Part shown: positions 1 to 64,000 of the stretch, piece by piece
Position numbering within the stretch: the stretch's first letter is position 1
How the letters are laid out: every line of letters starts with the position of its first letter
DNA from: Candidatus Nomurabacteria bacterium
Lineage (GTDB): Bacteria > Patescibacteriota > Minisyncoccia > Phycocordibacterales > UBA9973
Direction of reading: 5' to 3'
NCBI GenBank assembly: GCA_026395995.1
Contig: JAPLXQ010000011.1
Coordinates: forward strand, 4,210 to 68,209
DNA: 64,000 nt
Notes under the pieces: generated by a model
What the model saw: the letters and a program-made list of their open reading frames with translations, nothing else
Database searches by the model: none
Told to the model about the DNA's origin: nothing
Position numbers and translations under genes: made by a program

Positions 1-189
1 CAAAAAAAGCTTCCGATTGCCGTTGTGCTGTGTGCATTAACCACAGCTGAGGTGGCCACTTCCGATATTAGTGGTAAATATTTAAAATTGAATATTCTAA
101 GTAGAACTTATGGACCTATTTATTTGTTCAATCATTACAAAAATCGCCAGCATCTTTTTTATTAGATCTGGCTTTTTTTATTTCTAATT

Positions 190-798
190 TTATTTTAAAG
201 CGTTAAGAAAATTATTTTCTATTACTTCCCAATTTAAATTCTCAAAAAATGCTTCTACATATTTTTTCTTTTCAGAAGTAGGATAATCATATACATACGC
301 ATGTTCCCACATATCGATAGCAAGGATCATGTCGCAACCATTGAGCTGTCCGAGGTGTTGCTCGTCTACCCATGAAGCAAGTAGCTTGTCTTCTTTTTTA
401 TCATACCAAAGCACTGCCCAGCCGATACCACGAGTCATGGCAATGTTTTTGAATCCCATCATAAATATATCGTATGACATACAGTCGAGATTTATTTTCT
501 TAGCGAGTTCGCTTTCAGGATTTAGGTCTTTTGCTCCACCAGAAAGGGAATTGAAATACACTTCATGATTTCTCATACCATTGTATTCGAAAGAAAAACG
601 GCGGAAGAGTTCGGCAATGAGATAAGAATTATCTTCACCATTTTTAAACATCCCTTCAGACAAGCTACTCATTTTTTCTATATTACTGTTTACATTTTTT
701 ACATAGCCAGCATAAAGCTTTAAATGCTCTTCGACATTTTTTGCACTGATACCTTTTAATTCGCCAATGTTAAACTTTTTTTCTTCAAATTTTGTCAT
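190..798 (-). CDS. sodA: Fe/Mn-family superoxide dismutase
   Basis: 202 aa ORF with the DMWEHAYY motif and conserved His/Asp metal ligands typical of Fe/Mn SODs. Confidence 0.85.
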   Translation of the reverse strand: MTKFEEKKFNIGELKGISAKNVEEHLKLYAGYVKNVNSNIEKMSSLSEGMFKNGEDNSYLIAELFRRFSFEYNGMRNHEVYFNSLSGGAKDLNPESELAKKINLDCMSYDIFMMGFKNIAMTRGIGWAVLWYDKKEDKLLASWVDEQHLGQLNGCDMILAIDMWEHAYVYDYPTSEKKKYVEAFFENLNWEVIENNFLNALK

Positions 799-951
799 AT
801 TTTTTTTAAATTCATGAAGTATTATCTATTCTAGAGCACGAAAATCTTTTACTAAAGATTTTCTCTGTCTGGCGCCGGTCGCACCTCCCAAGGCTCTTTC
901 ATAGACAATACTTCATTACTTCACTAATTACTTTTATGGTAAAATTATAGC

Positions 952-1803
952 ATGTTTCGGAAGTATTTTTTAATTATTTTCGTTGCCTTTCTACTGGTAT
1001 TTAATATTTTTCTCTTTTATACGGACTATCAAAATGGTCATAGAATGCTGACTTTTGCAGCCCTAGATATCGGCCAAGGGGATGGGCTATTTATCGAGTC
1101 GCCGAGCGGTGTGCAAATGCTTGTCGATAGTGGACCGATACATAAAATAATGGCTCCACTAGCGAAAGTATTGCCACTGTATGATAAACACATCAATGCA
1201 ATTATGATTACGAATCCTGATGCGGACCATATCGGTGGTTTTATAGATATTTTGAAAAATTATGACGTGGATTATATTATCGAGCCGGGGACTTTTAATC
1301 CTTCGAAAACTTATGCGACGGTGGAGCAACTGGTAGTAGAAAAACATGTGAAGAAAATAATCGCCCGACGAGGAATGAAATTAAATCTCGGTGCTGGTGC
1401 ATATGTAAATATTTTATTTCCAGATCGTGATGTATCGACTTGGAATAGTAATGATGGCTCGATAGTGGCGCGACTTTCATATGGAAATAATTCTGTGATG
1501 CTGACAGGGGATGCGACTCAGAAGATAGAAGGAATTATTTTAGGTGAAAATCCAGCCCGGCTTTTAAAATCTGATATTTTAAAAGCCGGGCATCATGGAT
1601 CCCGCACCTCTACATCTTCGGCATTCGTAAAAGCCGTCGACCCTAACTATGCAGTTATTTCCGTCGGTAAAGATAATAAATATGGCCATCCACATCAGGA
1701 AATTCTCGACACTCTAGATTCTTTTAATATTAAAACCCTCCGCACCGACCTCCTCGGTACCATTATATTCAAAGGGGATAGCCTTGACTTTAAACTAAAA
1801 TAA
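952..1803 (+). CDS. ComEC/Rec2-related metallo-beta-lactamase-fold domain protein with N-terminal TM
   Basis: N-terminal hydrophobic helix; 'DIGQGDG...ITNPDADHIGG...AGHHGSRTSTS' matches the C-terminal MBL domain of ComEC-family proteins. Confidence 0.55.
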   Translation: MFRKYFLIIFVAFLLVFNIFLFYTDYQNGHRMLTFAALDIGQGDGLFIESPSGVQMLVDSGPIHKIMAPLAKVLPLYDKHINAIMITNPDADHIGGFIDILKNYDVDYIIEPGTFNPSKTYATVEQLVVEKHVKKIIARRGMKLNLGAGAYVNILFPDRDVSTWNSNDGSIVARLSYGNNSVMLTGDATQKIEGIILGENPARLLKSDILKAGHHGSRTSTSSAFVKAVDPNYAVISVGKDNKYGHPHQEILDTLDSFNIKTLRTDLLGTIIFKGDSLDFKLK

Positions 1804-1871
1804 GTGTATTATCTGGTTTAGATAAATTCAAAAATAAATTTGAGCGAAAGCTCTTTAAAAACCAAAAAAAT

Positions 1872-2732
1872 ATGAAAAAATTCTTTATTGCGATCTTCGC
1901 ATTATTTTTATCGTTGTCCGTTATTGGACAGACAAAATCTTTATATGAACTTTTGGGCAATAAATTGCCTGCGTATGGTACAGCTGCTCGCACTGCTATG
2001 GCAGTAGAAGCTGGTATAACTTCCGGTTACATAGGAAGTTATGATCAAAATCAGAAAATTGCAGAATATTTACAATCTGTTTCAAAAGTTTATGTAAAAA
2101 ATCCTGAAATAGCATCAGCTAAAAAAGATTGCTTAAAGTTTGAAAAAACGATAGTTGTTCCATCTGTAAATGCAACACAAAATGTAAATAATTTTCTTTC
2201 TACAGATATACAGAAATCTATAGCGAATGCAGAAATTCGTTTTGTAGATTCTCGTTTAAATAGTGAGAAATATCAATCAATGCAGTCTAATCAACTTTTA
2301 ATGATTGCTGTTGCCACTGTAGCAACAAACAGAACCTCGGATGAGGAAATATTAAGAGATGGTAGTGGTAAGTTTTTTGATAGCCTTACTTTGAGGCAAA
2401 CACTGATATATTTAATAGGAAAACAGCCACATGGTGAAAAGGGAATATTGGCTACGAATAGTAATAGCAATATTTTCTATGTAAAAAAAGGAGATGGAAG
2501 TATTTATTATATTTCCCTTGGATGGTCTACTGATTATGGTGGATGGTATCTGAATTATCATGACTGGATAACTCCAGTTGGGTCTGAATGGGAATACAAA
2601 GGCGACAAAATTTTTGCTTTCGTATATAACCCAAAAAATTCCTTAACCTCAGACGAGGATTCAAATTTAGAAACACCAGCCGAACTGAAGAGTTCGGTAC
2701 TAAATCAAATAAAAGAAAATAATAAAAAATAA
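1872..2732 (+). CDS. secreted hypothetical protein
   Basis: Signal-peptide-like N-terminus (MKKFFIAIFALFLSLSVIG); no recognisable catalytic motifs. Confidence 0.45.
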   Translation: MKKFFIAIFALFLSLSVIGQTKSLYELLGNKLPAYGTAARTAMAVEAGITSGYIGSYDQNQKIAEYLQSVSKVYVKNPEIASAKKDCLKFEKTIVVPSVNATQNVNNFLSTDIQKSIANAEIRFVDSRLNSEKYQSMQSNQLLMIAVATVATNRTSDEEILRDGSGKFFDSLTLRQTLIYLIGKQPHGEKGILATNSNSNIFYVKKGDGSIYYISLGWSTDYGGWYLNYHDWITPVGSEWEYKGDKIFAFVYNPKNSLTSDEDSNLETPAELKSSVLNQIKENNKK

Positions 2733-2791
2733 AATTAGAATAACAAAAAAGAAAGCCCTGTCTCAATGAGACAGGGCTTTTCAATTTGTAT

Positions 2792-3037
2792 TTATTTAAA
2801 GATTCCAGCTTTCTTTAATGTTGCGTATGCTCCATTCTTTGCTAGTGTTCTCATTCCTTGAGTAGAGATTTCTAGGTTGAAAGTCTTACCGAGTTCAGGA
2901 ACAAAAACCTTCTTCTTTTGAAGATTTGGGTATTTGCGAACTTTGCCAGTAGGATTGAACTTTGTCGCACGAGTGCGGTTTGAGTATCCTCCTGCCATAA
3001 TTGAACCTTTTTTAGTTATTGGACAGATTTTTGCCAT
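2792..3037 (-). CDS. rpmB: 50S ribosomal protein L28
   Basis: 81 aa basic protein; 'MAKICPITKKGS...NRTRATKF' resembles the L28 N-terminus. Confidence 0.75.
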   Translation of the reverse strand: MAKICPITKKGSIMAGGYSNRTRATKFNPTGKVRKYPNLQKKKVFVPELGKTFNLEISTQGMRTLAKNGAYATLKKAGIFK

Positions 3038-3105
3038 ATATTTGTATCAGTTATATTTCTATAAAAGTAATTTTATGTTATCATAACTATACATTTAATG
3101 CAAAT

Positions 3106-3738
3106 ATGGATACAACAAATACAATTTTTTACATAGTAGTTCTGATTTTCTCTGTAATTATTCACGAAATCTCTCATGGCTTCATGGCAGAGAAATTTGG
3201 TGATCACACTGCTCGTGATGCAGGACGTCTTACTCTAAATCCAATCGTACACCTAGATTTATTTGGTTCGATTATCTTACCGATACTTTTAATAGTCTCC
3301 AATGCACATTTTATTTTTGGTTGGGCAAAACCAGTACCATATAATCCAAATAATTTAACAAATAGAAAATGGGGAACTATAGCTGTGGCAGGGGCTGGAA
3401 TTATAGCGAACTTAACGGTAGCGATAATCTTCTCAATACTTATTCGTCTTGGAATGTATTTTGGTTATACTAATGAATCTTTTTATTTTATTTGTGGACT
3501 TATTTCATTTTTGAATTTGCTTTTAGTTTTTTTCAACCTTATGCCTTTTCCACCGCTTGATGGTTCAAAAATTCTTTTTGCTTTTTTACCAGTACGTTTT
3601 GCTCATCTTGAAGCTACTCTTGAACGTTATTCAATCATAATTTTTCTTTTCTTTATATTCTTTATCTGGGAACATATTTTTCCAGTAATTTTTTCTATCT
3701 ATCATTTGCTAGCAGGAGTCTACCCGTCTTTTTTGTAG
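3106..3738 (+). CDS. M50-family (site-2 protease-like) membrane zinc metalloprotease
   Basis: HEISHG (HExxH) motif in a TM helix plus NLMPFPPLDG motif; multiple TM segments. Start moved to the internal ATG to avoid overlap with rpmB. Confidence 0.7.
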   Translation: MDTTNTIFYIVVLIFSVIIHEISHGFMAEKFGDHTARDAGRLTLNPIVHLDLFGSIILPILLIVSNAHFIFGWAKPVPYNPNNLTNRKWGTIAVAGAGIIANLTVAIIFSILIRLGMYFGYTNESFYFICGLISFLNLLLVFFNLMPFPPLDGSKILFAFLPVRFAHLEATLERYSIIIFLFFIFFIWEHIFPVIFSIYHLLAGVYPSFL

Positions 3739-3830
3739 ATTAAGCTTTTTACTTGCTTTTTATCTCCTAATATATTATATTGTTTCTAGTAGCCCAATTA
3801 TATAGTAGTGGCTATTTTATTTACTCAATT

Positions 3831-4253
3831 ATGCCAACAGTCAACCAATTAATTAAAACAAGTAGAAAAACAACCCGTAAAAAGACAAAGACGGTAGCTT
3901 TGGCGCGTGGATTCAATATCTTGAAAAACAAGCCAGTTTTTTACCCAGCTCCTTTTAAAAGAGGAGTTTGTACAAAAGTTTCAACTACCACTCCAAAGAA
4001 GCCTAACTCAGCTCTCCGTAAAATCGCCCGTGTTCGCCTTACAAATGGAATGGAAGTAACTGCTTATATCCCAGGAGAAGGACACAACTTACAAGAACAC
4101 TCCGTCGTAATGCTACGTGGAGGACGTGTGAAAGACTTGATCGGGGTTCGTTACCACATCGTTCGCGGTGTACTCGATACTCAAGGAGTAGAAAAGAGAA
4201 GACAAAGTCGTTCATTGTACGGAAATAAGAAACCAAAAGCAGTAAAGAAATAA
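3831..4253 (+). CDS. rpsL: 30S ribosomal protein S12
   Basis: MPTVNQLIK...KKPNSALRK... is the canonical S12 sequence; start at the internal ATG. Confidence 0.95.
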
Positions 4254-4267
4254 TTTAAATAATATAT

Positions 4268-4738
4268 ATGCGAAGAAAAGTAACAAATAGAAATATAGTA
4301 GAACCAGATTTTGTTTACAACTCTACAAAGTTGGAGAAGTTTATCAATTACATTATGTGGGACGGAAAGAAGGAGACAGCACGTAAAGTGATGTATGCTG
4401 CTTTTGATATTGTAAAAGAAAAGACTGGTAACCCAAACCCTCTAGAAGTTTTTGATCTTGCTATGAAAAATGCTGGACCACTTACAGAAGTTCGCTCAAA
4501 GCGTATCGGAGGTGCAAACTACCAAGTTCCTCGTGAAGTTTCACCAGCTCGTCGTCTTGCTCTTGCTATGCGATGGATTCGTGACGCTGCTCGTAACAAG
4601 AAGGGCCAACCAATGGCTACAAAGCTCGCTGATGAAATAATCGCAGCTTCAAAAAATGAAGGTATTGCTATCAAAAAGAAAGAAGATACTCACAAGATGG
4701 CAGAATCAAACAAAGCATTTGCTCACTTCGCTTGGTAA
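4268..4738 (+). CDS. rpsG: 30S ribosomal protein S7
   Basis: 156 aa with canonical S7 motifs, immediately downstream of rpsL. Confidence 0.95.
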   Translation: MRRKVTNRNIVEPDFVYNSTKLEKFINYIMWDGKKETARKVMYAAFDIVKEKTGNPNPLEVFDLAMKNAGPLTEVRSKRIGGANYQVPREVSPARRLALAMRWIRDAARNKKGQPMATKLADEIIAASKNEGIAIKKKEDTHKMAESNKAFAHFAW

Positions 4739-4756
4739 TACTAAATACTTAAAACA

Positions 4757-4785
4757 AAAAATCCCCAATAGGGGATTTTTTGTTT
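4757..4785 (+). terminator. rho-independent terminator (aaaaaatccccaataggggattttttg)
   Basis: GC hairpin plus T-run after rpsG; a near-identical hairpin recurs at 18961-18990 after rplB. Confidence 0.6.
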
Positions 4786-4787
4786 AG

Positions 4788-4822
4788 TTGACTTTTATTT
4801 ATGTGTATGCTATTCTTTAAAT
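4788..4822 (+). promoter_or_regulatory. sigma70-like promoter TTGACTTTT-N-TATGCTAT (family member)
   Basis: TTGACT at 4788-4793 and an extended -10-like element; same module as at 19024, 20177 and 21042. Confidence 0.45.
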
Positions 4823-4999
4823 GAAGTTGTTTAAAGATATTAAGGGAAACACGCCATGGTTTTCCTTTTGGCCCTCAGAAGTACAGATTTTTGAAGCTTG
4901 CTGCTTTATTTTGTATGGACGAGGGTCTTTTTTTTTTGACAAAATGGTCTGTATTTTGTACCTTTAGGTAAAGAGACAAATAGTTCTAAAACAAAACAA

Positions 5000-5503
5000 A
5001 TGAAAAATCTCATAATCGTTGTAGCTGGTGATTTTAATAATCATAGCTTTGCTCATATTATCAAAGCTGATATCAATAGCTTAGGTGAAGAATTACAAAG
5101 AAAGAGACTAAAAGATATTTTGATTTATAGTTCTACTGATGAAAATCATGTAAAAACAGCAGAAATTATAAATAAATATTTGAAAACAGAATGTTTTCAG
5201 GACGAAGAAATACTTTTTACTAAAAATACAAAGTTAGCCAAAAAAGATAAACTATCCATAGTTATGGACTATTTATTGGTGCCATCTCATAGTTCAGAAA
5301 CAGTTATTCTTGTTGTTAATGTGAATTATGCGACAGACCTGGTTTTAGCTTGTGCTGATTTATATATTCAGAAAAAGTTAGACTTTGAAAAAAATTTAAT
5401 TAAAAGTTGCGATGCTATGGTTATTGATTTAGAACATAAAACATTCTATAAAATGATTATTAGAACTTCATCATTTAACAAGTATAATCATAAAATATAT
5501 TAA
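5000..5503 (+). CDS. hypothetical protein (first gene of the island in the str operon)
   Basis: 167 aa ORF with no confident motif match. Confidence 0.4.
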   Translation: MKNLIIVVAGDFNNHSFAHIIKADINSLGEELQRKRLKDILIYSSTDENHVKTAEIINKYLKTECFQDEEILFTKNTKLAKKDKLSIVMDYLLVPSHSSETVILVVNVNYATDLVLACADLYIQKKLDFEKNLIKSCDAMVIDLEHKTFYKMIIRTSSFNKYNHKIY

Positions 5504-5664
5504 AATCGACTTAGTTTTTTTAGGAGAGTCATAACCCCTGTGTTTAGTTTACTAGGTTAATACACCTCTGGCAGATAGTCTGCTCGGAGGTTTTTTATTT
5601 GACTAATGTATCCATATTTTGTATTGTTTGGGTAAAGATAAACAGTTCCAAAAAATTAAAGAAA

Positions 5665-6135
5665 ATGAGCAATAGAACTAGGGCAAAACGAAAAGCCCGT
5701 AACAAAGAACTAAATATTCTTAAAAGGATGAAAAATCCAAAAAGCATATGCTTGGTTGAAGATACAAAAAAGTATTTAAAAGAATGGAAGAAATTATTTG
5801 AAGAAATTGATCCTGATATAGAAGTTTTTATTGATGTAAATAAACTAGCTTGGCATTCAGTTGAAAGAAAAACAGGATTAGAGCATTCTAGAATTGTAGA
5901 CATAACACATGATGTGTACATGTTAGTCATTATTCGTTTTCCATTTTTAAATGAAAAATATTTATTTTGTGGTAATGATACAGCTTATGAAAGAAGCTCT
6001 GTTATTCCATTAGAAGATCCTTATTGGTGTGACACCATTACAGAGATTGTTACTTGGCAGGAACTTTATGAAAGAGTTGTTGCTATTGTTAATAACGAAA
6101 GAGGTCAAATTCCAAAACCTGCCCCAGTAACCTAG
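5665..6135 (+). CDS. hypothetical protein
   Basis: ORF start taken at MSNRTRAK; the upstream part of the tracked ORF is the translation of a duplicated promoter module. Confidence 0.4.
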   Translation: MSNRTRAKRKARNKELNILKRMKNPKSICLVEDTKKYLKEWKKLFEEIDPDIEVFIDVNKLAWHSVERKTGLEHSRIVDITHDVYMLVIIRFPFLNEKYLFCGNDTAYERSSVIPLEDPYWCDTITEIVTWQELYERVVAIVNNERGQIPKPAPVT

Positions 6136-6191
6136 GGCAGGTTTTTTATTTGCAAAATAAAGAGAAATATTAACGAAACATAATTATCCAC

Positions 6192-6211
6192 ATCTACGCT
6201 ATAGCGTAGAT
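6192..6211. repeat. 20 bp perfect palindrome ATCTACGCTATAGCGTAGAT (copy 1)
   Basis: Seen directly; an identical copy lies at 6617-6636. The two flank the Cas2-like ORF. Confidence 0.9.
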
Positions 6212-6234
6212 GATGAATATAATATAATTAACAT

Positions 6235-6594
6235 ATGGTTATGAATAAGAAAAAGAAATACAAAGGTGTCTCTGTAAATTTATTCGGGTTACCTGATGTA
6301 GATCTTTATGAAAATAAGAAGATTGTAAAAAGAATTTATCTCGATTCTTTTGCTACTGATTTTAAAGAGAATGCACCGAAGAATTTAATTCTTATGTATG
6401 ATATTCCAGATAACATGAAAAAGCATCGAGATTGGTTTCGTCGTCAGTTAAAAAGTTTTGGTTTTATAATGGTTCAAAAGAGTGTCTGGGTTGGCCCATC
6501 ACCATTACCAAAAGACTTTTTGGAATATTTGAAAGAAATTAAAATAGGGGACAAGTTTAAAACTTTTAAATTAGCTAAAGCTTATAAATTCTAA
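6235..6594 (+). CDS. Cas2-fold (Cas2/VapD-like) protein, orphan
   Basis: 'LILMYDIPDNMKKHRDWFRRQLKSFGFIMVQKSVWVG...IKIGDKFKTFKL' aligns with the Cas2 beta1-alpha1 core (LVxYDV...KRR..V.K....G.RVQ.SVF...DSvRiY). About 48 aa N-terminal extension. No cas1 or CRISPR array in the window. Confidence 0.45.
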   Translation: MVMNKKKKYKGVSVNLFGLPDVDLYENKKIVKRIYLDSFATDFKENAPKNLILMYDIPDNMKKHRDWFRRQLKSFGFIMVQKSVWVGPSPLPKDFLEYLKEIKIGDKFKTFKLAKAYKF

Positions 6595-6616
6595 TTAATT
6601 ATTACTGATATCTTCA

Positions 6617-6636
6617 ATCTACGCTATAGCGTAGAT
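6617..6636. repeat. 20 bp perfect palindrome ATCTACGCTATAGCGTAGAT (copy 2)
   Basis: Identical to 6192-6211; sits between the Cas2-like stop and the promoter of the next ORF. Confidence 0.9.
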
Positions 6637-6712
6637 GAAATTTTGCTGTTTGACTTGTCTTCGTATATTTTGTATTGTTTGGGTAGATATAATAATTCTT
6701 AAAAAAATTAAG

Positions 6713-7240
6713 ATGAAAAAGAATTTTAAGCCTATAAACTTAACTGACAAAGGTCCAATCTTTGATTTAGATGGTCATATGCCGACAGAAGAAAATTTTG
6801 CCCATGTTCTTTTAGAACTTTTTTCTAAAAAAGTATTACCCAAAACCAGAAGAAAGATCACTGTACTTGTTTCTGGAATTAAATATCACAAACTTAGAGC
6901 TGGGCAATGGGATCGTGAACCTTTCCGTTATGAAGAAGAAAAAACTTACACTTTTGGTTTTCTTTGTAGAAAATGGAGAGATGATTCTGGTGGAAAAGAT
7001 TTTGATCCTGAGGAATTTAAAAGAGAGTCTGAGATTCATTTTAAAATATTAGAAAAACAAGGAGATAAAAAATCAGCTTGGACTCCATATGTTTTTCATA
7101 AACAATATGAAAATGCTATTAAAGCTGAAAATAAATATCAGCAAGAGCTTAAAAATGCCCGAGAACCTGAAACGATTAAAAAAATAATAAAGAAAAGAGA
7201 AAGTGAATATTCTAGTTCTCAATTATACGTTGGAGGATAG
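6713..7240 (+). CDS. hypothetical protein
   Basis: ORF start taken at MKKNFKP; preceded by a TTGACT-N17-TATTGTTTGGGTA promoter module duplicated at 5598-5640. Confidence 0.4.
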   Translation: MKKNFKPINLTDKGPIFDLDGHMPTEENFAHVLLELFSKKVLPKTRRKITVLVSGIKYHKLRAGQWDREPFRYEEEKTYTFGFLCRKWRDDSGGKDFDPEEFKRESEIHFKILEKQGDKKSAWTPYVFHKQYENAIKAENKYQQELKNAREPETIKKIIKKRESEYSSSQLYVGG

Positions 7241-7367
7241 TGAATAGGTTCTAAAATTAAACTGCATGTAAATGCAGTTTTTATTTGCAAAATTGAGGAA
7301 AATGTTTTATATTAAAGGTATTAGGGCTTTGGCCTTTTTTTATTAATTATTAACAATAAACATATAT

Positions 7368-9515
7368 ATGGAAAGAGATTATCCACTAGAGAAAGTTAGA
7401 AATATTGGAATTATTGCCCACATCGATGCGGGTAAGACTACTACGACAGAGCGTGTGCTTTATTACACAGGTGTTTCACATAAAATCGGTGAAGTTCACG
7501 ATGGAGAAACGACTACAGACTGGATGGAACAAGAGCGTGAAAGAGGTATAACTATTACTTCTGCTGCTGTTACTTGTTTCTGGACACCGACATATGCACT
7601 TACAGACAAGAGTAAGAAACACCGTTTCAATATTATCGATACTCCTGGGCACATTGACTTCACAGTGGAAGTAAAAAGATCTCTCCGTGTACTCGACGGT
7701 GCTGTCGTCGTATTTGATGGTGTTGCTGGGGTAGAACCTCAATCAGAAACAAACTGGCGTTATGCTGACGAAGCGAAAGTTCCTCGTATTTGTTTCGTGA
7801 ACAAGCTCGACCGTACAGGTGCTTCATTTGAACACTCATTCGCAACTATTTTAGATCGTTTGAATAAAAATGCTGTTCGTTACCAAATCCCTATCGGCCT
7901 AGAAGAAAAGCATGAAGGTGTTATTGATCTTTTGAAAATGAAAGCTTATTACTTTGAAGGTGAAATGGGTAATAAAGTTATTGAAAAAGATATTCCTGAA
8001 GAAATGAAAGCAGATGCACAAAAGTATCATGCAGAATTGATTGAAAAAATCGTTGAAACAGATGATGTTATGATGACAGAATATTTGGATGGAAAAATTC
8101 CAAGTGTTGAAGTTTTGAAAAAGACTTTACGTAAGGCTGTTATTAATAATGATATTTTCCCAGTTTTCGCTGGATCAGCACTGAAAAACAAGGGTGTACA
8201 ACTCGTACTCGATGCTGTCATTGATTACTTACCAGCTCCTACAGACATTCCTCCTATCGGTGGAATCAATGTTGATACAGAAGAACCAATGGTTCGTCAT
8301 GCTTCTGATGCAGAACCTTTTTCTGCTTTGGCTTTCAAAATCGCTACTGACCCATTCGTAGGACAAATCATTTTCTTCCGTGTATATTCTGGAACTCTTT
8401 CAGCTGGAAGTTATGTTTACAATCCTCGTACAAGAAACAAAGAAAGAATTGGACGTATTCTTCGTATGCATGCGAATGATCGTGAAGAAGTGAAACAAGT
8501 TTTCGCTGGAGAAATCGCAGCTGCTGTAGGACTCAAAGATACAATTACTTCAGACACACTTTGTGATGAAGCAAACCCAATTATTTTGGACCGTATCGTT
8601 TTCCCTGAACCAGTTATTTCTCTACGTATCGAACCAAAGACAAAAGCTGACCAAGAAAAAATGGGTATGGCACTCAATCGCCTTGCTCAAGAAGACCCTA
8701 CTTTCAAAGTTTCAACTGATCAAGAAACAGGAGAGACTATTATTGCCGGAATGGGAGAACTTCACCTTGAAATTATCGTTGATCGTATGAAAAGAGAATT
8801 TTCTGTGGAAGCAAATGTAGGTAAACCACAAGTAGCTTACCGTGAGACTATCACTGGTTCTTCAGAAGTAGAGGGTAAATACATTAAACAATCTGGAGGT
8901 CGTGGAAACTATGGTCACGTGAAGATCAAGATCAAGCCTATGGTTCCTATGACAAAAGAAGAAGTAGCTGATTTACCAAAAAATACAAAACGTACAGAAG
9001 GATTTGAATTCATTAACACAATTAAAGGAGGTGCTATTCCACAAGAATATATTGCTCCTTGTGAGAAGGGATTTAAAGAAGGTCTCGATCGTGGAGTACT
9101 CGCTGGTTTCAAAATGGTGAATGTATCTGTCGATCTTTGGGACGGATCTTTCCACGAAGTGGACTCAAACGAAATGGCCTTCAAAATCGCAGCCTCAATG
9201 GCCATACAAGATGCTTGTAAGATGGCTCGCCCTGTGATCCTAGAACCGATGATGAAAGTCGAAGTAGTGACTCCAGACAAGTTCATGGGAGACGTCACAG
9301 GTAACCTCTCATCAAAGCGTGGACTTATCGAAGGAATGGAAGACCGTGGTATGAATAAAGTTGTTAAAGCAATCGTTCCGCTTTCAGAAATGTTCGGATA
9401 CATGACTGGTCTACGTTCTATGACAGAAGGCCGTGCTTCATTTACTATGGAATTCTTACGTTATGATATAGTGCCACAAAACGTTGCGGATACTATTATT
9501 GCAGCGAGAAAGTAG
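7368..9515 (+). CDS. fusA: elongation factor G
   Basis: 715 aa; [15 protein letters not shown] and DTPGHIDF G-domain motifs, full EF-G architecture. Confidence 0.97.
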
Positions 9516-9523
9516 AAGTTAAT

Positions 9524-9612
9524 TCCTCCTCCCCTTAGCTAAGGGGAGGAATGAGGTGGGGTGCTGAATTTTGCACCCCCTCCCAACCTCCCCCTTGGCA
9601 AAGGGGGATGGA
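9524..9612. repeat. GC-rich triple-hairpin intergenic repeat (copy A)
   Basis: cctcctccccttagctaaggggagga / ggtggggtgctgaattttgcacccctcc / cctcccccttggcaaagggggatgg; about 90% identical to 39288-39380. Confidence 0.85.
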
Positions 9613-9630
9613 AACTCAAAACTTTAAAAG

Positions 9631-9660
9631 AGCCCCGCCTTACGGCGGGGCTCTTTTCTT
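9631..9660 (+). terminator. rho-independent terminator after fusA
   Basis: agagccccgccttacggcggggctcttttctt hairpin plus T-run. Confidence 0.65.
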
Positions 9661-9745
9661 GCATTTATTTTTGATAGTGATATCATTTAATTAAACAATA
9701 GTCCCTTGTAATATTCATAGGGAAAACCTAAAATCATTAAAAACA

Positions 9746-10009
9746 ATGATAAAACTTGGAATTAATTGGACAGCACTACTCGATGAGTACTGGTATCTGT
9801 CATTTGTTCTCGTTGGTGCACTTCTTTTGATTATTGTAATTAGATATTTCGTTAAAAAAAGAAATAAACTAAAAGCAGTTTCTTTATCAAAACAAAAAAC
9901 AACAGAACAACAAAAAAACGCTTCTGGAAACGGAAAGCACACAAATCACGATCCATATTTTTCTCGTATTAAAAAACGAGCAAAGGTTCGTGCAGTAGTA
10001 ACAAAATAA
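9746..10009 (+). CDS. small membrane protein (hypothetical)
   Basis: Single TM helix followed by a basic tail. Confidence 0.35.
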   Translation: MIKLGINWTALLDEYWYLSFVLVGALLLIIVIRYFVKKRNKLKAVSLSKQKTTEQQKNASGNGKHTNHDPYFSRIKKRAKVRAVVTK

Positions 10010-10096
10010 AAAAGTCCGGCAGATTGCTGGACTTTTTTGCTTTTTAATTTAATGTGTGTTATTCTGTTTTTAGATAAATTTAAACAGATTTTTGAT

Positions 10097-10345
10097 ATGC
10101 AAAAAAAAAGATTAATTACAATTGTATTTGCTGCACTTTTTTATGGTACAGTTTTTATTTTAATAATTACTGGTGTGATAAATAATTCACAAAAACCAGA
10201 GAAATTAGAACCAAAAGACTATCCAAAAGTAACCTTCATTAATACTTATTCTGATTTGTATTTTGACCCTGAGGATAACACCAAAGAAGGTGTAATTTTT
10301 TTAAAACATCATAGTGATGACTGCATAGAATGCATTTATTATTAA
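10097..10345 (+). CDS. small membrane protein (hypothetical)
   Basis: Start at MQKKRLITIV; one TM helix; C-terminal Cys/His cluster. Confidence 0.35.
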   Translation: MQKKRLITIVFAALFYGTVFILIITGVINNSQKPEKLEPKDYPKVTFINTYSDLYFDPEDNTKEGVIFLKHHSDDCIECIYY

Positions 10346-10441
10346 AAATTAAAACCCCGATCACTCGGGGATTTTTTATTGACAAAATTCAGAAAAACTA
10401 TAGTATTCTACTTAGAATAAATAGTACTAAAAAAATAAATT

Positions 10442-10981
10442 ATGAACAAACCAGTTAGTGGCTTTAATCTTGATGCAATGCTTCAAGAAGGATTGAAAAA
10501 AGATAAACACATAGTACTTCCATTGAATTTGAACTACAAAGAGATATCTGAGGGTATTCGTCAGTTTAATATTGGTGATGAAAAAAGGCTATTTGCTTTG
10601 AATAAAAGTATCATTACTAAAACAAAAGATTTGGTATTGGCTTACCGGATGAATTTAGCTCTTTATCTAGAGCATGGTGATGATGGGATTAATGCATATG
10701 AAAAAACGATTGATTACATAAAAGAAGTGGCTCCTAATGTTCCCGTGTTGTCTGTTATGGATTTAGCTGGAAGTGATATAAAAGAAGGTATTTCAATTCA
10801 GCAAATCATTAAAGACGATTTAAAGAACGAATGTAAAACTTTTGTAATTAATGCCCCGGATGAGATAGTTTTTATTCAAAAGGTAGAAGACTTCGCCTTG
10901 GTAATCAGAAAAAAATTGGAAAAACTAAATGATAAAATTATGGAAACTAAAAAGCAGGTTTTGGGATCGATGATTTCATAA
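10442..10981 (+). CDS. hypothetical protein
   Basis: 179 aa ORF followed by a terminator hairpin (agcgggact..gtcccgctttt). Confidence 0.45.
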   Translation: MNKPVSGFNLDAMLQEGLKKDKHIVLPLNLNYKEISEGIRQFNIGDEKRLFALNKSIITKTKDLVLAYRMNLALYLEHGDDGINAYEKTIDYIKEVAPNVPVLSVMDLAGSDIKEGISIQQIIKDDLKNECKTFVINAPDEIVFIQKVEDFALVIRKKLEKLNDKIMETKKQVLGSMIS

Positions 10982-11019
10982 AATAAAAAAAGCGGGACTT
11001 ATTGTCCCGCTTTTACTAT

Positions 11020-12024
11020 TTATTTATATAAATTTTCTTTGTCCCCGAATAATTCCCAAGCTTTTCTTCTGACACTTCCAATAGCCCATGGTTTCAAGAA
11101 TTCAATCGAGTCCAGAGAAATACTATTAGCCCCAGCATGATGTAATGCCTCGACATCATTTTTATTGAGCGGTCCTCCACTATTGATATGTTTATGAAAA
11201 CCAGCATCACGTAAACCTTTGATGTATGTTAAAATTAACGGTAAAATTATTTTACCTGAAAGTCCTCCCAAATCAAGAATATGTAAACTCTTTTCTATTA
11301 GAGGGGAACCATCTGGATATAATTTTTTCCAATTAATTTCATTTGGTAAATTACCAAATTTAACCATACTTGAGATGGTAATAGCGTAGCAATTTGAATG
11401 CTTTTCAAATTGTATGACATTTTCAATCGGCATTTCTACTGAAATTTTTACAATAATTGGAATCCCTTTTTCTACTAAAGGTGTACACATATCTAGTATC
11501 TTTAACATTGTTTGTAGTTCTCTTGATTTATACTCAGTAAAATCAAGTTGTAATCCAATTTGGGCTTTAAAATCATTCTTTGATTTTAATAGCATTGTAA
11601 CGAATTCATCAAATTCCGATAATCTTTTTTCTTCAGTATTTATACTAGAAATAAAGGATATTTGAAAAGGATCAGTCCTCTCATGTAGCTGATAAGAAGA
11701 CAGGACAGTATTTGCTCCTGGACCATCCGGATTCAGGTCTTTTAATACACATTGATTTTTTCTATCTATGTGTATATTTTTCCTGAAAAATTTTTTTGGC
11801 ATCAAATCGTCTTTTAGTTTGATATTACTTTTATGTGCTTCCAATGTCGTTGTTTTAGAAACAAAAGTTAAGCCATCGAAATTAATACCGAGTTTGTCTA
11901 AAATTTTATGATATGGCCAACCTTGACCATAAAAATTTAATAGTCCTGCCTCACCCCAAATAACTTCAAAAGGTACGCCATGTATATTCACTTTTCGGTG
12001 AAAATCTTTTATTCTTTTTTTCAT
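11020..12024 (-). CDS. dihydroorotate dehydrogenase-like TIM-barrel protein (PyrD family, divergent)
   Basis: 'IWGEAGLLNFYGQG' and C-terminal 'LGGLSGKIILPL' resemble the DHODH substrate and FMN-phosphate loops. Confidence 0.45.
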   Translation of the reverse strand: MKKRIKDFHRKVNIHGVPFEVIWGEAGLLNFYGQGWPYHKILDKLGINFDGLTFVSKTTTLEAHKSNIKLKDDLMPKKFFRKNIHIDRKNQCVLKDLNPDGPGANTVLSSYQLHERTDPFQISFISSINTEEKRLSEFDEFVTMLLKSKNDFKAQIGLQLDFTEYKSRELQTMLKILDMCTPLVEKGIPIIVKISVEMPIENVIQFEKHSNCYAITISSMVKFGNLPNEINWKKLYPDGSPLIEKSLHILDLGGLSGKIILPLILTYIKGLRDAGFHKHINSGGPLNKNDVEALHHAGANSISLDSIEFLKPWAIGSVRRKAWELFGDKENLYK

Positions 12025-12140
12025 ATTTTTTTTACAATTTACAATTTATATTTTTTCTACCAGTACCTTAACACATTTATGCATGTTTGACAAATTTCCT
12101 CTTTTGACAAAGAGGTTTTTTGTAGATAGACTAAAGAAAA

Positions 12141-13076
12141 TTGAAACTTAAAAAGAAAAAGATTATGAATGTTACAGGACTTAAAATAGGCGGGTCTAAT
12201 TTAAAAGACCCAGAATCAGTAAAAAATATTGTAAATATATTAAAAGAGAGAAGTGCAGATAGGCCTTATTTTGTAGTTGTTTCTGCTATGTATGGAATGA
12301 CCAGACTTTTGGAAAAAATTCATAATACAAATATTGTAAGAATTAAAACTGGAAAAAAGATTGAAATGGTTCAACATTACAATGAATTTATCGGTTTTCA
12401 TGAGAACATGGTAAATGTTTTATTTGAAGGTAAAAACAACAAAGCAAGCTTTAGGAAATTGATTGAAGATTTTGATGAGACTATTATGACGGCAGGCTTC
12501 TTTTCAGAAGCTTTAGTAAAAGCAGAGATTTTATCTTTCGGAGAACGATTCTCTTCTTTAATTTTGAGTAATTATTTGAATTCTCAAAATATTAACAATA
12601 CTTTGATTAGAGCTTTTGATTTTATGGTTACGAATAATGATTTTGACAATTCAATCGTTTGTTTTGAACAAACTAATCAGAACATAGTAAATCAGTTTAC
12701 AAATTTAATGCTTAAAAATAGTGTGGTAATAACTGAAGGATTTATAGGAAGGACCAAAATCAACGGCAATCCATTTTACACTAATCCTGGTGGTTGGAAT
12801 GGATCAGATTATACCGCCAAAATAATAGCTGACGCCTTGGATGCTAAGAAACTTGTCTTTTATAAAGATACTTTTCTAATGGACATAAATCCAAATGCAC
12901 CAGGTGGCGAAAAGGCCAAAAAGATTGAAACTATTTCTTATGAGAATTTAAGGATGAAGATTTTGAATAAATCTGCTGGAACGATTTTACACGAAAAGGT
13001 TCTTTTAGGTAAAAGAATTCCAATAGAAATTCGCTCCTCTTTAAGTCCAAAAGAAGAGGGAACTAAGGTTTTTTAG
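12141..13076 (+). CDS. amino-acid kinase family protein (aspartokinase-like)
   Basis: 'LKIGGSNL...FVVVSAMYGMTRLL' matches the aspartokinase/carbamate kinase N-terminal fold. Confidence 0.5.
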   Translation: MKLKKKKIMNVTGLKIGGSNLKDPESVKNIVNILKERSADRPYFVVVSAMYGMTRLLEKIHNTNIVRIKTGKKIEMVQHYNEFIGFHENMVNVLFEGKNNKASFRKLIEDFDETIMTAGFFSEALVKAEILSFGERFSSLILSNYLNSQNINNTLIRAFDFMVTNNDFDNSIVCFEQTNQNIVNQFTNLMLKNSVVITEGFIGRTKINGNPFYTNPGGWNGSDYTAKIIADALDAKKLVFYKDTFLMDINPNAPGGEKAKKIETISYENLRMKILNKSAGTILHEKVLLGKRIPIEIRSSLSPKEEGTKVF

Positions 13077-13181
13077 ATAGTATTTTTGCCCAGCTTCGCA
13101 ATGCGAAACTGGGCATTTTTTTTGACATATTTATATAAACATGTTACTTTTAAATTAAACAAACCAAAATTTATTTGAAAA

Positions 13182-14555
13182 ATGAATATAAAGATTACTG
13201 AAGAAAAAAAGACATTCATTCGAATGTTGTTATATTTAATGGTTCCCAAAAAAGTGATTGCAAAAATGCTTGATGTGAATGAAGTTACTATTGGAAAACA
13301 TTCAAAGCTAACAAAGGCTGAGATGAATGATATGGGACCTCAACCAGAAGGACAGGAATTGAGACTTGAAGTATTCAAAATGTATGTTTGGAGTCAAACA
13401 GATATTTTAGAAATGAGTATGGTGTTTGGAGTTTCTATAGCAGAAATTGAATCAATACAAAAAGCAATTTTTGATTATTTGAAAATGCAACGCTGTGTTT
13501 CATATTGTGAAGGTATTATCACTTCAGTTTTTCTGTATCAGAAAATTCAATTTGAATCGACTATATCGGTCGAAGAAAAAAAGCTGGTTGAAAAACTATT
13601 TGAACATCAAACATATGAATCTATATATTTGAAAGAAAAAAAACCAGGTAAAAAACTTTTCTTTGATTGTTGTATGCGGATACACAAGGAGCAAGAGTTA
13701 TTGATGCCAACTAAGTATAATATTTATCGTCCGGAAGAGTGTTTGACAAAAGTAATAGATTCATTTGTGAATGAAGAACGGAGTAAAGTAGGAGTATACA
13801 TCTCAAAAAGATTTGTTGATTTTATTAAATCTTTTTTTGCTACTTTAAGTAAAAAGGAACAAGCAAGTTTGTATAGTCTTGCGGAGTTGCCTGAGTTTGT
13901 AGAGGCATTTACTGAATACAAAAATTTAAAACCGAATGCTATTCAATCAAAACGTAAAACAGCATTGATACTATTACGCGGTAGAATAAAGCATTATTTA
14001 AAATTGGGAGAAACTATTATTCCAGAAGGAAAAAAACATTTAGATGACATTTTGCATCACCTAGAACTTGTTCAGAAAAAAGAGTCGGAATTACTTAACC
14101 TGAAAAAAGACTTTGAAAAATTTCAACTTACAGCTATAAGGTTGGCTAAGTTCTCAGCAGAGAATATGCCTATTGAAAAAGTAGATGATACAATTGTCGC
14201 TTCTATTCAAAAAGTAGATCCTGAGCTTTTAAAATTGATAAAAACTATAGAGCCAGTTCAACTTGTCCCGGTGGGTGTGGAAGTAATACAAAGTGAGCAA
14301 ATGAAGTTTTATCTGACAAATATAATGGATATGGATTTATCAGTTAGGTTATATACCTGTTTATCATATGCTGAAATAGAGTATGGTTGGCAAATATTAA
14401 CCATTTCTAAACATGATTTCCTTAAGTTCAGAAACTTTGGTAAAAAATCTATGATTGAATTAGAAGAATTAATTCATAATAAAAAACTTGTTTTTAATTC
14501 TATTGATCCATCACTTCAAAGGTATTTGGAAGATAAGATAATAAAAAAGAAATAA
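13182..14555 (+). CDS. hypothetical protein with C-terminal RNA polymerase alpha-CTD-like (HhH) domain
   Basis: C-terminus 'DLSVRLYTCLSYAEIEYGWQILTISKHDFLKFRNFGKKSMIELEEL' matches the alphaCTD consensus (LSVRxxNCLK..I..GDL...TE.ELLK..N.GKKSL.EI). The N-terminus is not alpha-NTD-like. Confidence 0.45.
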   Translation: MNIKITEEKKTFIRMLLYLMVPKKVIAKMLDVNEVTIGKHSKLTKAEMNDMGPQPEGQELRLEVFKMYVWSQTDILEMSMVFGVSIAEIESIQKAIFDYLKMQRCVSYCEGIITSVFLYQKIQFESTISVEEKKLVEKLFEHQTYESIYLKEKKPGKKLFFDCCMRIHKEQELLMPTKYNIYRPEECLTKVIDSFVNEERSKVGVYISKRFVDFIKSFFATLSKKEQASLYSLAELPEFVEAFTEYKNLKPNAIQSKRKTALILLRGRIKHYLKLGETIIPEGKKHLDDILHHLELVQKKESELLNLKKDFEKFQLTAIRLAKFSAENMPIEKVDDTIVASIQKVDPELLKLIKTIEPVQLVPVGVEVIQSEQMKFYLTNIMDMDLSVRLYTCLSYAEIEYGWQILTISKHDFLKFRNFGKKSMIELEELIHNKKLVFNSIDPSLQRYLEDKIIKKK

Positions 14556-14650
14556 TGGTTAGGATTCGCCCCGCGCTTGAAAAGCGCGGGGCTTTTATGT
14601 TGTATTAACCCTCTCCTTAACAAGGAGAGGGCAGGGTGAGGTGAATCCAT

Positions 14651-14682
14651 TTGACTTTATTTTTCAATCTGCTAGTATAGGA
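14651..14682 (+). promoter_or_regulatory. promoter TTGACT-N17-TAGTAT with conserved TCTGCTAGTATAGG box (upstream of tuf)
   Basis: The same TCTGCTAGTATAGG box recurs at 27429-27442 (upstream of rpsN) and 39410-39423 (upstream of ndk). Confidence 0.5.
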
Positions 14683-14810
14683 ACATAACTGCACTTTTGG
14701 CAGTTTTTGTTTGCAATTTTTATAAAATTTATTAATTTAATTAAAGTTAGTGGTCTAAATTTAGCAACTTCTCGTATGTTAAGTTTTAACTAGTAACTAA
14801 AAATAAGTAT

Positions 14811-16007
14811 ATGGCAACAGAAGAATTTAAAAGAGACAAGCCACACGTAAACGTTGGTACAATCGGTCACGTTGACCACGGAAAGACTACTTTAACAGCA
14901 GCTATCTTGAACGTTCTTAATTTGAACGGTAAAACTGTTAAAATGAAGGGTGTTGGAGATATCGACAATGCTCCTGAAGAAAAAGCTCGTGGAATCACCA
15001 TTAACATTTCTCACAATGAGTACTCTACAGATGCTCGTCACTATGCTCACATTGATGCCCCAGGACACGCCGACTACATCAAAAACATGATCACAGGTGC
15101 TGCTCAAATGGACGGTGCTATCCTTGTCGTAGCTGCTACTGATGGTGCTATGCCACAAACACGTGAACACGTTCTTCTTGCAAAACAAGTTGGTGTTCCA
15201 AAGATTATCGTTTTCTTAAACAAATGTGACATGGTTGATGACAAAGACATGATTGACATGGTTGAAGAAGAAATCCGTGAATTGCTTACAAAACAAGGTT
15301 TTGATGGTGCAAACGCTCCTGTCATCCGTGGATCAGCTCTAAAAGGACTTGAAGCTACAGATGCTACAGACCCTTGGGCAATGAAGATCATGGATCTTGC
15401 AAACGCTCTTGATACATATATCCCAGTTCCAGAACGAGATACAGCAAAACCTTTCCTAATGGCTATTGAAGATATCTTCTCTATCGAAGGACGTGGAACA
15501 GTTGTAACTGGAAAAATCGAAAGAGGAATAGTAAAAGTAGGTGAAGACGTTGAAATTGTTGGTATTAAAGCTACACAAAAATCAACAGTCACTGGTATTG
15601 AAATGTTCAACAAGAACCTTCAAGAAGGTATGGCTGGAGACAACGCTGGTATCTTGCTCCGTGGATTAAAGAAAGATGATATTACTCGTGGACAAGTTCT
15701 TGCAAAACCAGGAACAGTGACTCCTCATGATAACTTTACTTGTGAAGTTTACATCTTGAAAAAAGAAGAAGGTGGACGTCATACTCCATTCTTCAAAGGT
15801 TACAAGCCACAATTCTACATCCGTACTACAGACGTTACAGGAGAAGTTGAATTAGCAGAAGGAGTAGAAATGGTTATGCCTGGAGATACAGCAAAATTCA
15901 CAGTGAAATTGGTTTCACCAGTCGCACTTGAAGATCAACAAAGATTTGCTATCCGTGAAGGAGGAAAGACTGTCGGTGCCGGAGTCGTTACAAAAATTAT
16001 TGCTTAA
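14811..16007 (+). CDS. tuf: elongation factor Tu
   Basis: [18 protein letters not shown] and NKCD motifs; 398 aa. Confidence 0.98.
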
Positions 16008-16018
16008 CCTTTAAATTT

Positions 16019-16417
16019 ATGGCTGAAGAAGAAACAACAACTAAAAAAGTAAAAAAAGTTACCACACCAAAAGTGAGTAAAGCTTCTTCTAAAGTTAAAG
16101 AAGAAGGAAAAGAAGTAGTATTACGTATCCGAGTTCGTGCTTACGAAAGTAAGATTCTTGATACTTCTGTAAAACAAATTATTGATACAGCTATGCGTTA
16201 TGATGCAAAGATAGTCGGTCCTGTACCACTACCTACTGAAATCAAAAAATATACAGTCAACCGTGCCTCTTTCGTTTACAAAAACACACGAGAACAATTC
16301 GAAATGAGAGTACACAAGAGAGTGATTGATATTTTAAACCCAAATGCAAAGACCATCGAAGCTTTGACAAACCTTTCACTTCCATCCGGAGTTGAAATAG
16401 ATGTAAAAATGATTTAG
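16019..16417 (+). CDS. rpsJ: 30S ribosomal protein S10 (with Lys-rich N-terminal extension)
   Basis: S10 core 'LRIRVRAYESKILD...' preceded by an about 35 aa K-rich extension. Confidence 0.9.
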   Translation: MAEEETTTKKVKKVTTPKVSKASSKVKEEGKEVVLRIRVRAYESKILDTSVKQIIDTAMRYDAKIVGPVPLPTEIKKYTVNRASFVYKNTREQFEMRVHKRVIDILNPNAKTIEALTNLSLPSGVEIDVKMI

Positions 16418-16429
16418 CCCTAAAATTTT

Positions 16430-17044
16430 ATGAAATTTATACTTGGAACAAAAGTTAATATGACTGAATACTTCTCCGAAAACGGAGTGGTAATTCCAGT
16501 AACAATAATCTCAGCTGGACCTGTAAAAGTGGTAACCATCAAAGATAAGACTAAAGATGGCTACAATGCTGTACAAGTCGGTTTTGGAGAACAAAAAGAA
16601 AGTCGTGTTAATAAAGCTCAAAAAGGACAAATGAAAGGGGACTTTTTCAAAGTTATGAAAGAGTTTCGCTTGAAAAATGATGACAAATTTGAAGGAAATG
16701 TAGGAGACATGCTAGATGTATCTAGTTTTGAAATTGGGGATATGCTCCAAGTCTCAGGAACTTCAAAAGGTAAAGGTTTCCAAGGTGTTGTAAAACGCCA
16801 TGGCTTCAAAGGAGGTCCAAGATCTCACGGTCAGAAACACTCTGAACGTGAACCAGGATCTATCGGAGGAGGTCTACGAACACACGTGCCAAAAGGAATG
16901 AGAATGGCCGGCCGTATGGGATCTGACAGAATAACTTACAAAAATTTGAAAGTTGTTTTCGTTGATAAAGAAAACAATGTAATGCTTATCAAAGGAGCAA
17001 TCCCAGGAAAGCGTGGAAGTTTAGTAGAAATTACAGCTCGATAA
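16430..17044 (+). CDS. rplC: 50S ribosomal protein L3
   Basis: Operon position and L3 motifs (GTSKGKGFQGVVKRHGF). Confidence 0.95.
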   Translation: MKFILGTKVNMTEYFSENGVVIPVTIISAGPVKVVTIKDKTKDGYNAVQVGFGEQKESRVNKAQKGQMKGDFFKVMKEFRLKNDDKFEGNVGDMLDVSSFEIGDMLQVSGTSKGKGFQGVVKRHGFKGGPRSHGQKHSEREPGSIGGGLRTHVPKGMRMAGRMGSDRITYKNLKVVFVDKENNVMLIKGAIPGKRGSLVEITAR

Positions 17045-17054
17045 TAATAAATTT

Positions 17055-17723
17055 ATGTTAAAAGCAACAATATACAATCAAAAAGGAGCCGAAGCTGGAA
17101 GTATCGAACTACCAGAGAAAGTTTTTGGTATGAAATGGAAGACAGACTTGGTTCACCAAGTAGTCGAAAGTATTCGTGGCAACAAACGTGCTGGTACTGC
17201 TGATACCAAAGGCCGTGGAGAAGTTCGTGGAGGAGGAAAGAAACCTTGGAAACAAAAAGGTACTGGTCAAGCTCGTCACGGTTCTACACGTAGTCCTATT
17301 TGGGTTGGTGGAGGTGTGACTCATGGTCCTCTTGCTGAAAAGAATTACAAGAAAAAAATCAACAAGAAAATGAGAGTAGGAGCATTGTATGCTGTTCTTT
17401 CAAAGAAATTAAAAGATGGAGAAATAATCTTTGTCGATTCGTTGGTAATGAAAGACATCAAGACAAAGTCTGCTGTAGATGTAATGGCAAATCTTGCTAA
17501 AGCTACAGGATTTAAAATGATTGCTTCTTCAAAGAAACCAAAAGTATTAGTCGCTATTGCTGCTAAAGATGAAAAGATACAAAAGAGTTTCAGAAATATT
17601 CCTTCTCTTGAATTAGCAATGATAAACAATATCAATCCAATGCAAGTGCTTAATTATAAATATCTTTTGATTGAAAACCCAGAATCTGCAGTGAAGTTTT
17701 TATTAACTCGCTCAGGAAAATAA
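17055..17723 (+). CDS. rplD: 50S ribosomal protein L4
   Basis: Operon position and L4 motif (KPWKQKGTGQARHGS). Confidence 0.95.
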   Translation: MLKATIYNQKGAEAGSIELPEKVFGMKWKTDLVHQVVESIRGNKRAGTADTKGRGEVRGGGKKPWKQKGTGQARHGSTRSPIWVGGGVTHGPLAEKNYKKKINKKMRVGALYAVLSKKLKDGEIIFVDSLVMKDIKTKSAVDVMANLAKATGFKMIASSKKPKVLVAIAAKDEKIQKSFRNIPSLELAMINNINPMQVLNYKYLLIENPESAVKFLLTRSGK

Positions 17724-17727
17724 TTTT

Positions 17728-18003
17728 ATGGCAGACATTAAAACAATTAAAAAACCTAGAATCACAGAAAAAGTAGCCCTTCTCGCCGAGAAGAATATTT
17801 ATACTTTCGAAGTTTCAGCAAATGCTACAAAGAATGAAATAAGAAAGGATATCGAAGCTATTTATAAAATCAAACCAGTCAAAGTAAATATCGTTCACAT
17901 TCCAAAAAAGACAGTGATAATCCGTGGAAAGAAAGGTGTTAAAAATGGTGGTAAGAAAGCAATGGTATATTTAAAAAAAGGTGATAAGATCGATTTTGCA
18001 TAG
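17728..18003 (+). CDS. rplW: 50S ribosomal protein L23
   Basis: 91 aa, L23-like sequence, operon position. Confidence 0.9.
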   Translation: MADIKTIKKPRITEKVALLAEKNIYTFEVSANATKNEIRKDIEAIYKIKPVKVNIVHIPKKTVIIRGKKGVKNGGKKAMVYLKKGDKIDFA

Positions 18004-18035
18004 TATAAAAGTTCACTACAAGTAATAAAAATATT

Positions 18036-18875
18036 ATGAAGACATATAAACCAACAAGTAAATCAAGAAGACAAATGACAAACATTGACTACCGCAATGT
18101 TTTGACTAAAACTACACCTGAGAAATCTTTGACTCACGGCTTCAAAAGAGCTGTAGGAAGAAATAATCTCGGACGTATTACTACTCGTCATAAAGGAGCA
18201 GGTCATAAGAGACTTTTCCGTGATGTCGATTTCTTATATAACAAAAAAGATATTCCTGCAAAAATCACAAGTATCGAATATGATCCAAACCGTTCTTCAT
18301 TTATCGGTCTTGCTGTTTACAAAGATGGAGAAAAGAGATATGTCATCTTACCTCAATCAGTAAAGCCAGGAGATATGTTTGTCGTGTCTGAAAAAGCTGA
18401 ATTAAAACCAGGAAACAGACTCATGTTGAAAAACATTCCAGTCGGAACATTCGTTTACAATGTGGAAATGAAATCAGGATCTGGAGCCAAGATTGCTCGT
18501 TCTGCTGGAATTTTCGCACAAGTTGTAGCTAATGCTGACGGATACACAAATGTCAAAATGCCATCATCTGAAGTTCGTAAAGTTTCAGAACTCGCTTGGG
18601 CTTGTGTCGGTTCTGTCTCAAATGAAGAACATCACCTCGAGAACTACGGTAAGGCTGGACGTTCACGATGGAAGGGTATTAGACCAACTGTCCGCGGTAC
18701 TGCAATGAACGCTGTAGACCACCCATACGGAGGTGGAGAAGGCCGACAAGGACGTGGAACAAAGAGACCTAAAACATTGTGGGGTAAGGTTACAGGAGGA
18801 CGCAAGACAAGAACTCCAAAGAAATACTCAAATGTCTTCATCGTAAGTCGTAGAAAAACAGGTAAAAATAAGTAA
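18036..18875 (+). CDS. rplB: 50S ribosomal protein L2
   Basis: 279 aa with canonical L2 motifs (GGGEGRQGRG...). Confidence 0.97.
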   Translation: MKTYKPTSKSRRQMTNIDYRNVLTKTTPEKSLTHGFKRAVGRNNLGRITTRHKGAGHKRLFRDVDFLYNKKDIPAKITSIEYDPNRSSFIGLAVYKDGEKRYVILPQSVKPGDMFVVSEKAELKPGNRLMLKNIPVGTFVYNVEMKSGSGAKIARSAGIFAQVVANADGYTNVKMPSSEVRKVSELAWACVGSVSNEEHHLENYGKAGRSRWKGIRPTVRGTAMNAVDHPYGGGEGRQGRGTKRPKTLWGKVTGGRKTRTPKKYSNVFIVSRRKTGKNK

Positions 18876-18960
18876 TTTTGTAAAGTCCTAGAAAGACTGC
18901 CTGCCCGCCATCGCTACGCTCAGGCGTTAGCGGGCGGGGAAAGAACAAATAATTTTAAAG

Positions 18961-18990
18961 CAAAAAATCCCCATTATGGGGATTTTTTGC
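18961..18990 (+). terminator. rho-independent terminator (aaaaaatccccattatggggattttttg)
   Basis: Near-identical to the terminator after rpsG at 4757-4785; precedes an inserted island. Confidence 0.6.
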
Positions 18991-19023
18991 TTTTTGATCC
19001 TTATTTTACAAGGCTTTTAAACT

Positions 19024-19052
19024 TGACTTTTCAAACTATATATGCTATACTT
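19024..19052 (+). promoter_or_regulatory. promoter TTGACTTTT-N-TGCTATACTT
   Basis: -35 TTGACT and extended -10 TGCTATACT; family members at 4788, 20177 and 21042. Confidence 0.55.
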
Positions 19053-19057
19053 TATAT

Positions 19058-19128
19058 AGTTTAAGGTTCGTTGAAAAAAGTTTTGATTGGTGACAAGAAG
19101 TCCTTTTGGGATTTGTTGTCACCAATAA
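19058..19128 (+). promoter_or_regulatory. conserved about 70 nt 5' leader element with hairpin (ttggtgacaa...ttgtcaccaa), copy 1
   Basis: Identical 70 nt at 21077-21147, both directly downstream of family promoters. The six-frame track translates both as 'MKKVLIGDKKSFWDLLSPIK', which is probably spurious. Confidence 0.5.
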
Positions 19129-19139
19129 AAACAATAGAT

Positions 19140-19502
19140 ATGACAAATTCAGCAGTTACAACAGTAGTTTCGTTTAATTTTTTTGATTTTTTAAAATCAA
19201 TTTCTAGATGGTATAAAAACCGTATAGGCAATAAAAAAGGTTTTGGTTGTTGCCCTAATTGTGGTGATAGCTGGAATTGGAAAAGTAGTATCGGTGTTGA
19301 GTATGAAAAACACTATTTTTTTTTTTTTTTTTTTATTTCACCCTCAGTAAGTATTTGCAGCGAATGTTTAACTTCCGCAAAATTTGATTACCAAAGAATT
19401 GAAAAACATTTGGAGTCAGGTACTTGGGAAAAAGAAAACATTGCGAAAGCAATAACCGCCTTAAAAGAATTTGAAAAAAACAAAAAATTAACTAAAAACT
19501 AA
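19140..19502 (+). CDS. hypothetical Cys-rich small protein containing a T20 homopolymer tract
   Basis: CPNCG ... CSECL zinc-ribbon-like halves separated by the FFFFFF translation of a 20 nt poly-T run (19315-19334). Coding status is uncertain. Confidence 0.3.
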   Translation: MTNSAVTTVVSFNFFDFLKSISRWYKNRIGNKKGFGCCPNCGDSWNWKSSIGVEYEKHYFFFFFFISPSVSICSECLTSAKFDYQRIEKHLESGTWEKENIAKAITALKEFEKNKKLTKN

Positions 19503-19508
19503 ATAGAA

Positions 19509-20054
19509 ATGAAAAAAATTCTAAATTTTATTTTAAAAATGATTGCTGGTCTTACTACTGGATGGATTATTGGATCAACTATTTTAGGGGTTATGCACTA
19601 CAATGCAGAAGCTTCCTTGAAAGAAAAAACAGATTCCTTAAATTATTCTGAAGCTATTACTTTAAGTAGTTTCTCAAAAATTATAGAGAATCTTGATTTA
19701 TCAGCAAAGATAGATGATTCTTTAGGTCTTCTAAATTTAAGTCCAGCAGCACTTAAGGCTGAAGAAAAGAGAGACAAAAGTCATGATGATGTCCTTTTAA
19801 GTAAGCGTAAGGCTTGCATTGACACATGTGTTTTTTATCAAAAATTACTTGAAAAACAGATCCCGAGTACTGAATTTTTAAAAACAGAGTATCAGGCTAA
19901 ATTAAAAAGTGCTGATTGGAAGTTCGCGGCAGTGTCTCACTATTCTTTGTGGCTTTATGATAAAGTTGCAAAACTTTGGCTGCCTGAAAGAGTAAAAGTT
20001 CTAACTCCAATTGAGATAATGTCAGACAATAGTGTAAAAACCACTAAAGTTTAG
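19509..20054 (+). CDS. membrane-anchored hypothetical protein
   Basis: N-terminal TM helix (ILKMIAGLTTGWIIGSTILGV); no known motifs. Confidence 0.45.
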   Translation: MKKILNFILKMIAGLTTGWIIGSTILGVMHYNAEASLKEKTDSLNYSEAITLSSFSKIIENLDLSAKIDDSLGLLNLSPAALKAEEKRDKSHDDVLLSKRKACIDTCVFYQKLLEKQIPSTEFLKTEYQAKLKSADWKFAAVSHYSLWLYDKVAKLWLPERVKVLTPIEIMSDNSVKTTKV

Positions 20055-20176
20055 TATTATTCTTGTTTAGTTATATACCCCGTTCGTTGATTCGAATGGG
20101 GTATTTTATTTATATATAGTTATCTATTTACCCAATCGCCCTAATATCTATTACTTTTAACTCGAGAGCGACGTGG

Positions 20177-20205
20177 TTGACTTTTATATATTGATATGCT
20201 ATACT
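20177..20205 (+). promoter_or_regulatory. promoter TTGACTTTT-N-TGCTATACTT
   Basis: Family consensus upstream of the lipoprotein gene. Confidence 0.55.
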
Positions 20206-20256
20206 TTTTACATAGTTAATTGATAAAATAAATATAAACCAAAAATCTAAAAGCAA

Positions 20257-20940
20257 ATGAAAAAAATGTTTTCTATTACCGTTGCGATGTTATTCTTCGC
20301 TGTATTATTTAATTCTTGTGGTGAAAGTCAGTCTGGCCAAAGAGCAAAAGCTCGAAGAGCTAAAGCTGACAGTATTGCTACCGCACAACAACAACCGGTT
20401 ATTACCCCGGAGCCTGAAAAACCGGAACCTGCACCTGTGCCGGAAAAAGATGAATTTGTCTTCACCCCGACTGCAATTGCAGCCACTCCTGTGCAGGAAA
20501 ATCTAAAAGATAAATGTGGGGAGGGTCAATATTCTTGCCATACATTTTCTGTTGACTTTGTGTTAACAGATTCAACTGGAATGAAGTACTTTTTTTCGAT
20601 ATCTGAAAATGCCTCAAACGAAGTATCTAAAGAAGAAGTAACTTCTGGTGGAGAAGGAATAGGTTCTGATTATGATCAGGAGCATATGAAACTTGCTAAA
20701 AAAACTTATGCCGAAATGACAAGTCCAAATTTTGATTTTAAAAATTTCAAATTTGTTTATTACAAAAATTCTGGGATGTTGACGATTACTAAAATCATAC
20801 CAAATTCCGGTAAGAAAATTGGCAAAGTTGAAATTCTGGATGGTAAAGAAGAAAAACTTTATTCTGCCTCTTGCAGGGTAACACCAGCAGAGCAGAAGCT
20901 GTACAATCTTCAAAGCTATTCAGCTCTCGCTTCGAAGTAA
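20257..20940 (+). CDS. lipoprotein (hypothetical)
   Basis: Signal peptide with lipobox LFNSC; Pro/Glu-rich linker. Confidence 0.55.
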   Translation: MKKMFSITVAMLFFAVLFNSCGESQSGQRAKARRAKADSIATAQQQPVITPEPEKPEPAPVPEKDEFVFTPTAIAATPVQENLKDKCGEGQYSCHTFSVDFVLTDSTGMKYFFSISENASNEVSKEEVTSGGEGIGSDYDQEHMKLAKKTYAEMTSPNFDFKNFKFVYYKNSGMLTITKIIPNSGKKIGKVEILDGKEEKLYSASCRVTPAEQKLYNLQSYSALASK

Positions 20941-21041
20941 ATTTTTTAGTTTAAGTACCAGTCACCATTCTCGAGATTCGAGGATGGTGATTTTTTATTA
21001 AATACAACCCCTAAATCCCCTTATCAGGGGACTTTAAATGC

Positions 21042-21070
21042 TTGACTTTTGACTTTGGTTGTGCTATACT
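21042..21070 (+). promoter_or_regulatory. promoter TTGACTTTT-N-TGCTATACTT
   Basis: Family consensus; precedes leader copy 2. Confidence 0.55.
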
Positions 21071-21076
21071 TAGGAT

Positions 21077-21147
21077 AGTTTAAGGTTCGTTGAAAAAAGT
21101 TTTGATTGGTGACAAGAAGTCCTTTTGGGATTTGTTGTCACCAATTA
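21077..21147 (+). promoter_or_regulatory. conserved about 70 nt 5' leader element, copy 2
   Basis: Identical to 19058-19128. Confidence 0.5.
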
Positions 21148-21161
21148 AATTTAATATATAT

Positions 21162-22007
21162 ATGAAGAAAGTAGTTATGTTTGTGCTTTTGAGCACTATG
21201 AGTGTCGTTGGCCTTAGCCAAATTAAAGACATTAAAGTAAATGATCAAATTACCGTAGACCGTGTGTACGCAGGGATCATGTCTGGGAGTTATTTCAGCG
21301 TTGATAGCTTGAATATTGTCAGCTTCGTGGACTTACGTCTAGGAGCAATGGCGACTTACAAGCCAGCTAAATGGATATCAGTAAAAAGTTTTTGCGTGTA
21401 CAACATGCAAACAAAGACCGAACCATTTGGTATTATCCATTTTTGGGTAAAACTAAATCCGACTGAAAAATTTAGTCTGGAGGCTGGAAATATGGCGACA
21501 TTGCCGACAGAACAACGACCTCATCCTGTATCGGGAGACGGGCAATTTGAAACATTTGCAGAAGCTCAAATAGTCGGCATGGCATTAGGAGCAAAGATGA
21601 AGTACCAATTCAATCCAGATTTTAAAATCGGTGCTGGTATCGCTGATCGTAAGGGTCCAGAATATTCTGGTATGTTTAATTATAAAAAAATTACATTATC
21701 AGGCTGGTATACAGATAAGACACAAAAAGCTGGATCAGCTTTGACGCTTGATTTTGAAAGAATTTATTCTGTTTTAGTTTGGCGACAAGACCAGACTATT
21801 TCAAATATTTTCTGTTTTAAAATACCAAAGCATGAAACTCTTAGCTTGTATGCTGACGATGGCTACAATTTGGTCACCGGCGACCTGGTGAGAGGGGAAT
21901 ATGGAATCTTGAAAAATTTCAGCTCTACTCATTTCAGCGGATTGCTAGGTTTTGGTTATGTCACTGAGACGCGAAGTGTGGCAGGATATCTATTCCTGCA
22001 TTTATAG
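21162..22007 (+). CDS. secreted hypothetical protein (beta-rich)
   Basis: Start at MKKVVMFVLLSTMSVVGLSQ signal peptide; aromatic C-terminal residue, as in outer-membrane-like proteins. Confidence 0.5.
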   Translation: MKKVVMFVLLSTMSVVGLSQIKDIKVNDQITVDRVYAGIMSGSYFSVDSLNIVSFVDLRLGAMATYKPAKWISVKSFCVYNMQTKTEPFGIIHFWVKLNPTEKFSLEAGNMATLPTEQRPHPVSGDGQFETFAEAQIVGMALGAKMKYQFNPDFKIGAGIADRKGPEYSGMFNYKKITLSGWYTDKTQKAGSALTLDFERIYSVLVWRQDQTISNIFCFKIPKHETLSLYADDGYNLVTGDLVRGEYGILKNFSSTHFSGLLGFGYVTETRSVAGYLFLHL

Positions 22008-22070
22008 ACGTGAGCCTTAGGTTGTAATATACAACCTAAGGCTTTTTATTTTTTATAGTATAATAATAAT

Positions 22071-22463
22071 ATGGAAAAAATGTCAGAGAAAAAAAGATTT
22101 TCAATTGTGTCACGAGTAAAGAGCGCAAATCATGCTATGCGTGGTTTTATTATTTTATTAAAAACAGGACACAATTTTTGGATGCATATTTTTTTTACAG
22201 CACTGGCTGTATACCTAGGTTATATTTTAAATATTTCAGAAGCAGAATGGATTTTTATTGTTATCACTGTCGGCATAGTATTACTGGCTGAAGCTTTTAA
22301 TACAGCAATAGAAATAGATATAGATCTCACTAGCCCAAATTATCATCCCTATGCGAGAGATACAAAAGATGTCGCAGCAGCCTCTGTTATTATCTCTGTT
22401 TTAATCGCTTGCATTGTCGGTCTAATAATATTTCTACCAAAGATTTTTGCACTTTATTTTTAA
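22071..22463 (+). CDS. dgkA: diacylglycerol kinase / undecaprenol kinase family (DgkA)
   Basis: 130 aa; three TM helices; 'AEAFNTAIE' and 'KDVAAASV' match DgkA conserved motifs. Confidence 0.65.
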   Translation: MEKMSEKKRFSIVSRVKSANHAMRGFIILLKTGHNFWMHIFFTALAVYLGYILNISEAEWIFIVITVGIVLLAEAFNTAIEIDIDLTSPNYHPYARDTKDVAAASVIISVLIACIVGLIIFLPKIFALYF

Positions 22464-22598
22464 AATTTCCCCCTCTCTAAAATTTTAATTTTGGAGAGGG
22501 GGCTAGGGGGTGAGGTAGGATTTGCATTTTTTTTGCTTTGTGCTAATATGACTTGTAGCTCACTTCGAGCTTTTTATTTACTCGTTTATATATATTAC

Positions 22599-22943
22599 AT
22601 GACAAGATCACTCAAAAAAGGCGCATACGTGGATGAAGGACTGCTAAAGAAAATAGCAGGTAAAAGTCCGTTACAAACACCTATGATCAAGACTTGGAAA
22701 AGAGCCTCACAAATCTCACCAGAAATGGTCGGGTTTACTTTTGGTGTTCATAACGGTAAGACTCACGTAGAAGTCATCGTTTCTGAAGATATGGTAGGTC
22801 ACAGACTAGGAGAATTTTCACCTACAAAGAAATTTAGTAAACATGGAGGTAAAATGCAGAAAGAATTAGAACAAAAGAAGAAAGAGGCTGAAATAACACA
22901 AGCTAAGTCCGCTAGTGCCGCTTCTGATGCTAAAAAGAAATAA
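22599..22943 (+). CDS. rpsS: 30S ribosomal protein S19 (with Lys-rich C-terminal extension)
   Basis: MTRSLKKGAYVDEGLLKKI...GHRLGEFSPT canonical S19; start taken at the internal ATG. Confidence 0.93.
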   Translation: MTRSLKKGAYVDEGLLKKIAGKSPLQTPMIKTWKRASQISPEMVGFTFGVHNGKTHVEVIVSEDMVGHRLGEFSPTKKFSKHGGKMQKELEQKKKEAEITQAKSASAASDAKKK

Positions 22944-22955
22944 TTTAAATAATAT

Positions 22956-23417
22956 ATGAAAGCCTTTTTAAAAAATTACAGACAATCACCACGTAAAGTT
23001 CGCTTAGTAGCTACTCTATTAAAGGGTAAAACCGTTGCCCAAGCTATTGTCGAGCTTGATCACTTAGCAAAGCGTGCTGGTGAACCAATCCAAAAGCTTT
23101 TAATCTCAGCAGCTGCTAATGCAAAATCAAACTTTGGTTTTGAAAAAGAAAATTTAGTCGTGAAAGAATTGAGAGTAGACAAGGGTATTGTGATGAAGAG
23201 AATGATGCCTGCTGCCATGGGTAGTGGACATAAGATCAACAAGCGTACTAGTCACATCACAGTCTTGCTTGAAGAAAAAGGATCAGCTAAACCAAAACAC
23301 CAACACAAGAAAGATGCGAATATGTTAGGTAAAAAGAAGATTGTTGTAGAAGAAAAGGTTATAAAAGAGAAAAAAGTAGTAGCTAAAAAGGTAGCTAAGA
23401 AAGTAGTTAAAAAATAA
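22956..23417 (+). CDS. rplV: 50S ribosomal protein L22 (Lys-rich C-terminal tail)
   Basis: L22 sequence and operon position. Confidence 0.93.
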   Translation: MKAFLKNYRQSPRKVRLVATLLKGKTVAQAIVELDHLAKRAGEPIQKLLISAAANAKSNFGFEKENLVVKELRVDKGIVMKRMMPAAMGSGHKINKRTSHITVLLEEKGSAKPKHQHKKDANMLGKKKIVVEEKVIKEKKVVAKKVAKKVVKK

Positions 23418-23438
23418 TTATAATATACAAATAATAAA

Positions 23439-24113
23439 ATGAGTAAAATAGTTCACCCATATGCCCATAGACTAGTAATTCTCCGAGATTGGAAATCTCG
23501 CTGGTTTGCTGATGATAAAAAATATGTTGAATTCCTTAAGGGTGACGTTTTAGTTCGTGAATATTTGGAAAAGAAGCTTCGTGGTTTTTATATTTCTACT
23601 ATTGAAATCGAAAGAAACCAAAAATCAACACGTTTTATCATCAAGACTTCACGCCCAGGTTTGATAATCGGACGTACAGGTGAAGGTGCTGTAAAATTAA
23701 AGGCTGATATCTTGAAAAAGATGGATAAGCTTGGTATTTCACGCCCAGAAGATTTCAAGCTCGATATTATTGAAGTTCCAAACCCAGAAGCTGATGCAGC
23801 AATCGTAGCTTATATGGTAGCTGAAGGAATGGAAAAGAGAATGCCTTATCGTCGTGTCATCAAACAAATCATTGAAAAAGTTATGGCTACTCGTGGAGTA
23901 GAAGGAGCTAGAATAGTTTTATCAGGACGTCTCGGTGGAGCCGAAATCGCTCGTACGGAAGAGCTTAAGAAGGGTAGTATCCCACTTCAGACTTTCCGCG
24001 CGGACATTGATTTCAAACGAGAAAAGGCGCATTTACCTTATGGAGATGTCGGTATTAAAGTTTGGATATACCGTGGAGAAATATTTGCAGACAAGAAAGT
24101 AGAAAGTAAATAA
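23439..24113 (+). CDS. rpsC: 30S ribosomal protein S3
   Basis: KH-domain S3 sequence and operon position. Confidence 0.95.
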   Translation: MSKIVHPYAHRLVILRDWKSRWFADDKKYVEFLKGDVLVREYLEKKLRGFYISTIEIERNQKSTRFIIKTSRPGLIIGRTGEGAVKLKADILKKMDKLGISRPEDFKLDIIEVPNPEADAAIVAYMVAEGMEKRMPYRRVIKQIIEKVMATRGVEGARIVLSGRLGGAEIARTEELKKGSIPLQTFRADIDFKREKAHLPYGDVGIKVWIYRGEIFADKKVESK

Positions 24114-24130
24114 TTAATTAATAAAAATAT

Positions 24131-24559
24131 ATGTTAGTACCAAAGAAAGTAAAATTTAGAAAGTGGCATACAATGCGCCTTAACCCAAAGGCCATGACAG
24201 CCGAGACACGTGGCACAAAATTAGCCTTCGGTTCTTTTGGTTTGAAATCTGAAACTCAAGCTCGCGTCAAATCAAATCAAATTGAATCTGCTCGTAAAGC
24301 CATGAGTCGTGAACTTGGAAAAACTGGTAAATATTGGATTCGAATCTTTCCAGACCGACCTTTTACTGCTAAAGCTGCTGAAGTAGGTATGGGAAAGGGA
24401 AAAGGAGATCCACAAGGTTATTGTTTTGAAGTTTTCCCTGGACGTGTTATCTTTGAGGTTGATGGAGTCGATGAAGCTGTAGCCCGTGAAGCTCTCAGAA
24501 AAGCCGGAACAAAGCTTCCTTTAAAGACAAGAATAGTTTCAAGAGTACACAAACAATAA
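24131..24559 (+). CDS. rplP: 50S ribosomal protein L16
   Basis: L16 motifs and operon position. Confidence 0.95.
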   Translation: MLVPKKVKFRKWHTMRLNPKAMTAETRGTKLAFGSFGLKSETQARVKSNQIESARKAMSRELGKTGKYWIRIFPDRPFTAKAAEVGMGKGKGDPQGYCFEVFPGRVIFEVDGVDEAVAREALRKAGTKLPLKTRIVSRVHKQ

Positions 24560-24563
24560 TTAT

Positions 24564-24758
24564 ATGGCAAAAAAAATATTAGACAATTTAAAAGGAATGA
24601 AAGTTGAAGAATTGAAAAAGAATCTTTCAGAATTAAAAGAATCATTACGTGCGATTCGTTTCAAAGCTGAAGGTTCAAAATCAAAGAACGTCAAAGAACA
24701 AGCCGGTATCAAGAAAAGTATTGCCCGCATAATGACAGAGCTTACAGCAAAAAAATAG
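24564..24758 (+). CDS. rpmC: 50S ribosomal protein L29
   Basis: 64 aa; operon position. Confidence 0.9.
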   Translation: MAKKILDNLKGMKVEELKKNLSELKESLRAIRFKAEGSKSKNVKEQAGIKKSIARIMTELTAKK

Positions 24759-24777
24759 TTAAAATATTAAAACGATT

Positions 24778-25041
24778 ATGAAAACAATAAAAGATAAAAA
24801 AGAAATAGTAGCAAAAGGAAAAGTACTCAGTGGTACTGTTGTTTCCGACAAGATGGATAAAACTGTTGTTGTTTCAGTATCTCGTTTTATTAAACACCCT
24901 AAATACGGAAAATACTACACAGTCAGTAAGAAATACAAGGCTCATGATGAAAACAATGCTTCCAAGAAAGGGGACAAGGTAGATATCATAGAGACACGAC
25001 CAATTTCAAAAGATAAAAAGTTTAAAGTAGTAGCTAAGTAA
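24778..25041 (+). CDS. rpsQ: 30S ribosomal protein S17
   Basis: S17 OB-fold sequence; operon position. Confidence 0.93.
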
Positions 25042-25050
25042 TATAATTTT

Positions 25051-25422
25051 ATGATACAAACAGAAACATTAGTAAAAATAACAGATAATGGAGGAGGAAC
25101 AGTTGGAAAAGTTTTCAAGGTTCTTGGTTCTGCAAAAAAGCGTTATGCTTCACTCGGTGACCTAGTCATCATTTCTGTGAAAGTCGCTTCACCTCGTAAA
25201 GCTATCAAGAAGAAAGATGTCTGCCAGGCTGTAGTCGTACGTACTCGTGCTGCTTTCCGTCGTAAAGATGGTTCATACATTCGTTTTGATGATAATGCTG
25301 TTGTTATTTTAGAAAAAGGCAAGAAAGATCCAAAAGCTGGACGTGTATTCGGACCAATCCCTCGTGAGCTTGCTGAAAAAGGTTTCCAAAAGATTATTTC
25401 TTTAGCACCAGAAGTCATTTAA
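25051..25422 (+). CDS. rplN: 50S ribosomal protein L14
   Basis: MIQTETLVKITDNGG... is the canonical L14 N-terminus. Confidence 0.96.
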   Translation: MIQTETLVKITDNGGGTVGKVFKVLGSAKKRYASLGDLVIISVKVASPRKAIKKKDVCQAVVVRTRAAFRRKDGSYIRFDDNAVVILEKGKKDPKAGRVFGPIPRELAEKGFQKIISLAPEVI

Positions 25423-25428
25423 ATTAAT

Positions 25429-25463
25429 CACCTCACCCCAACCCTCTCCTGGAGAGGAGAGGG
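25429..25463. repeat. GC-rich palindromic repeat (CACCTCACCCCAACCCTCTCCT-ggag-AGGAGAGGG)
   Basis: Member of a family with copies at 14608, 28717, 39975, 51873, 61068, 61484 and 22469; this copy lies inside the spc operon between rplN and rplX. Confidence 0.85.
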
Positions 25464-25479
25464 AGAAGGAAAAAATATT

Positions 25480-25785
25480 ATGAAATTAAAAAAAGGAGAC
25501 AATGTAATAGTGATCACAGGTAAAGACAAAGGCAAGAAAGGTAAAATTGCTAGTGTTTTAGTCGAGAAAAATCGTGTGGTAGTAGAAGGTTTGAATATGA
25601 TGAAGAAGCATCAACGTCCTCGAAAATCAGGAGAAAAAGGACAAGTCATATCTGTATCTTTCCCTATGCATGCTTCAAATGTGATGATTTTAGATCCAAA
25701 ATCTGGTAAGCCATCAAAGATCGGCAAAAAGAAAGTAGGGGATAAAATGGTTCGTGTTGCAAAGAAGAGTGGTCAAGAAATTTAA
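25480..25785 (+). CDS. rplX: 50S ribosomal protein L24
   Basis: KOW-motif L24 sequence. Confidence 0.93.
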   Translation: MKLKKGDNVIVITGKDKGKKGKIASVLVEKNRVVVEGLNMMKKHQRPRKSGEKGQVISVSFPMHASNVMILDPKSGKPSKIGKKKVGDKMVRVAKKSGQEI

Positions 25786-25808
25786 TTAAAATAATACCTC
25801 ACTATATT

Positions 25809-26381
25809 ATGAAACATTTAACTGTAAAAGAAAAAGACGCATTATCATTCGAAAAGTTGAAAGGAACTTTTGGCTATAAGAACGTAAATGCAGCACCACA
25901 CTTGAAAAAAGTAGTTTTGAATGTGGGTACTGGAACAGCTATCAAGAAAGATAAAAATAAAAATACTTTCATCTCTGAGAGACTTATGAAAATCACAGGA
26001 CAAAAGCCTTCTATGCGTGGAGCAAAGCAATCTGTCGCTTCATTCAAAATCCGTCAAGGTGATCCTGTAGGAGTGATGGTGACTCTTCGTGGAGCTCGTA
26101 TGTACACTTTCCTTGAGAAATTAATCAATCTTTCACTTCCTCGTACAAAAGACTTCCGTGGTATTTCTCGCACAGTTGTCGATGATATTGGAAACATGAC
26201 TCTCGGTATCAAGGAACACACAATCTTCCCTGAGACAGCTGATGAAGATATCAAAGATGTATTCGGATTAGCTATCACTGTCGTCTCATCTGCTAAATCA
26301 AAGAAAGAAGGTTATGCTTTCTACGAATTGATTGGCGTACCATTCAAATCAGAAGAAGACAGTAAGAAAAAGAAAAAATAA
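25809..26381 (+). CDS. rplE: 50S ribosomal protein L5
   Basis: Canonical L5 sequence. Confidence 0.95.
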   Translation: MKHLTVKEKDALSFEKLKGTFGYKNVNAAPHLKKVVLNVGTGTAIKKDKNKNTFISERLMKITGQKPSMRGAKQSVASFKIRQGDPVGVMVTLRGARMYTFLEKLINLSLPRTKDFRGISRTVVDDIGNMTLGIKEHTIFPETADEDIKDVFGLAITVVSSAKSKKEGYAFYELIGVPFKSEEDSKKKKK

Positions 26382-26506
26382 AAAACTTTAAACCTAGAAA
26401 AACACCCTATAATAGGGTGTTTTTCTTTTATCCATTGTTGGGTTGACTTTTTAAAAGATATATGATATCATCCAATTAGATAAACGTTTTTTAAATTTTA
26501 TGAGCG

Positions 26507-26917
26507 ATGGATATTATTATTAGAATTATATGTTTTTTTATTGGTCTTGTTTTGGATATATTGGCCATTGTTTCTTATTTTCTTCCTTGGTTCACAGGAA
26601 TAGCCATAGGCTATGGATTAATAAGTCATAATGGGTTGTATATAGCTATTGGATTTGCATTAATAGTCGTTAACGCGACACTTGTATATCTTTATAATAA
26701 AAAAAGCAAACAACTTCGTTGGATAAGCTACATTTCAATATTTTCTTCTTTATTTCTTTCTTATGATTTCCTTTATTTTTTCTGGGAAGTCAACAAGGGT
26801 TTACCTGTAAAAAAAGAAGAATTCGAAATGTTCTATAACTCTGTGCAATATTTTTGCATAATAGGAAGCATAATAGCATTCACTCAACATTTTTTCAAAA
26901 TAGAAACACCCGAATAA
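26507..26917 (+). CDS. membrane hypothetical protein inserted between rplE and rpsN
   Basis: Four predicted TM helices; flanked by near-identical terminator hairpins at 26403-26428 and 26903-26928. Confidence 0.4.
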   Translation: MDIIIRIICFFIGLVLDILAIVSYFLPWFTGIAIGYGLISHNGLYIAIGFALIVVNATLVYLYNKKSKQLRWISYISIFSSLFLSYDFLYFFWEVNKGLPVKKEEFEMFYNSVQYFCIIGSIIAFTQHFFKIETPE

Positions 26918-27024
26918 TGGGTGTTTTTTATTTGACTTCGTAGGGGTCTTAATATAATATACTGTGTAAGCTAGTTCTTTGTTCAATCAAAGGCAAAAAG
27001 AGTAATAATCTTAAATTAATTACG

Positions 27025-27315
27025 ATGATACAACTAACAAGTTTTGTATTTGCCGTAATTCATTTTACGGTTGTACCCTTATTTACAGAAAATTACTTTG
27101 CTCTCTCGAGAGTAAAGACTGAAGTTGCCACTACTCCATTCATACTGGAAGTAGAACAAGATATTTTGTTAGTTTTCTTTACGAAAAATAATGAAACTTT
27201 TTTTAAAGTAAAAAACAGTATTGTTGATAATTCACGTTCAGAAAGAAAGCTATTTAATCAGTTTTCTTATGAACACAGTATGATGTTATTATTTTATCCT
27301 ACTGGATTTACTTAG
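27025..27315 (+). CDS. hypothetical small protein
   Basis: ORF only; weak support. Confidence 0.25.
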   Translation: MIQLTSFVFAVIHFTVVPLFTENYFALSRVKTEVATTPFILEVEQDILLVFFTKNNETFFKVKNSIVDNSRSERKLFNQFSYEHSMMLLFYPTGFT

Positions 27316-27411
27316 CAATTTAGATACCGAATTGTAACCAGAAAAACATTTTTAAACTTAAAAGCATGCCCGATTCCGAGCATGCTTTTTTATTTTGTCC
27401 TAATCTATAAT

Positions 27412-27442
27412 TTGACTATTTAAACCCGTTCTGCTAGTATAG
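27412..27442 (+). promoter_or_regulatory. promoter TTGACT-N17-TAGTAT with TCTGCTAGTATAGG box (upstream of rpsN)
   Basis: Same box as at 14668-14681 and 39410-39423. Confidence 0.5.
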
Positions 27443-27579
27443 GATGCATAGGGAATAGGGCTTTGTTTAATCCACTTTTCTCCTTTATTTTCCGTCTTTT
27501 CCCCTGATAAGGGGAGCTAGAGGGGTTTTAAAGAAAACAAGTGTGATATTAACTAAGTAAAAATTCCTTCAATTATTAT

Positions 27580-27765
27580 ATGGCAAAAACATCCGTCGTT
27601 GCACGATCAAAAAAGACACCAAAATTTTCAACTCGACAAAAAAATCGATGTTTTCGTTGTGGCCGTGGAAATGGCTATATGAGAGATTTCGGTATTTGTC
27701 GTATTTGTTTCCGTGAATTAGCAAACGAAGGTATGATGCCTGGGGTTCGTAAATCAAGTTGGTAA
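27580..27765 (+). CDS. rpsN: 30S ribosomal protein S14 type Z (zinc-binding)
   Basis: 61 aa; CxxC...CxxC; canonical S14-Z sequence ([10 protein letters not shown]...CFRCGR...CRICFRELA). Confidence 0.95.
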
Positions 27766-27775
27766 TATAAAATAT

Positions 27776-28162
27776 ATGGATCAAATTTCAAACATGATAA
27801 TAATGATGAAGAATGCAAGTACAGCCGGACTTCCGACTACTGCTTTTCCATATTCAAAAATGAAGCACGCTATTGCTGATTGTTTAAAGAAAGAAGGTTA
27901 TATCGCTGGTATCTCAAAGAAAATGAGAAAGTCAGTTCCTGTTCTTGAAGTTGAATTAGTTTACGTTAATGGAGTTCCAAAGATTCATGATGTAGAAAGA
28001 ATTTCAAAGCAATCACGCCGAGTATATATGGGAGCTTCAGAAATCAGACCAATCAAAAATAATTTCGGCTTATTAGTGCTTTCAACACCAAAAGGAATTT
28101 TATCAGGTAAAGATGCAAAGAAAGAACTCGTAGGAGGGGAGGCTTTGTTTAAAATTTGGTAA
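27776..28162 (+). CDS. rpsH: 30S ribosomal protein S8
   Basis: S8 sequence; operon position. Confidence 0.94.
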   Translation: MDQISNMIIMMKNASTAGLPTTAFPYSKMKHAIADCLKKEGYIAGISKKMRKSVPVLEVELVYVNGVPKIHDVERISKQSRRVYMGASEIRPIKNNFGLLVLSTPKGILSGKDAKKELVGGEALFKIW

Positions 28163-28175
28163 ATAGAATAATTAT

Positions 28176-28709
28176 ATGAGTAGAATAGGAAAACAAGAAA
28201 TATTAATACCAGCAGGAGTCGAAGTCAAAAAAGATGGGTTTGTTTTGACTGTCAAAGGACCAAAAGGAACTTTAACTAAAAACTTCCGTGATGATATTAC
28301 TATTACAATTACAGACAAAATCATCACTCTTGCTCTAAATAGAAACGATAAATTCTCAAAATCTCTATGGGGTACTTATGCTTCACACATCAAAAATATG
28401 ATTGCTGGAGTACAAACACCTTACGTCAAAAAGCTTATCCTTGAAGGAGTCGGTTTCAAATCAGAAGTAAAGGGTAAAGATTTACACTTAGCTCTTGGTT
28501 TTTCTCACCCAGTCATCGTAGCTATTCCAGAAGGTTTGACAGTCACAGCCGAAAAGAACAACCTTACTTTTACAGGTATTGATAAAGAGACAGTCGGAGC
28601 TTTCACTGCACAAGTTCGTAGTTTGAAAAAGCCAGAGCCTTACAAGGGTAAAGGTTTCCGATATGACACAGAAGTTATCCGAAGAAAACAAGGTAAGAAG
28701 ACAGCATAG
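28176..28709 (+). CDS. rplF: 50S ribosomal protein L6
   Basis: MSRIGKQEILIPAGVEVK is the canonical L6 start. Confidence 0.95.
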   Translation: MSRIGKQEILIPAGVEVKKDGFVLTVKGPKGTLTKNFRDDITITITDKIITLALNRNDKFSKSLWGTYASHIKNMIAGVQTPYVKKLILEGVGFKSEVKGKDLHLALGFSHPVIVAIPEGLTVTAEKNNLTFTGIDKETVGAFTAQVRSLKKPEPYKGKGFRYDTEVIRRKQGKKTA

Positions 28710-28716
28710 TAACTAA

Positions 28717-28749
28717 CCTCACCCTGACCCTCTCCTGAAGAGGAGAGGG
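28717..28749. repeat. GC-rich palindromic repeat (CCTCACCCTGACCCTCTCCT-gaag-AGGAGAGGG)
   Basis: Family member between rplF and rplR. Confidence 0.85.
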
Positions 28750-28765
28750 AAAATGAAAAAAATTT

Positions 28766-29110
28766 ATGATACAAAATAAAACAGAAAAAAGAATAAGACT
28801 AAAGGCAAAGATCAGAGCAAAGATCAGTGGAACACCAGAATGTCCACGTCTTTCAGTTTTTCGTTCAAACAAATTTATCTATGCTCAAATTATTGATGAC
28901 ACGACAGCTACTACACTCGCTTCTGCTAGTGATATGAAGATTACAAAAGGCACAAAGACTGTCCGTGCACAAGAAGTAGGAAAGATGATAGCAACTGAAG
29001 CTAAGGCTAAAAAAATCGAAACAGTTGTGTTTGATAGAAATGGTTTTAAATATACAGGTCGCATTAAAGTAGTCGCTGACTCAGCAAGAGAAGGCGGACT
29101 TAAATTCTAA
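28766..29110 (+). CDS. rplR: 50S ribosomal protein L18
   Basis: L18 sequence; operon position. Confidence 0.93.
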
Positions 29111-29118
29111 TAAATTTT

Positions 29119-29691
29119 ATGGAAACTAAAGATACACCACAAAGAAATACAAATACTCGAGGAGGTCGCCGACCAAGTTCTTTTGATAGACCAAAGCCTG
29201 AATTTGATCAAAAGATTTTAGATATTCGTCGTGTTACTCGTGTCGTAGCTGGAGGACGTCGCTTCTCTTTCTCTGTAGCACTCGTAGCAGGGGACAAAAA
29301 AGGTTCTGTAGGATTCGGACTTGGAAAATCAGGAGACACTTCAATGGCTATCAACAAAGCTCTTCGAAACGCAAAGAAGAATATGATCAAGTTAAAATTA
29401 ACAAAATCTTCTTCTATCCCTCATGAAGTTTCTGCAAAATTCTCATCTTCACAAGTAAAAATAATGCCAAACCACGGTCGTGGAATGGTCGCAGGTTCTG
29501 TTGTTCGTGATATTTTAAATATTGCTGGTGTTAAAGACATTACTGCAAAAATGCACTCTGGAACAAAAAATAAATTAAATAATGCTAAAGTAGTCATCCT
29601 CGCATTATCCCAAGTAGCTGTAAAAACACCAAGATTTACAATAGAAGCTGAAGCCCCAGTAGCGTTAACAGCTAAGCCAGTTTTAAATTAG
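29119..29691 (+). CDS. rpsE: 30S ribosomal protein S5
   Basis: S5 sequence (dsRBD plus S5 C-domain). Confidence 0.95.
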   Translation: METKDTPQRNTNTRGGRRPSSFDRPKPEFDQKILDIRRVTRVVAGGRRFSFSVALVAGDKKGSVGFGLGKSGDTSMAINKALRNAKKNMIKLKLTKSSSIPHEVSAKFSSSQVKIMPNHGRGMVAGSVVRDILNIAGVKDITAKMHSGTKNKLNNAKVVILALSQVAVKTPRFTIEAEAPVALTAKPVLN

Positions 29692-29708
29692 TCTTTAATT
29701 AAAATTAT

Positions 29709-30146
29709 ATGCAAATACACGATTTAAAAAGAGTACATAAGAATAAAACAGACCGTATTGTCGGACGTGGTGGAAAACACGCGAAGACATCTGGTCGTGG
29801 TACAAAAGGACAAAGTTCACGTGCTGGTAATAAGAAGCGCCCAGAACTCCGTGATATCATCAAGAAATTACCAAAACTTCGTGGTTACCGTACAAATTCT
29901 TACGAAATCAAACCTGCACATATTTCTCTAGATATGATTGTAAAAGTTTTTCCACAAGGTGGATTAATTACTCCTGCTATTCTCGTCGAGAAAAAAGCTG
30001 TGAAGAAATTTAAAGGCTTTACTCCAAAAGTAAAAATCTTAGGAGGTAAAGAAAAATTTGGAATCAAAATCCAAGTCTCAAAATGTAAAGTCTCATCTAC
30101 TGCAAAAGAAATGATCGAAAAGGCTGGTGGGGAAGTAACAATCTAA
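29709..30146 (+). CDS. rplO: 50S ribosomal protein L15
   Basis: L15 sequence. It follows rpsE directly, with only a 17 bp gap, so there is no L30 gene. Confidence 0.94.
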   Translation: MQIHDLKRVHKNKTDRIVGRGGKHAKTSGRGTKGQSSRAGNKKRPELRDIIKKLPKLRGYRTNSYEIKPAHISLDMIVKVFPQGGLITPAILVEKKAVKKFKGFTPKVKILGGKEKFGIKIQVSKCKVSSTAKEMIEKAGGEVTI

Positions 30147-30158
30147 CTATAAAATTAT

Positions 30159-31430
30159 ATGCAAAATTTCTTTAGTAAACTAAAAATTGTTTTCCAAGAT
30201 AAAGTTCTAAGGAAGAGAATCTTTTTTGTTCTTTTTGCTTTGATTATTTTCAGACTTTTAGCGACTATTCCAATTCCAGGTATTGATACTTTGGAGCTTT
30301 CACGTTTTCTTTCAAACAATCAATTCCTAGGTATTTTAAATATTTTCTCTGGTGGAGGATTGACCAATCTTTCTATTATCATGCTCGGTGTCGGTCCATA
30401 TATCACTGCTAGTATTATCATGCAGCTTTTGACTATCATGGTTCCAAAGTTCAAAGCTTTATACCAAGAAGAAGGTGAAATCGGACGAAAGAAATTTACT
30501 CAATACTCACGTTTGCTTGCTGTACCTCTAGCTGCTATTCAAGGCTTTGGTCTTTTGACTCTTCTTGCTCGTCAAAATATTTTAGGAAATTTGACTCCAT
30601 TTCAAATGGCTTCAAACCTTATTTTAATTATTGCTGGATCAATGCTACTTATGTGGATCGGAGAATTGATGTCTGAATTTGGTATCGGTAACGGTGTCTC
30701 ACTCATTATCTTTGCTGGTATTATTGCCAATATTCCTAGTCATATCAGTCAAATGATTTTCTCTTTTGATATTTCACAAATTCCTCTTTTCTTAGTCTTC
30801 TTAGTCGTCGGAATTATTGTTATTGCTGGTGTCGTCGTGGTGACAGAAGCAGAACGCCCTATTCCTGTGACTTATGCCAAGCAAGTGCGTGGTGCTAAGA
30901 TGACGAGTGGGGGAAGCACATATCTACCACTTCGTGTAAACCAAGCTGGAGTTATTCCAATTATCTTTGCTCTTTCAATTCTTCTTTTTCCACAAATGAT
31001 CGGTAATGTTTTAGCTAATTCTACACATGGATGGGTCTTGTCTATCTCTCATGCTTTGACAGCTTTTTCACAAGGAACTTGGCTATATACAGTTTTGTAT
31101 TTCATCCTTGTTTTCCTTTTCACATATTTCTATACAGCTGTCACTTTTGATCCTGAAGCTTTAGCTACAAACTTACAAAAGAATGGTGCCTTTATTCCAG
31201 GTATTCGCCCAGGAGCAAGTACATCAGAATACATTTCTAAGGTCTTAAATCGTATTACCTTACTCGGTGCTGCCTTCCTTGGTTTGATTGCTGTCTTGCC
31301 TCTAATTATGCGTTCTATCACTGGTGTCACTGCTATCGCTCTCGGTGGTACTGCACTCCTTATCGTCGTTTCTGTCGTCTTAGACTTGATCAAAAAAGTC
31401 GACGCTCAGATTTCAATGAGAGAGTACTAA
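30159..31430 (+). CDS. secY: preprotein translocase subunit SecY
   Basis: 423 aa, 10 TM helices, canonical SecY motifs. Confidence 0.96.
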   Translation: MQNFFSKLKIVFQDKVLRKRIFFVLFALIIFRLLATIPIPGIDTLELSRFLSNNQFLGILNIFSGGGLTNLSIIMLGVGPYITASIIMQLLTIMVPKFKALYQEEGEIGRKKFTQYSRLLAVPLAAIQGFGLLTLLARQNILGNLTPFQMASNLILIIAGSMLLMWIGELMSEFGIGNGVSLIIFAGIIANIPSHISQMIFSFDISQIPLFLVFLVVGIIVIAGVVVVTEAERPIPVTYAKQVRGAKMTSGGSTYLPLRVNQAGVIPIIFALSILLFPQMIGNVLANSTHGWVLSISHALTAFSQGTWLYTVLYFILVFLFTYFYTAVTFDPEALATNLQKNGAFIPGIRPGASTSEYISKVLNRITLLGAAFLGLIAVLPLIMRSITGVTAIALGGTALLIVVSVVLDLIKKVDAQISMREY

Positions 31431-31525
31431 TAATTTAATTTAACTTTCTTAAAAAGTGACACAAATTCTGCATAGGCAGAATTTGTGTCACTTTTGTTTT
31501 TTTATTATAGTATAATAAAATTATT

Positions 31526-32269
31526 ATGAAAAATTTATTAAAGATGATTGTATTGTGGGTTTTGTTCAGTATTTGTTTCTTTTGGCTTAGAAATCAATCA
31601 GGGTATAATGTAAATATTCTTGTGGCAGATTTGGGTGGCCTTACCTATTTATATTCTACAGTTGCAACAATTTTTGCTATTTTTGCAGCCTTTATAATTT
31701 TTTTTGAATCTGAACGTTGGAATAATCTCGTCGACGCTGTAAAAGGGGAAGTAGGACAACTTAATGAATTATGGTTATGGTCTCGTCATCTTCCTGAAAA
31801 ATTAAAAAATAGTTTTTCTATAAATATAAAAACCTATCTTCAAGTCATTTTAGATCAAGAATGGCAAGAAAAAAACAAGAAAGATATAAGAGCTAATAAG
31901 GTACTCGATGCTCTTCATAAAGATATATATGATGTTTTAATTGAACAACCTAGTATGATGCCTACAGCTTCTGCTTCATTTAATGATTTAATAAAATTTC
32001 GTGAAAAAAGGATTCATTATTTATCTTTTAGATTGCCGAAAATGCTGAAAATAACACTTTTATTCAATTCAGTATTATTGTTAATTTTTTCTATTTTAAT
32101 TGGAGTTTACAATATATATCTTGATTACTTTTTTGTTCTTGGTATTTTTTCTCTTATTTATATAATCTACTCATTAATTCACGACATGGATAATCCGACA
32201 GTTAAGGGTAGTTTTCATATGGATACTTATGATTATCAAGAATTACTTACGAACATAAACAATCAATAA
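31526..32269 (+). CDS. membrane hypothetical protein
   Basis: Multiple TM helices; no motif match. Confidence 0.4.
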   Translation: MKNLLKMIVLWVLFSICFFWLRNQSGYNVNILVADLGGLTYLYSTVATIFAIFAAFIIFFESERWNNLVDAVKGEVGQLNELWLWSRHLPEKLKNSFSINIKTYLQVILDQEWQEKNKKDIRANKVLDALHKDIYDVLIEQPSMMPTASASFNDLIKFREKRIHYLSFRLPKMLKITLLFNSVLLLIFSILIGVYNIYLDYFFVLGIFSLIYIIYSLIHDMDNPTVKGSFHMDTYDYQELLTNINNQ

Positions 32270-32396
32270 ATTCTAAAAACTTTAGAAAGTTCTTCAAAAT
32301 TTACTGTATAAATTATACAGCTATTGCTATTTTTGTGAAATTATGTAATAATATTTGTAGAAATAATTTAAATCGATCATTAAAAATTAGGTCTAA

Positions 32397-33242
32397 ATGA
32401 AAAAAATAAAAATTTTAGTTACCATTTTCATGGCGTTTTTGGTAGCCCAGTCTTCTGTTGCTCAAGACTCAATTAGTCGTAATCAAGACACAATATTTCT
32501 TGAGAAAGATGACATTGTTGCAAACTTTATCCTTCCTTTAATTCTCGAAGAAGCTTATGATAAAGAAAATTTAAATCAAAAGATTACTAAGCTTCGTACA
32601 AAGTATGATGTGCCAAAAGATTGGCTTATCTATGATGTGATACCAGACAGTGCTTATTTTAAACGTCTGAATATCGAAGAAGATGATAATAAGGAAAATA
32701 CTCGTGATGAAATCTGGAGACGACAAAATGAGCTAGAGTATGATTATGTGATGGATACTCCTGAAAATATTACCAAAGATCTTCCTGGAGCTGTGTCGTA
32801 TTATGATAGTGTTGTACATTTACCAGATACTATTGTAAGTGAAACGACCATGTTACATGAATATATTCATCAAATAGTGAGAGGTGGTAAGGATATTACC
32901 GAATATGCCACGAAACTTTATCGTAAAGCTTTTGATTCTACAAAAGTTTCCTCTGACACTTTATTTTTTAAAAACAAAAAAGGTGTTTGGGTAAAAACTT
33001 CTTTTACAGAAAGAAGCTATTATGGTAATCCTGTTGAAATTTATGCTTTTCAGAAAGAATTTCATTTCCTTTATTGTAAGCTCACTGGTAAAAGTTATGG
33101 TGATGGTTTCACTGAGTGTGATTATGATAAGGCAATGGAAATGTTAAAAAAAGGAGTTTTTGATAATGAGAAAAATATTATGATATTTTTAAAAATTATA
33201 AAACATGAATATTTTATTAAAATCATAAACACAATCGCTTAA
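32397..33242 (+). CDS. secreted hypothetical protein
   Basis: Signal peptide MKKIKILVTIFMAFLVAQSSVAQ. Confidence 0.45.
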   Translation: MKKIKILVTIFMAFLVAQSSVAQDSISRNQDTIFLEKDDIVANFILPLILEEAYDKENLNQKITKLRTKYDVPKDWLIYDVIPDSAYFKRLNIEEDDNKENTRDEIWRRQNELEYDYVMDTPENITKDLPGAVSYYDSVVHLPDTIVSETTMLHEYIHQIVRGGKDITEYATKLYRKAFDSTKVSSDTLFFKNKKGVWVKTSFTERSYYGNPVEIYAFQKEFHFLYCKLTGKSYGDGFTECDYDKAMEMLKKGVFDNEKNIMIFLKIIKHEYFIKIINTIA

Positions 33243-33278
33243 AATACAAAATACACAGGAGAGCCCTGTGTATTTTTT

Positions 33279-33845
33279 TTATTGTTCAAGCCACTTTTTA
33301 TAGGCTTCGACGATTATATTTACTACTTGGTTTAGATTATTTTTATCTGTATCTATCACTAAATCAAAATTGTTTTTGTCCGTATGGTCGAGATTGTACA
33401 TTTCTTTATATCTTTTCTTTTCACTTTCTAATCGACGAGTGATTTTTTGAAATATTTCTTCTTCAGTCAGTGATTCTTCGCTTTCTCTACGTAATTTATT
33501 TTCTTTTAGATTGTTTAATATTCTACTCTTTGAAATTTCTGGCGGTAAGTCTAAATAGATTTTGAAAGATTCTGGAATCCAATGAAAGGCTAGGCGAGAA
33601 TCAATGACAACTCTAGTCATCTCACCAGCTTTTCGTACTTGTTCGTCGATTTTTTCATCAACACTTTTGTCTGTTTCAGCTTGAATAGAAAGTTCGTTTA
33701 AAGTCATACCCAGGTCGACGGCGGCTTGGCGCATAAAATCTCCTGAAGAAAAACGTCCAAAACCCAAGACTCTGGCTACATTGTCGGCCGTACTAGACTT
33801 ACCGCTACCGATGCCTCCAGCAATAGTTATAATCTCTTTTTTCAT
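33279..33845 (-). CDS. cmk: cytidylate kinase-like P-loop NMP kinase
   Basis: IITIAGGIGSGKSS Walker A; size and architecture of archaeal-type CMP kinase. Confidence 0.65.
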   Translation of the reverse strand: MKKEIITIAGGIGSGKSSTADNVARVLGFGRFSSGDFMRQAAVDLGMTLNELSIQAETDKSVDEKIDEQVRKAGEMTRVVIDSRLAFHWIPESFKIYLDLPPEISKSRILNNLKENKLRRESEESLTEEEIFQKITRRLESEKKRYKEMYNLDHTDKNNFDLVIDTDKNNLNQVVNIIVEAYKKWLEQ

Positions 33846-33876
33846 AAGTATATTAAAGCATAATTCAAGATTAAAT

Positions 33877-33946
33877 TCACCCCACCCCTAACCCCTCCCC
33901 ATTTTCTGCAAAAAATGGGGAGGGGTGACGAAGTCGGGGAGGGGTC
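33877..33946. repeat. GC-rich palindromic repeat (CCCCTCCCC ... GGGGAGGGG x2)
   Basis: Hairpin cccctcccc/ggggagggg with a duplicated 3' arm, in the divergent intergenic region between cmk and adk. Confidence 0.8.
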
Positions 33947-33976
33947 ATTGATTTTGCCTTTAATTTCCTGTATTCT

Positions 33977-34576
33977 GTGTGTATGCAATCACAAACATTC
34001 GTATTTTTTGGTATCGCTGGTTCTGGAAAGGGGACGCAAATACAATTACTTATAGATTTATTGAAATCTAAGGATAATAAAGAGATTATTCATGCTTATA
34101 CAGGTAATGAATATAGAAAAATAGTAGAGACACATAGTCAGACAGCTGATTTGGTTAGAAAGGTCCTAAATGAAGGAGGTTTACAACCAGACTTTCTTAC
34201 AAACTCTGTTTTTATGAATCTTTTAATAAATACTATTTCAGAAGACAATCATATTATTACAGATGGATATCCTCGTAGTGTCATACAATCAGAATTTTTT
34301 GAAAAAGCGATGGATTTTTATGGTAGAAAAAATATTCATATTGTAAATATTCAAGTTAGCAAAGAAGAAGCTTTAAAGAGAATGTTACTTCGTGCGAGAA
34401 CTGATGATAATCCAAAAGCAATTGAAAATCGTTGTAATGAATATTTCAACAAAGTTTTACCAGCGATGGAGTATTTTAGAATAAAGAGTAATTATATAAT
34501 TCATGATATCAATGGCCATCAGACAATAGAAGAAGTTTCAAAAGACATTATTAAATCTTTAAATTTCGAAAATTAA
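33977..34576 (+). CDS. adk: adenylate kinase-like NMP kinase
   Basis: GIAGSGKGTQ P-loop and DGYPRS motif. Confidence 0.75.
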   Translation: MCMQSQTFVFFGIAGSGKGTQIQLLIDLLKSKDNKEIIHAYTGNEYRKIVETHSQTADLVRKVLNEGGLQPDFLTNSVFMNLLINTISEDNHIITDGYPRSVIQSEFFEKAMDFYGRKNIHIVNIQVSKEEALKRMLLRARTDDNPKAIENRCNEYFNKVLPAMEYFRIKSNYIIHDINGHQTIEEVSKDIIKSLNFEN

Positions 34577-34577
34577 T

Positions 34578-35261
34578 ATGGAACAAGAAAAAATCATTAT
34601 TTCTCTCGGAGGTTCACTAATAGTCCCAAATGAGATAGATATTGATTTTTTGACAGAATTTAAAAAAATAATTTTGTCTCAAATAGAAAAAGGCAAGAAG
34701 TTCATTATAATTACAGGTGGAGGCAAGATTGCTAGAAAATATCAATCAGCCTTGAAAGAAATATCTAATCCATCACTCGAGCATTTGGACTGGCTAGGAA
34801 TATACTCTACTCGTTTGAATGCCGAATTTTTAGGATTATTTTTTACGGGCACGGCAGAAGAAAAAATAATTACTGACCCTACATTACCAGTGAATTTTGA
34901 AAAACCATTGATTATTGGTGCCGGCTGGAAGCCGGGATGGAGTACAGACTATGATGCAGTACTTTTAGCTAAATCCATAAATGCAAAGAGAGTTATCAAT
35001 CTTTCAAATATTGATTTTGCTTATGATAAAGATCCAAACAAATATCCAGATGCAAAAAAATTGGAAAATATTTCTTGGTCTGAATACCGAGAATTAATTC
35101 CAAAAGAATGGAATCCAGGACTCAGTACCCCTTTTGATCCGATAGCTTCAGGTGTAGCAGAGAGTGAGGGTATAGAGGTAGCAATATTAAATGGTAAGAA
35201 TATAGAAAATTTAGAGAATTGTTTAAATAATTTAGAATTTATAGGAACAAAAATAAAATGA
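34578..35261 (+). CDS. pyrH: UMP kinase, archaeal/short type (amino-acid kinase fold)
   Basis: IISLGGSLIVP...IIITGGGKIAR motifs; 227 aa. Confidence 0.65.
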   Translation: MEQEKIIISLGGSLIVPNEIDIDFLTEFKKIILSQIEKGKKFIIITGGGKIARKYQSALKEISNPSLEHLDWLGIYSTRLNAEFLGLFFTGTAEEKIITDPTLPVNFEKPLIIGAGWKPGWSTDYDAVLLAKSINAKRVINLSNIDFAYDKDPNKYPDAKKLENISWSEYRELIPKEWNPGLSTPFDPIASGVAESEGIEVAILNGKNIENLENCLNNLEFIGTKIK

Positions 35262-36028
35262 TAATAATAAAGACAGATGAACAAATAAATATTATTCGCG
35301 AAGGAGGCAAACACCTTGCCTCTGTTTTGTATAAGGTCAAAGACTTTATAAAACCAGGTCTTTCGACAAAAGATTTAGATATGTACGCAGAAAAACTAAT
35401 TCGTGAGTACGGAGATACTCCAGCTTTTTTGAATTATCGACCAGTTGGTGCCAAAAAACCCTTCCCAGCGTCCTTGTGTGTTTCTGTGAACGATGAAGTG
35501 GTACATGGTATTCCTAAAAAAGATAGAATTCTTGTCGAAGGAGATATTGTCTGTATTGACCTCGGAGTAAAACATAAGGGTATGTTTACCGATATGGCTT
35601 TGACTGTGGCTGTAGGTAAAATCAGTGCTGAAGATAAAAAACTCTTGGAAGTTACCGAGCAAGCTTTACACGTAGGAATCGCCGCTGCGAAGGCTGGGGC
35701 GCGTGTAGGGGACATTGGTTATGCTATTGAGACTTTTGTAAAAGCAAAAGGGAAATACGGAATCGTCGATGTGTTATCTGGTCATGGTGTCGGAGTAGAA
35801 ATACACGAAGATCCATATATACCAAACTTTGGTAAAAAGGGGACAGGAATTATTTTGAAAAAAGGGATGGTGATAGCTATTGAACCGATGCTAAACCTTG
35901 GATCAAAAAATGTCATGATTGCAAAAGATGATTGGACTATTAAAACAACAGATAAAAAAAGAAGCGCACACTTTGAATGCACGATAGCCATCACTGATGA
36001 TGAACCTGAAATTCTAACTAAAATATAA
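35258..36028 (+). CDS. map: type I methionine aminopeptidase
   Basis: Pita-bread fold motifs (VHGIP, DIVCIDLG, SGHGVG, EPM). Confidence 0.92.
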   Translation: MIIIKTDEQINIIREGGKHLASVLYKVKDFIKPGLSTKDLDMYAEKLIREYGDTPAFLNYRPVGAKKPFPASLCVSVNDEVVHGIPKKDRILVEGDIVCIDLGVKHKGMFTDMALTVAVGKISAEDKKLLEVTEQALHVGIAAAKAGARVGDIGYAIETFVKAKGKYGIVDVLSGHGVGVEIHEDPYIPNFGKKGTGIILKKGMVIAIEPMLNLGSKNVMIAKDDWTIKTTDKKRSAHFECTIAITDDEPEILTKI

Positions 36029-36068
36029 AACAAAAAAAACCGCCAGTGGCGGTTTTTTTTGGGATTAT

Positions 36069-36485
36069 TTATCCAGCCACACTGTGACTAGTAGTACCCC
36101 ATTTCACTTCTTTCGAAGTTTTGTAAAAAATCTTTTTATCTTCAGTAAGCCCAAGAACACCTTCATATCCATCTGCTTCAGCATCAGATATAAATTTTGC
36201 CATTTCTTCTGCTGTAGGTCTTGAAACTAATCCTTTACTTGCCCAAGTGTTAATCTTAGTATTTACACTTTTTAATAAAGCATCTTTTTTATTTGGTAGC
36301 ATTTCTTTTATTTTACTAGTTAAGGCATTTACTCTGTCTTTAAATGAGAAAGACCTTTTATCTTCTTTTGTGAATTGTCTACCTCCGTTTTCTGGCTCTC
36401 CTTTAATTCCTTGTTCAGCAATTTTATGAATTAATTCTTTGTTTGTAATTTCCTCGTTTGTTTTTTGTGTTAATTTTTCTTTCAT
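36069..36485 (-). CDS. hypothetical protein
   Basis: Start at MKEKLTQ; divergent from the T4CP-like ATPase gene. Confidence 0.4.
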   Translation of the reverse strand: MKEKLTQKTNEEITNKELIHKIAEQGIKGEPENGGRQFTKEDKRSFSFKDRVNALTSKIKEMLPNKKDALLKSVNTKINTWASKGLVSRPTAEEMAKFISDAEADGYEGVLGLTEDKKIFYKTSKEVKWGTTSHSVAG

Positions 36486-36532
36486 ATATTTATATACTAT
36501 TTTTATAATTTCTTTTACGCTATAATAATAGC

Positions 36533-39280
36533 ATGGAATCAATATTTAAAGATATGCCAAAGTTCAAGTCTCCAGATGAGGAGCTTAGTTATTTACGTAA
36601 GCATGTCGCCGAAAGAGAACAAGCCTTGATAGACAAAGGTCATTTTGAAAATGCGATTGAAAATGCAAGTAACGAAGTCATTACAGAATACATGCAAGCT
36701 CCAGCAGAAAAGGTAATCCATAAAGATATTTTAATTAAAGAAAAAGAATCAGAGGCGATTGTTTTAAAATTAAAACCTGAAGCTCATGACGTAGTGATGG
36801 AAGAAATTCTTGGAATTCTTTTAACTAAAGGAATAAAAAATGCTATGTCGATAGTGGAATCAATGAATAGTCCCCATATTGACGACGATTTTCATCGCTT
36901 ATTAATTCAATATTTAAAAACTGGTGAAATACTTTCTGATCTAAAAGAAGGTTCACCTCTTTGGAAAGAATTGAACATGACACTTTTTGAAGTCACACTA
37001 CCACCATCAAATGATGGCAGTGAAAAGAGAGGTTTCAAAGATTTCATCGGAGCGATGGAGCAGTTTTACGCTGGAATGCAGTCTATTTCTAATGGGTTGA
37101 ATAATGAAAATGAAAATTATTTTACACTTGAGATTGCTTTGGGTAACCAGAGTGATGAAGTCGTCGTCTACGCTGGAGTACCAAATGAATATCTTTCTCT
37201 TTTTGAAAAACAAATTTTAGCTTTTTACGATAATGCCAAGATTATGGAAGTATCTGACGATTACAATATTTTTGCAGACAAGGGCCATTCTGCTGGGGCC
37301 TATGCTCATTTTTATGAAAAACCAATCTTGCCGGTAAAGACTTATGAAGAAATAGATCATGATCCAATGAATACTATTTTGAATGTTTTTTCGAAATTAA
37401 AAAAGGGAGGGGAGGGTGCAGCGATTCAGCTGATTGTTTGTCCAGCTGGAGATAGATTTACCAAAGAATTCCATATGATTTTGAATGAGGTTAAAGCAGG
37501 AAGCTCTATCAAGCATGCTTCTGATAATTTTTACAAATTACATAAAGCTTTTTGGTCAGCCTCAAAAGAATTAATTTTTGGACCAAAGAAAAAAGAAGAT
37601 GAGACAAAAAAATACAGTGAAGGTTTTCGTGTTGTCGATGAAGGTGGTGCAGAAAAAATTGCTAACAAGCTAAAGAGTACTATTATGAAGGCTAATATTC
37701 GTATTGTGACTTCGGCCGATAGCACTGAGCGAGCAGAAGTAATCTTGAAAGAAATAGAATCTTCTTTTAATCAATTTACTTTACCTGGAAATAATTCTTT
37801 TGTTTTTGAAAAATCTAATGGTAATGATTTGAAAAAACTTTTTCATGATTTTTCTTATCGAGCTTTTACTCCACATGAGACATTACCGATGAATTTAAAA
37901 GAGCTCGCTTCAGTCTTTCATTTTCCTGTCGGAATTTCATCTCAACCACAACTCAAAGAAGCCAAAGCTGGTATTGCTCCTGCTCCAATGGAAATGGGTG
38001 ATGAAGGTATTGTCCTCGGTGTAAATAGTTATAGAGGTAAAGATACAGAGATACGTATGACTCGTGAAGATCGTGTACGTCATATGTACGTAATCGGACA
38101 GACAGGTACCGGTAAGACAAATATTTTGCTTAATATGATTACTCAAGATATTAAGAATGGTGATGGTTGTTGTTATATCGATCCACACGGTACAGATATT
38201 CAAACTATTCTTTCTCGTATTCCAAAAGAGCGTATTGATGATGTTATTTATTTTGATCCTGCTTATACGGCACGTCCTATGGGATTAAATATGCTTGAAT
38301 ACGATCCACGTTATCCAGAACAAAAGACATTCGTAGTAAATGAATTGATGGGTATTTTTAATAAACTCTTTACTAAAGAATCTATGGGTCCGATGTTTGA
38401 ACAGTATTTTAAAAACTCAGCTTTCCTCATAATGGATGATCCAGAAACTCCAGGAACATTGCTTGAGATTACTCGTGTCCTTGGTAATAAAGAATATCGC
38501 GATTCACTTCTCGCTAAGTGTAAAAATCAAATCATTAAAGAATTTTGGCGCAGTGCAGAGGCAACAACAGGGGACCAATCAATTGCAAACTTCGTACCGT
38601 ATATTTCATCAAAATTCGATAACTTCATTTCCAACGATATTATGCGCCCAGTTGTACTTCAACAAAAATCCGTTTTCAACTTCCGTGAGATTATGGACAA
38701 CAAAAAAATACTCTTGGTAAATCTTTCAAAAGGAAGACTGGGAGATATAAATGCGAACCTTATCGGCCTATTGCTCGTCGGTAAAATACAAATGGCAGCA
38801 CTTTCTCGTGTAGATATGTTTGGTCAAAAGATGAATGATTTTTATTTGTATATCGATGAATTCCAAAATGTCACCACTGATTCTATCTCCTCAATTCTTT
38901 CTGAAGCTCGTAAATATCGTCTGTCTCTAAATATTGCACATCAATATATTTCTCAGCTTGATGAAGGAATTAAAAATGCCGTCTTTGGTAACGTCGGATC
39001 TATGGCTGTATTCCGTATCTCGCCTGAAGATGCGGCTTTTCTAGAACCAAAATTCAAACCGACATTTTCCGCTTCTGATATTATAAAAATTGATAACTAT
39101 AATGCCTATGTCTCAATGCTCGTAAAAGGTCAGCCGACAAAACCATTCAATATGCATACGATTGCTCCAGAAGCAGGAAATCCAGAAATTGTCGATGCTT
39201 TGAAAGAACTTTCATATCTAAAATACGGTCGCGACCGTGAAGAGATTGAAGAGGAAATCATGGCGAGGTATTCGAGTTAG
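36533..39280 (+). CDS. VirD4/TraG/TraD-family (type IV coupling protein-like) P-loop ATPase with a large soluble N-terminal domain
   Basis: Walker A GQTGTGKTN, Walker B YIDEFQN, and C-terminal 'RKYRLSLNIAHQYISQL...FGNVGSMAVFR' matching the TraG-D_C / T4CP motif. No N-terminal TM helices. Confidence 0.6.
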   Translation: MESIFKDMPKFKSPDEELSYLRKHVAEREQALIDKGHFENAIENASNEVITEYMQAPAEKVIHKDILIKEKESEAIVLKLKPEAHDVVMEEILGILLTKGIKNAMSIVESMNSPHIDDDFHRLLIQYLKTGEILSDLKEGSPLWKELNMTLFEVTLPPSNDGSEKRGFKDFIGAMEQFYAGMQSISNGLNNENENYFTLEIALGNQSDEVVVYAGVPNEYLSLFEKQILAFYDNAKIMEVSDDYNIFADKGHSAGAYAHFYEKPILPVKTYEEIDHDPMNTILNVFSKLKKGGEGAAIQLIVCPAGDRFTKEFHMILNEVKAGSSIKHASDNFYKLHKAFWSASKELIFGPKKKEDETKKYSEGFRVVDEGGAEKIANKLKSTIMKANIRIVTSADSTERAEVILKEIESSFNQFTLPGNNSFVFEKSNGNDLKKLFHDFSYRAFTPHETLPMNLKELASVFHFPVGISSQPQLKEAKAGIAPAPMEMGDEGIVLGVNSYRGKDTEIRMTREDRVRHMYVIGQTGTGKTNILLNMITQDIKNGDGCCYIDPHGTDIQTILSRIPKERIDDVIYFDPAYTARPMGLNMLEYDPRYPEQKTFVVNELMGIFNKLFTKESMGPMFEQYFKNSAFLIMDDPETPGTLLEITRVLGNKEYRDSLLAKCKNQIIKEFWRSAEATTGDQSIANFVPYISSKFDNFISNDIMRPVVLQQKSVFNFREIMDNKKILLVNLSKGRLGDINANLIGLLLVGKIQMAALSRVDMFGQKMNDFYLYIDEFQNVTTDSISSILSEARKYRLSLNIAHQYISQLDEGIKNAVFGNVGSMAVFRISPEDAAFLEPKFKPTFSASDIIKIDNYNAYVSMLVKGQPTKPFNMHTIAPEAGNPEIVDALKELSYLKYGRDREEIEEEIMARYSS

Positions 39281-39287
39281 GATTTTT

Positions 39288-39380
39288 TCTTCTTCCTCCC
39301 ATTAGCTAAGGGGAGGACTGAGGTGGTGTGCTGAATTTTGCACCCCTCCCAACCTCCCCCTTGGCGAAGGGGGAGGAGAA
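39288..39380. repeat. GC-rich triple-hairpin intergenic repeat (copy B)
   Basis: About 90% identical to 9524-9612; again immediately after a stop codon. Confidence 0.85.
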
Positions 39381-39393
39381 AACAATTCTTATT

Positions 39394-39423
39394 TTGCAAA
39401 ATCGTTATTTTCTGCTAGTATAG
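39394..39423 (+). promoter_or_regulatory. promoter TTGCAA-N16-TAGTAT with TCTGCTAGTATAGG box (upstream of ndk)
   Basis: Third copy of the conserved box. Confidence 0.45.
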
Positions 39424-39456
39424 GCTTATTAGTATTTTAATTTAAGAAAAAAATTT

Positions 39457-39933
39457 ATGGCAAGACCAAACGATGAAAAATCATTAATCATTATAAAACC
39501 AGATACAGTTCAAAGAAACCTAGTAGGGGAGATAATTTCTCGCTTAGAAAAAAAGGGTCTTAAAATTGCTGGTATGAAAATGATGAGCTTGGAAGATGCA
39601 ACCTTAGAAGAACATTACGCACACATTAAAGATAAGCCATTTTTTCCTGGTATCCGTGACTTTATGAAAGCTTCTCCTGTGGTTGTCTTAGCTATAGAAG
39701 GTATAAATGCTGTTTCATCTATTCGTTTGCTTGTAGGTCCTACAAAAGCTTGGGAAGCTACAGCTGGTACAATTCGTGGAGATTTTTCTCTTTCTACTCA
39801 ATCAAATATTGTTCATGCTTCTGACTCTGTCGAAGCTGGAGAAATAGAAGTCGCTCGTTTCTTTGAAAAAGATGAAATATTTTCTTACAAGAAAATTGAC
39901 TCAGATTTTGTTTACGCAGAACATAAAGAATAG
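39457..39933 (+). CDS. ndk: nucleoside diphosphate kinase
   Basis: IIKPD...NIVHASD motifs; 158 aa. Confidence 0.9.
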   Translation: MARPNDEKSLIIIKPDTVQRNLVGEIISRLEKKGLKIAGMKMMSLEDATLEEHYAHIKDKPFFPGIRDFMKASPVVVLAIEGINAVSSIRLLVGPTKAWEATAGTIRGDFSLSTQSNIVHASDSVEAGEIEVARFFEKDEIFSYKKIDSDFVYAEHKE

Positions 39934-39974
39934 TCTTAAAAATCCCCGAAAGGGGATTTTTAGATTTAAATTCT

Positions 39975-40010
39975 CCCTCTCCTTAATAAGGAGAGGGTTG
40001 GGGTGAGGTG
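39975..40010. repeat. GC-rich palindromic repeat (CCCTCTCCTTAATAAGGAGAGGGTTGGGGTGAGGTG)
   Basis: Family member after ndk. Confidence 0.85.
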
Positions 40011-40072
40011 AATTTTATTTTGTCAATTTGTTTTTTATTTTTTTGTGTGTTTTTAGTAAAAAAAGCTTGCGA

Positions 40073-40256
40073 GAAATTTTGTAATTAGTATACTTTAGGT
40101 AGGGTTATTTCCAATTATTACCTAGAACAATAGTTTATGGGAGCTTCGATCATTACGGACCTTGGTCCATAGTGTCTGGCACCCACGTATTTTTTAAGCT
40201 ACGGTAATATATTGGAAATAGTCCTAAGAAGTAATCCGCTTTGAGGCGGATTTTTT
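40073..40256 (+). ncRNA. candidate small RNA (promoter TTGCGA-N17-TATACT to terminator aatccgctttgaggcggatttttt; no ORF)
   Basis: Promoter-like element at 40066-40100, about 150 nt of structured sequence (ggaccttggtcc hairpin), and an intrinsic terminator at 40232-40256. Confidence 0.3.
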
Positions 40257-40311
40257 CTTTCATAGTCCCTGATAAGGGATTTAGGGTTGTATATTATGTT
40301 ATAATGTATTT

Positions 40312-40710
40312 ATGAACCGAAAAGAAATTTTAAAACAAATGGCTATTGTCATTTTTTTTGTTTTTAGCTTAAACCTTATAGCTCATAAGCTATATTGGTA
40401 TACTTCGATCTGGTATTTTGATATGCCGATGCACTTTTTAGGTGGATTTTTTATCGGACTTTTGGGAATGTATCTACTACCGTATTTTTCCTCCCCCTTA
40501 CTAATGGGGAGGTTGGGAGGGGGTCTTTCTATTTTCCTTTTTGTTCTAATTATCGGTATCGGCTGGGAAATTTTTGAAATTATTTTTAATAATATTATTG
40601 CTGGACAATATTTTAATACGCTCGATACTCTTTCATATATTTTTTTTGATCTTTCTGGTGGACTATCAGCTTATTTTTTTATTTTAAAAAAAAGTGAAAA
40701 TAGTATATAA
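40312..40710 (+). CDS. membrane hypothetical protein
   Basis: Four TM helices. Confidence 0.4.
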   Translation: MNRKEILKQMAIVIFFVFSLNLIAHKLYWYTSIWYFDMPMHFLGGFFIGLLGMYLLPYFSSPLLMGRLGGGLSIFLFVLIIGIGWEIFEIIFNNIIAGQYFNTLDTLSYIFFDLSGGLSAYFFILKKSENSI

Positions 40711-42103
40711 TATACTTATGTCAAAAAAATTAAAACTAACATTTTGTACAGGGGTCAATACTGTGACCGGTGCAAATTATTTACTAGAAGATGAAGAAGC
40801 CGGTCTTAAAATTTTAGTCGACTGTGGACTTATTCAAGGGGAGAGGACTGCTAACGAAGATAATAACGCACCTTTTTCATATGACCCAAAAACAATTGAT
40901 GTATTGTTTGTCACTCATGCACACTTAGACCATGTAGGAAGAATTCCACGTCTTATCGAAGCTGGTTTTGAAGGTAGAATAATTTCGACTATTGCTACGA
41001 AAGACCTCGCTCGTTTTATGGTGGAAGATGAAGCTCATATCCTTGCTCACAATAAACATATTGATCCTGAGCTAGCAAAAGAATTAATTCAAATCTATAG
41101 TGAGAAAAATATAGATAAAATGATGGACTTATGGGAGGGAGTCCCTTATCATCAACCTTTTGATTTGAAAGGATTGAAAATCAATTTTAGAAATTCTGGA
41201 CATATTCTAGGTTCAGCTTTTATTGAAATAATTTGTAATGGTAAGAAAATCGTTTTTACTGGAGATCTAGGTAATTCTCCATCACCAATACTACAAGACT
41301 GTGAAAAATTGACTGATGCTGACTATTTGATTATGGAGTCTGTCTATGGAGACCGTAATCATGAAGACCGAGATACAAGAAAGGTAATGCTTGAGCATAT
41401 TATTCAAGACAATGTAAAAAAAAGAGGTACATTGGTTATGCCGACTTTTTCGTTGGAAAGAACTCAAGAATTACTTTATGAAATTAGTGATTTGATGGTC
41501 AAAGGACGTATTCCTAATTTTCCATTTTATTTAGATTCTCCATTAGCTATAAAATTGACCGATGTTTACAAAAAACATATTGATGATTTGAACACTGAGG
41601 CTTCAGCTTTAGCAAAAACACATAAAGATATTTTTTCTTTTCCTGGTTTGAAAATTATCGGTGATGCAGAAGAATCTAAAAATATTTTACGTATGCCAAA
41701 TCCAAAGATTATTATTGCAGGAAGTGGTATGTCTTCCGGTGGGCGAGTGGTACATCACGAGCACAACTATTTACCTGATCCAAATAATACAATTCTTTTG
41801 ACTGGCTACCAATCCGTCGGTACCCTAGGTAGACACATCCAAGACAAAGAGAATAGTGTTTATATAAATGGAGAGCAGGTTTTAGTTCGTGCAAAAGTAG
41901 AAATGATTTCTGGTTATTCTGGTCATAAAGATTCCGACGCACTCTTGGAGTTCGTAAATGGTACTTCGGAAACAGTAAAACAAATTTTTACTGTCATGGG
42001 TGAGCCAAGCGCCTCGATGTTTTTAATACAAAAAATTCGAGACAATCTCGGTCTCTCAGTTCGACAGCCAGAAAAAGGCGAGATCGTTTTTTTAGAATGT
42101 TAA
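40694..42103 (+). CDS. beta-CASP family MBL-fold ribonuclease (RNase J/CPSF-like)
   Basis: VTHAHLDHVGRIP metallo-beta-lactamase motif plus beta-CASP C-terminal region; 469 aa. Confidence 0.7.
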   Translation: MKIVYNILMSKKLKLTFCTGVNTVTGANYLLEDEEAGLKILVDCGLIQGERTANEDNNAPFSYDPKTIDVLFVTHAHLDHVGRIPRLIEAGFEGRIISTIATKDLARFMVEDEAHILAHNKHIDPELAKELIQIYSEKNIDKMMDLWEGVPYHQPFDLKGLKINFRNSGHILGSAFIEIICNGKKIVFTGDLGNSPSPILQDCEKLTDADYLIMESVYGDRNHEDRDTRKVMLEHIIQDNVKKRGTLVMPTFSLERTQELLYEISDLMVKGRIPNFPFYLDSPLAIKLTDVYKKHIDDLNTEASALAKTHKDIFSFPGLKIIGDAEESKNILRMPNPKIIIAGSGMSSGGRVVHHEHNYLPDPNNTILLTGYQSVGTLGRHIQDKENSVYINGEQVLVRAKVEMISGYSGHKDSDALLEFVNGTSETVKQIFTVMGEPSASMFLIQKIRDNLGLSVRQPEKGEIVFLEC

Positions 42104-42121
42104 TTATGTTATAATCATTAT

Positions 42122-42730
42122 ATGGATATAAAAGCACCAAACCCCTATGTAAAACATGGGCATCGTCAAATAAAAATTTGTGTCTCTGGAGCAGCAGAGA
42201 CTGGTCACTGTGGACCAAATGCATTACAAAAAGCCAAAGACTTAGGCTCTGAGATTGTACGTCAGGGAGGAGTCCTCGTCACTGGGGCCACTACTGGTTT
42301 TCCTTTGTGGTCATCGATGGGCGCAAAAGAAGTAGGAGGTATTTCTATTGGTCTTTCTCCTGCAGCGACTGAAAAAGAACATATTCAAGTATACAAGCTT
42401 CCAGTAGATTATATGGATTTGATTATCTATACAGGTTTTGGTTACCAAATGCGAGATATATTATTGACACGTAGTACTGATGCCGTAATCTTAGGTTGTG
42501 GACGTATAGGCACTATACATGAGTTTACCGTGGCTTTTGAAGATGATAAACCAATTGGAATACTAGAAGATCCGGGATGGGAAATGGGAGATGAGATAAA
42601 GATGATTATTGAAAAAGGTCATCGTCCAAATCCAAAAATAGTATTCGATACTGACCCTAAAAAACTCGTAGAAAAAATTATTGATCTAATATTTAAAGAC
42701 AAAGACGCCGCTGAAGAGAATAAGAGTTAA
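42122..42730 (+). CDS. TIGR00725/LOG-like Rossmann-fold protein
   Basis: 'KICVSGAAETGHCG...VLVTGATTG' resembles the LOG/DprA-like SLOG family. Confidence 0.5.
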   Translation: MDIKAPNPYVKHGHRQIKICVSGAAETGHCGPNALQKAKDLGSEIVRQGGVLVTGATTGFPLWSSMGAKEVGGISIGLSPAATEKEHIQVYKLPVDYMDLIIYTGFGYQMRDILLTRSTDAVILGCGRIGTIHEFTVAFEDDKPIGILEDPGWEMGDEIKMIIEKGHRPNPKIVFDTDPKKLVEKIIDLIFKDKDAAEENKS

Positions 42731-42764
42731 ACTAAAATACATAGGTGAGACCTATGTATTTTAG
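42729..42764. repeat. 36 bp hairpin repeat (actaaaatacataggtgagacctatgtattttagtt), left flank of DGR cassette
   Basis: Near-identical copy at 45495-45533; also serves as a terminator hairpin. Confidence 0.9.
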
Positions 42765-42891
42765 TTTATAATTTAAGTTAAAAACTTGACTTTTATAGTG
42801 TATTGTGCTACACTTGTAGTTGGGAATATGTTGTCTGCCTAGCCCAAAGGGACACGAAAAGTACATTGTAATATATCAATAAATTTGAGTC

Positions 42892-43674
42892 ATGAAAGAC
42901 GAAAAAGAAAATCCGGTTTCTAAACCGACAGCGGGGATGCTCGCACAGTTAGGCTTCATTGTAGGCCAGCAAACGATTAAAGTATTATGTGAAGATGATA
43001 AAACTCTCTCGCATAGTGACGTTCAAATGATGATTTCTGACCCTGAAAACAGCAAGCAATTGCGCGAGTTATCAGAGCAGAATGCTATCAAAATCTTTGG
43101 CATTGTTTCCGATTCTTGGAAACGTGAAAAAGAAAAAAATACAAAATTTTGGAAAGAGTGTTTTGGTATTGATATACCTTGGGAGAAATTAATTATCTCA
43201 AACACAAATCCTGAATTTAAATTTGCTGAATTTATTCCTGAAAGTATCACTGCTCAAAAAGCTTTTGATATTTACGAGAAGAGATTTGGCAAGGACAAGG
43301 TATACAACTACTACGCTGAAAAAGGTATTGATAAAAATATCAAAATACAGCAGGAACGTCCAAAAGGTGATTATGTTATTTGTCATTTAGGTGGCGAAGA
43401 ACCTGATGCGAAACATCTCAATAAAAGCTACGATATATTTTCTACTGATGGAATCAAATATATGATTCCAAAAGAAGGAATAATTGCAGCACTGCGTTAT
43501 CGTTTTGAAACCGGCAAAATGTATGATGAAAAAGGATTAACATTTTTTCACGCGCTGGATGCCGATGACAAGGTGATGTGCATGAGCGGGAACGACAGTG
43601 GCAGGTTCTACATCAGCTGGGACGGCACGGGCTTCCAGAGTGCTGAGTTTGGTCCTCGTCAGGTCAGTTTCTAA
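42892..43674 (+). CDS. DGR target protein (variable C-terminus; likely CLec-fold ligand-binding domain)
   Basis: The C-terminal 35 codons are the VR: they match the downstream TR except at TR adenines. Confidence 0.75.
   Translation: MKDEKENPVSKPTAGMLAQLGFIVGQQTIKVLCEDDKTLSHSDVQMMISDPENSKQLRELSEQNAIKIFGIVSDSWKREKEKNTKFWKECFGIDIPWEKLIISNTNPEFKFAEFIPESITAQKAFDIYEKRFGKDKVYNYYAEKGIDKNIKIQQERPKGDYVICHLGGEEPDAKHLNKSYDIFSTDGIKYMIPKEGIIAALRYRFETGKMYDEKGLTFFHALDADDKVMCMSGNDSGRFYISWDGTGFQSAEFGPRQVSF
43558..43662 (+). repeat. DGR variable repeat (VR)
   Basis: 105 bp aligned to the TR at 43959-44063 with about 22 mismatches, all at positions where the TR has A. Confidence 0.85.
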
Positions 43675-43958
43675 AACTTTTCTTTTTTATTTTTTAACCC
43701 TGTATTTAATTCCCGTACTTCATTATGAAGGACGGGAATTTTTTTATATAATAATATTGGCTGTGAAAATGGTCTCGATTTAAATTGAGATAACATTTTG
43801 CCAAAAATTAGAAACTGCCTGTAAAAAATTGTTGATATAAGATCAAAAACAAAGCTTGCGACCGCAAGAGATAGAGATAGGAACCTGCCTATTATTTATT
43901 CAAAATATTTCTATGGAGATATTTGGTGATACGGAAGATTTTTTACAGTAAAGGACTG

Positions 43959-44063
43959 AATGCCGATGACAAGGTGATGAACATGAACAAGAACAACAAT
44001 GGCAAGTTCAACATCAACTGGAACAACACGGACAACCAGAATGCTAAGTTTGGTCCTCGTCAG
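43959..44063 (+). repeat. DGR template repeat (TR)
   Basis: Non-coding, A-rich copy of the target 3' end, followed by a hairpin aatccgc...gcggatt. Confidence 0.85.
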
Positions 44064-44089
44064 AAGTTTCTCGTGAATCCGCTTTCAAT

Positions 44090-44434
44090 TTATTGAGGCG
44101 GATTTTGTGTTATGGATTTCATCCAGCCGTTTGCCATCATGGAAATATTTTGTAAATTTTCTGCAAGGAGTAGATATTGTTTTTCAGGAATTATTTTGAG
44201 TTCGTATTCAGTACGGATTAAGTGTTTCAATACTTCAGTTTTCAATCTGACTTCTTTCAAATATTGTAATTTTTCTAATTTTGGACGAAAAGCTGATTCG
44301 ATACTCATCGCGAGCAAATGCAGGGAATATTCTTCTATTTTTTTATGAATACCGAGTTTATCGGATTTTGGTAATTTATTTCCTAAAATATAAATAGTTT
44401 TATATAATTTCTTTATATGACTAATGATAGGCAA
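44090..44434 (-). CDS. avd: Avd-like accessory variability determinant (four-helix-bundle / 23S rRNA IVS protein family)
   Basis: 114 aa; 'LPKSDKLGIHKKIEEYSLHL...LQNISMMANGWMKSI' parallels the IVS/Avd family consensus (FPKEE.YGLTSQLRRAA.SI...E.ML.GLIKSL). Confidence 0.7.
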   Translation of the reverse strand: MPIISHIKKLYKTIYILGNKLPKSDKLGIHKKIEEYSLHLLAMSIESAFRPKLEKLQYLKEVRLKTEVLKHLIRTEYELKIIPEKQYLLLAENLQNISMMANGWMKSITQNPPQ

Positions 44435-45513
44435 ATCAATATTTTCTCTGAAGTTGTTGCGGGGGGGGGCTACTCATAGTGACTTATTTTACCACATAAT
44501 TTCACCAGAAAATCTGCTTTTAGCATGGCGAGAATTTAAAAGAGGAAAAGCAAAGAAGATAGACATACAAGAATTTGATTTCTATTTAGAAGAAAATATT
44601 TTTAAACTTCATAATGAATTAAAAAATAAGACATATAAACCGAGTCCATATATCCCATTTTATGTTTGTGATCCAAAGCGTCGGCATATACATAAAGCTT
44701 GTGTACGAGATAGAGTAGTACATCAGGCATTGTTTAGAATTATCTCACCAATTTTTGAAAAATCTTTCATCTATGATTCTTTTTCTTGCCGGAAATACAA
44801 AGGAACGCACGCGGGAGTAGAAAGATTAGAGAACTTTTTGCGACAATCAAGTAAAAATTATTCACAAATAACTTATGCTTTGAAATGTGATATTTCTAAA
44901 TTCTTCGATTCTATTGATCACTGTATTTTAAAAAATTTATTAAGAAAGAAAATTACAGATAATGATGTATTTTGGCTTTTAGAAATTATCATAGATGGTT
45001 TTGAAAAGAAAAGTAAAATATACGCCATGGCTGATATTTCAAACTCACCACTTCTAGCGATAGCAAAGAGTGGTGAGTTAAAAAAAAGGGCTTCCTCTCG
45101 GTAATGTAACAAGTCAATTTTTTGGAAATATTTATTTGCACCAATTAGACTTTTTTATTAAAAATAACTTGAGAGTAAAATACTATATTAGATACGCTGA
45201 TGATTTTGTTATTTTATCAACTGATTATGAGATTCTTTTAAATTGTATTGATAGGATACGAAATTTCTTAAATAAAGAATTATTACTTATATTACATCCA
45301 AAGAAAATATCTATTCGTAAAAATATACAAGGAATTGATTTCTTGGGTTATGTTTTATTACCACATTATAAAGTTTTAAGGACAAATACAAAAAGAAGAA
45401 TTTTTAGAAAATTTAAAAAGAATCTTTCCAAAGAACAACAAGCATCTTATTTCGGAGTATTAAGTCATTGTAAAGGGTATAAAGTAAAACAACAACTAAA
45501 AATACATAGGTGA
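44424..45513 (+). CDS. DGR reverse transcriptase, interrupted by a frameshift in an A8 tract (45080-45087)
   Basis: RT motifs RDRVVHQAL, SFSCRKYKGTHAG, LKCDISKFFDSIDH, then (after the +1 frame change) KGLPLGNVTSQFFGNIYL (the DGR-specific LGxxxSQ) and YIRYADDFVIL (YADD). A G9 tract (44461-44469) lies 36 nt after the ATG. Confidence 0.85.
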
Positions 45514-45533
45514 GACCTATGTATTTTTAGTTG
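45495..45533. repeat. 38 bp hairpin repeat, right flank of DGR cassette
   Basis: Near-identical to 42729-42764. Confidence 0.9.
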
Positions 45534-45593
45534 ACAGTAGTAGCATTTTTATGCTACTTTAGAGGTAAATCATTATTTAAAAATATAAAATAC

Positions 45594-46304
45594 ATGGAAG
45601 AACAATTGTCAGAAATAGAGTTGGCTGCTGATAAACATGCATCTCTAACTATCAATCCTGAATTTTATTCAAAGATTGTTTTGCAACTAGCAAATGATAC
45701 GAAAAAAGCTGAAGAAACTGCAAAGAATATAAAACTCATTGCTCGGCATGTGATGTTACTTGATTCGTTTTATGAAACAAACAAGCTCGAGTACAAGGAT
45801 CTTGCTGAAAAAGCAAAAATAGAATTATTAAAAAATATCCCTAATAATTATAAAGGAGATTTTGAAAAGTTGTACAAAAAATTAAGTACTTTTTGGGTAT
45901 ATGAAAAGTCTTTGATGGAAAAGAAAAAGTTTTCTAAAGAAGAACGGGTAGAATATATACGTAAAAAAGCATCTGATGTATTTATGTATCTATTTATTGC
46001 GGAATTTTCTGTTCATATTCCAAAAAATATAATTGATGCTTTGTATGCCTTACAACAACTCAATGATATCTATGATGATATCATTGATACAAAAGAGGAT
46101 AGAGAGAATGGCTCACCAAATTTAATTTTCCTTTTTTCCTGGGATTATAAAGATATAAAGTCTTTGAGTGGAATGGAGAATATAGAAATGTATTCTCTAA
46201 TTGAAGGATTAACTTCAATTATTCGAAAAAATACAATGGTTGAATTTCCCTTTATTTTTGAAAAGGGGATGGAATACCAACAAAAAATCGTAAACATGTT
46301 ATAA
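45594..46304 (+). CDS. hypothetical protein (alpha-helical; DDxxD-like 'DDIIDTKED' motif)
   Basis: Start at MEEQLSEI; only weak resemblance to class I isoprenoid synthase Asp-rich motifs. Confidence 0.4.
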   Translation: MEEQLSEIELAADKHASLTINPEFYSKIVLQLANDTKKAEETAKNIKLIARHVMLLDSFYETNKLEYKDLAEKAKIELLKNIPNNYKGDFEKLYKKLSTFWVYEKSLMEKKKFSKEERVEYIRKKASDVFMYLFIAEFSVHIPKNIIDALYALQQLNDIYDDIIDTKEDRENGSPNLIFLFSWDYKDIKSLSGMENIEMYSLIEGLTSIIRKNTMVEFPFIFEKGMEYQQKIVNML

Positions 46305-46340
46305 ACAAAAATACCCTCCAATGGAGGGTATTTTTTATTG

Positions 46341-46685
46341 TTATTTAACTTGTGCGAGGATCTTTGCGAAGACTTCTGGATTGTTTTCTGCTAGGTCTGC
46401 TAGAATTTTACGATCAAGCATTATTTTCTTTTTAGCTAATGCACCGATCATTTTACTATAAGACATTCCTAGTTCACGAGCTCCAGCATTGATTTTTATA
46501 TTCCAAAGCTTTCTGTTGTGTGATTTCTTGTCCTTTCTGTGAGCGAAAGAGTAAGCTCCAGCATGAAGGAGAGCATCTTTTGCAGATCGCTCCTTACTAG
46601 AACGTTCTTGACGCATTCCTTTGGTTTGCTTCAAGACACTTCTTCTTCTCTTTAACGCATGTACTCCCTTTTTTACTCTTGTCAT
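46341..46685 (-). CDS. rplT: 50S ribosomal protein L20
   Basis: Canonical L20 sequence. Confidence 0.95.
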   Translation of the reverse strand: MTRVKKGVHALKRRRSVLKQTKGMRQERSSKERSAKDALLHAGAYSFAHRKDKKSHNRKLWNIKINAGARELGMSYSKMIGALAKKKIMLDRKILADLAENNPEVFAKILAQVK

Positions 46686-46694
46686 GTTATTTTA

Positions 46695-46883
46695 TTAGTT
46701 ACTGTTTGGTAATAAGTGGCTTTTTGCCTTGTTTTTGATAACAAATTGTCTGCCTTTCTTTCCTGCGAGCTGAGTAGTACGGGATTGCTTTGCATTGAAA
46801 TGGTTAAAACCCGGTGTACGAGCCATAAGCTTGCCATTCTTTGTTACCTTTAATCTTTTTGAAAATGATTTATTTGTTTTCAT
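46695..46883 (-). CDS. rpmI: 50S ribosomal protein L35
   Basis: 62 aa basic protein; L35 sequence; operon position. Confidence 0.9.
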   Translation of the reverse strand: MKTNKSFSKRLKVTKNGKLMARTPGFNHFNAKQSRTTQLAGKKGRQFVIKNKAKSHLLPNSN

Positions 46884-46892
46884 AATTTTATA

Positions 46893-47399
46893 TTATTTAT
46901 CTTTCTCTATTGTTACGATAATTCCTTTAGGACCTCTTTTGTATGCATCTGAGACTTTATAATTCTCAGTGATCAAGTGTAGGACTCTATCTAAACGTTC
47001 TCGTAAGAACTTTTCATCCATATACTTTGCTCTACCTGAAAGAAAAAGCTCTACTTTGATACGGTGTCCTTCTTTGATCCACTTAGAAGCTGTTTTGGCT
47101 TTGAGCTCTAAATCGTGATCTCCGGTACCGATTTTGACTTGGATTGACTTTGTCTCACTTGGCTTGGCATTAGCCTTAGCTTTTTTAAGCTTTTTACTTT
47201 GCTCATATTGGTATTTACCAAAATCAGCGATCTTTGCGATTGGAGGGTTACCATTGGGTGATATCTCAATCAGGTCCAGACCTTGGCTTGTGGCCATTTC
47301 TAAAGCATCTTTAAAACTTAAAAGTCCAATGTTTTTGTTTTCACTGTCTAGAACGCGTAGTTCTTTAGCTCTTATTTGGTTGTTTATTCTTTCACGCAA
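46893..47399 (-). CDS. infC: translation initiation factor IF-3
   Basis: 168 aa with IF3 N- and C-domain motifs, upstream of rpmI-rplT. Confidence 0.92.
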   Translation of the reverse strand: MRERINNQIRAKELRVLDSENKNIGLLSFKDALEMATSQGLDLIEISPNGNPPIAKIADFGKYQYEQSKKLKKAKANAKPSETKSIQVKIGTGDHDLELKAKTASKWIKEGHRIKVELFLSGRAKYMDEKFLRERLDRVLHLITENYKVSDAYKRGPKGIIVTIEKDK

Positions 47400-47624
47400 T
47401 TTCTATATATTTAAAAACTTTAAGTATTCTAGCAGAAGAAGGGAAAATTTGCAAATAAAACTCCCGTTTTTGGTCCTAATAATAGGGGCACCCATTAGAA
47501 TAGTAGGGTACTTGACTTTTCTATTCATTTGTAATATAATGTACTATATAATCATTAAATAGCCATATTTAATGTATAATTAAATTGTTTTACATTATAA
47601 TAACTAATTTTTAAATAAAATTAT

Positions 47625-47945
47625 ATGTCACAAAATAAAAGTGTTAACGAGATGAATGAAGAATTTATAAACAAGCTTATCGAAGAAGCAGGGATGGGTG
47701 TCGGGCTAGAAGCTGATGTCTTGTCTCAATTAAAATCAGATATGCTAGAACGTTTAGAAGATAGAATCAAAGCTGTCATCTTAGCAAATATTCCTGAATA
47801 CAAACTCGGAGAATTTGAAAAATTAATTGATTCTGGAAATGCCAAAGAAATACAAGATTTTTGTATTTTAACTATTCCAAACTTCACAGAAGTAATAGCT
47901 GGAGAATTTTTAAACTTTAGAAGTAGATATATCAATATTGCTTAA
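47625..47945 (+). CDS. hypothetical protein
   Basis: 106 aa acidic ORF directly upstream of the 1009 aa ORF. Confidence 0.35.
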   Translation: MSQNKSVNEMNEEFINKLIEEAGMGVGLEADVLSQLKSDMLERLEDRIKAVILANIPEYKLGEFEKLIDSGNAKEIQDFCILTIPNFTEVIAGEFLNFRSRYINIA

Positions 47946-47970
47946 TTTAATATTTTAATCGATTAATACA

Positions 47971-50900
47971 ATGGAACATATGAATAATAACAACCAAGAT
48001 AATAATAAACCTGAGAAGAAGGTTTTTAAAGCAGTCGTTGTTGATACTACTGACGTGATGAAAGCCGAAGCACGTGATGTGGCTGATGAAAAGATGACAA
48101 TGGAGCCACCTAAAAATCCTGAAGACTTAAAGGGTATTAAAAAGTTTTTTAAGAGTGAATTTTGGAGTCGTGCAGGTACAAAGATTTGGAAGCATGGAAT
48201 AATGCGCGAGTATTTTCATAATAAAGAAATTTACAAAGCTCGTAAGAAAATTTTAGATAGTGGCAATATGTATGCTGGTGAAGGAGAGGATCAAGTCGTT
48301 CACGATAAATTCGTATCTGACCTTATGGATCAATTTTCTTCTGAATATGATGAAGTCATACACACTGAAGCTGGAGAAATGAGGAAAGTGATGGATGGTA
48401 AGAAAGATAATGCTGATGAAAACAGAAAAGAAGAATCTGTCAAAGCTTATGTCAAAGAAAAAATAAAAGAATATGCTCAAGGTAAAATATCTGAAGCAGG
48501 TTTTTTGGAATGGGAAAAACATTTGTTTGGTCAATTGAAGGGGAGTATAGAAGGAAAGCAAATTCGTACAGAGGTGATGCATTCTTCAAACTTATTGCAA
48601 ATTGCAAAACAAATAAAACTCTCCATGGAAAATGGTGAAATCTTGAAAGATGAAGATTTTGAAATTGATGTCATTTATGGAAAATCAAAAGCTGGTGTAC
48701 GTACAGAAGCTAAATATACCAATGCTGAAAAATGGGCAGAAAAAATGGCTGGAACAAAGATCGGTCAATTTGTAAATGAGACTACTATCTCAGTAGCTAT
48801 TGCTGCTGCGACAAGTCTTTCTAAAAAACTTTCGACAATGCTAGCCAATAGTAAAATAGCTCAAGTGGTGACATTTGGGGGTACAGCAACTCTAGCTGCT
48901 TTTGTAGCTAAGAGTCGTAAAGAAAGAGAAATGATTCAGAATCGCACTCATCACAGTCGTGATATGGCGAAAGGAAAAGATTTTCATGATAATGATGTAA
49001 ATAGAAAAGAAATGGAAGCTTTTCGATTGCCGACAGTCTCTGCTAATTCTCTAGTAGAAGGAATTAAAAGTATTTTAGATCCAATTAAATCTGGAGATCA
49101 AAGTATTACACCTGAAATATTATCAAGTGCCTTGGTCGCACTTTCTGACCTAGAAACTAGAATTCATTTATCAGATAAGCAAGGTATCGATCTTATTGAC
49201 TATTCAGATCCTAAAAAGGTCGTAGCAGAAAGAAAAGCATTAGACATTGAAAGATCTAAGTTAAAAGTAGAGCTTAGAAAAATGCATCAAGAAGGAAAAC
49301 TTCCTATTCCAGAGGGTACAACTTTTGATAATTACTTAAATTCATTAATTGCTACTCAAGAAAATGCAATTACTAATGATCAAGAAAAGGGTATTAATGC
49401 TAAAGACGTTGCTTTCAACAAAATGAAAACAAGTGAAGGTTGGAAAGCTTTCCGAACAGGATTCGTATCTAGTCTAGTTATTGGTTCAGTCGCTCAAGAA
49501 GCAATATCTATGGGCACAGGAAGAATTGGAATTGTCGAAGATTTAATGCATAAGAATTTTAATGGAGAGAACGTCGGTGGAGTACAAAATTTGACTGCGA
49601 TCGCAGCCTTGAAACATTACTTTACCGGAGACTTAAATTCACACTTAGGAACACCTGGAGTATTACATGACGTACGTGTCGGTGGAAATACAATGAAATT
49701 ACCAGAAGGGTTTAATTTGGTACGTAATCCAGACCATACATTTAATTTGTTAAATGGAAAAGAAGTGATTGGAAATCATTTAGCTACAAATCCTGATGGC
49801 ACATTTAGTAAAGATGCAATAGCCGCTTTGCATAAAGGTGGAATAGAAATTAATACAAATTCTCATTACGGTAGTCATCTCGAAAAGCATACTTATTCTG
49901 ATGCAAAAGATTATATTCATGATCACCCAAAAGGTTTTCAGAAAATAAATCGTGATATGTGGTATGACAATGATACACAAGAATTTGATGAAAATGAATT
50001 GCGTACATATTGGGCAGGGGAAAATGGTACAGGTATTGATGCAAATGGAAATTATGTATTAGATGTCGGACAGATGACAACAGATGGATCTTTCCATGGT
50101 GAGTTATCTACAAATGCTCAAGATTTATTAAAAGAAGGAAAGTTGAAAATGTTATTTACTTTATCAAAAGATACTCAAGATCAAGGTATTTGGGTGGATA
50201 TTGATGAACATGGAAAAGTCATTATAGATAAAAATAGTGAACTCGCTAAATTAATGCTTTCAAAAGTAGATGGTCATGCTAATTTTCATGGAGCTTTTGG
50301 TGAGGTAGCACAAGTGATGGATAATGGACAAGTGCGACCACTCGGAACAATGGTAGGAGAAGGTTTTAAAGAATATGATACTTATACTGGTGCCGTTGAT
50401 AAAATTAGTGAAACAAAATTCGCTATACCAGGTGAGTATGATTACAGATTACCACCACCTATCATGGTAGTTCCTGGTAAGCCATTAGAGCCTGCTAGAA
50501 AAGCTGAAAAACAAGAAGATAAAAAACCAGCTAAAACAAAAGAACAAGGTCCAGATGTAGTACCTGTTCCAATAGCTTTACCAGATGAAGAAGAAACATC
50601 GACAGAATCTGTTGTTGAAAATAATGTCGAAGAAGTTCCATTTGATGAAAATATAAATAATATTTACTCAATTATGACTGATAGTCCAAAGAGATTAGAG
50701 CAAGAAATAGATACTCGAGTAGAACAATCGAAAGATTTACCTCGACGTAACAAGCAAGCCTTTATGGTTTTTGAATCAAATCCAGAAAAAGCAGATGGAA
50801 TCAAAAAGAGAATGGAAGAATTGAAAGAAAAATATCCTACAGCTCATTTTGAATTTATAACACCAAATAAAGAAGATAAGGAAAAATTAACTGATAATGA

Positions 50901-51000
50901 TAAAACTGAAGATTATATGAAAAATATAGTTAAGACAAAAATGGAAAAAGCTGGTCTTAATGAAGATGATGTTATGAATGTCACTGCAAAATATAAATAA
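47971..51000 (+). CDS. large hypothetical protein (1009 aa) with central hydrophobic segment
   Basis: Long uninterrupted ORF, charged N-terminal region, no recognisable enzymatic motifs. Confidence 0.5.
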   Translation: MEHMNNNNQDNNKPEKKVFKAVVVDTTDVMKAEARDVADEKMTMEPPKNPEDLKGIKKFFKSEFWSRAGTKIWKHGIMREYFHNKEIYKARKKILDSGNMYAGEGEDQVVHDKFVSDLMDQFSSEYDEVIHTEAGEMRKVMDGKKDNADENRKEESVKAYVKEKIKEYAQGKISEAGFLEWEKHLFGQLKGSIEGKQIRTEVMHSSNLLQIAKQIKLSMENGEILKDEDFEIDVIYGKSKAGVRTEAKYTNAEKWAEKMAGTKIGQFVNETTISVAIAAATSLSKKLSTMLANSKIAQVVTFGGTATLAAFVAKSRKEREMIQNRTHHSRDMAKGKDFHDNDVNRKEMEAFRLPTVSANSLVEGIKSILDPIKSGDQSITPEILSSALVALSDLETRIHLSDKQGIDLIDYSDPKKVVAERKALDIERSKLKVELRKMHQEGKLPIPEGTTFDNYLNSLIATQENAITNDQEKGINAKDVAFNKMKTSEGWKAFRTGFVSSLVIGSVAQEAISMGTGRIGIVEDLMHKNFNGENVGGVQNLTAIAALKHYFTGDLNSHLGTPGVLHDVRVGGNTMKLPEGFNLVRNPDHTFNLLNGKEVIGNHLATNPDGTFSKDAIAALHKGGIEINTNSHYGSHLEKHTYSDAKDYIHDHPKGFQKINRDMWYDNDTQEFDENELRTYWAGENGTGIDANGNYVLDVGQMTTDGSFHGELSTNAQDLLKEGKLKMLFTLSKDTQDQGIWVDIDEHGKVIIDKNSELAKLMLSKVDGHANFHGAFGEVAQVMDNGQVRPLGTMVGEGFKEYDTYTGAVDKISETKFAIPGEYDYRLPPPIMVVPGKPLEPARKAEKQEDKKPAKTKEQGPDVVPVPIALPDEEETSTESVVENNVEEVPFDENINNIYSIMTDSPKRLEQEIDTRVEQSKDLPRRNKQAFMVFESNPEKADGIKKRMEELKEKYPTAHFEFITPNKEDKEKLTDNDKTEDYMKNIVKTKMEKAGLNEDDVMNVTAKYK

Positions 51001-51048
51001 TTAGTCCTTTTTATATTTAGTAGTTTTATTAATTTAAAAAATAAATTT

Positions 51049-51378
51049 ATGGGAGAAATAAAACCAGAATGGAAAGTAGAAGACAATAAGGGGAATGTGA
51101 CTCCGTATGTGCCAGAAGAAAAAAAAGAAGAAGTTAAAAAACCAGAACAATCAACTGAATCTAAAGAAGCTAAAAAAGAAAAAGAAAAAGGTATGATTGC
51201 TTCTGTTCTTGGAAAAATTAAAGAAGCATTTAAAAATATGGAAGATAAAAAACAAGCAATAGCTGATGCTTATAGAAAGAACGATGAAGCTAATAATTTA
51301 TCAGCCATTAGAGATGAATTAAAAAATTCAGGTGTAACAAAGAAGGATCTCGAAGACCGAGGTCAAGTCTATAGATAA
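51049..51378 (+). CDS. hypothetical Lys/Glu-rich small protein
   Basis: 109 aa ORF followed by a terminator at 51385-51418. Confidence 0.4.
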   Translation: MGEIKPEWKVEDNKGNVTPYVPEEKKEEVKKPEQSTESKEAKKEKEKGMIASVLGKIKEAFKNMEDKKQAIADAYRKNDEANNLSAIRDELKNSGVTKKDLEDRGQVYR

Positions 51379-51434
51379 ACAACAAAAAAATCCCCGCCAG
51401 CTGGTGGGGATTTTTTTGTTGTTTGCGAATCGAG

Positions 51435-51835
51435 TGGAGATGGGGAGAATTGAACTCCCGTGCAAAAGGGATGTGTAAAGAATTCTACATACGTAGTTTA
51501 CTTATTTGTTTAAATTAAAAAACTATTAAGTATACGAAATATTTTTTAATCGATTTCCTTTATTTTACTCGAGTGTCGGATCAGTCACTCAAACTATCCC
51601 GATAATATTATGCCTCACTCTATCTATCGGAAGTCGATAGAGGAGACACCAGACCGGCCAGTTATGTTAGGCGAGTGCTGGAACAAAAGAGAAGTCAGCC
51701 ATACCGAAGTATGGAGATACGCTTTTGTTTGAAGTCAATTTTGCAATTAACATTTAGACGAATTTTTACGAGATTACGTCAATACTCGGCACGCATCAAT
51801 AGCACATATTCCTCTTGTCTATGCCTTGCATCCCC
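51435..51835 (-). ncRNA. ssrA: tmRNA (SsrA)
   Basis: On the minus strand. 5' GGGGAUGCAAGG... acceptor arm pairs with 3' ...CAUCUCC-A. T-arm is GGGAG-UUCAAUU-CUCCC. UGCCGAG...CUCGUAAAAA PK1-like region. Candidate tag ORF ...GCU GAC UUC UCU UUU GUU CCA GCA CUC GCC UAA (ADFSFVPALA*). Adjacent to smpB. Confidence 0.7.
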
Positions 51836-51872
51836 AAATATCGATGAAAAATTTTACAAAAATTTTTCATCC

Positions 51873-51942
51873 ACCTAACCCTCTCCTTTATAAGGAGAGG
51901 GTGCCTCTACTGAGGCGGGTGAGGTGTGGGCGAGGGGGTCTC
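51873..51942. repeat. GC-rich palindromic repeat (CACCTAACCCTCTCCTTTATAAGGAGAGGG ... GGTGAGGTG ... GGGGG)
   Basis: Family member between smpB and ssrA. Confidence 0.8.
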
Positions 51943-52386
51943 TTAATTTTTCAAAGTTCTTTGCATTTCACGATCTGTTTCACGCTTTTTTGTCGTTTCG
52001 CGTTTATCAAATTGTTTTTTTCCTTTCACTAAAGCAATATTCACTTTAATCTTGGAGCCTTTATTGTACACTGAAAGTGGTACTATAGTCAAACTCTTAT
52101 TTTTCTCACTTCCACCGAGCTCAGCAATTTCTTTTTGAGTTAAAAGAAGTTTTCTATTACGGAGTGGGTCATAAGAAGAGGGTGCATTGGCCATTTGGTA
52201 GGGAGGAATATTGGAATTAATAATAAATGCCTCAGCTCCACGCACGATCACGAAAGCTCCTTCGAGTGACATTCGTCCGCCACGGACTGATTTTACTTCT
52301 GTTCCCAAAAGCTCAATACCAGCCTCATATTTCTCAAGGATTTCATAATCAAAACGAGCCTTTCTATTTTCTGCATAATTTGCCAT
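51943..52386 (-). CDS. smpB: SsrA-binding protein SmpB
   Basis: 147 aa; canonical SmpB sequence (RKARFDYEILEKYEAGIEL...). Confidence 0.93.
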   Translation of the reverse strand: MANYAENRKARFDYEILEKYEAGIELLGTEVKSVRGGRMSLEGAFVIVRGAEAFIINSNIPPYQMANAPSSYDPLRNRKLLLTQKEIAELGGSEKNKSLTIVPLSVYNKGSKIKVNIALVKGKKQFDKRETTKKRETDREMQRTLKN

Positions 52387-52502
52387 GGCTATATTTTAGC
52401 ATTTATATTGGTTTTTGCCTTATTTTATCTATACAACAATCCTTGACTTTTTCATAGGATTAATCTATAATAGAACAAAAGTTAATTGATAAATAAAAAA
52501 CC

Positions 52503-53660
52503 ATGGCAAATACAGTAGTGATTTATGATCCAGACAAAACTGGTGAAAATGAAGAAATTAATTCTAAAAAATGGGTGGACCCTGAGGAAATAATCGGTCT
52601 TTTTGTATTAGTTCTCAAAGAGACTTACAATAAGTTCTTGTTCACAGAGCCTAGTGTCAGAAAAGATTTAGATGGTCTTTCTCTTCTTGGTTGTGTAAAT
52701 GCAACAAAAAGGGAATTCAACTCAATCAAAAAAGAGATTGAAAAAGATTTTGGTATTTTTTGTATAGCTCAAAATTCGAGTTATGGCGAGAAGTGTACAG
52801 ATTTTTTTGTCATCACCAATGAGGTAGCAGAATATCTTTATTGGGTTCATAATGGTAATTTTTCTTCGATTGTTTTATTGGATCTTCTTTCCGATAAAGT
52901 ATTAGTTGAAAGAGTTAAAAAAGAATTGGAAACGATTGATTTTCAAAAGAAAAAAAATAGTAAAAATAGTAATAAACAAAGACAAAAAATCAAGCAAAAA
53001 ATGGCAAAAACAAATGCAAAAAATGCGCTCACTTTAGAAGTGAATAAGCTATTAAAAGACTTTCCTAACTGTAAAGTAAAAGGAGGTAAACCATTACCGG
53101 AAGGTGAAATGTACCTACAGGTGCACACCGTTGGTCTTAAAAGGACAAACATTGCTGTTTCGAAAGGGACAGAAACAGAAAAGAAAATGATTATTGATTT
53201 GTTAAAACACTTTTTTAAAGGTCAGTGTGGTGACAACTTTGGTTATGAAAAAGGGCGCAAAGGTACAACTCTGACTGTTTCAATCGAAGGTTTTGAAAAT
53301 CAGAACTTTGTGGAAAAACCAAAGAAAACAAAGAAAGAAAAAGTGGTTAAAGTGAAAAAAGTTAAACCGGCTAAAGTGGCAAAAGCGAAAACAACTAAAG
53401 TAACCTTAAAGGCTGAACATGAGACTGAAAAGAATATTTTAGTTAAATTTGTTCGTTCCTTAAGTAAGGAACAGCAAGATTATTTTATTACCCAATTGGA
53501 TTTAGATTTATTGACAGACAAATCCGCTGTGGTAAAAGAAATTTCGAAAGATTTCTACTTTGTTCCTAAGAGTGCAAGTGTTAGGAAATCATTTAATCCG
53601 GCAATTTTTGTTGACCCGGAAAAAGTGGCTGAGATGGTTAACAGGAAAAAGAAAAAGTAA
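52503..53660 (+). CDS. hypothetical protein with histone H1-like Lys-rich repeat region
   Basis: KKTKKEKVVKVKKVKPAKVAKAKTTK tract; otherwise no motifs. Confidence 0.45.
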   Translation: MANTVVIYDPDKTGENEEINSKKWVDPEEIIGLFVLVLKETYNKFLFTEPSVRKDLDGLSLLGCVNATKREFNSIKKEIEKDFGIFCIAQNSSYGEKCTDFFVITNEVAEYLYWVHNGNFSSIVLLDLLSDKVLVERVKKELETIDFQKKKNSKNSNKQRQKIKQKMAKTNAKNALTLEVNKLLKDFPNCKVKGGKPLPEGEMYLQVHTVGLKRTNIAVSKGTETEKKMIIDLLKHFFKGQCGDNFGYEKGRKGTTLTVSIEGFENQNFVEKPKKTKKEKVVKVKKVKPAKVAKAKTTKVTLKAEHETEKNILVKFVRSLSKEQQDYFITQLDLDLLTDKSAVVKEISKDFYFVPKSASVRKSFNPAIFVDPEKVAEMVNRKKKK

Positions 53661-53809
53661 GAGTAAACCACCCAAACATCGGGTGGTTTTTTTATTTTGA
53701 CAAATGAGGAGCAATACAAAAGTGTACTCATTTTTATATTGTCCGAGTGCTGTCAAAAGAAGCTTAGCTTATTTGTCTAAATTTTCATTTTTTCATTTTT
53801 TATGCTATT

Positions 53810-55741
53810 GTGATAAGTATGAATTTTAATTTTTTAAACCAAAATAATAAAGAAAATAAGGATATTAAAAAGGATAAGGACGGGAAAGAGGGAGGGTCTT
53901 TTTCAAAAAATATAGCTGGAATGGTTTTGATTTTTATGATTATTACAGCCTTATATTTAGTCGTATCTGGAAACGTAAAAGAAATACCTCAAGTTTCTAT
54001 TTCTGATTTAGCAAAAAGTGTACAAAGTGGAGAAGTAAAAAATATTGATGTCGCAGGAGAGAATTTAACTATTTCATATGTAAATGGAGATACAAAAGAA
54101 GCCAAGAAAGAAGTAGAAGCATCACTCTCTCAAACTTTGTTTAATTACGGAGTAAAACCAGAACAACTAGCCAAGACAAACATAGAAGTGAAAAATGAAA
54201 GTGGCTTTGGTTACTGGTTATTAAATATTTTACCTTTTGCTTTACCTATTCTTATTATAATTTTTTTCTTTTGGTATTTATCTCGTAGTGTAAAGGGTGC
54301 AGGGATGCAAGCTTTTTCTTTTGGACAATCAAAAGCTCGTATTACTGATCCAAATGATAAAAACAATAAAGTCACTTTTAAAGATGTCGCCGGAAATAAA
54401 GAAGCGAAACAAGAACTTTCTGAAATCGTAGACTTTTTGAAAAATCCTAAAAAGTTTTTAGATATCGGTGCAAGAATTCCAAAAGGTGTAATGCTAAACG
54501 GTGCTCCTGGAACAGGAAAGACATTGCTCGCTCGGGCTGTAGCAGGGGAAGCCGGTGTGCCATTTTTTCATTTGTCTGGTTCTGAATTCGTAGAAATGTT
54601 TGTCGGTGTAGGAGCAAGCCGTGTGCGTGATCTTTTTAAAATGGCCAAAAAAGCAGCTCCAGCAATTATTTTCGTCGATGAAATAGACGCTGTCGGACGT
54701 GTACGTGGTGGTGGTTATGGAGGGGGTAATGATGAACGTGAACAAACATTGAACCAAATTCTCGTAGAAATGGATGGCTTTGAACCAAATGAAAAAGTCA
54801 TAGTAATGGCGGCGACAAATCGCCCAGATGTCCTCGATCCAGCACTACTTCGCCCAGGACGTTTTGATCGTCGTGTAATGCTAGACCTTCCTGATCGTGC
54901 CGACCGTGAAGAAATTTTGAGAATTCATGCAATAAAGAAACCACTTGCTGAAGATGTGAATTTTACTGTAATAGCAGAACGCACACCAGGATTCTCTGGA
55001 GCAGATCTATATTCACTTATGAATGAAGGTGCAATCCTTGCTGCTCGTGAAGCTCGTAAAAAAGTTTTTCAATTCGACCTTATTCGCGCAATAGAAAAAG
55101 TAATGCTCGGCCCTGAGAGAAAGAGTCATTTGCTTTCTAAAAAAGAAAAAGAAATTACTGCCTACCATGAAGCCGGCCACGCACTCGTTGCATCAGTTCT
55201 GCCTTATGCTGATCCAGTGCACAAGGTTTCAATCGTGGCTCGTGGCTCAGCTGGTGGATACACACTCAAGCTTCCACTCGAAGATAGAAAATTGCAAAGT
55301 AGAAAAGAATTCATAGATGATATTGCAATGTCGATGGGGGGTTATGTCGCCGAGAAAATGATTTTTGGAGATATTACCACTGGTCCTTCCTCTGATTTAC
55401 AAGGTGCTACACGTCTTGCACGAGCTATGGTGACACGATGGGGAATGAGCGATCTTGTAGGACCTGTCGTCTTTACTGAAGATGTCGGTAATCAAAAATG
55501 GGGAGGCGGAAGTGAAAAAGATTATTCAGAAGAAGTCGCTAGTAGAATTGATAGTGAAGTAAAAAGAATAGTGACAGATGGAATAAAGTCTGCAGAAAAA
55601 GTTTTAACTGATCATCGAAAAGCTCTCGATGCTATTGCAAATGCTTTGATAGATGTAGAAACACTTGAACAAGCTGATTATGAAAAGATAATAATAGCGA
55701 ATGGAATTTTGCCTAAAAAGAAGGAAAGTGATATAAAGTAA
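53810..55741 (+). CDS. ftsH: ATP-dependent zinc metalloprotease FtsH
   Basis: N-terminal TM helices, AAA+ [13 protein letters not shown] Walker A, SRH, and HEAGHALV zinc site. Confidence 0.96.
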
Positions 55742-55854
55742 TTAACCAAACAAAATTCTTTTAAAAAGAATTTTGTTCATCCGCCCTTAGCTGTTTTGGC
55801 TAGGCGAAAAGTGGTAGAATAGTTTTAGTTGTTTTCTATGATAAACAACTGTAA

Positions 55855-55928
55855 CCGCCCTTAGCTCAGTTGGTTAGAGCACAGAGCTTATACCTCTGGG
55901 GTCCATGGTTCGAATCCATGAGGGCGGA
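55855..55928 (+). tRNA. tRNA-Ile (anticodon UAU)
   Basis: Cloverleaf: acceptor CCGCCCT/AGGGCGG, D-arm GCTCAGTTGGTTAGAGC, anticodon stem CAGAG/CTCTG with loop CTTATAC, T-arm CATGG-TTCGAAT-CCATG, discriminator A. Confidence 0.7.
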
Positions 55929-55929
55929 C

Positions 55930-58272
55930 ATGTTTGAATTATATAAACGCGTATTACCTAGTATATTTCCTATACTTTTTAGTAATATAGTTATTCTAGT
56001 AAATGGTATTATTTTTGGAGTTGTTGTTTTGCTTTATATTTTTGGAAATAAACAGGCAGCATTATTTATCGGAATTGTTTTTATTGTAAATATTCTGCTC
56101 GGTGTAATTCAAGATATTCGTGCGCGAGTTATACTTGAGCGTTTACAAATGCTCACAGCACTTCATGCTATACGTTTGAATAAAGATAATAATGAAGAAG
56201 ATATTTTAGCTGAAAAGTTAATAATTGGAGATAAAATAAAATTAAAATTAGGAGATCAGGTCCCTTGTGATGGTCTTTTAATTTCTGCAAATAATTTAGA
56301 AATATCTGAAGCACTACTCACAGGTGAGTCTGATTCTTTTCCTAAAAAAGAAAATGATAAATTGGTAGCCGGATGTATTATTACTTCTGGAAATGCAATT
56401 TTGCAAGTAGAAAATATTTTTAAAGAAAGTAGAATTTCTCGAATTACTGAAGATGCAAAAAAATACGCTTTGAATCCAAGTTCGATTCAAAGGTCTATAA
56501 ATATGGTTATAAAATACTCTGGCTTTATCCTTATCGCTAGTATTATTTTTGTTATTTTACGCGGATATTTTTTTCACGAAGAATATGTAAATATAGTGAT
56601 GCATATTGGTGCTTTGGCTAGTATTATCGTACCTCAAGGTTTGATGGTTATTACGACATTGCTTTTTACTATTGGAGCATCAAGTTATTCTAAACATAAT
56701 GTTCTTTTTCAAGAAATAAATGCGACAGAAAAATTGGGTAGAATAAAAAATCTTTGTATGGATAAGACTGGTACTTTGACTGACAATATTCTCGTTGTTG
56801 AAGATGTTTTTATGCCAGAAGGTATTTCGAAAGAAGTAGTTTTTGATTTAACTTCTCTTTATATCAATGGATCAGGAGATTCTTCTCAAACTATTTCTGC
56901 TATCGAAAAATATATTGGTGAAGAAAAAGTAAAAGAGAATGAAGTTAGTAATGCATTACCTTTTTCTTCTTGGAGACAATATGGTGCCGTTATTATTAAT
57001 GACAAATTAGGCAAAGGAACTGTTTTTGTCGGTACTGCGAGTGTTTTTTTACCACAAATAGTAAATCCTATTGAGAAAAAATGGTTAGAAGATATTTTAC
57101 AAAAAAATGCACATACAGGAAAAAGAATTTTGTGTGTTGTTCGTTCAGATGAATCTATTTTGCCTAGAGAACTTTCAAATACGAAACTTTCTGTAGTGGC
57201 TGTTTTTATTTTTGTTAATACTTTGCGTGAGGGAGTGAAAGAAGCAATTAGTTTCTTTCAAGATCGAGGAATAAAAATTAGAATTATTTCAGGAGACAAT
57301 GTGGATACTGTGCGAGCTGTGACGACTTCTGTCGGAATAAAAAATAGTGAAATAGTTATTGGAGGAGATGAAGTTTCAAAATGGAGTGATGAAGATTATG
57401 AAAAGAAAGTTCACGACTATACTGTCTTTGCTCAAATTTTACCGGAACAAAAATTAAAACTCATAGAAGCATTTAAAAAAGATGGTTTCACTGCGATGGT
57501 GGGAGATGGAGTAAATGATGCTTTAGCCATCAAGCGTGCTGACCTCGGTGTGGCGATGTTTGATGGTGCTCCGGTGACTCGCCAGCTTGCTGGTGTGGTA
57601 TTGATGAATAGTACTTTTACTGACTTACCAGGGGCTGTAGAGCTCGCAGACAACTTTATTCGTAGCATAGAGATGAATGCCGGAGTTTTTATTAACCAAA
57701 GTTTGATTGGTTTATTTTTCTTTACTATTATTTCTATTTTTGGTTATGCTTTTACTCTTACACCACTTAATATAACTTTAATAAATTATTTTACTGTAGG
57801 AATTCCAGGAATGCTTATTGGTCTCTGGGCCATACAACCATCTAGAAAAACACCACCTTCAAATGAAAAAACATTTTTAGGACAAATACTTCCTTTTGTT
57901 TTATGTTGTGCAATAGTTGAATCTATCGCTATCGCTCTCGTATTTTTTATTAGTCCGGAATATTTAAAAAATGCACAATCTAATACTTTAGTTCTATTAG
58001 GATTTATTGTTTCTGGTTTTATCTTTTTAGCTTTAGCTCCAAATGTTTATTCTTCCTCTCTTACCAGAAAAGAAAAATCTCATTTATTTGTTTTAGCTTT
58101 TGTTGAAATAATTTTAATTTTAATCTTAACAAAGGTCCCTGTATTAATTAATTTCTTTAACATTACTACTCCATTCCCAGCTATGAATTATATACTCGAA
58201 TCACTCGTAATTTTGTTTATTTTTGGAATATTCCAATATATCTTAATGAAGAGATTTTTTGTTAAAAGTTAA
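55930..58272 (+). CDS. P-type cation-transporting ATPase
   Basis: DKTGTLT phosphorylation motif, TGES, MVGDGVNDALAIKRADLGVAM hinge. Start 2 nt after the tRNA, so the tracked ORF 5' extension is spurious. Confidence 0.85.
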   Translation: MFELYKRVLPSIFPILFSNIVILVNGIIFGVVVLLYIFGNKQAALFIGIVFIVNILLGVIQDIRARVILERLQMLTALHAIRLNKDNNEEDILAEKLIIGDKIKLKLGDQVPCDGLLISANNLEISEALLTGESDSFPKKENDKLVAGCIITSGNAILQVENIFKESRISRITEDAKKYALNPSSIQRSINMVIKYSGFILIASIIFVILRGYFFHEEYVNIVMHIGALASIIVPQGLMVITTLLFTIGASSYSKHNVLFQEINATEKLGRIKNLCMDKTGTLTDNILVVEDVFMPEGISKEVVFDLTSLYINGSGDSSQTISAIEKYIGEEKVKENEVSNALPFSSWRQYGAVIINDKLGKGTVFVGTASVFLPQIVNPIEKKWLEDILQKNAHTGKRILCVVRSDESILPRELSNTKLSVVAVFIFVNTLREGVKEAISFFQDRGIKIRIISGDNVDTVRAVTTSVGIKNSEIVIGGDEVSKWSDEDYEKKVHDYTVFAQILPEQKLKLIEAFKKDGFTAMVGDGVNDALAIKRADLGVAMFDGAPVTRQLAGVVLMNSTFTDLPGAVELADNFIRSIEMNAGVFINQSLIGLFFFTIISIFGYAFTLTPLNITLINYFTVGIPGMLIGLWAIQPSRKTPPSNEKTFLGQILPFVLCCAIVESIAIALVFFISPEYLKNAQSNTLVLLGFIVSGFIFLALAPNVYSSSLTRKEKSHLFVLAFVEIILILILTKVPVLINFFNITTPFPAMNYILESLVILFIFGIFQYILMKRFFVKS

Positions 58273-58291
58273 TTTTTTGTGGTACAGTTAT

Positions 58292-59038
58292 ATGATGGAA
58301 AGTAGAATATTCACTAAAATAGGAGGGGATAGGAAGTTGTTTTTTTCTATTGTAATTCCAGCTCACAATGAATCTTTGTACATAGAAAATACTTTAAATA
58401 AAATAGGATTGTTAGAATATCCAAAAGATTTGTATGAAGTTATTGTAATAGAGAATGGTTCTAAGGATGACACATATAATATTGCTAAAAAGTTTGAAAG
58501 TGAAAATACTTATATCTTTACTTCTTCTAAAAAGGGTGTATCTCCAGCTAAAAATCTAGGAATAGAAAAGATTAGTCCAAAAAGTGAATGGACTGTTTTT
58601 CTGGATGCAGATACTGTTTTAGAAAAATACTTTTTAAGTAATTTAAATAATTTTTTAATTAAAGATATTGACGGTATTTATTCAGTTGGAACAACAAAAA
58701 TAAATCCAATTCCTTTTAGCAAAAAAGCACAACGTTGGTTTACTTTTTATGACTTAGGACACAAGTTCACAAAGACTTCATATGCAATACAGATAATAAA
58801 GACTAGTCTTTTAGATCGTGTGCATTTTCATGAACATTTAGATATGGGTGAAGATTTGAAGTTTATTGATGAAGCCAGAAAGTTTGGTAAATTCTTTTTC
58901 TTGGAAACAAATGAAGTATATACGTCGACAAGGAGATTTGAAAAAGAAGGTTGGTGGCATTTATTTTTATATTGGAATTTTGTTGCATTATTACCAGATA
59001 GTTTGAAACGTCGTTTTATTTATAAAGTAGTTAGGTGA
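58292..59038 (+). CDS. family 2 glycosyltransferase
   Basis: FSIVIPAHNE...DAD motif. Confidence 0.7.
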   Translation: MMESRIFTKIGGDRKLFFSIVIPAHNESLYIENTLNKIGLLEYPKDLYEVIVIENGSKDDTYNIAKKFESENTYIFTSSKKGVSPAKNLGIEKISPKSEWTVFLDADTVLEKYFLSNLNNFLIKDIDGIYSVGTTKINPIPFSKKAQRWFTFYDLGHKFTKTSYAIQIIKTSLLDRVHFHEHLDMGEDLKFIDEARKFGKFFFLETNEVYTSTRRFEKEGWWHLFLYWNFVALLPDSLKRRFIYKVVR

Positions 59039-59042
59039 ACAT

Positions 59043-59756
59043 ATGAAAATTAGTTTAGTTATTCCTGCATACAATGAAGAAAAATATATTGCCACTTGTT
59101 TAGAAAGTGTATTTAAAAATGCACCCGATTTTTTTTATGAAATAATTGTGATAGATAATGCTAGTACAGATAAGACTAGAGAAGTAGCAGAAAAATTTAA
59201 AGGAGTAAAAGTTATTCATGAAGCACAAAAAGGATTAACTTCTGCTAGGCAAAAAGGACTCGAATCTGCGACAGGAGATTTGATAGCTTATATTGATGCT
59301 GATACAAAAATGCCAAAAGATTGGGGTAAAAAAGTTTTGAAATCTTTTTCTAAAAATCCACAGTTTGTTTGTATTAGTGGCCCATATATTTATCATGATG
59401 TTAAACCATTAAAAAGTTTTTCAGTTTGGTTGTATTGGCATCTTTTTGCTTATCCTGCTTCATTGATTACGGGTTATATGGTTGTGGGTGGTAATTTTAT
59501 AGCAAAAAAAGATGCTCTAGAAAAAATAAGTGGTTTTGATAAGAGCATTGCTTTTTATGGAGAAGATACAGATATCGCAAAGAGATTAAGTAAAATTGGT
59601 AAAGTTAAATTTATACTTGGTTTACCTATGCATACTTCTGCTCGACGTTTTAAAGGTCAGGGGACAGGAAAGACTGCAATCATATATATGTTGAACTTTC
59701 TTTCAGTCGCTTTTAAAGGTAAACCAATATCAAAAGATTATAAAGATATACGTTAG
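59043..59756 (+). CDS. family 2 glycosyltransferase
   Basis: ISLVIPAYNEEKYI...DADT motif. Confidence 0.75.
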   Translation: MKISLVIPAYNEEKYIATCLESVFKNAPDFFYEIIVIDNASTDKTREVAEKFKGVKVIHEAQKGLTSARQKGLESATGDLIAYIDADTKMPKDWGKKVLKSFSKNPQFVCISGPYIYHDVKPLKSFSVWLYWHLFAYPASLITGYMVVGGNFIAKKDALEKISGFDKSIAFYGEDTDIAKRLSKIGKVKFILGLPMHTSARRFKGQGTGKTAIIYMLNFLSVAFKGKPISKDYKDIR

Positions 59757-59782
59757 TTTGATTAAATGGTATTATATAAATA

Positions 59783-60418
59783 ATGCAAAAAATATTTAAT
59801 TCTTATAAGGATAATTTTACAAACAAGGCTTTTCTTATAGAAGTCTTTTTTGGTTTACTGATGCTTGTCGGTAGTATGTTTATCAATTTTTATGCTGGTA
59901 TCTATGCCACAGAAAGAGCTAGTAATTCTGTCACAGATATAATACTTAGTAATCTTCGTACTTTTGATGTAGATGCAATATTTATTTATGGAGGTTTTAT
60001 GATTTTTGTTTGTATTGCTTTGTTTTGTCTGTATGAACCTAAAAAGATTCCATTTATTATAAAATCAATTGCATTCTTTGTTCTGACTCGTTCTGTATTT
60101 GTTAGTCTGACTCATATTGCACCTTTTCCATCTCAAATATCTATTGCTTCTACAAATTTCCTTAACCATTTTATTTTTTCTGGTGATTTATTCTTTTCTG
60201 GTCATACAGGGTTACCATTTTTAATGGCCCTTATCTATTGGAAGCAAGAGTATGTGAGATATTTCTTTTTAGCTATGTCTGTTTTCTTTGGAGCTATAGT
60301 TCTGATGGGGCATTTGCATTACACTATCGATGTACTTTCTGCTTTTTACATAACATATTCTATTTATAATTTGAATAAATATTTCTTCAAAAAAGATTAC
60401 GAATTATTCCACTCATAA
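59783..60418 (+). CDS. integral membrane protein, PAP2-like (possible phosphatase / phosphotransferase)
   Basis: TM-rich; 'FSGHTG' and 'HLHYTIDV' resemble PAP2 C2/C3 motifs. Confidence 0.4.
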   Translation: MQKIFNSYKDNFTNKAFLIEVFFGLLMLVGSMFINFYAGIYATERASNSVTDIILSNLRTFDVDAIFIYGGFMIFVCIALFCLYEPKKIPFIIKSIAFFVLTRSVFVSLTHIAPFPSQISIASTNFLNHFIFSGDLFFSGHTGLPFLMALIYWKQEYVRYFFLAMSVFFGAIVLMGHLHYTIDVLSAFYITYSIYNLNKYFFKKDYELFHS

Positions 60419-60421
60419 TTA

Positions 60422-61063
60422 ATGAAAATAAAAAAACTTGGACATTGCTGTTTAATTATAGAGATAGATGGCAAAAGGATTATGACCGATCCTGGTTCTT
60501 ATACTATTGAAAAACATAATCAAGAAAAGAGTATTGATATTATTTTAATTACTCATGAACACGGAGATCATTATCATTTAGAATCTTTAAAAGAAATTTT
60601 AGTGAATAATCCAGAGGCAACAATTGTTACCAATCAAGGAGTAGGGCAGCTACTTGATGAAGCTGGAATTAAGTATCAAATTTTAGAAAATAAAATTGAA
60701 ACAGAAATTTTAGGAATAGAATTAGAAGCACATGATTGTAGACATGAAGAAATTTATGAAGAAATAGGTCAAGTTCAAAATACTGGATTTTTTATTGGTA
60801 AAAAATTATTTTATCCAGGAGATGCTTTCTATAATCCACAAAAGGTTGTAGAGATTTTAGCATTACCTGTGGCTGGTCCTTGGACAAGAGTTAAAGATGC
60901 TATAAAATACGCACTTGAAATAAAACCAAAAATTTGTTTCCCTGTGCATGACGGGATGATCGATCCTAGTTTTGGTACAGCACATAGAGTTCCTGGTATT
61001 ATTTTACCAAATTTTGGTATTGAATTTAAAAGTTTTGAAGAAAATAAGGAAGAAGAATTTTAA
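60422..61063 (+). CDS. metallo-beta-lactamase fold hydrolase
   Basis: ILITHEHGDHYH motif. Confidence 0.7.
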   Translation: MKIKKLGHCCLIIEIDGKRIMTDPGSYTIEKHNQEKSIDIILITHEHGDHYHLESLKEILVNNPEATIVTNQGVGQLLDEAGIKYQILENKIETEILGIELEAHDCRHEEIYEEIGQVQNTGFFIGKKLFYPGDAFYNPQKVVEILALPVAGPWTRVKDAIKYALEIKPKICFPVHDGMIDPSFGTAHRVPGIILPNFGIEFKSFEENKEEEF

Positions 61064-61067
61064 TTAA

Positions 61068-61105
61068 CCTCACCCCTGACCCCTCTCCTGGAAAGGCGAG
61101 GGGAA
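61068..61105. repeat. GC-rich palindromic repeat (CCTCACCCCTGACCCCTCTCCTGGAAAGGCGAGGGG)
   Basis: Family member. Confidence 0.8.
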
Positions 61106-61114
61106 AATACAAAA

Positions 61115-61519
61115 ATGGCACGAATTGTAAATAGTTTCAATAAAAAAGAAATTCGTCGAGATTTAAGAAAAACACAAACCTCAGAATAAATTTTGTTATG
61201 GTCAAAATTACGCAATAATCAAGTAGAATATAAATGGCGAAGACAAGTGAGTATTGGAAATTATATTGCAGATTTTTATTGCCGAGAAAAATTATTAGTA
61301 GTTGAATTAGATGGTTCACAACATTTAGAAAATAAAGAATACGATATTATTCGTGATAATTTTTTTAAATTTTTAGGAATTAAAACTTTAAGATTTTGGA
61401 ATAGTGAAGTTAATAAAGATATAAATGAAGTAATTAATAAAATTGTGTTTGAATTACATAATCGAAATGAAACCCCCTTCTCCTTTCCAGGAGAAGGGGT
61501 AGGGGATGAGGTTTTGTAG
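61115..61519 (+). pseudogene. DUF559 (Vsr-like endonuclease fold) gene interrupted by an in-frame TAA at 61187-61189
   Basis: 'MARIVNSFNKKEIRRDLRKTQTSE*ILLWSKLRNNQ...IADFYCREKLLVVELDGSQH' is colinear with the DUF559 consensus (ARELRKNQT.AEK.LW..LR....YKFRRQ..IG.YI.DF.C...KL.IELDG..H) across the stop. The 3' end runs into a GC-rich repeat (61484-61522). Confidence 0.6.
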
Positions 61520-61531
61520 TATAATTATCTA

Positions 61532-62128
61532 ATGCATCACATATATCACACAGACGCGATAATATTGGGCAGTAATGACTTCGGTGAGACTGGGAAGTTT
61601 TACTCTATTTTTACTCGTGAATTAGGTATGATAAATGCCACAGCGCAGGGGATAAGAAAAATGTCTTCAAAGCTCCGCTATGTTTTACAGGATTTCAATT
61701 ATGTGAGAGTGGATCTAGTTCGGGGAAAAGAATTATGGCGAATTACTAGTGCTTCAAAAACCAATGAATTGGAAAAGATTTCTAAGTCTGAGCTAGGTCT
61801 TAAGACTGTCGCTAATATTTCAAAACTTTTGAAGAGACTACTACAAGGGGAAGAACAAAATGAAGCTTTGTTTCAAGATGTTTTAGATGGTTTTTATATT
61901 TTAGAAAATAAATTAAATACATCCCATGTTTCAAAAGAAGAAATACAGAACATAGAGATGGTTTTAGTTTTAAGGATTTTGTACCATCTTGGATATTTAG
62001 GTAATGATGGAAAAATGAATAATTTTATAAATTCACCATTTGCGGATGATTTATTACCATATATCGCCATAAATAGAAATGTAATATTGACTGAGATAAA
62101 TAAAGCTTTACATGAAACACAAATGTAA
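61532..62128 (+). CDS. recO: DNA repair protein RecO (short form)
   Basis: N-terminal OB fold 'DAIILGSNDFGETGKFYSIFTRELGMINATAQGIRKMSSKL' matches RecO. Confidence 0.7.
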   Translation: MHHIYHTDAIILGSNDFGETGKFYSIFTRELGMINATAQGIRKMSSKLRYVLQDFNYVRVDLVRGKELWRITSASKTNELEKISKSELGLKTVANISKLLKRLLQGEEQNEALFQDVLDGFYILENKLNTSHVSKEEIQNIEMVLVLRILYHLGYLGNDGKMNNFINSPFADDLLPYIAINRNVILTEINKALHETQM

Positions 62129-62171
62129 TTTTTTATTTTAAAATCTATTTTATCGTGTTATAATCAGGAAT

Positions 62172-64000
62172 ATGGAAACAGAAGAAGAAAAAGAAAAACT
62201 TCATAGAATCGAAGATATGAAGAGCCGACTCTTTAGTAAGAGTTATAGTACTCTACGAATTAAACATTCTGGAACTCTACATAAAAAGGAATATGACGTA
62301 GCTGATACATGGAAAGAAGAAAAAGAAGAAAATATAGCAGAAAAAATTTTTATGAAAACATCAATCTTTAAAAAGTTTTTTATCTTTTCAATATGTTTTT
62401 TTGTTTTAGCTGTTGTTTTTGCTTTGTATAATTTTATCGGTGGTGGCAATACTGTCTCGAATGACAATATTGATATTGTCATTCTTGGAAATACCTTTAC
62501 TGCGGGGGGAGAGGATTTACCTTTGCAAATAGAAATTACCAACAAAAATAATGCAGCTCTTGAATTGGCTGATTTAGTTGTCGAATATCCGAAAGGATCA
62601 TTTGCTGATCTAAGTCAGGATTCTAATAAGTTACGAGATTCTTTGGGTACCATTCCAGCTGGTCAAGTAAAAAGTGATAATTTGAAAGTTGTTTTATTTG
62701 GTGAACAAGGAAGTATTCGACCAATCAAGGTTTCTTTGGAATATAGAGTTGAGGGATCTAATGCTATCTTTGTAAAAGAAAAAGATTATTCTGTTTCTAT
62801 TAGTTCTGCTCCAATCGATCTAGCTGTTAATGCTCCTGATACTATCACACCAAATCAAGATATTACTTTTAATATTAAGGCAACGTTAAATTCTACTAAA
62901 TCAGCTACCAGTCTTTTGTTTAAGGCCGATTATCCTCCTGGTTTTATGTTTAAAAGTGCTAAACCTGCTCCGACTATTGATAATAATGTTTGGGACTTGG
63001 GCGACCTTTCACCTGGTTCTGAAAGTAATATTAGTATTACTGGTAATATTGTAGGCGCTCAAGATGGAGAACAAAAAACTTTTCACTTCTTTACTGGTTC
63101 TAAAGATGAAAATGATAAGGCTAATATTGGTGTAATTTTTAATTCTTTAGGTCACACTATTTTAATTAACAAACCATTCATTCAAGCTAGACTTTTAGTC
63201 AATGGCGTTTACCAAAATGAGTATGCTTCTGATTCAAAAACAAATATTTCAGGACAAATACAATGGACAAATAATCTGGATACTAAGATTACTGATATGG
63301 TAATTACTGCAAAAATTTACGGTAACGCTTTAGACAGACAGAAAATAAATGTTTTTAATGGTAATTTTGATTCAATAAATAATATTATAGTTTGGGATAA
63401 AAATTCTAATAAAGATTTCTCTGAAGTTAATCCGGGCAATTCAGGAGTAGTCTTTTTTGACATTAATCCATTGCCGTTATTTTCCTCTAATGGTTTATTA
63501 ATAGATCCTTCTATTCATATAGATATTTCAATTTCTGGAAAACAGCCATTACAAGGTAATATTATTAATTCTTTAACTGATTCGGAATCAAAAATTATTA
63601 AAATTATGTCTGATGTGAGTGCCTCAGTTAAAGCTTTGCACTTTATTGGAGCTTTTGCTAATACTGGAGATATTCCGCTTAAGGCTGAAAAAGAAACTAC
63701 TTATACAATAGTTTGGAATTTGTCTAATACTGCAAATATTATTTCTAATGCAAAAATGTCTGCTACTCTTCCAGCTTTTGTACGTTTTGTTGGACCAGTG
63801 GATCCAGCTTCAGAGGATGTAAAATATGATGAAACTACAAAACAAGTAACATGGAATATTGGTGCAATACCTAAGGGTGCAGGGATTAGTGGAAATAAAA
63901 AAGAAGTTTCTTTCCAAATAGGCTTCACACCTTCCTTATCTCAAGTTGGTCAAATTCCTATTCTTATAAATGATGCAATTTTGACGGGGCATGATGATTT
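62172..64000 (+). CDS. large membrane-anchored surface protein with repeated beta-sandwich (DUF11-like) domains; 3' partial
   Basis: Open frame from the ATG at 62172 to the window end; one TM helix (FFIFSICFFVLAVVFALY) then repetitive Thr/Asn/Ser-rich domains. Not in the ORF track because it has no stop. Confidence 0.55.
   Translation, partial: METEEEKEKLHRIEDMKSRLFSKSYSTLRIKHSGTLHKKEYDVADTWKEEKEENIAEKIFMKTSIFKKFFIFSICFFVLAVVFALYNFIGGGNTVSNDNIDIVILGNTFTAGGEDLPLQIEITNKNNAALELADLVVEYPKGSFADLSQDSNKLRDSLGTIPAGQVKSDNLKVVLFGEQGSIRPIKVSLEYRVEGSNAIFVKEKDYSVSISSAPIDLAVNAPDTITPNQDITFNIKATLNSTKSATSLLFKADYPPGFMFKSAKPAPTIDNNVWDLGDLSPGSESNISITGNIVGAQDGEQKTFHFFTGSKDENDKANIGVIFNSLGHTILINKPFIQARLLVNGVYQNEYASDSKTNISGQIQWTNNLDTKITDMVITAKIYGNALDRQKINVFNGNFDSINNIIVWDKNSNKDFSEVNPGNSGVVFFDINPLPLFSSNGLLIDPSIHIDISISGKQPLQGNIINSLTDSESKIIKIMSDVSASVKALHFIGAFANTGDIPLKAEKETTYTIVWNLSNTANIISNAKMSATLPAFVRFVGPVDPASEDVKYDETTKQVTWNIGAIPKGAGISGNKKEVSFQIGFTPSLSQVGQIPILINDAILTGHDD

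Follow-up and report, generated by a model that had tools for sequence, protein, structure and literature searches.

The window (the whole 64-kb stretch of DNA that was analysed) contains a str operon in which rpsG and fusA are separated by a gap of 2.6 kb, occupied, according to ORF listing and Pfam, by four small ORFs. The features of the region are, in window coordinates:

3831-4253, + strand: rpsL (ribosomal protein S12), upstream anchor of the str operon (Pfam Ribosom_S12_S23, E 1e-36)
4268-4738, + strand: rpsG (ribosomal protein S7; Pfam Ribosomal_S7, E 9.8e-58; 98% identity to the S7 of relative L001, see below)
4752-4785, + strand: intrinsic terminator 3' of rpsG, a 15-bp stem followed by a T run
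4788-4935, + strand: candidate small RNA or attenuator, with a TTGACT promoter, two hairpins and a T10 run
4936-4960, + strand: ORF1 promoter of the TTGACA-N10-TATTTTGTA type, from its sequence pattern
5000-5503, + strand: ORF1 (NT068_03445), a 167-aa orphan gene
about 5565-5597, + strand: terminator-like hairpin and T run 3' of ORF1, read from the sequence
5591-5662, + strand: copy 1 of a promoter-leader repeat (direct repeat D1), 5' of ORF2
5599/5665-6135, + strand: ORF2, 156 aa, probable start ATG 5665, no detectable family
6114-6145, + strand: terminator overlapping the ORF2 stop codon (inverted repeat I24 and T run)
6192-6211, unstranded: upstream 20-bp palindrome ATCTACGCTATAGCGTAGAT, the proposed operator; exact, dyad centre at 6201/6202, at about -35
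6223-6228, + strand: -10 box TATAAT of ORF3, 6 nt before the ATG (leaderless layout)
6235-6594, + strand: ORF3, a 119-aa Cas2-fold/PaaX_M protein, short form without helix-turn-helix (Pfam, NCBIfam, family search, alignments A1-A3, structure models, fold searches)
6617-6636, unstranded: downstream copy of ATCTACGCTATAGCGTAGAT, 22 nt past the ORF3 stop codon and 13 nt before the ORF4 -35
6642-6713, + strand: copy 2 of the promoter-leader repeat D1, 5' of ORF4
6635/6713-7240, + strand: ORF4 (NT068_03460), a 175-aa orphan gene, probable start ATG 6713
7259-7280, + strand: terminator 3' of ORF4
7285-7336, + strand: fusA promoter TTGCAA-N17-TATATT, then a short terminator-like leader hairpin (7323-7336), kept in L001
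7368-9515, + strand: fusA (EF-G), downstream anchor (five EF-G domains in Pfam; 99% identity to L001)

A sequence-only reading of this DNA had described rpsG and fusA as split by four small ORFs with their own promoters and terminators, and the map of ORFs, Pfam domains and signals confirms it. Promoter-like sites lie at 4936, 5599 and 6650; the TTGACA-N10-TATTTTGTA type occurs three times in 64 kb, every time within the island. D1 is a 72-nt direct repeat with an exact 21-nt core, and its copies precede ORF2 and ORF4. Hairpin 1 of the element at 4788-4935 has the loop CACGCCATGG, and the fold z-score of this candidate is -2.7; it is kept in L001 with compensatory changes in its stems. Rfam assigned it to no family and gave no known RNA family above threshold across the island.

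ORF1 and ORF4 each matched only themselves among 5.8 billion (5.8e9) proteins, and neither ORF1 nor ORF2 matched a family in the Pfam, NCBIfam, PHROG or PADLOC profiles. The comparison with L001, a relative with 98-99% identity to this genome in S7 and EF-G, showed how quickly these genes change: ORF1 has a counterpart with 32% identity over 66 aa, and unrelated ORFs take the place of ORF2 and ORF4 (no similarity between ORF2 and the ORF in the same place; a 64-aa ORF in the place of ORF4). ORF1, ORF2 and ORF4 are unrelated, fast-turning-over orphan genes with a common promoter-leader. The description of the region as an accessory island suits these three genes, orphans or replaced in L001, but not the Cas2-fold gene, a member of whose family sits in the rpsG-fusA gap of 11 species-level genomes.

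The protein encoded by ORF3 passes the cut-offs of the Cas2 profiles (30.9 bits for PF09827 CRISPR_Cas2, cut-off 23.8; 32 bits for TIGR01573 cas2, cut-off 24.5). Its NCBI name is Cas2, and its PADLOC matches are generic Cas2 models only. Judged by profile scores, however, it is the central Cas2-like domain of PaaX (PF20803, PaaX_M) that outscores Cas2, with 52.9 bits and an E-value of 3.9e-14 (cut-off 24). The full-length PaaX model TIGR02277 gave 20.2 bits for a cut-off of 264.55; the chain stops after PaaX_M, with no C-terminal PaaX_C, no helix-turn-helix profile of Pfam matched, and the neighbours are ribosomal and translation genes, not a paa operon. Since all profile matches begin at about residue 50, the 48-aa N-terminal extension is real; both it and the Cas2 signature had been recognised by the sequence-only reading. 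The AlphaFold model (pLDDT 73.7) shows the element order b1-a1-b2-b3-a2-b4, and its top PDB neighbours in Foldseek were Cas2 chains, accompanied by SSO8090, VapD and PaaX, with E-values of only about 1e-2; a Cas2-type fold is borne out at that level. Asp56, which aligns with the catalytic Asp of Cas2, is invariant across the family.

This family is large and confined to one group of bacteria. More than 1,744 homologues of about 120 aa, with 55-70% identity including the N-terminal part, were found, all in Patescibacteria. Genomes often carry 2-3 paralogs, only 55-65% identical to each other; tblastn found a single family gene in the 64-kb window. Literature searches retrieved no description of the family. 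Longer relatives exist, also in Patescibacteria: winged-helix+PaaX_M proteins of about 160 aa can be aligned with the family from end to end at 39-53% identity (alignment A2), and the search for them yielded 437 cluster representatives at E<=1e-10, mostly of 155-175 aa. Long and short forms have in common the YKGVxVNxFGLP motif and the PaaX_M domain, the recognition helix and wing of the former being deleted in the latter. On the evidence of this alignment, the ORF3 type is a short form derived from the winged-helix proteins by loss of the recognition helix and wing. Both forms are present in the L001 genome.

Because a family member is present between rpsG and fusA in 11 species-level genomes (in L050 directly between S7 and EF-G), the Cas2-fold gene must be viewed as a conserved resident of the gap and not as a recent insertion. 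Comparison of str operons thus makes ORF3, but not ORF2 and ORF4, replaced as they are in L001, part of a conserved insertion among housekeeping genes. Other paralogs keep conserved housekeeping neighbourhoods of their own, the family being found in str, gatCAB, folD, smc and rpoD surroundings. An origin from phages or defence systems was rejected: there were no relatives in the viral contigs of IMG/VR, no PHROG matches, and nothing beyond generic Cas2 models in PADLOC.

The most distinctive feature of the gene lies in its flanks. The exact palindrome ATCTACGCTATAGCGTAGAT occurs twice around ORF3, for 0 occurrences expected by chance according to shuffles; the pair had been overlooked in the sequence-only reading. 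The consensus for the family is a 20-bp palindrome, ATCTACGC-YATR-GCGTAGAT, with variants, on both sides of the gene. Palindromes with the core ACGC-YATR-GCGT flank the family gene in most of about 80 related loci, and 82 of the 88 core sites in 900 kb of these loci are within 160 nt of a family gene, the other six being farther off. Upstream, the dyad centre is 22-23 nt before a TATAAT-like box in 63 of 75 loci, whatever the arm length (10-22 nt), and in 66 of 74 the first in-frame start codon is found 6-9 nt after that box. The latter distance implies a leaderless mRNA; the fixed spacing between palindrome and -10 box fits an operator, not a terminator.

The downstream copy was scored at 54 sites across the related loci. 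That it could be a plain intrinsic terminator was rejected, a T tract following it in only 27 of the 54 loci, as was a fixed relation to the next promoter, for which only a weak peak at +43 to +48 was seen, mostly from one clade and not general. Among the variants of the palindrome (ATCT, ATAT, ATTT, AATTCAGC and CTCCAC) the two flanks of one gene usually agree. The variant also follows the N-terminal part of the protein: 'KR-x-YL' (R33 in 22 of 24) pairs with the C:G variant and 'RK-R-S/N-F-Y' with the A/T variants, a tracking that is seen in scattered lineages too, although phylogeny confounds it and L041 and L044 are exceptions. The palindrome centres are CATG (52), TATA (43) or mixed (about 5). 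Symmetry through the centre was not retained as proof of a dimer on duplex DNA: unrelated terminators of the window are also perfect zero-loop palindromes.

The reading that we prefer, and to which we give about an even chance, is that the ORF3 product is a palindrome-binding autoregulator of its own leaderless promoter; 'regulator' was one of three options offered by the sequence-only reading. The protein would probably form dimers by means of its Cas2-like (PaaX_M) domain. The proposed target is the 20-bp palindrome, as the covariation of N-terminal residues with palindrome variant suggests. One copy is centred at about -35 of the putative ORF3 promoter, which has a good TATAAT, no -35 element, and an ATG 6 nt on. 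Occupancy of this copy would set ORF3 expression, most likely by repression. The copy near the stop codon may aid repression by DNA looping, or may act as a barrier or terminator insulating ORF3 from the strongly transcribed str operon. A few other gene 3' ends are marked by the same palindrome as well. The long forms, with a motif of their own on each flank and the same leaderless promoter type, speak for this reading, as do the lack of an RNA-pairing signature in the stems and the analogous design of restriction-modification controller proteins (both below). Several considerations weaken the autoregulator reading. The short form, having neither recognition helix nor wing, is left with no known DNA-binding motif, and in PaaX the Cas2-like domain is known as a dimerisation domain, not as one that contacts DNA; the sites lie almost only around the gene itself, so that there is no obvious output; a pure DNA binder would not need an invariant Asp56; and palindromes are also found off family genes, with one block inside a coding gene, which resembles a dispersed repeat more than a regulon.

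This last point leads to another view, in which the gene would be a selfish module, REP/RAYT-like or IS-like, flanked by its own ends, the left end overlapping the promoter as in many insertion sequences. The Cas2-fold protein would act on its cognate palindromes in hairpin or cruciform form, recognising and perhaps cutting them, and would disperse them. The same palindrome on both sides of the gene, paralogs with their own variants and the invariant catalytic Asp of Cas2 are what such a module would show. So is the distribution of the palindromes away from family genes, which favour gene 3' ends, chiefly between convergent genes (14 sites in convergent, 13 in tandem and 1 in divergent intergenic gaps; background 54, 192 and 41). 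Modules of two palindromes of mixed classes are found in tandem, and a third palindrome bounds an extra ORF in five loci (L009, L017, L020, L045 and L052). Orphan copies are also present in metagenomes, in a scan that is noisy (18 specified bases, with tens of chance matches expected, and one group of matches being a DHFR coding coincidence). One case is in the window itself:

45016-45079, unstranded: 64-nt two-palindrome block splitting a DGR-type reverse transcriptase gene (pieces 44424-45104 and 45136-45513)

The first palindrome of this block is of the family type, AAATATACGCCATGGCTGATATTT, and the second has a GCGATAGC centre. Removing exactly these 64 nt restores the frame and a 341-aa reverse transcriptase that aligns from end to end with the DGR reverse transcriptase 8ub7 (E 4.7e-46).

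Against a mobile module stand the low copy number, with three family palindromes in the 64-kb window, only the six distant core sites mentioned above, and no related locus with more than three sites; the absence of recent copies, positions being conserved within clades and paralogs so divergent; and the fixed spacing to the -10 box, a promoter feature. No recombinase lies nearby, viral contigs contain no relative, and no HUH/Tyr transposase motif was seen (no Y1 transposase match in Pfam, no His-hydrophobic-His among the conserved columns of the family). Some of the metagenome 'orphans' are coding coincidences or chance matches. We hold the selfish module to be rather unlikely. It is with the same reserve that we mention its fuller form, in which a Cas1-independent relative of Cas2 would read palindromic repeats sequence-specifically, process them as hairpin or duplex DNA and spread modules to the 3' ends of genes and at times into genes themselves, as at 45016-45079. 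Two other views of the dispersed sites were discarded, namely integron-like cassette arrays (never more than three palindromes per locus) and promoters of the same type at the orphan palindromes (a -10-like box at the right distance in only 13 of 65 sites, raw count).

Another factor could bind the palindrome, for example the winged-helix+PaaX_M paralog of about 160 aa, with the short form as a regulated target that would act as a dominant-negative or anti-repressor partner, by heterodimers through the common Cas2-like domain. This would account for a short form devoid of recognition helix and wing; both forms carry the Cas2-like domain and the YKGVxVNxFGLP motif, they co-occur in L001, and the central GCYATRGC is common to the palindromic sites of both. 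The long forms, however, have their own, different motif on both flanks, with the same leaderless promoter type, and it is with residues of the short form itself that the palindrome variant changes. We consider the involvement of such a factor unlikely.

A function at the RNA level appears improbable. The protein would be a Cas2/VapD-type ribonuclease, or an RNA binder, acting on palindrome hairpins in read-through transcripts, and would process, terminate or stabilise mRNA 3' ends, its own included. Cas2 and VapD relatives are ribonucleases by their PDB names, the catalytic Asp is retained, and the palindromes sit at 3' ends, some of them resembling terminators in their long arms and A/T runs. 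But the upstream copy precedes the inferred transcription start, with constant spacing to the -10 box, and half of the downstream copies have no T tract. Moreover, among 1,170 stem pairs with 32 mismatches, G-T (5) shows no excess over A-C (3), hence no signature of RNA pairing.

A VapD-like toxin, with a neighbouring small ORF as antitoxin, is very improbable, small as the Cas2/VapD-fold protein is and amid a cassette of small genes. The census of neighbours found no conserved small partner in any of about 80 related loci, which leaves the toxin proposed by the sequence-only reading unsupported as well; the sister genome L001 has neither ORF2 nor ORF4, and the L050 gene has S7 and EF-G as direct neighbours. 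Conservation within the family is high, gene positions go with clades as under vertical inheritance, and the PADLOC models matched are those of generic Cas2.

As to CRISPR, Tandem Repeats Finder detected no array-like repeat-spacer periodicity in the 64-kb window, and Pfam no Cas1 in the 20 ORFs of medium or large size that were scanned (roughly half of the 41 with at least 180 aa, and all those of 250-400 aa), in agreement with the sequence-only reading; no cas1 or array was present either among the Pfam-annotated genes of three related contexts. A degenerate adaptation remnant, the remaining option of the sequence-only reading, i.e. a true Cas2 that has lost cas1 and array, is hardly credible in spite of the Cas2 cut-offs passed and the NCBI name, given the higher PaaX_M score, the lack of cas1, array and conserved partner gene, and more than 1,700 conserved members with their own N-terminal module and operator architecture.

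The naming of this family has practical consequences. Of its more than 1,700 members, many bear the label 'CRISPR-associated endonuclease Cas2', although none of those examined lies in a CRISPR context, and they would inflate surveys of CRISPR or 'solo cas' genes in candidate-phyla-radiation bacteria. Recognisable regulators are very few in this group, and a conserved, multi-paralog family of 120-aa proteins with precisely placed palindromes and leaderless promoters constitutes a concrete regulatory or insulating system. If the short form binds DNA without a helix-turn-helix, its Cas2-like domain and a short basic arm would together read a palindrome in a new way. The dispersed copies and the clean insertion in the reverse transcriptase gene leave room for a repeat-mobilising relative of Cas2; were the REP/RAYT-like reading true, this would be free-living repeat recognition by a Cas2-type protein, of relevance to the recruitment of Cas2 to palindromic CRISPR repeats.

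Several known systems resemble the ORF3 locus in part. PaaX repressors (E. coli PaaX; PF07848, PF20803 and PF08223; PDB 8a39) have the same Cas2-like middle domain, with the motif IPE..RD.FRR.L..F.F...Q.SVWVGP, and palindromic or dyad sites at their own promoter, and the relatives of about 160 aa join a winged helix to PaaX_M. ORF3 differs by having no N-terminal winged helix, PaaX_C or paa operon, and by a short YKGVSVNxFGLP and KR-x-Y segment where the DNA-binding domain would be. With CRISPR Cas2 it has in common the ferredoxin-like b-a-b-b-a-b fold, an invariant Asp within the YD(I/V) that closes b1, the Q-x-SV(W/F) motif in b2, a small size and a probable dimeric state; it stands apart by its 48-aa N-terminal extension, its own promoter-operator and its housekeeping neighbourhood devoid of cas1, array or other cas gene. 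VapD toxins (VapXD, VapD-VapW) belong to the same fold superfamily and are also small stand-alone proteins outside CRISPR loci, but ORF3 has no adjacent antitoxin and its structural similarity to them is weaker than to Cas2.

REP/RAYT (TnpA-REP) systems and Rickettsia palindromic elements offer another parallel: a single small ferredoxin-fold gene between cognate palindromes, a palindrome class for each paralog, extragenic copies favouring 3' ends and convergent gaps, and one copy in a coding gene. Unlike in REP/RAYT, the HUH/Tyr motif is missing, the number of extragenic copies is small instead of in the hundreds, and the upstream copy is locked to the promoter. The controller (C) proteins of restriction-modification systems, such as C.PvuII and C.AhdI, have an Xre-type helix-turn-helix and control a downstream toxic nuclease gene, whereas ORF3 has a Cas2-like fold, no conserved downstream gene and a second site 3' of the gene. 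Yet these proteins, small and autoregulatory, have palindromic sites 17-18 nt upstream of a start codon without leader, and their design is that of the ORF3 locus: a palindrome at a fixed short distance from the start codon, and a leaderless mRNA (PMC2632904).

The orphan Cas2-fold gene reported in the sequence-only reading does lie inside a split str operon of a Candidatus Nomurabacteria genome (Patescibacteria/CPR), where rpsG and fusA are kept apart by four small ORFs with their own signals. The layout of the region is as follows.

3831-4253, rpsL, upstream of rpsG
4268-4738, rpsG, before the four small ORFs
4752-4785, terminator after rpsG
5000-5503, ORF1, with its own signals
about 5565-5597, hairpin and T run after ORF1
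5665 (probable start)-6135, ORF2, with its own signals
6114-6145, terminator overlapping the ORF2 stop codon
6235-6594, ORF3, the Cas2-fold gene (119 aa; hereafter the family gene)
6713 (probable start)-7240, ORF4, with its own signals
7259-7280, terminator after ORF4
7368-9515, fusA, after the four small ORFs

The G+C content is 0.27-0.32 across the island versus about 0.38-0.41 in rpsL/rpsG and about 0.34-0.43 in fusA. The absence of cas1 and of a CRISPR array, also noted by eye, was borne out: no CRISPR-like array was found in the 64-kb window, and Cas1 matched none of the 20 window ORFs scanned, every 250-400-aa ORF among them. The window contains only one family gene (tblastn).

Other signals are present in the interval. 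A possible small RNA or attenuator (4788-4935; no match in Rfam) follows the rpsG terminator and precedes the promoter of ORF1. Its elements are a promoter (TTGACT-N17-TATTCT), a pair of hairpins and a T10 run, with a fold z of -2.7. The sister genome (L001) keeps it, with compensatory stem changes, and the loop CACGCCATGG resembles half of the palindrome found on both sides of the family gene. Downstream (7285-7336), between the fusA promoter (TTGCAA-N17-TATATT) and the start codon, a short hairpin and T run (7323-7336) resemble a terminator; they are conserved in L001 as well and may attenuate fusA from its leader. A second gap, of about 5.3 kb, separates fusA from tuf (9516-14810, tuf being at 14811-16007), so that the str operon of this genome is interrupted at more than one place. 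This gap contains small orphan ORFs, a minus-strand 334-aa ORF without family, an amino-acid-kinase-family gene (12141-13076) and the gene of a 457-aa protein (13182-14555) whose sole match is the RNA polymerase alpha C-terminal domain.

The best database match of ORF3 is an NCBI protein 100% identical to it. Three profiles score above their curated thresholds, PaaX_M (PF20803; 52.9 bits, E 3.9e-14), CRISPR_Cas2 (PF09827; 30.9 bits) and TIGR01573 (32 bits), and all three matches begin at about residue 50. The AlphaFold model (120 homologues as input, pLDDT 73.7) has its elements in the Cas2 order (b1 49-55, a1 62-75, b2 78-81, b3 84-88, a2 93-102, b4 108-117), preceded by a beta-hairpin (residues 7-14) and a disordered linker. 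The top Foldseek matches in the PDB were Cas2 chains, SSO8090, VapD and PaaX, with E values of only about 1e-2; Asp56 is aligned to the catalytic Asp with which b1 of Cas2 ends. The family, of which no description was found in the searchable literature, has more than 1,744 members of about 120 aa, 55-70% identical along their full length. The 148 relatives in species-representative genomes are all from Patescibacteria, and several genomes have two or three paralogs. After clustering at 50%, there were 18 representatives at E<=1e-30 versus 437 at E<=1e-10, the latter mostly of 155-175 aa. In alignments these long forms show, in order, an N-terminal helix, a YKGVxVNxFGLP motif, a segment of about 35 aa resembling the recognition helix and wing of a winged helix (an assignment based on weak HTH_45, CggR_N, S19e and SSO2273 matches) and the PaaX_M domain. 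The first helix and the recognition-helix/wing segment are missing from ORF3, which is therefore a shortened small PaaX-like protein and not a CRISPR Cas2; judged from the alignment, it is by descent a truncated member of the PaaX_M-containing small proteins.

In 11 species-level genomes the gap from S7 to EF-G contains a family gene (the window, L001, L008, L013, L050, L055, L056, L060, L071, L072 and L087), with 0-3 non-conserved ORFs before it and 0-9 after it. Other paralog clades have other fixed neighbourhoods (SecF-LemA-x-[gene]-GatC-GatA, RodA-FolD-[gene], RNase III-SMC-[gene] and rpoD-[gene]-DUF378), in which the gene is always co-directional with its neighbours. The Cas2-fold gene is therefore a conserved resident, and the idea that the whole interval is an accessory island is not supported for it. 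ORF1, ORF2 and ORF4 behave differently. ORF1 and ORF4 matched only themselves among 5.8 billion proteins, and none of the three matched a Pfam, NCBIfam, PHROG or PADLOC family. Identity between the window and L001 is 94% for S12, 98% for S7, 99% for EF-G and 87% for the Cas2-fold protein; for ORF1 only 32% is left, over 66 aa, and in place of ORF2 and ORF4 L001 has unrelated ORFs, though the promoter-leader of about 70 nt before them is 85-87% conserved. Within the 64 kb, promoters of the type TTGACW-N10-TATTTTGTA are confined to three places, in front of ORF1, ORF2 and ORF4; outside the window, the type was seen in L001 alone. As far as these comparisons indicate, the rpsG-fusA locus behaves like a cassette-swapping site.

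The promoter-leader common to the three orphan genes reads TTGACW-N10-TATTTTGTA...GGTAAA..AAACAGTTC (window 4936-4960, 5599-5623 and 6650-6674; L001 8804, 9449 and 10431), and L001 keeps it while two of the three ORF bodies are unrelated. In one relative (L005/L006, 3489-4583), upstream of the family gene, rpoC and dnaG are parted by an inserted PemK-type toxin gene and an ART-PolyVal-like gene, a further example in these bacteria of a core operon that harbours accessory genes.

The exact 20-mer ATCTACGCTATAGCGTAGAT is present on both sides of ORF3, at 6192-6211 and 6617-6636, and nowhere else in the window at up to three mismatches; no copy is expected there by chance. L001 likewise has one palindrome before the family gene and one after, and distant relatives with another neighbourhood show the same two-copy arrangement with the centre changed to CATG. 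Over about 80 related loci, 104 sites were scored, with arms of 10-23 nt and several half-site variants (ATCTACGC, ATATACGC, ATTTACGC, a swapped ..TCAGC, AATTCAGC and ATCTCCAC). Both flanks of one gene are usually of the same variant, and 82 of the 88 core sites in 900 kb of these loci are within 160 nt of a family gene. In 63 of 75 loci the distance from the upstream dyad centre to the best TATAAT-like hexamer after it is 22-23 nt, independently of arm length. Some of the -10 boxes are extended by TGn, and the family promoters lack a recognisable -35 hexamer. In 66 of 74 loci a spacing of 6-9 nt separates the -10 hexamer from the first start codon in frame, a geometry which predicts that the mRNA is leaderless. 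For ORF3 the dyad is centred on 6201/6202 (about -35), and the -10 box (6223-6228) precedes an ATG at 6235; of the two candidate starts, this spacing is matched better by the 119-aa one than by the 117-aa one that NCBI annotates. Such a positional lock of the upstream palindrome to the promoter is what would be expected of an operator. The very regular palindrome-promoter architecture was previously unremarked, the kind of protein (Cas2-fold/PaaX_M) being already known. In five loci a third copy bounds one extra, poorly conserved ORF beside the family gene (L009 5957-7075, L017 5953-6921, L020 5272-6391, L045 1903-2980, L052 2728-3324); that of L020 has a TATAAT box at +22, as in the family promoter.

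We infer, with about an even chance of being right, that the 119-aa protein, probably a dimer joined through its Cas2-like domain, autoregulates by binding the palindrome that lies at -35 of its leaderless promoter, repression being the favoured sign. The downstream palindrome would help by looping, or would be a barrier or a terminator. What the data show directly is the class of fold, how the palindromes are conserved and placed, the leaderless spacing, the synteny and that ORF1 and ORF4 are orphans; which protein binds, the sign of regulation and what the second site does are inferred.

Palindromes also occur away from family genes. An exact-match scan of metagenome contigs gave 80 loci, a noisy set that should include chance matches and in which one group of hits is a coincidence within DHFR coding sequence. 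A family gene is adjacent to 29 of the sites and absent within 200 nt of 45; for 20 more, the end of the contig is too close to judge. Where two neighbours could be scored, 14 sites lay between convergent, 13 between tandem and 1 between divergent genes (background in the same loci: 54, 192 and 41), and some sites have long arms between A/T runs, like bidirectional terminators. The window has a third family-type palindrome, of the ATAT class, at 45016-45039. Together with another palindrome, whose centre is GCGATAGC, it makes up a 64-nt block (45016-45079) that splits a DGR-type reverse transcriptase gene (44424-45104 and 45136-45513). Exact removal of the 64 nt restores a 341-aa ORF with RVT_1 in one stretch (79 bits), of which residues 15-315 align with the Bordetella-phage DGR reverse transcriptase 8ub7 (E 4.7e-46). 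Mixed-class two-palindrome modules recur in other loci. For the dispersed sites and the split gene, dispersed-repeat behaviour fits better than a simple regulon; a REP/RAYT-like mobilising role of the Cas2-fold protein itself is rather unlikely, though it is the best placed of the alternatives to autoregulation.

A bAvd-like gene adjoins the split gene (44090-44434, minus strand; PF22296, E 1.7e-12), the two forming a locus of the diversity-generating-retroelement type (44090-45513). At centres 9538, 39305 and 39364, and also at 31473 and 51400, the window has zero-loop perfect palindromes of a second family, placed at the 3' ends of genes (TCCTCCCCTTAGCTAAGGGGAGGA and its relatives), as well as perfect bidirectional terminators that are very long, with 22-24-nt arms; hairpins that stay perfectly palindromic right through the tip seem to be usual in this genome. 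A 915-aa protein (36533-39280) with weak matches to TrwB/TraG-type coupling proteins and HerA-like ATPases (E 2e-6 to 9e-4) may belong to machinery for DNA transfer or uptake.

As to which protein would bind in the autoregulatory reading, the most informative columns for the variable half-site base AT[C/A/T]T are positions 13, 21 and 28-37, all in the N-terminal extension. ATCT-class sites pair with '(I/V)(P/S)-KR-x-YL-x-SF' (R33 in 22 of 24) and ATAT/ATTT-class sites with 'NRK-R(S/N/K)-F-Y(H/N)', a count confounded by shared ancestry; the rule is kept in the scattered lineages L036, L046, L047, L051 and L074 and broken in L041 and L044. An arginine reading a G:C base pair is chemically sensible. 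The binder might instead be a long-form paralog, the short form being its partner without helix-turn-helix; this is improbable. The long forms share the leaderless promoter type and carry, on each side, motifs that are their own and differ from those of the short form, so that the favoured reading is that each protein would bind its own flanks. The long form of L001 (1194-1676, minus strand) has on both sides a motif of about 30-35 nt, AAATAACTC(T/A)GC(T/G)ATAGCA...TTAACATTT, and that of the related locus L103 (560-1012) has CTTATCACTTTCACRCACCTGTRAAA, also of about 30-35 nt, on both flanks; both genes have the TATAAT-then-ATG leaderless layout of the short form.

A function of the palindromes as RNA hairpins has a slim chance: the fixed spacing from the promoter places the upstream copy outside the family gene's own transcript, and among the 32 stem mismatches in 1,170 pairs G-T is not in excess over A-C. 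The sequence-only interpretation is supported in part. Its Cas2 fold is retained; its toxin suggestion, with no VapD-type partner, is very improbable, and its CRISPR-remnant suggestion, with neither cas1 nor array, is hardly credible.

Among known systems, ORF3 is neither a true Cas2 (no cas1, no array), nor PaaX proper (no winged helix, no C-terminal domain, 20 bits versus 264), nor a RAYT (no HUH/Tyr), nor one of a VapD toxin-antitoxin pair (no partner). The layout of its gene is like that of the R-M controller protein genes, in which a palindrome precedes the leaderless start codon of a small autoregulator at a fixed distance (PMC2632904).

Follow-up and report, generated by a model that had tools for sequence, protein, structure and literature searches.

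A small island in a Nomurabacteria-type CPR genome raises the question of why the gene of a Cas2-like protein lies between two identical perfect palindromes, and what reads these sites. The window (the whole stretch of DNA analysed, 64 kb in length) contains this gene as one of four small genes that occupy 2.6 kb between rpsG (4268-4738) and fusA (7368-9515). An initial annotation had described two identical 20-bp perfect palindromes around the Cas2-like gene, and both were recovered: ATCTACGCTATAGCGTAGAT is found at 6192-6211 and 6617-6636 against a chance expectation of 0, and a search of the 64 kb that allowed three mismatches gave no further match, and 100 shuffles gave none. The features of the locus, together with a third palindrome of the same family elsewhere in the window, are the following:

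6114-6145, plus strand: terminator-like hairpin with T-run, ending the preceding cargo gene
6192-6211, no strand: upstream palindrome, putative operator and left boundary of the module, preceded by ATAATTATCCAC
6223-6228, plus strand: TATAAT -10 hexamer, read from the sequence, with an overlapping alternative at 6218-6223
6235-6594, plus strand: Cas2-fold/PaaX_M-domain gene (119 aa; alternative start at 6241, giving 117 aa)
6617-6636, no strand: downstream palindrome, proposed right boundary site, followed by the tail GAAATTTTGCTG
6650-6678, plus strand: promoter TTGACT-N17-TATTGT of the next cargo gene (6713-7240), given as context and outside the module
45018-45037, no strand: third family palindrome ATATACGCCATGGCTGATAT, the reverse complement of the common variant ATATCAGCCATGGCGTATAT

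The identity of the two flanking copies extends over 22 nt (6192-6213 and 6617-6638), i.e., the 20-mer plus GA. The annotation had already extended the identity beyond the 20-mer; the '(c)a' that it had placed on the left fits the downstream copy only (tcaATCT, versus cacATCT upstream). The upstream copy forms part of a 22-bp perfect dyad (6191-6212, C...G) and does lie over the -35 region as had been proposed, ending 23 nt 5' of the ATG at 6235. Its centre is located 21.5 nt 5' of the -10 hexamer at 6223, at about position -34, and the distance of only 6 nt between this hexamer and the ATG implies a leaderless or near-leaderless mRNA. The placement of the second copy after the stop codon and before the next promoter was confirmed, as it begins 22 nt past the stop (gene end 6594) and ends 13 nt before the TTGACT at 6650. 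The hairpin and T-run at 6114-6145 would insulate the module from upstream transcription. The window also contains an unrelated family of GC-rich palindromes.

The same arrangement recurs in approximately 100 homologous modules, which share the order palindrome, about 12 nt, TATAAT, 6-9 nt, ATG, gene, palindrome, and which carry an exact or near-exact palindrome on both flanks despite protein identities of 53-70%. The same gene between the same two palindromes also occupies the rpsG-fusA slot of the close relative L001, whose protein is 87% identical, and all three cargo ORFs there differ from those of the window. At 80 further loci the family palindrome was found on both flanks of nearly every gene, and the exact 20-mer of the window is present at 17 other distinct loci. 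The core consensus is AT-N-TACGC-YATR-GCGTA-N-AT, in which variants are symmetric: positions 3/18 are C-G, A-T, or T-A, the centre is either TATA or CATG, and both copies of a locus carry the matching variant. Palindromic symmetry is retained even in more divergent sites, for example AATTCAGCCATGGCTGAATT and ATCTCCACCATGGTGGAGAT. In 62 of 81 loci, 22-23 nt separate the centre of the upstream palindrome from the -10 hexamer, with no conservation of the sequence between them, and the ATG follows the hexamer after 6-9 nt. This fixed layout places the dyad at about -34, where it replaces the -35 element of a leaderless-looking promoter; a dyad over core promoter elements at conserved spacing is a feature of dimeric-repressor operators. 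The downstream copy lies 0-27 nt past the stop codon, or overlaps it, in most homologous loci, and in one clade the palindrome itself codes for the C-terminal ...ISAMA and the stop. Several MAGs contain at least two family copies on different contigs, and same-genome paralogues (55-72% identical) are mostly associated with different palindrome types, which suggests orthogonal specificities.

The best Pfam match of the flanked gene product is PF20803, the central Cas2-like domain of PaaX (52.9 bits, E = 3.9e-14), with further matches to PF09827 (CRISPR_Cas2; 30.9 bits against a cutoff of 23.8, E = 3.1e-07) and TIGR01573 (32 bits). A first AF2 model based on a 36-sequence alignment was too poor (pLDDT 55) and was replaced by a monomer model of moderate confidence from a 120-sequence alignment (pLDDT 73.7). 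This model begins with a beta-hairpin at residues 7-14 (motif YKGxSVNxFGLP), continues with a flexible linker that contains the basic residues K32 and R33, and ends in a beta-alpha-beta-beta-alpha-beta core; the prediction is poor for the linker with residues 30-33, and the pLDDT of residues 23-31 is below 50. Comparison with the PDB by Foldseek retrieved type II-A Cas2 as best match (5zyf, 8pk1, 5xvn; probability 0.99), with VapD and E. coli PaaX (8a39) as the next matches, and a profile search of PDB sequences agreed weakly with this result. Residues Y55-D56 are invariant, the Cas2 'YD' aspartate D56 being kept in 120 sequences, and the invariant and near-invariant columns contain no histidine and thus no HUH motif. 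The family, with 1,744 matches in 90%-identity clusters and 324 relatives in GTDB species representatives, is confined to Nomurabacteria/Paceibacteria-type CPR bacteria. Its nearest relatives outside the family are about 165 aa long; they share the YKG hairpin and Cas2-like core with it and differ by a winged-helix insert of the PaaX type at the place of the short linker of the Cas2-like protein. These wHTH-plus-Cas2-like relatives point to a DNA-binding ancestry; in the few examples available, no flanking palindromes were found around them.

A perfect dyad of this kind would conventionally be assigned to a dimeric regulator or a recombinase, as the initial annotation had done with a helix-turn-helix (HTH) protein of the island in mind. 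Domain searches of the island proteins (Pfam, NCBIfam, PADLOC, PHROG) detected no HTH in the Cas2-like protein or in the three other ORFs, the latter having zero matches in any of these databases. The variation among loci directed attention to the Cas2-like protein instead. Where the centre of the upstream palindrome is of the TATA type, residue 59, three positions after the invariant D56, is Asp or Glu in 32 of 32 loci; where it is CATG, the residue is His, Ser, Gln, Asn, Tyr, or Phe in 44 of 45, so that the rule is obeyed by 76 of 77 loci. It also holds for 21 of 22 hold-out modules from metagenome contigs, and hence for 97 of 99 modules overall. The protein of the window has D59. The outer positions follow a similar pattern: Arg32 occurs in all 33 loci with A at site position 3 (otherwise this residue is mostly Lys), and Arg33 in 26 of 29 loci with G at position 18. 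The inferred pairings (Arg-G, His-G, Asp/Glu-A) are chemically ordinary for direct base readout.

Protein and sites are physically linked, and the covariation could thus be inflated by co-inheritance; the same could result from a poorly resolved tree of so short a protein. On a tree built without the columns concerned, residue 59 and the centre each changed approximately 16-17 times, and phylogenetically independent contrasts agreed in 10 of 10 cases for residue 59 and the centre and in 8 of 10 for the outer positions (residues 32/33). Furthermore, the mutual information with the centre was 0.91 bit for residue 59 and 0.53 bit for the next-best protein column, a residue-specific signal that makes simple block co-inheritance unlikely. 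It appears highly probable from these patterns that the Cas2-like protein reads the palindrome. They suggest a simple recognition code, in which residue 59 would correspond to the site centre and residues 32/33 to position 3/18. In Cas2-type dimers the D56 loops lie near the two-fold axis, so a dyad centred there provides a natural binding geometry. The protein, lacking an HTH, would form a symmetric dimer that spans the 20-22-bp dyad, with residue 59, by the Asp56 loop near the dimer axis, reading the central tetranucleotide and the basic linker (K/R32, R33) reading the outer position 3/18.

Alternatively, an HTH transcription factor from another part of the genome might use the palindrome as its operator, as perfect dyads are typical of HTH-dimer operators and the rest of the genome lies outside the window. 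This is extremely improbable: besides the lack of an HTH in the island, the covariation is with the linked Cas2-like protein, and the flanking pattern follows the gene into at least seven genomic slots. The proposal of a dimeric operator or recombinase site was borne out with respect to the dyad and its overlap with the -35 region, but the covariation indicates the Cas2-like protein itself as the probable reader, and the site is not private to the cassette.

This last point emerged from a degenerate-pattern scan of metagenome contigs, which yielded at least 120 loci; a single further match came from viral contigs, giving 121 listed and no association with phages. Among these 121 matches listed, 27 have a Cas2-like ORF within 150 nt and 94 do not. 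The solitary copies that could be placed among the matches listed comprise 63 intergenic ones and 18 inside ORFs, and the intergenic ones show an enrichment at 3' ends (in the matches listed, 21 lie between convergent, 35 between tandem, and 7 between divergent genes), often adjoining a canonical terminator. Tandem pairs of palindromes 56-93 nt apart consist of two different types. In the 4 kb on either side of 80 genome modules (580 kb), there are two truly solitary copies, the other outlying copies bounding cargo ORFs.

Such dispersal is what would be expected if the palindromes belonged to a generic REP-like or terminator hairpin family that flanks the gene by chance and has no relation to its product. 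The abundance of copies away from any Cas2-like gene among the listed metagenome matches and the GC-rich palindromes in the window could be taken in its favour. Against it stand the residue-specific covariation, the presence of the palindrome at fixed positions on both sides of nearly every family gene, and the scarcity of solitary copies around the modules, so that this explanation is regarded as highly improbable. The initial annotation had noted that dozens of copies across the genome without positional logic would mark a generic REP-like hairpin; the dispersal goes partly in this direction, although the flanking pair has a very strong positional logic.

Some copies are situated in frame within housekeeping genes and encode the peptide (H/N/Y)(L/I)R(H/Y)(G/S)V(D/N)V. 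Their hosts include genes for ComF-like proteins (seven contigs), TatD, DHFR, RNase HI, TsaD, RsmI, and a DGR reverse transcriptase (RT). That these in-gene copies are simple insertions was considered and rejected: among 120 RNase HI orthologues, about 40% have the palindrome-coded loop and the remainder have a loop that is only 1 aa shorter, which favours in-situ conversion or decay over simple insertion. The third palindrome of the window (45018-45037) is located within an extra segment of about 72 nt in a DGR RT gene, whose Pfam RVT_1 match is split into two frames (positions 9-105 and 117-204). An interpretation of this gene as disrupted by a MITE had to be softened, because removal of one A from the A8 run at 45080-45087 restores a single continuous RT with an in-frame extra loop, and the loop concerned also contains a palindrome-coded peptide in another RT (at locus L142).

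A sizeable part of the sites extends past the core in a way for which a simple operator model has no explanation. At least three additional complementary base pairs past the 20-bp core were observed at 47% of solitary and 40% of gene-linked sites (null 2.1%), and at least five at 34% and 31%, respectively (null 0.2%). These extensions are diverse in sequence, and the stems are perfectly Watson-Crick paired and end abruptly, without enrichment of G:T (G:U) pairs, which favours a palindrome at the DNA level over an RNA stem; a cruciform, a single-stranded DNA hairpin, or a palindrome-generating process are the candidate forms. Since the extended stems reach beyond the 20-22 bp that a dimer would read, they suggest that the palindrome adopts a hairpin or a cruciform. 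About 20% of the sites contain a recurrent asymmetric half-site, with TCAGC in place of TACGC, that breaks two stem pairs. This half-site and the solitary copies (at 3' ends, between convergent genes, and in frame) are beyond what a simple autoregulator model explains.

The position of the solitary copies at 3' ends and that of the downstream copy in the 3' UTR of its own gene are also compatible with a role in RNA, the palindromes forming hairpins for 3'-end definition, stability, or processing, and a VapD/Cas2-type RNA-binding protein or RNase reading loop and stem. VapD is among the fold matches, VapD and some Cas2 proteins are RNases, and covariation with the centre would equally accommodate loop recognition. 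The upstream copy, however, lies 5' of the conserved -10 hexamer and is thus absent from the transcript of its own gene, and its fixed spacing to this hexamer is a DNA-level constraint. Neither the stems, with their abrupt ends and lack of G:U enrichment, nor the TCAGC half-site with its two broken pairs conform to an RNA structure, and the presence/absence breakpoints described below are DNA events. There is also no consistent U-tract, and Rfam searches at the gathering threshold retrieved only tmRNA and tRNA and no family matching the palindromes. An RNA-level function is therefore judged improbable. The more specific candidate function as an intrinsic (Rho-independent) terminator was rejected: a terminator scan called neither copy (the downstream one being followed by GAAATTTTGCTG) and no canonical terminator after the flanked gene, and no consistent T-run follows the palindrome across loci. 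Taken together, the RNA-hairpin, generic REP, and unlinked HTH readings fit poorly with the fixed promoter spacing and the covariation.

The remaining question is whether the module can be gained and lost as a unit. The gene was found in at least seven recurrent housekeeping slots, namely S12-S7/EF-G, LemA-HtpX/GatC-GatA, FtsW-FolD/PAP2-like-SecDF, RNase III-SMC, dUTPase-ArgRS, Pth/DnaE, and near L32. Unclustered variable ORFs often adjoin it, some of which are bracketed by an extra palindrome. The protein clade tracks the palindrome type more closely than the slot, and the S7-EF-G slot alone contains three different protein clades with their palindrome types. Metagenome contigs with the same slots, a single palindrome, and no gene were also found (SMC-[P]-c33, S7-[P]-...EF-G, and c82-[P]-c84, with P denoting the palindrome). 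In one case a filled and an empty site could be compared at the DNA level: L059 (filled) and L199 (empty) match at 73 of 80 nt in the left flank and 51 of 60 nt in the right flank (control 28 of 60), and L199 has one palindrome in place of the two of L059 and lacks the 419-bp unit, the breakpoints falling exactly at the palindrome. This pair shows a deletion or insertion with breakpoints in the palindrome, and it could be a plain deletion between 20-bp repeats. A systematic DNA-level search for further filled/empty pairs yielded none besides L059/L199, the other comparisons remaining at the AT-rich background of about 60%. No target-site duplications were seen. A candidate integration signature, complementarity between the left flank of the upstream copy and the right flank of the downstream copy, was discarded, as it mostly reflected a shared 4-5-bp extension and was clean only in the pair L010/L176.

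These observations give some weight to a reading that overlaps the one preferred here, in which the module is a mobile element whose Cas2-like protein acts as nuclease or recombinase on a cruciform or single-stranded DNA hairpin formed by the palindrome, with the solitary and in-gene palindromes as targets, footprints, or non-autonomous copies, much as in REP/RAYT systems or the hairpin ends of IS200/IS605. A gene flanked by its own palindromes, the precise filled/empty pair, the empty slots with one palindrome, and the turnover of clades in the S7-EF-G slot would all be expected of such an element, as would the frequent extended perfect stems of variable sequence, the in-frame copies in ComF-like, TatD, DHFR, RNase HI, TsaD, RsmI, and RT genes, the cargo ORFs bracketed by extra palindromes, and the invariance of the metal-binding Asp of Cas2. 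Nevertheless, we know of no transposase or recombinase chemistry for the Cas2 fold; the same-genome paralogues are old (55-72% identical) and not recent copies; the slots are conserved across many species, and the orientation of the gene is never inverted. Moreover, the palindrome-containing RNase HI sites differ by 1 aa from palindrome-free orthologues, more like in-situ change or conversion, only a single empty site is available at the DNA level, and a test of whether integration had taken place into an already existing extended palindrome gave no generally positive result. Mobility of this kind is considered a tentative possibility, and it is rather doubtful that the Cas2-fold protein is the catalytic engine of unrecognised palindrome-bounded mobile modules in CPR bacteria, cutting or recombining at the dyad centre. 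If it were, modules, cargo cassettes, and solo palindromes would spread into hotspots and even into gene loops, and the family would represent a free-living relative of Cas2 DNA handling that bears on how Cas2 was recruited into CRISPR adaptation.

The preferred explanation, held with moderate confidence, is a composite one: the palindromes would be the operator and boundary sites of the Cas2-like protein itself, within an autoregulated module that is prone to gain and loss. It combines the directly established architecture, the symmetric variation of the sites, their covariation with the protein, the Cas2 fold, the one presence/absence pair, and the solitary copies. Because the upstream site replaces the -35 element of the gene's own promoter, its occupancy should repress transcription, which we infer to result in negative autoregulation. 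The downstream site may mark the 3' boundary, either as a roadblock or insulator or by pairing with the upstream site. Since the two sites are identical, recombination at the palindrome can remove the unit of 419-425 bp and probably also insert it, any catalyst of this process being putative. The earlier suggestion of a tightly regulated or excisable cassette is supported to this extent, by the conserved -35 position at about 60 diverse loci and by the one filled/empty pair that breaks at the palindrome.

The proposed role, that of a small Cas2-fold family in which each member is paired with its own 20-22-bp palindrome, would change the view of stand-alone 'Cas2' genes in CRISPR-poor CPR genomes, which are routinely and without further explanation annotated as CRISPR endonucleases or PaaX regulators, and it would account for a dispersed palindrome family in Paceibacteria genomes. 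If the recognition code is true, the Cas2 fold can serve as a sequence-specific DNA reader, a function that to our knowledge has not been described before. The modules also offer a tractable system for studying how minimal genomes regulate or shuffle variable islands, and for Cas2-like functions before or outside CRISPR.

No description of palindromes associated with Cas2-like or PaaX proteins, or of solo Cas2 in Patescibacteria, was found in searchable full text, but the module shares traits with several known systems. With CRISPR Cas2 it has in common the ferredoxin-like fold, the 'YD' aspartate of beta1, and type II-A Cas2 as top structural matches, and the duplex spanned by the Cas2 dimer when Cas1-Cas2 holds a prespacer is similar in length to the dyad of about 20-22 bp. 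In contrast to Cas2, the module protein has an extra N-terminal region of 50 aa and seems to be sequence-specific, whereas Cas2 touches the DNA backbone only. The window contains no interspaced repeat (CRISPR) array, neither cas1 nor any other cas gene is nearby, and the neighbourhoods are of housekeeping type: rpsG, fusA, and unannotated small ORFs adjoin the gene in the window, and the recurrent neighbours at the 80 other loci, as read from their sequences, are housekeeping genes. VapD-type toxin-antitoxin systems differ from the module in that no conserved adjacent partner (antitoxin) gene exists across 80 loci, the small ORFs beside the gene being unclustered and variable. The PaaX repressor, composed of a wHTH, a Cas2-like middle, and a C-terminal domain (8a39), resembles the module protein in PF20803 as best Pfam match, in a palindromic DNA target over a promoter, and through the wHTH-plus-Cas2-like relatives of about 165 aa. 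The module protein lacks, however, both the wHTH and the PaaX_C domain, has no link to phenylacetate genes, carries its specificity-linked residues in a core loop (residue 59) and a short basic linker, and is encoded by a gene flanked by its own sites.

The module follows the logic of autoregulated IS elements and integron cassettes in that one site overlies the promoter of the element, the unit and in some cases neighbouring cargo ORFs lie between identical sites, and a single site is left when the unit is absent. The module sites are nevertheless perfect palindromes without orientation, unlike imperfect attC sites with their R and L boxes or terminal inverted repeats, and the recurrent neighbours, judged by their sequences, include no recognisable IntI, other tyrosine recombinase, or known transposase. 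The Rickettsia palindromic elements (RPE) are 100-150 bp long and occur in frame in housekeeping genes; likewise, the palindromes described here are found in frame in conserved genes of this kind and add a short peptide loop to the product or replace one. They differ from RPE by their core of 20-30 bp, by the linked cognate protein, and by the replacement of the RNase HI loop at near-equal length. A further parallel is provided by REPtrons, i.e., REP elements with their RAYT (REP-associated tyrosine transposase; Nunvar, 2010; Bertels and Rainey, 2011; Ton-Hoang, 2012). In both systems a small gene lies between two copies of the palindrome that is the presumed target of its product, other copies are dispersed, extragenic, and mostly located at 3' ends, and paralogues pair with different repeat variants. 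Instead of an HUH or catalytic-Tyr motif, the module protein has the Cas2/PaaX_M fold; its palindromes are perfect, share a 20-bp core between species, and have an apparently low copy number (three in the 64-kb window); and the upstream copy forms an integral part of the promoter at a fixed distance, in modules of which several divergent paralogues exist per genome.

The rpsG-fusA island, a group of four small genes comprising the Cas2-like gene (6235-6594) and three cargo genes, is a conserved frame within which the cargo is swapped. Each cargo gene is preceded by a lineage-specific promoter block (TTGACT/A-N17-TATTGT-TTGGGTA...), and two of the three end in a terminator with TTTTTATTTGCAAAAT. 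In the closest relative (L001, 4790-6760) these blocks are kept, yet all three cargo ORFs are different proteins. Searches of Pfam, NCBIfam, PADLOC and PHROGs gave no family match for the three cargo genes of the window.

Cargo genes and blocks of the island (window 4928-7306)
5000-5503, 5665-6135, 6713-7240: cargo genes
4928-4960, 5591-5662, 6642-6713; 6143-6171, 7278-7306: island blocks

The palindrome family to which the two dyads flanking the Cas2-like gene belong also contributes to coding sequence. In one clade of Cas2-like proteins the downstream copy overlaps the gene end: it codes for the protein's C-terminus, ...ISAMA*, and the stop codon falls within the palindrome (ATA TCA GCC ATG GCG TAA). 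Of the 80 loci, some two dozen have such 3' ends (for example L011, L013, L023, L025, L030, L033, L039, L050, L054, L058, L066, L067, L071 and L077). Some conserved housekeeping genes carry the palindrome in frame, where it encodes (H/N/Y)(L/I)R(H/Y)(G/S)V(D/N)V and is in some cases present as two tandem copies. Among RNase HI orthologues, one loop exists in three versions, which are perfect, degenerate and palindrome-free.

Genes with an in-frame family palindrome
ComF-like: L086, L096, L105, L126, L156, L172, L183
TatD: L097, L185
DHFR: L122, L174
RNase HI: L103
TsaD: L173
RsmI: L202
RT: L142

Tandem pairs, spaced 56-93 nt, are frequent among the solitary palindromes, and the two members of a pair always differ in specificity type, i.e., in the palindrome variant (L091, 1017/1089; L125, 1546/1609; L128, 91/134/223; L149, 8005/8098; L201, 10508/10564).

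A third family palindrome of the window (45018-45037) lies inside the RT gene of a diversity-generating retroelement, which is bracketed by two copies of the same 29-nt hairpin (AAAATACATAGGTGAGACCTATGTATTTT), one at 42734 and one at 45499. The A8 run at 45080-45087 contains a frameshift that splits the RT.

Retroelement and RNA genes of the window
42734-45527: diversity-generating retroelement
43555-43662 and 43956-44063: VR/TR-like 108-nt repeats, 82% identical
44090-44434, minus strand: bAvd gene
44424-45513: RT gene
51432-51835, minus strand: tmRNA gene (Rfam, 129 bits)
55855-55928, plus strand: tRNA gene

A strong promoter consensus, TTGACTTTT-N-TATGCTATACTT, recurs ahead of several window genes (4788-4817, 19023-19052, 20177-20206, 21042-21071, 42786-42815). 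Separate from the Cas2-like palindrome, a family of palindromic repeats rich in GC (CCCTCTCC...GGAGAGGG) is dispersed across the AT-rich window (9523-9606, 14604-14636, 25442-25475, 28728-28761, 39290-39385, 39970-40002, 51874-51906, 61081-61114, 61476-61509); these repeats appear to form a true REP-like or terminator family with no relation to that palindrome.

Follow-up and report, generated by a model that had tools for sequence, protein, structure and literature searches.

The GC-rich palindromes scattered through a 64-kb stretch of Candidatus Nomurabacteria DNA (64,000 nt, here called the window) form a genuine dispersed repeat family. [quoted passage not shown] BoxC-type repeats have long been known in E. 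coli and, to our knowledge, their spread has never been explained. Pairs of units bracket a DUF559 gene in the window and on most of 80 unrelated metagenome contigs, which points to this nuclease as the missing partner enzyme of the repeats. The repeat class itself has already been named, and the link with DUF559 is apparently the new part; no report of a DUF559 protein acting biochemically on such units was found in the searchable literature or is known to us.

An initial annotation had reported at least ten scattered GC-rich copies, and all 11 sites listed there contain elements as described. In total, 14 units were found at 12 places of the window:

9524–9612, unstranded: doublet; hairpin 9527–9550, G-arm GAGGTGGGGTGC, 8-nt spacer, C-arm GCACCCCCTCC, hairpin 9587–9610; between fusA and the canonical terminator 9626–9657; folding energy –54 kcal/mol (z –5.7)
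14609–14646, minus strand: solo unit, hairpin–G-arm on the plus strand; upstream of tuf, directly past the canonical terminator 14568–14592
22469–22520, minus strand: solo unit with a 15-nt loop, CCCCCTCTC...GGAGAGGGGG, then GGGGGTGAGGTA; between the diacylglycerol kinase gene and rpsS
25429–25463, plus strand: solo unit, C-arm (CACCTCACCCC)–hairpin; rplN/rplX spacer
28715–28749, plus strand: solo unit; rplF/rplR spacer
33877–33946, plus strand: CCCCTCCCC-subtype unit flanked by a C-arm (left) and a G-rich block (right); between divergent kinase genes
39288–39380, unstranded: second doublet, a near copy of 9524–9612; 3' of a TrwB-like gene
39975–40010, minus strand: solo unit, hairpin–G-arm (GGGGTGAGGTG); past the ndk terminator
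40490–40525, minus strand: unit of the CCTCCCCC subtype; in frame within a conserved membrane-protein gene (40312–40710), in a variable loop
51873–51942, minus strand: composite unit with hairpin, inserted small hairpin GCCTC-TACT-GAGGC, G-arm GGGTGAGGTG and extra G-rich block; between smpB (a correction of the earlier gene assignment) and the tmRNA gene
61066–61105, plus strand: left unit of the DUF559 cassette, C-arm (CCTCACCCC)–hairpin; begins 2 nt past the stop of an MBL-fold gene
61474–61514, minus strand: right unit of the DUF559 cassette, hairpin–G-arm (GGGGATGAGG)

The unit is asymmetric. It consists of one C-rich arm (CACCTCACCCC), a gap of 2–3 nt and a 9–10 bp hairpin (CCCTCTCCT–loop–AGGAGAGGG), and is read either as C-arm–hairpin or as the reverse complement, hairpin–G-arm. 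The complete palindromic form described earlier, with outer arms on both sides of one hairpin, is present only at 33877–33946, and the supposed triple hairpins at 9524–9612 and 39288–39380 turned out to be doublets of the form hairpin–G-arm–8 nt–C-arm–hairpin. An independent detector of hairpins with a C-rich 5' stem found 13 hairpins in the window, each of them flanked by an arm, C-rich on the 5' side or G-rich on the 3' side; it added one copy (40490–40525) to those listed before, and the only unit that escaped it was 22469–22520 with its 15-nt loop.

Several stem subtypes lie side by side in the window. Aligned with MAFFT in a common orientation, the 14 units yielded a shared consensus, CACCTCACCCC-AA-CCCYCYCCT-loop-AGGRGRGGG, and the family thus survived the check for a shared consensus that the initial annotation had proposed as its refutation. 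The motif AGGAGAGGG occurs 11 times in the window against 0.12 expected from shuffles (0 of 100 shuffles reach 11), and GGGGTGAGGTG with at most one mismatch 7 times against 0.13. The exact hairpin is present in more than 120 genome stretches from many phyla; among these matches in other genomes it has the arm beside it in 94% by a loose criterion and in 85% by a strict one (CCTC[AT]CC or GG[AT]GAGG). A scan for the terminator consensus recognizes the canonical terminators nearby and none of the units, so terminators were rejected as their identity; at the two copies among ribosomal-protein genes a terminator had already been considered unexpected. The stems are short and simple in composition, and by our estimate a 596-Gb database should contain a few tens of matches to the 18-base pattern by chance alone. 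Even so, the view that each copy is a private hairpin or terminator unrelated to the others, or that composition produced them by chance, is refuted by the enrichment counts, by the arms in other genomes and by the shared consensus, and we give it next to no credence.

The outer arms had been taken for a second stem, but the arm repeats the stem in mirror order. Units are built of three blocks, namely a C-rich stem, the complementary G-rich stem, and a second G-rich block which mirrors the first. Among 344 units (window plus 200 loci), the G-arm matched the mirrored G-stem at 0.92, with A allowed opposite A or T, compared with 0.80 for the direct repeat and 0.80 for stems of other loci. The mirror match was better in 232 cases and the direct match in 25, and 193 mirror matches were perfect. 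When the DNA is single-stranded, the G strand could fold into a hairpin joined by a purine-motif third strand.

The same plan, C-stem, loop of 3–6 nt, G-stem, short second loop and mirror G-block, characterizes the intrastrand triplex motifs BoxC/PIT/TM_ECO (Holder et al., 2015; PMC4666352, which cites earlier BoxC work and PIT work of the Maher group), of which 23 TM_ECO copies are tabulated in E. coli K-12. The block sequences are nearly identical (CCCTCTCC / GGAGAGGG / GGGTGAGG). Both families are intergenic, multi-copy and found on both strands, with presence or absence varying among relatives, and the inverted "palindromic" pairs of E. coli are the equivalent of the doublets of the window. 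There are also differences: (i) the host is a patescibacterium of about 33% GC, neither a proteobacterium nor a cyanobacterium; (ii) the window units do not match the strict TM_ECO pattern, CCCTCNCCC...GGGNGAGGG N3 GGGNGAGGG, base for base; (iii) several stem subtypes coexist; (iv) one copy lies in frame within a gene; and (v) Holder et al. reported no gene for mobility close to the E. coli copies (and saw no triplex in duplex DNA or in vivo), whereas the window has a unit-bracketed nuclease gene. Overall, the initial interpretation is partly supported: its REP/BIME- or MITE-like elements are indeed a dispersed intergenic family of lineage-specific insertions, and belong more exactly to the BoxC/PIT/TM_ECO triplex class.

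The insertion status is clearest in the ribosomal-protein operon, where Pfam confirmed the gene context of both copies. The rplN/rplX spacer is 57 nt long with its unit in the window, against 10–40 nt, AT-rich and unit-free in relatives (RplE 81–92% identical); the rplF/rplR spacer has 56 nt with its unit, against 8–33 nt, likewise AT-rich and unit-free, in relatives. Because the same spacers lack units in relatives, the units are lineage-specific insertions. We propose that they are selfish and not host signals, and that they have settled in tight intergenic spacers, including those within this operon.

It could be argued that selection keeps the units as RNA or DNA signals useful to the host (mRNA 3'-end stabilizers, operon processing sites, or sites for nucleoid or repair proteins), their adjacency to DUF559 being incidental or regulatory. 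Their hairpins are stable as RNA (–17 to –19 kcal/mol). Moreover, two units lie within the ribosomal-protein operon and one between smpB and ssrA, and REPs of E. coli are known mRNA stabilizers. We consider this quite improbable in view of the unit-free spacers of close relatives and of the orientation of units in the window, which shows no preference relative to transcription. Near-identical sequence over many phyla would also be unexpected for a host-specific signal. Furthermore, the mirror block obeys the purine triplex rule (T or A opposite A), and the triplex of this motif forms in DNA and not in RNA (PMC4666352); earlier work cited there found neither promoter nor terminator activity in the E. 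coli copies.

As to a gene that might mobilize the units, the search for a linked RAYT/TnpB-type transposase suggested by the initial annotation detected none among the 57 window ORFs scanned with Pfam. The gene linked to the units is the DUF559 nuclease gene, which had been noticed merely as a neighbour:

61064–61531, plus strand: whole cassette (468 nt), unit–DUF559–unit followed by a 20-nt tail that contains a TAGTATAAT –10-like box
61115–61519, plus strand: DUF559 gene (YcjD-like, Vsr-fold PD-(D/E)XK nuclease; PF04480, 3.3e-28), ATG at 61115, in-frame TAA at 61187–61189

With this in-frame stop the gene is probably a recent pseudogene, and the window copies therefore cannot be ascribed to it as it stands; the database-annotated form is a 108-aa ORF at 61193–61519. 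It was correctly stated before that a repeat supplies C-terminal codons of this ORF (the right unit encodes the final ~15), yet the repeat is not confined to the 3' side, as one unit stands on each side. Among the 120 closest homologues of DUF559, at least 100 have a C-terminal peptide encoded by a unit (for example ...PHPSPLLKGEGK, ...TSPQPSPGKER, ...TPSPFQEKG). Two relatives (L340 and L341) lack the 468-nt cassette, and in them recO overlaps the MBL-fold gene or is separated from it by 2 nt; no target-site duplication is visible at the cassette junctions.

To look beyond the window, 80 metagenome DUF559 loci were picked blind to repeats (tail-trimmed alignment, seed patterns within the catalytic core). 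A C-first hairpin was found within 150 nt upstream of DUF559 in 60 of 75 cases and downstream in 57 of 72, i.e., at about 80% of gene ends; the control, other long ORFs of the same contigs, had one at 9 of 136 ends (6.6%). Unit orientation is patterned yet not fixed: hairpin–G-arm prevails upstream (37 versus 10 in the opposite orientation) and C-arm–hairpin downstream (30 versus 9), the window cassette (C-arm–hairpin–gene–hairpin–G-arm) being opposite to the majority.

The association is also specific. The upstream and downstream stems of a locus agree (0 of 5000 permutations attain the observed agreement), and solo hairpins elsewhere on the same contig have a stem identical to the DUF559-proximal one in 45% of cases, compared with 4.9% for other contigs. 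Exact identity of the stem 8-mer climbs with DUF559 protein identity, from 1.5% (<40%) through 37.5% (60–75%) to 83% (>75%; Mantel test, 0 of 1000), although this co-diversification is confounded by organismal phylogeny. Most units lie far from any DUF559 gene; such a gene accompanied units in just 2 of 120 genome loci and in none of 120 viral loci, and both DUF559 genes among the pattern-derived genome loci (L024, Bacteroidota; L003, Acinetobacter) are 16–24 nt from a hairpin. In E. coli K-12, a C-first hairpin overlaps the stop codon of ycjD, itself a DUF559 gene, and TM copy #9 follows ~165 nt downstream, and between the two lies a vestige of the 3' end of another DUF559 gene.

We propose that two inverted units bracketing the nuclease gene constitute the autonomous form and that doublets and solo units may be its ORF-less derivatives; the doublet 9524–9612 has the arrangement seen around DUF559 genes elsewhere, minus the ORF. 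The nuclease would recognize its own unit type, via sequence or folded structure, and nick or cut it; repair or copying from another unit-bearing locus would then spread units and sometimes the gene. The nuclease fold of the DUF559 model makes such an enzyme plausible. This would parallel the relation of REPs and REPINs to their RAYT gene. Both systems comprise short GC-rich intergenic palindromes, as singlets and inverted doublets, and a small enzyme gene bracketed by repeats, with many repeats per gene and a repeat type that tracks both the linked gene lineage and the dispersed copies of the genome. They differ in that RAYT is an HUH Y1 transposase and the candidate enzyme DUF559 a PD-(D/E)XK Vsr-fold nuclease, and in that REPs lack the mirror third block. 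It should be noted that a true Y1_Tnp gene with its own, different hairpins occurs in the relatives L201 and L202 and is absent from the window.

Alternatively, DUF559 might be a homing-type endonuclease gene that parasitizes the repeats, targeting the doublet centre (the G-arm/C-arm junction) and copying itself in, while the units spread by other means (an unlinked transposase, replication slippage or recombination between copies). ORF-less doublets match the gene-bracketing layout exactly, with 8 nt (window) or 16 nt (E. coli) at the ORF position, and the cassette is a clean presence/absence polymorphism. Units far outnumber DUF559 genes and persist in E. coli O157 genomes without ycjD (~12 TM copies). 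The AlphaFold model of DUF559 (pLDDT 85) matches 3hrl (NGO0050) and, at a greater distance, Vsr and the homing endonuclease I-Bth0305I (TM-score 0.67/0.76 for the latter). DUF559 and I-Bth0305I are of the same nuclease fold class; sequence similarity between them is undetectable with a profile. Like free-standing homing endonuclease genes, DUF559 is a compact ORF and an indel between tightly packed genes. Unlike I-Bth0305I (Vsr-fold, EDxHD), it has no intron or intein context, and it is bracketed by a multi-copy repeat instead of being placed in a single conserved target gene. Still, we hold such homing to be rather unlikely, as the sole empty site seen (L340 and L341) has neither doublet nor unit; the cassette thus came with its own units and not into an existing doublet. 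Nor was another mobilizing gene found in the window or, according to Holder et al. (2015), near the E. coli copies.

The preferred reading, units mobilized by their own DUF559 nuclease, also invites comparison with MITEs, since the doublets resemble shortened forms of a longer gene-bearing element that have lost the ORF and retained the ends; the units, however, have no DDE transposase, show no visible target-site duplication and also occur as halves. Finally, the in-frame unit 40490–40525, in a variable loop of a conserved protein, recalls the Rickettsia palindromic elements, which are longer, AT-richer and without a linked nuclease gene.

The initial annotation had described a scattered family of GC-rich palindromic repeats, likened to REP/BIME or MITE elements, and the sequences it described were found at all eleven sites that it listed. 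In the window, the GC content of which is ~33%, AGGAGAGGG was observed 11 times against 0.12 expected, and GGGGTGAGGTG with at most one mismatch was present 7 times against 0.13 expected. An independent census, based on a composition-blind detector of hairpins with a C-rich 5' stem, returned 13 hairpins, all of which (13/13) had a C-rich arm on the left or a G-rich arm on the right at a distance of no more than 30 nt. The detector picked up a unit at 40490–40525 that was missing from the initial list, and it missed the copy at 22469 solely because of its 15-nt loop. Altogether 14 units (a C-arm followed by a hairpin or, as the reverse complement, a hairpin followed by a G-arm) were recognized at 12 places, and when brought into a common orientation they align to the consensus CACCTCACCCC-AA-CCCYCYCCT-loop-AGGRGRGGG. 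Thus, the copies do share a consensus, the lack of which would have spoken against a single family.

Twelve of the units are intergenic, one covers the 3' end of a DUF559 gene, and one (40490–40525) lies in frame within a conserved membrane-protein gene (40312–40710; 959 homologues, E ≤ 0.001), where it occupies a loop whose sequence differs from one homologue to another, with no clear net effect on length. On the + strand, eight units are in the G-version and six in the C-version. An Rfam search of the whole window, in both the gathering and the E-value mode, gave zero matches on any unit; its only real matches were the tmRNA and one tRNA. The ORF adjacent to the copy at 51873, at one point taken for DUF559, proved to be SmpB.

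The palindromic character ascribed to the units was correct as regards the presence of the hairpin and the arms, but the unit is asymmetric and has arms on both sides only at 33877–33946. Similarly, the "triple hairpins" at 9524–9612 and 39288–39380 are present but are in fact doublets of two inverted units, a hairpin with its G-arm being followed after 8 nt by a C-arm with its hairpin. On one strand of the 14-unit alignment the order of blocks is C-stem, loop, G-stem, short second loop and second G block, except that the loop at 22469 is 15 nt long and that 15 nt are inserted ahead of the arm at 51878. Three stem subtypes, CCCTCTCC, CCCCTCCCC and CCTCCCCC/TCCTCCCC, occur side by side in the window, and in each of them the arm covaries with the stem.

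The relation between arm and stem was studied in 344 units, drawn from the window and from 200 fetched loci, with an A regarded as answered by A or T. The G-arm agreed with the mirror of its own G-stem at 0.92, versus 0.80 for a direct repeat and 0.80 for the mirrors of stems from other loci. The mirror scored higher than the direct repeat in 232 units and lower in 25, and it was perfect in 193/344; a stem A was opposite T 459 times, opposite A 326 times and opposite another base 30 times. The window units had mirror scores of 0.7–1.0. The G-arm follows the pairing rule of the purine-motif intrastrand triplex (G.GC, A.AT, T.AT).

Two units had been placed within the ribosomal-protein operon, between rplN and rplX and between rplF and rplR, and both gene pairs were confirmed by Pfam. 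The same spacers in relatives of the window organism were as follows (in the third of the RplE 81–83% relatives, rplF|rplR falls outside the portion of the contig that was fetched).

Spacers in the ribosomal-protein operon
Window: rplN|rplX 57 nt with a unit; rplF|rplR 56 nt with a unit
Closest relative (RplE 92%; gene coordinates only, no DNA): rplN|rplX 10 nt; rplF|rplR 22 nt
Three further relatives (RplE 81–83%): rplN|rplX 27–40 nt, AT-rich, unit-free
Two of these three (RplE 81–83%): rplF|rplR 8 and 33 nt, AT-rich, unit-free

The units are insertions and not terminators. A terminator consensus scan of positions 9001–29000 called 0 of the 5 units in this range and did call canonical terminators beside units, at 9626–9657 and 14568–14592; the reading of the units as intrinsic (Rho-independent) terminators was abandoned since no unit was called. 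The tails that follow the units are A-rich, versus the T run demanded of an intrinsic terminator, and the orientation of units relative to transcription is mixed. RNA folding bore out the expected hairpins as stable (-17 to -19 kcal/mol, with -49 to -54 for the doublets). Mimicry of Shine-Dalgarno or anti-Shine-Dalgarno sequences (AGGAGAGGG, CACCTC) was also dropped, because units point either way and are found behind terminators as well as between divergent genes; it is further disfavoured by the identical sequence in phyla that differ in their use of Shine-Dalgarno sites. No convincing TTAA preference or target-site duplication was seen at unit ends in the window.

A full-text search with GGGGTGAGG led to the intrastrand triplex motifs (TM) of E. 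coli (Holder et al., 2015, PMC4666352), of which CCCTCTCCC-TGTG-GGAGAGGG-CCG-GGGTGAGGG from E. coli K-12 is an example. These TM_ECO copies correspond to what was described in the 1990s as BoxC repeats and by the Maher group as "PIT" elements; 3610 of them are known from 262 genomes of proteobacteria, and cyanobacteria were found to have many G/C-rich motifs (PMC4666352). They are strictly intergenic and without strand bias, inverted "palindromic" pairs occur, they have neither promoter nor terminator activity, and the DNA around them shows raised variability; the survey states explicitly that no mobility gene was found near them (PMC4666352). An isolated TM strand folds into a triplex in vitro, as demonstrated (CD/NMR) for the G-strand of the E. 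coli sequence only, and no triplex was seen in duplex DNA or in vivo (PMC4666352). The window units have the three-block architecture and the mirror repeat of the G/C-rich triplex class and, like its members, are multi-copy and intergenic, occur on both strands and differ in presence from one related genome to the next. The strict TM_ECO pattern, CCCTCNCCC N3-6 GGGNGAGGG N3 GGGNGAGGG, is not matched base for base by the window units, whose consensus is CCCTCTCCT N3-5 AGGAGAGGG N1-3 GGGTGAGGTG; therefore, we regard them as closely related to BoxC and assign them to the G/C-rich TM class in its wider sense.

When the exact window hairpin was scanned over 185,579 species genomes, at least 120 stretches matched. 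The matches listed came from Cyanobacteria, Patescibacteria, Bacteroidota, Chloroflexota, Armatimonadota, Nitrospirota, Proteobacteria and one Bathyarchaeia contig, and among 142 matches listed 94% had an arm and 85% the strict arm motif. Units were also common in viral contigs (69–76% with an arm among the matches listed). The repeats are thus of a known kind, and their presence in a Patescibacteria genome (Candidatus Nomurabacteria), including its ribosomal-protein operon, is a host-range extension only. Taken alone they are of modest interest, and it is the gene found between them that could matter.

This gene belongs to a cassette at 61064–61531 composed as follows.

61066–61105, left unit (C-arm, hairpin)
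61115, ATG, the true start of the DUF559 gene
61187–61189, in-frame TAA that severs the first 24 codons
61193–61519, remaining ORF, DUF559 (PF04480, 3.3e-28; 98.2 bits versus a cut-off of 20.6)
61474–61514, right unit (hairpin, G-arm)

As had been proposed, a unit supplies the C-terminal codons of the DUF559 ORF: the right unit encodes the last ~15. The severed N-terminal region is a conserved helix (R..LR...T..E..LW) with residues that are invariant in homologues. Given the ATG at 61115 and the in-frame TAA at 61187, the window DUF559 has probably become a pseudogene recently. In two relatives, with RecO identities of 85% and 79%, an MBL-fold gene and recO overlap (TTTAATG) or are 2 nt apart, and in the window the two genes are separated by a 468-nt insert consisting of unit, DUF559, unit and a 20-nt tail. 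The junction is a clean comparison of an occupied with an empty site. It demonstrates presence and absence of the cassette, the empty alleles containing neither a unit nor a doublet, and no target-site duplication was seen at the junction. By alignment, the cassette units and the solo units belong to the same family. It should be mentioned that the right end of the cassette (61512–61531, TTTTGTAGTATAATTATCTA), directly upstream of recO, holds a good -10-like box, TAGTATAAT, and could have brought in a promoter that restored recO expression after the cassette split this gene from the upstream one.

Units translated in any of the three frames make up the C-terminal peptides of at least 100 of the 120 closest DUF559 homologues. 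Circularity was avoided by trimming the unit-derived tails, aligning the cores and scanning metagenome contigs with seed patterns located in the N-terminal helix and catalytic core; 80 loci with a GC content of 28%–69% were kept.

C-first hairpins within 150 nt of gene ends
DUF559, upstream ends: 60/75
DUF559, downstream ends: 57/72
Control, ends of other long ORFs of the same contigs: 9/136

The majority arrangement is hairpin, G-arm, gene, C-arm, hairpin (37 versus 10 upstream and 30 versus 9 downstream), that is, a doublet with the ORF at its centre; minority arrangements exist, and that of the window is among them. The upstream and downstream stems of one DUF559 gene match each other (0/5000 permutations reached the observed value), and solo units elsewhere in the contig are identical to the DUF559 flank stem in 45% of cases versus 4.9% across contigs. 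An exact stem 8-mer is common to 1.5% of the pairs with less than 40% protein identity and to 83% of those with more than 75% (Mantel, 0/1000). The bracketing of DUF559 genes by units of matching type is thus both specific and widespread. Among the listed loci that were found by the hairpin alone there were only two DUF559 genes, 16–24 nt from the hairpin, and in viral contigs DUF559 is rare (12 loci), with only about half of the genes flanked by units.

The association extends to E. coli K-12, in which the DUF559 gene ycjD is located between sapF and fabI. Its stop codon lies inside a C-first hairpin, CCCCCTCGC-cctaaga-GCGAGGGGG, and TM #9 of Holder et al. (2015) is situated ~165 nt downstream. 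Between the two, in the K-12 locus at 1351040–1351406, the 3' end of a second DUF559 survives as a remnant that terminates in ...ETVLENIRQGLNRPS, with ycjD itself ending in ...ETVLENILQELNRRSPSP; DUF559 cassettes therefore seem to have turned over at the ycjD locus in the past. The ycjD region is present in 3375/5426 complete E. coli genomes, and the others carry the eefRABCD operon at that place. In a spread sample of E. coli chromosomes searched with a ycjD+TM query, those with ycjD had 12–27 matches and those without it 1–18 (1–4 in ST131-like strains and ~12 in O157), a range that agrees with the published 29 copies in strain 55989 versus one in IHE3034 (PMC4666352). The dependence of TM copy number on ycjD is suggestive and is confounded by phylogroup. 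No paper linking DUF559, COG2852 or ycjD to BoxC or triplex repeats was found among open-access papers and bioRxiv, and the strong association, which reaches from Patescibacteria to E. coli K-12, is apparently unreported.

DUF559 is a nuclease-fold family of very wide distribution to which, to our knowledge, no role has been assigned. A profile search of the PDB gave 3hrl only (NGO0050, an uncharacterised "endonuclease-like protein"; 1.8e-27), so that a sequence-level link to I-Bth0305I or Vsr was discarded and the relationship is one of fold alone. The AlphaFold model (pLDDT 85) matched 3hrl, 3r3p and 1vsr in Foldseek, matches that include Vsr and a homing endonuclease, I-Bth0305I, whose catalytic domain gave a TM-score of 0.67/0.76. 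By its PF04480 domain and predicted Vsr-like fold, the bracketed ORF qualifies as a Vsr-fold PD-(D/E)XK nuclease, and the literature places DUF559, Vsr and I-Bth0305I in one PD-(D/E)XK group. The same model also matched several large-subunit proteins of the Toxoplasma and Tetrahymena mitoribosomes (probability ~1.0, TM-score to query 0.55–0.64), which suggests that Vsr/DUF559-like domains have been built into these mitoribosomes.

We infer that DUF559 is the enzyme acting on the units, in a relationship resembling that of RAYT with REP. The third block obeys the purine-triplex rule, and such a triplex forms in DNA and not in RNA (PMC4666352); therefore, a DNA-level substrate is favoured, probably a single-stranded or extruded structure. 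In a broader form, to which we give slightly less than even credence, the YcjD-like DUF559 proteins would be the missing cognate nucleases of the BoxC/PIT/triplex repeats, together forming a pan-bacterial selfish system, present also in phage contigs and at least one archaeal contig, that would be analogous to REP/RAYT and rely on a Vsr-fold PD-(D/E)XK nuclease recognising hairpin-plus-third-strand DNA. Counted against an enzymatic role are the pseudogene in the window, the large number of solo units with no DUF559 nearby, the copies retained in O157 genomes without ycjD, the variable orientation and the lack of a target-site duplication. In the main rival explanation, DUF559 would be a homing-type parasite that targets doublets; in its favour are the ORF-less doublets, arranged like the units around the gene, and the fold match to a homing endonuclease, and against it are the empty recO alleles, in which neither a unit nor a doublet is found.

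Catalogues of BoxC/PIT/triplex motifs go back to the 1990s and have since 2015 run to thousands of copies, and we know of no enzyme, mobility mechanism or function for them. If DUF559 does act on the units, this would give a function to a large domain of unknown function and a mechanism to repeats that have been enigmatic for 30 years, would establish beside REP/RAYT a second, mechanistically different class of repeats with domesticated or selfish enzymes, and would explain the genomic instability reported around triplex motifs. The association makes the YcjD–BoxC question directly testable in E. coli K-12.

In REP/BIME elements with RAYT the bracketed gene encodes a Y1 (HUH) tyrosine transposase, whereas in the window it is DUF559; the REP/RAYT trait that the flanking repeats are of the type dispersed in the genome holds here for DUF559 and not for RAYT. 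The doublets are inverted repeats as in a MITE, but no target-site duplication was seen at the cassette junction, and no Y1_Tnp, RAYT, TnpB or DDE transposase was detected among the 57 window ORFs scanned with Pfam. In two relatives, a Y1_Tnp gene (IS200/RAYT-like; 29.1 bits versus a cut-off of 23) lies between rplB and rpsS, at 541–1218 of locus L201 and 639–1316 of locus L202, with the hairpin CGCAAGGACGGTCCTTGCG on both sides. The clade of the window organism thus has a REP/RAYT-like pair of the classical kind, but it is absent from the window, where the ORF at the corresponding position (20257–20940) is unrelated to Y1_Tnp.

The ribosomal-protein operon of the window is broken by several non-ribosomal genes. 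Among the insertions, two ORFs of unknown function that separate rplB from rpsS have at their 5' ends copies of a palindrome with 22–24-nt arms, TTTGATTGGTGACAAGAAGTCC/GGATTTGTTGTCACCAAT (19080–19132 and 21101–21149). A promoter-like, TG-preceded TTGACT-17-TATACT box was found upstream of both ORFs and at two further sites (19023, 20177, 21042 and 26443, with TATCAT at 26443). After rplB there is a GC-rich hairpin of a kind different from the units (GCCTGCCCGCCATCGCTACGCTCAGGCGTTAGCGGGCGGGG, 18899–18940); it resembles one at ~2940–2985 of a metagenome locus (L133), between a G-arm and the DUF559 start, and the two may represent another small element, one whose insertion sites are in or next to units.

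A reverse-transcriptase-like ORF (44424–45104; RVT_1 28.8 bits, just below the cut-off of 29.6), with a G9 run inside it (44458–44471), is flanked by near-identical perfect palindromes with 19-nt arms (...AAATACATAGGT/ACCTATGTATTT..., 42728–42768 and 45493–45533), and together they may constitute a retroelement such as a DGR or retron. The tmRNA gene (51434–51835, - strand) has an unusually long predicted tag, AKLTSNKSVSPYFGMADFSFVPALA, and a composite unit lies between it and smpB. Finally, the window contains a tRNA-Ile gene (55855–55929, + strand) with the anticodon TAT (UAU), an uncommon way to read AUA in bacteria.
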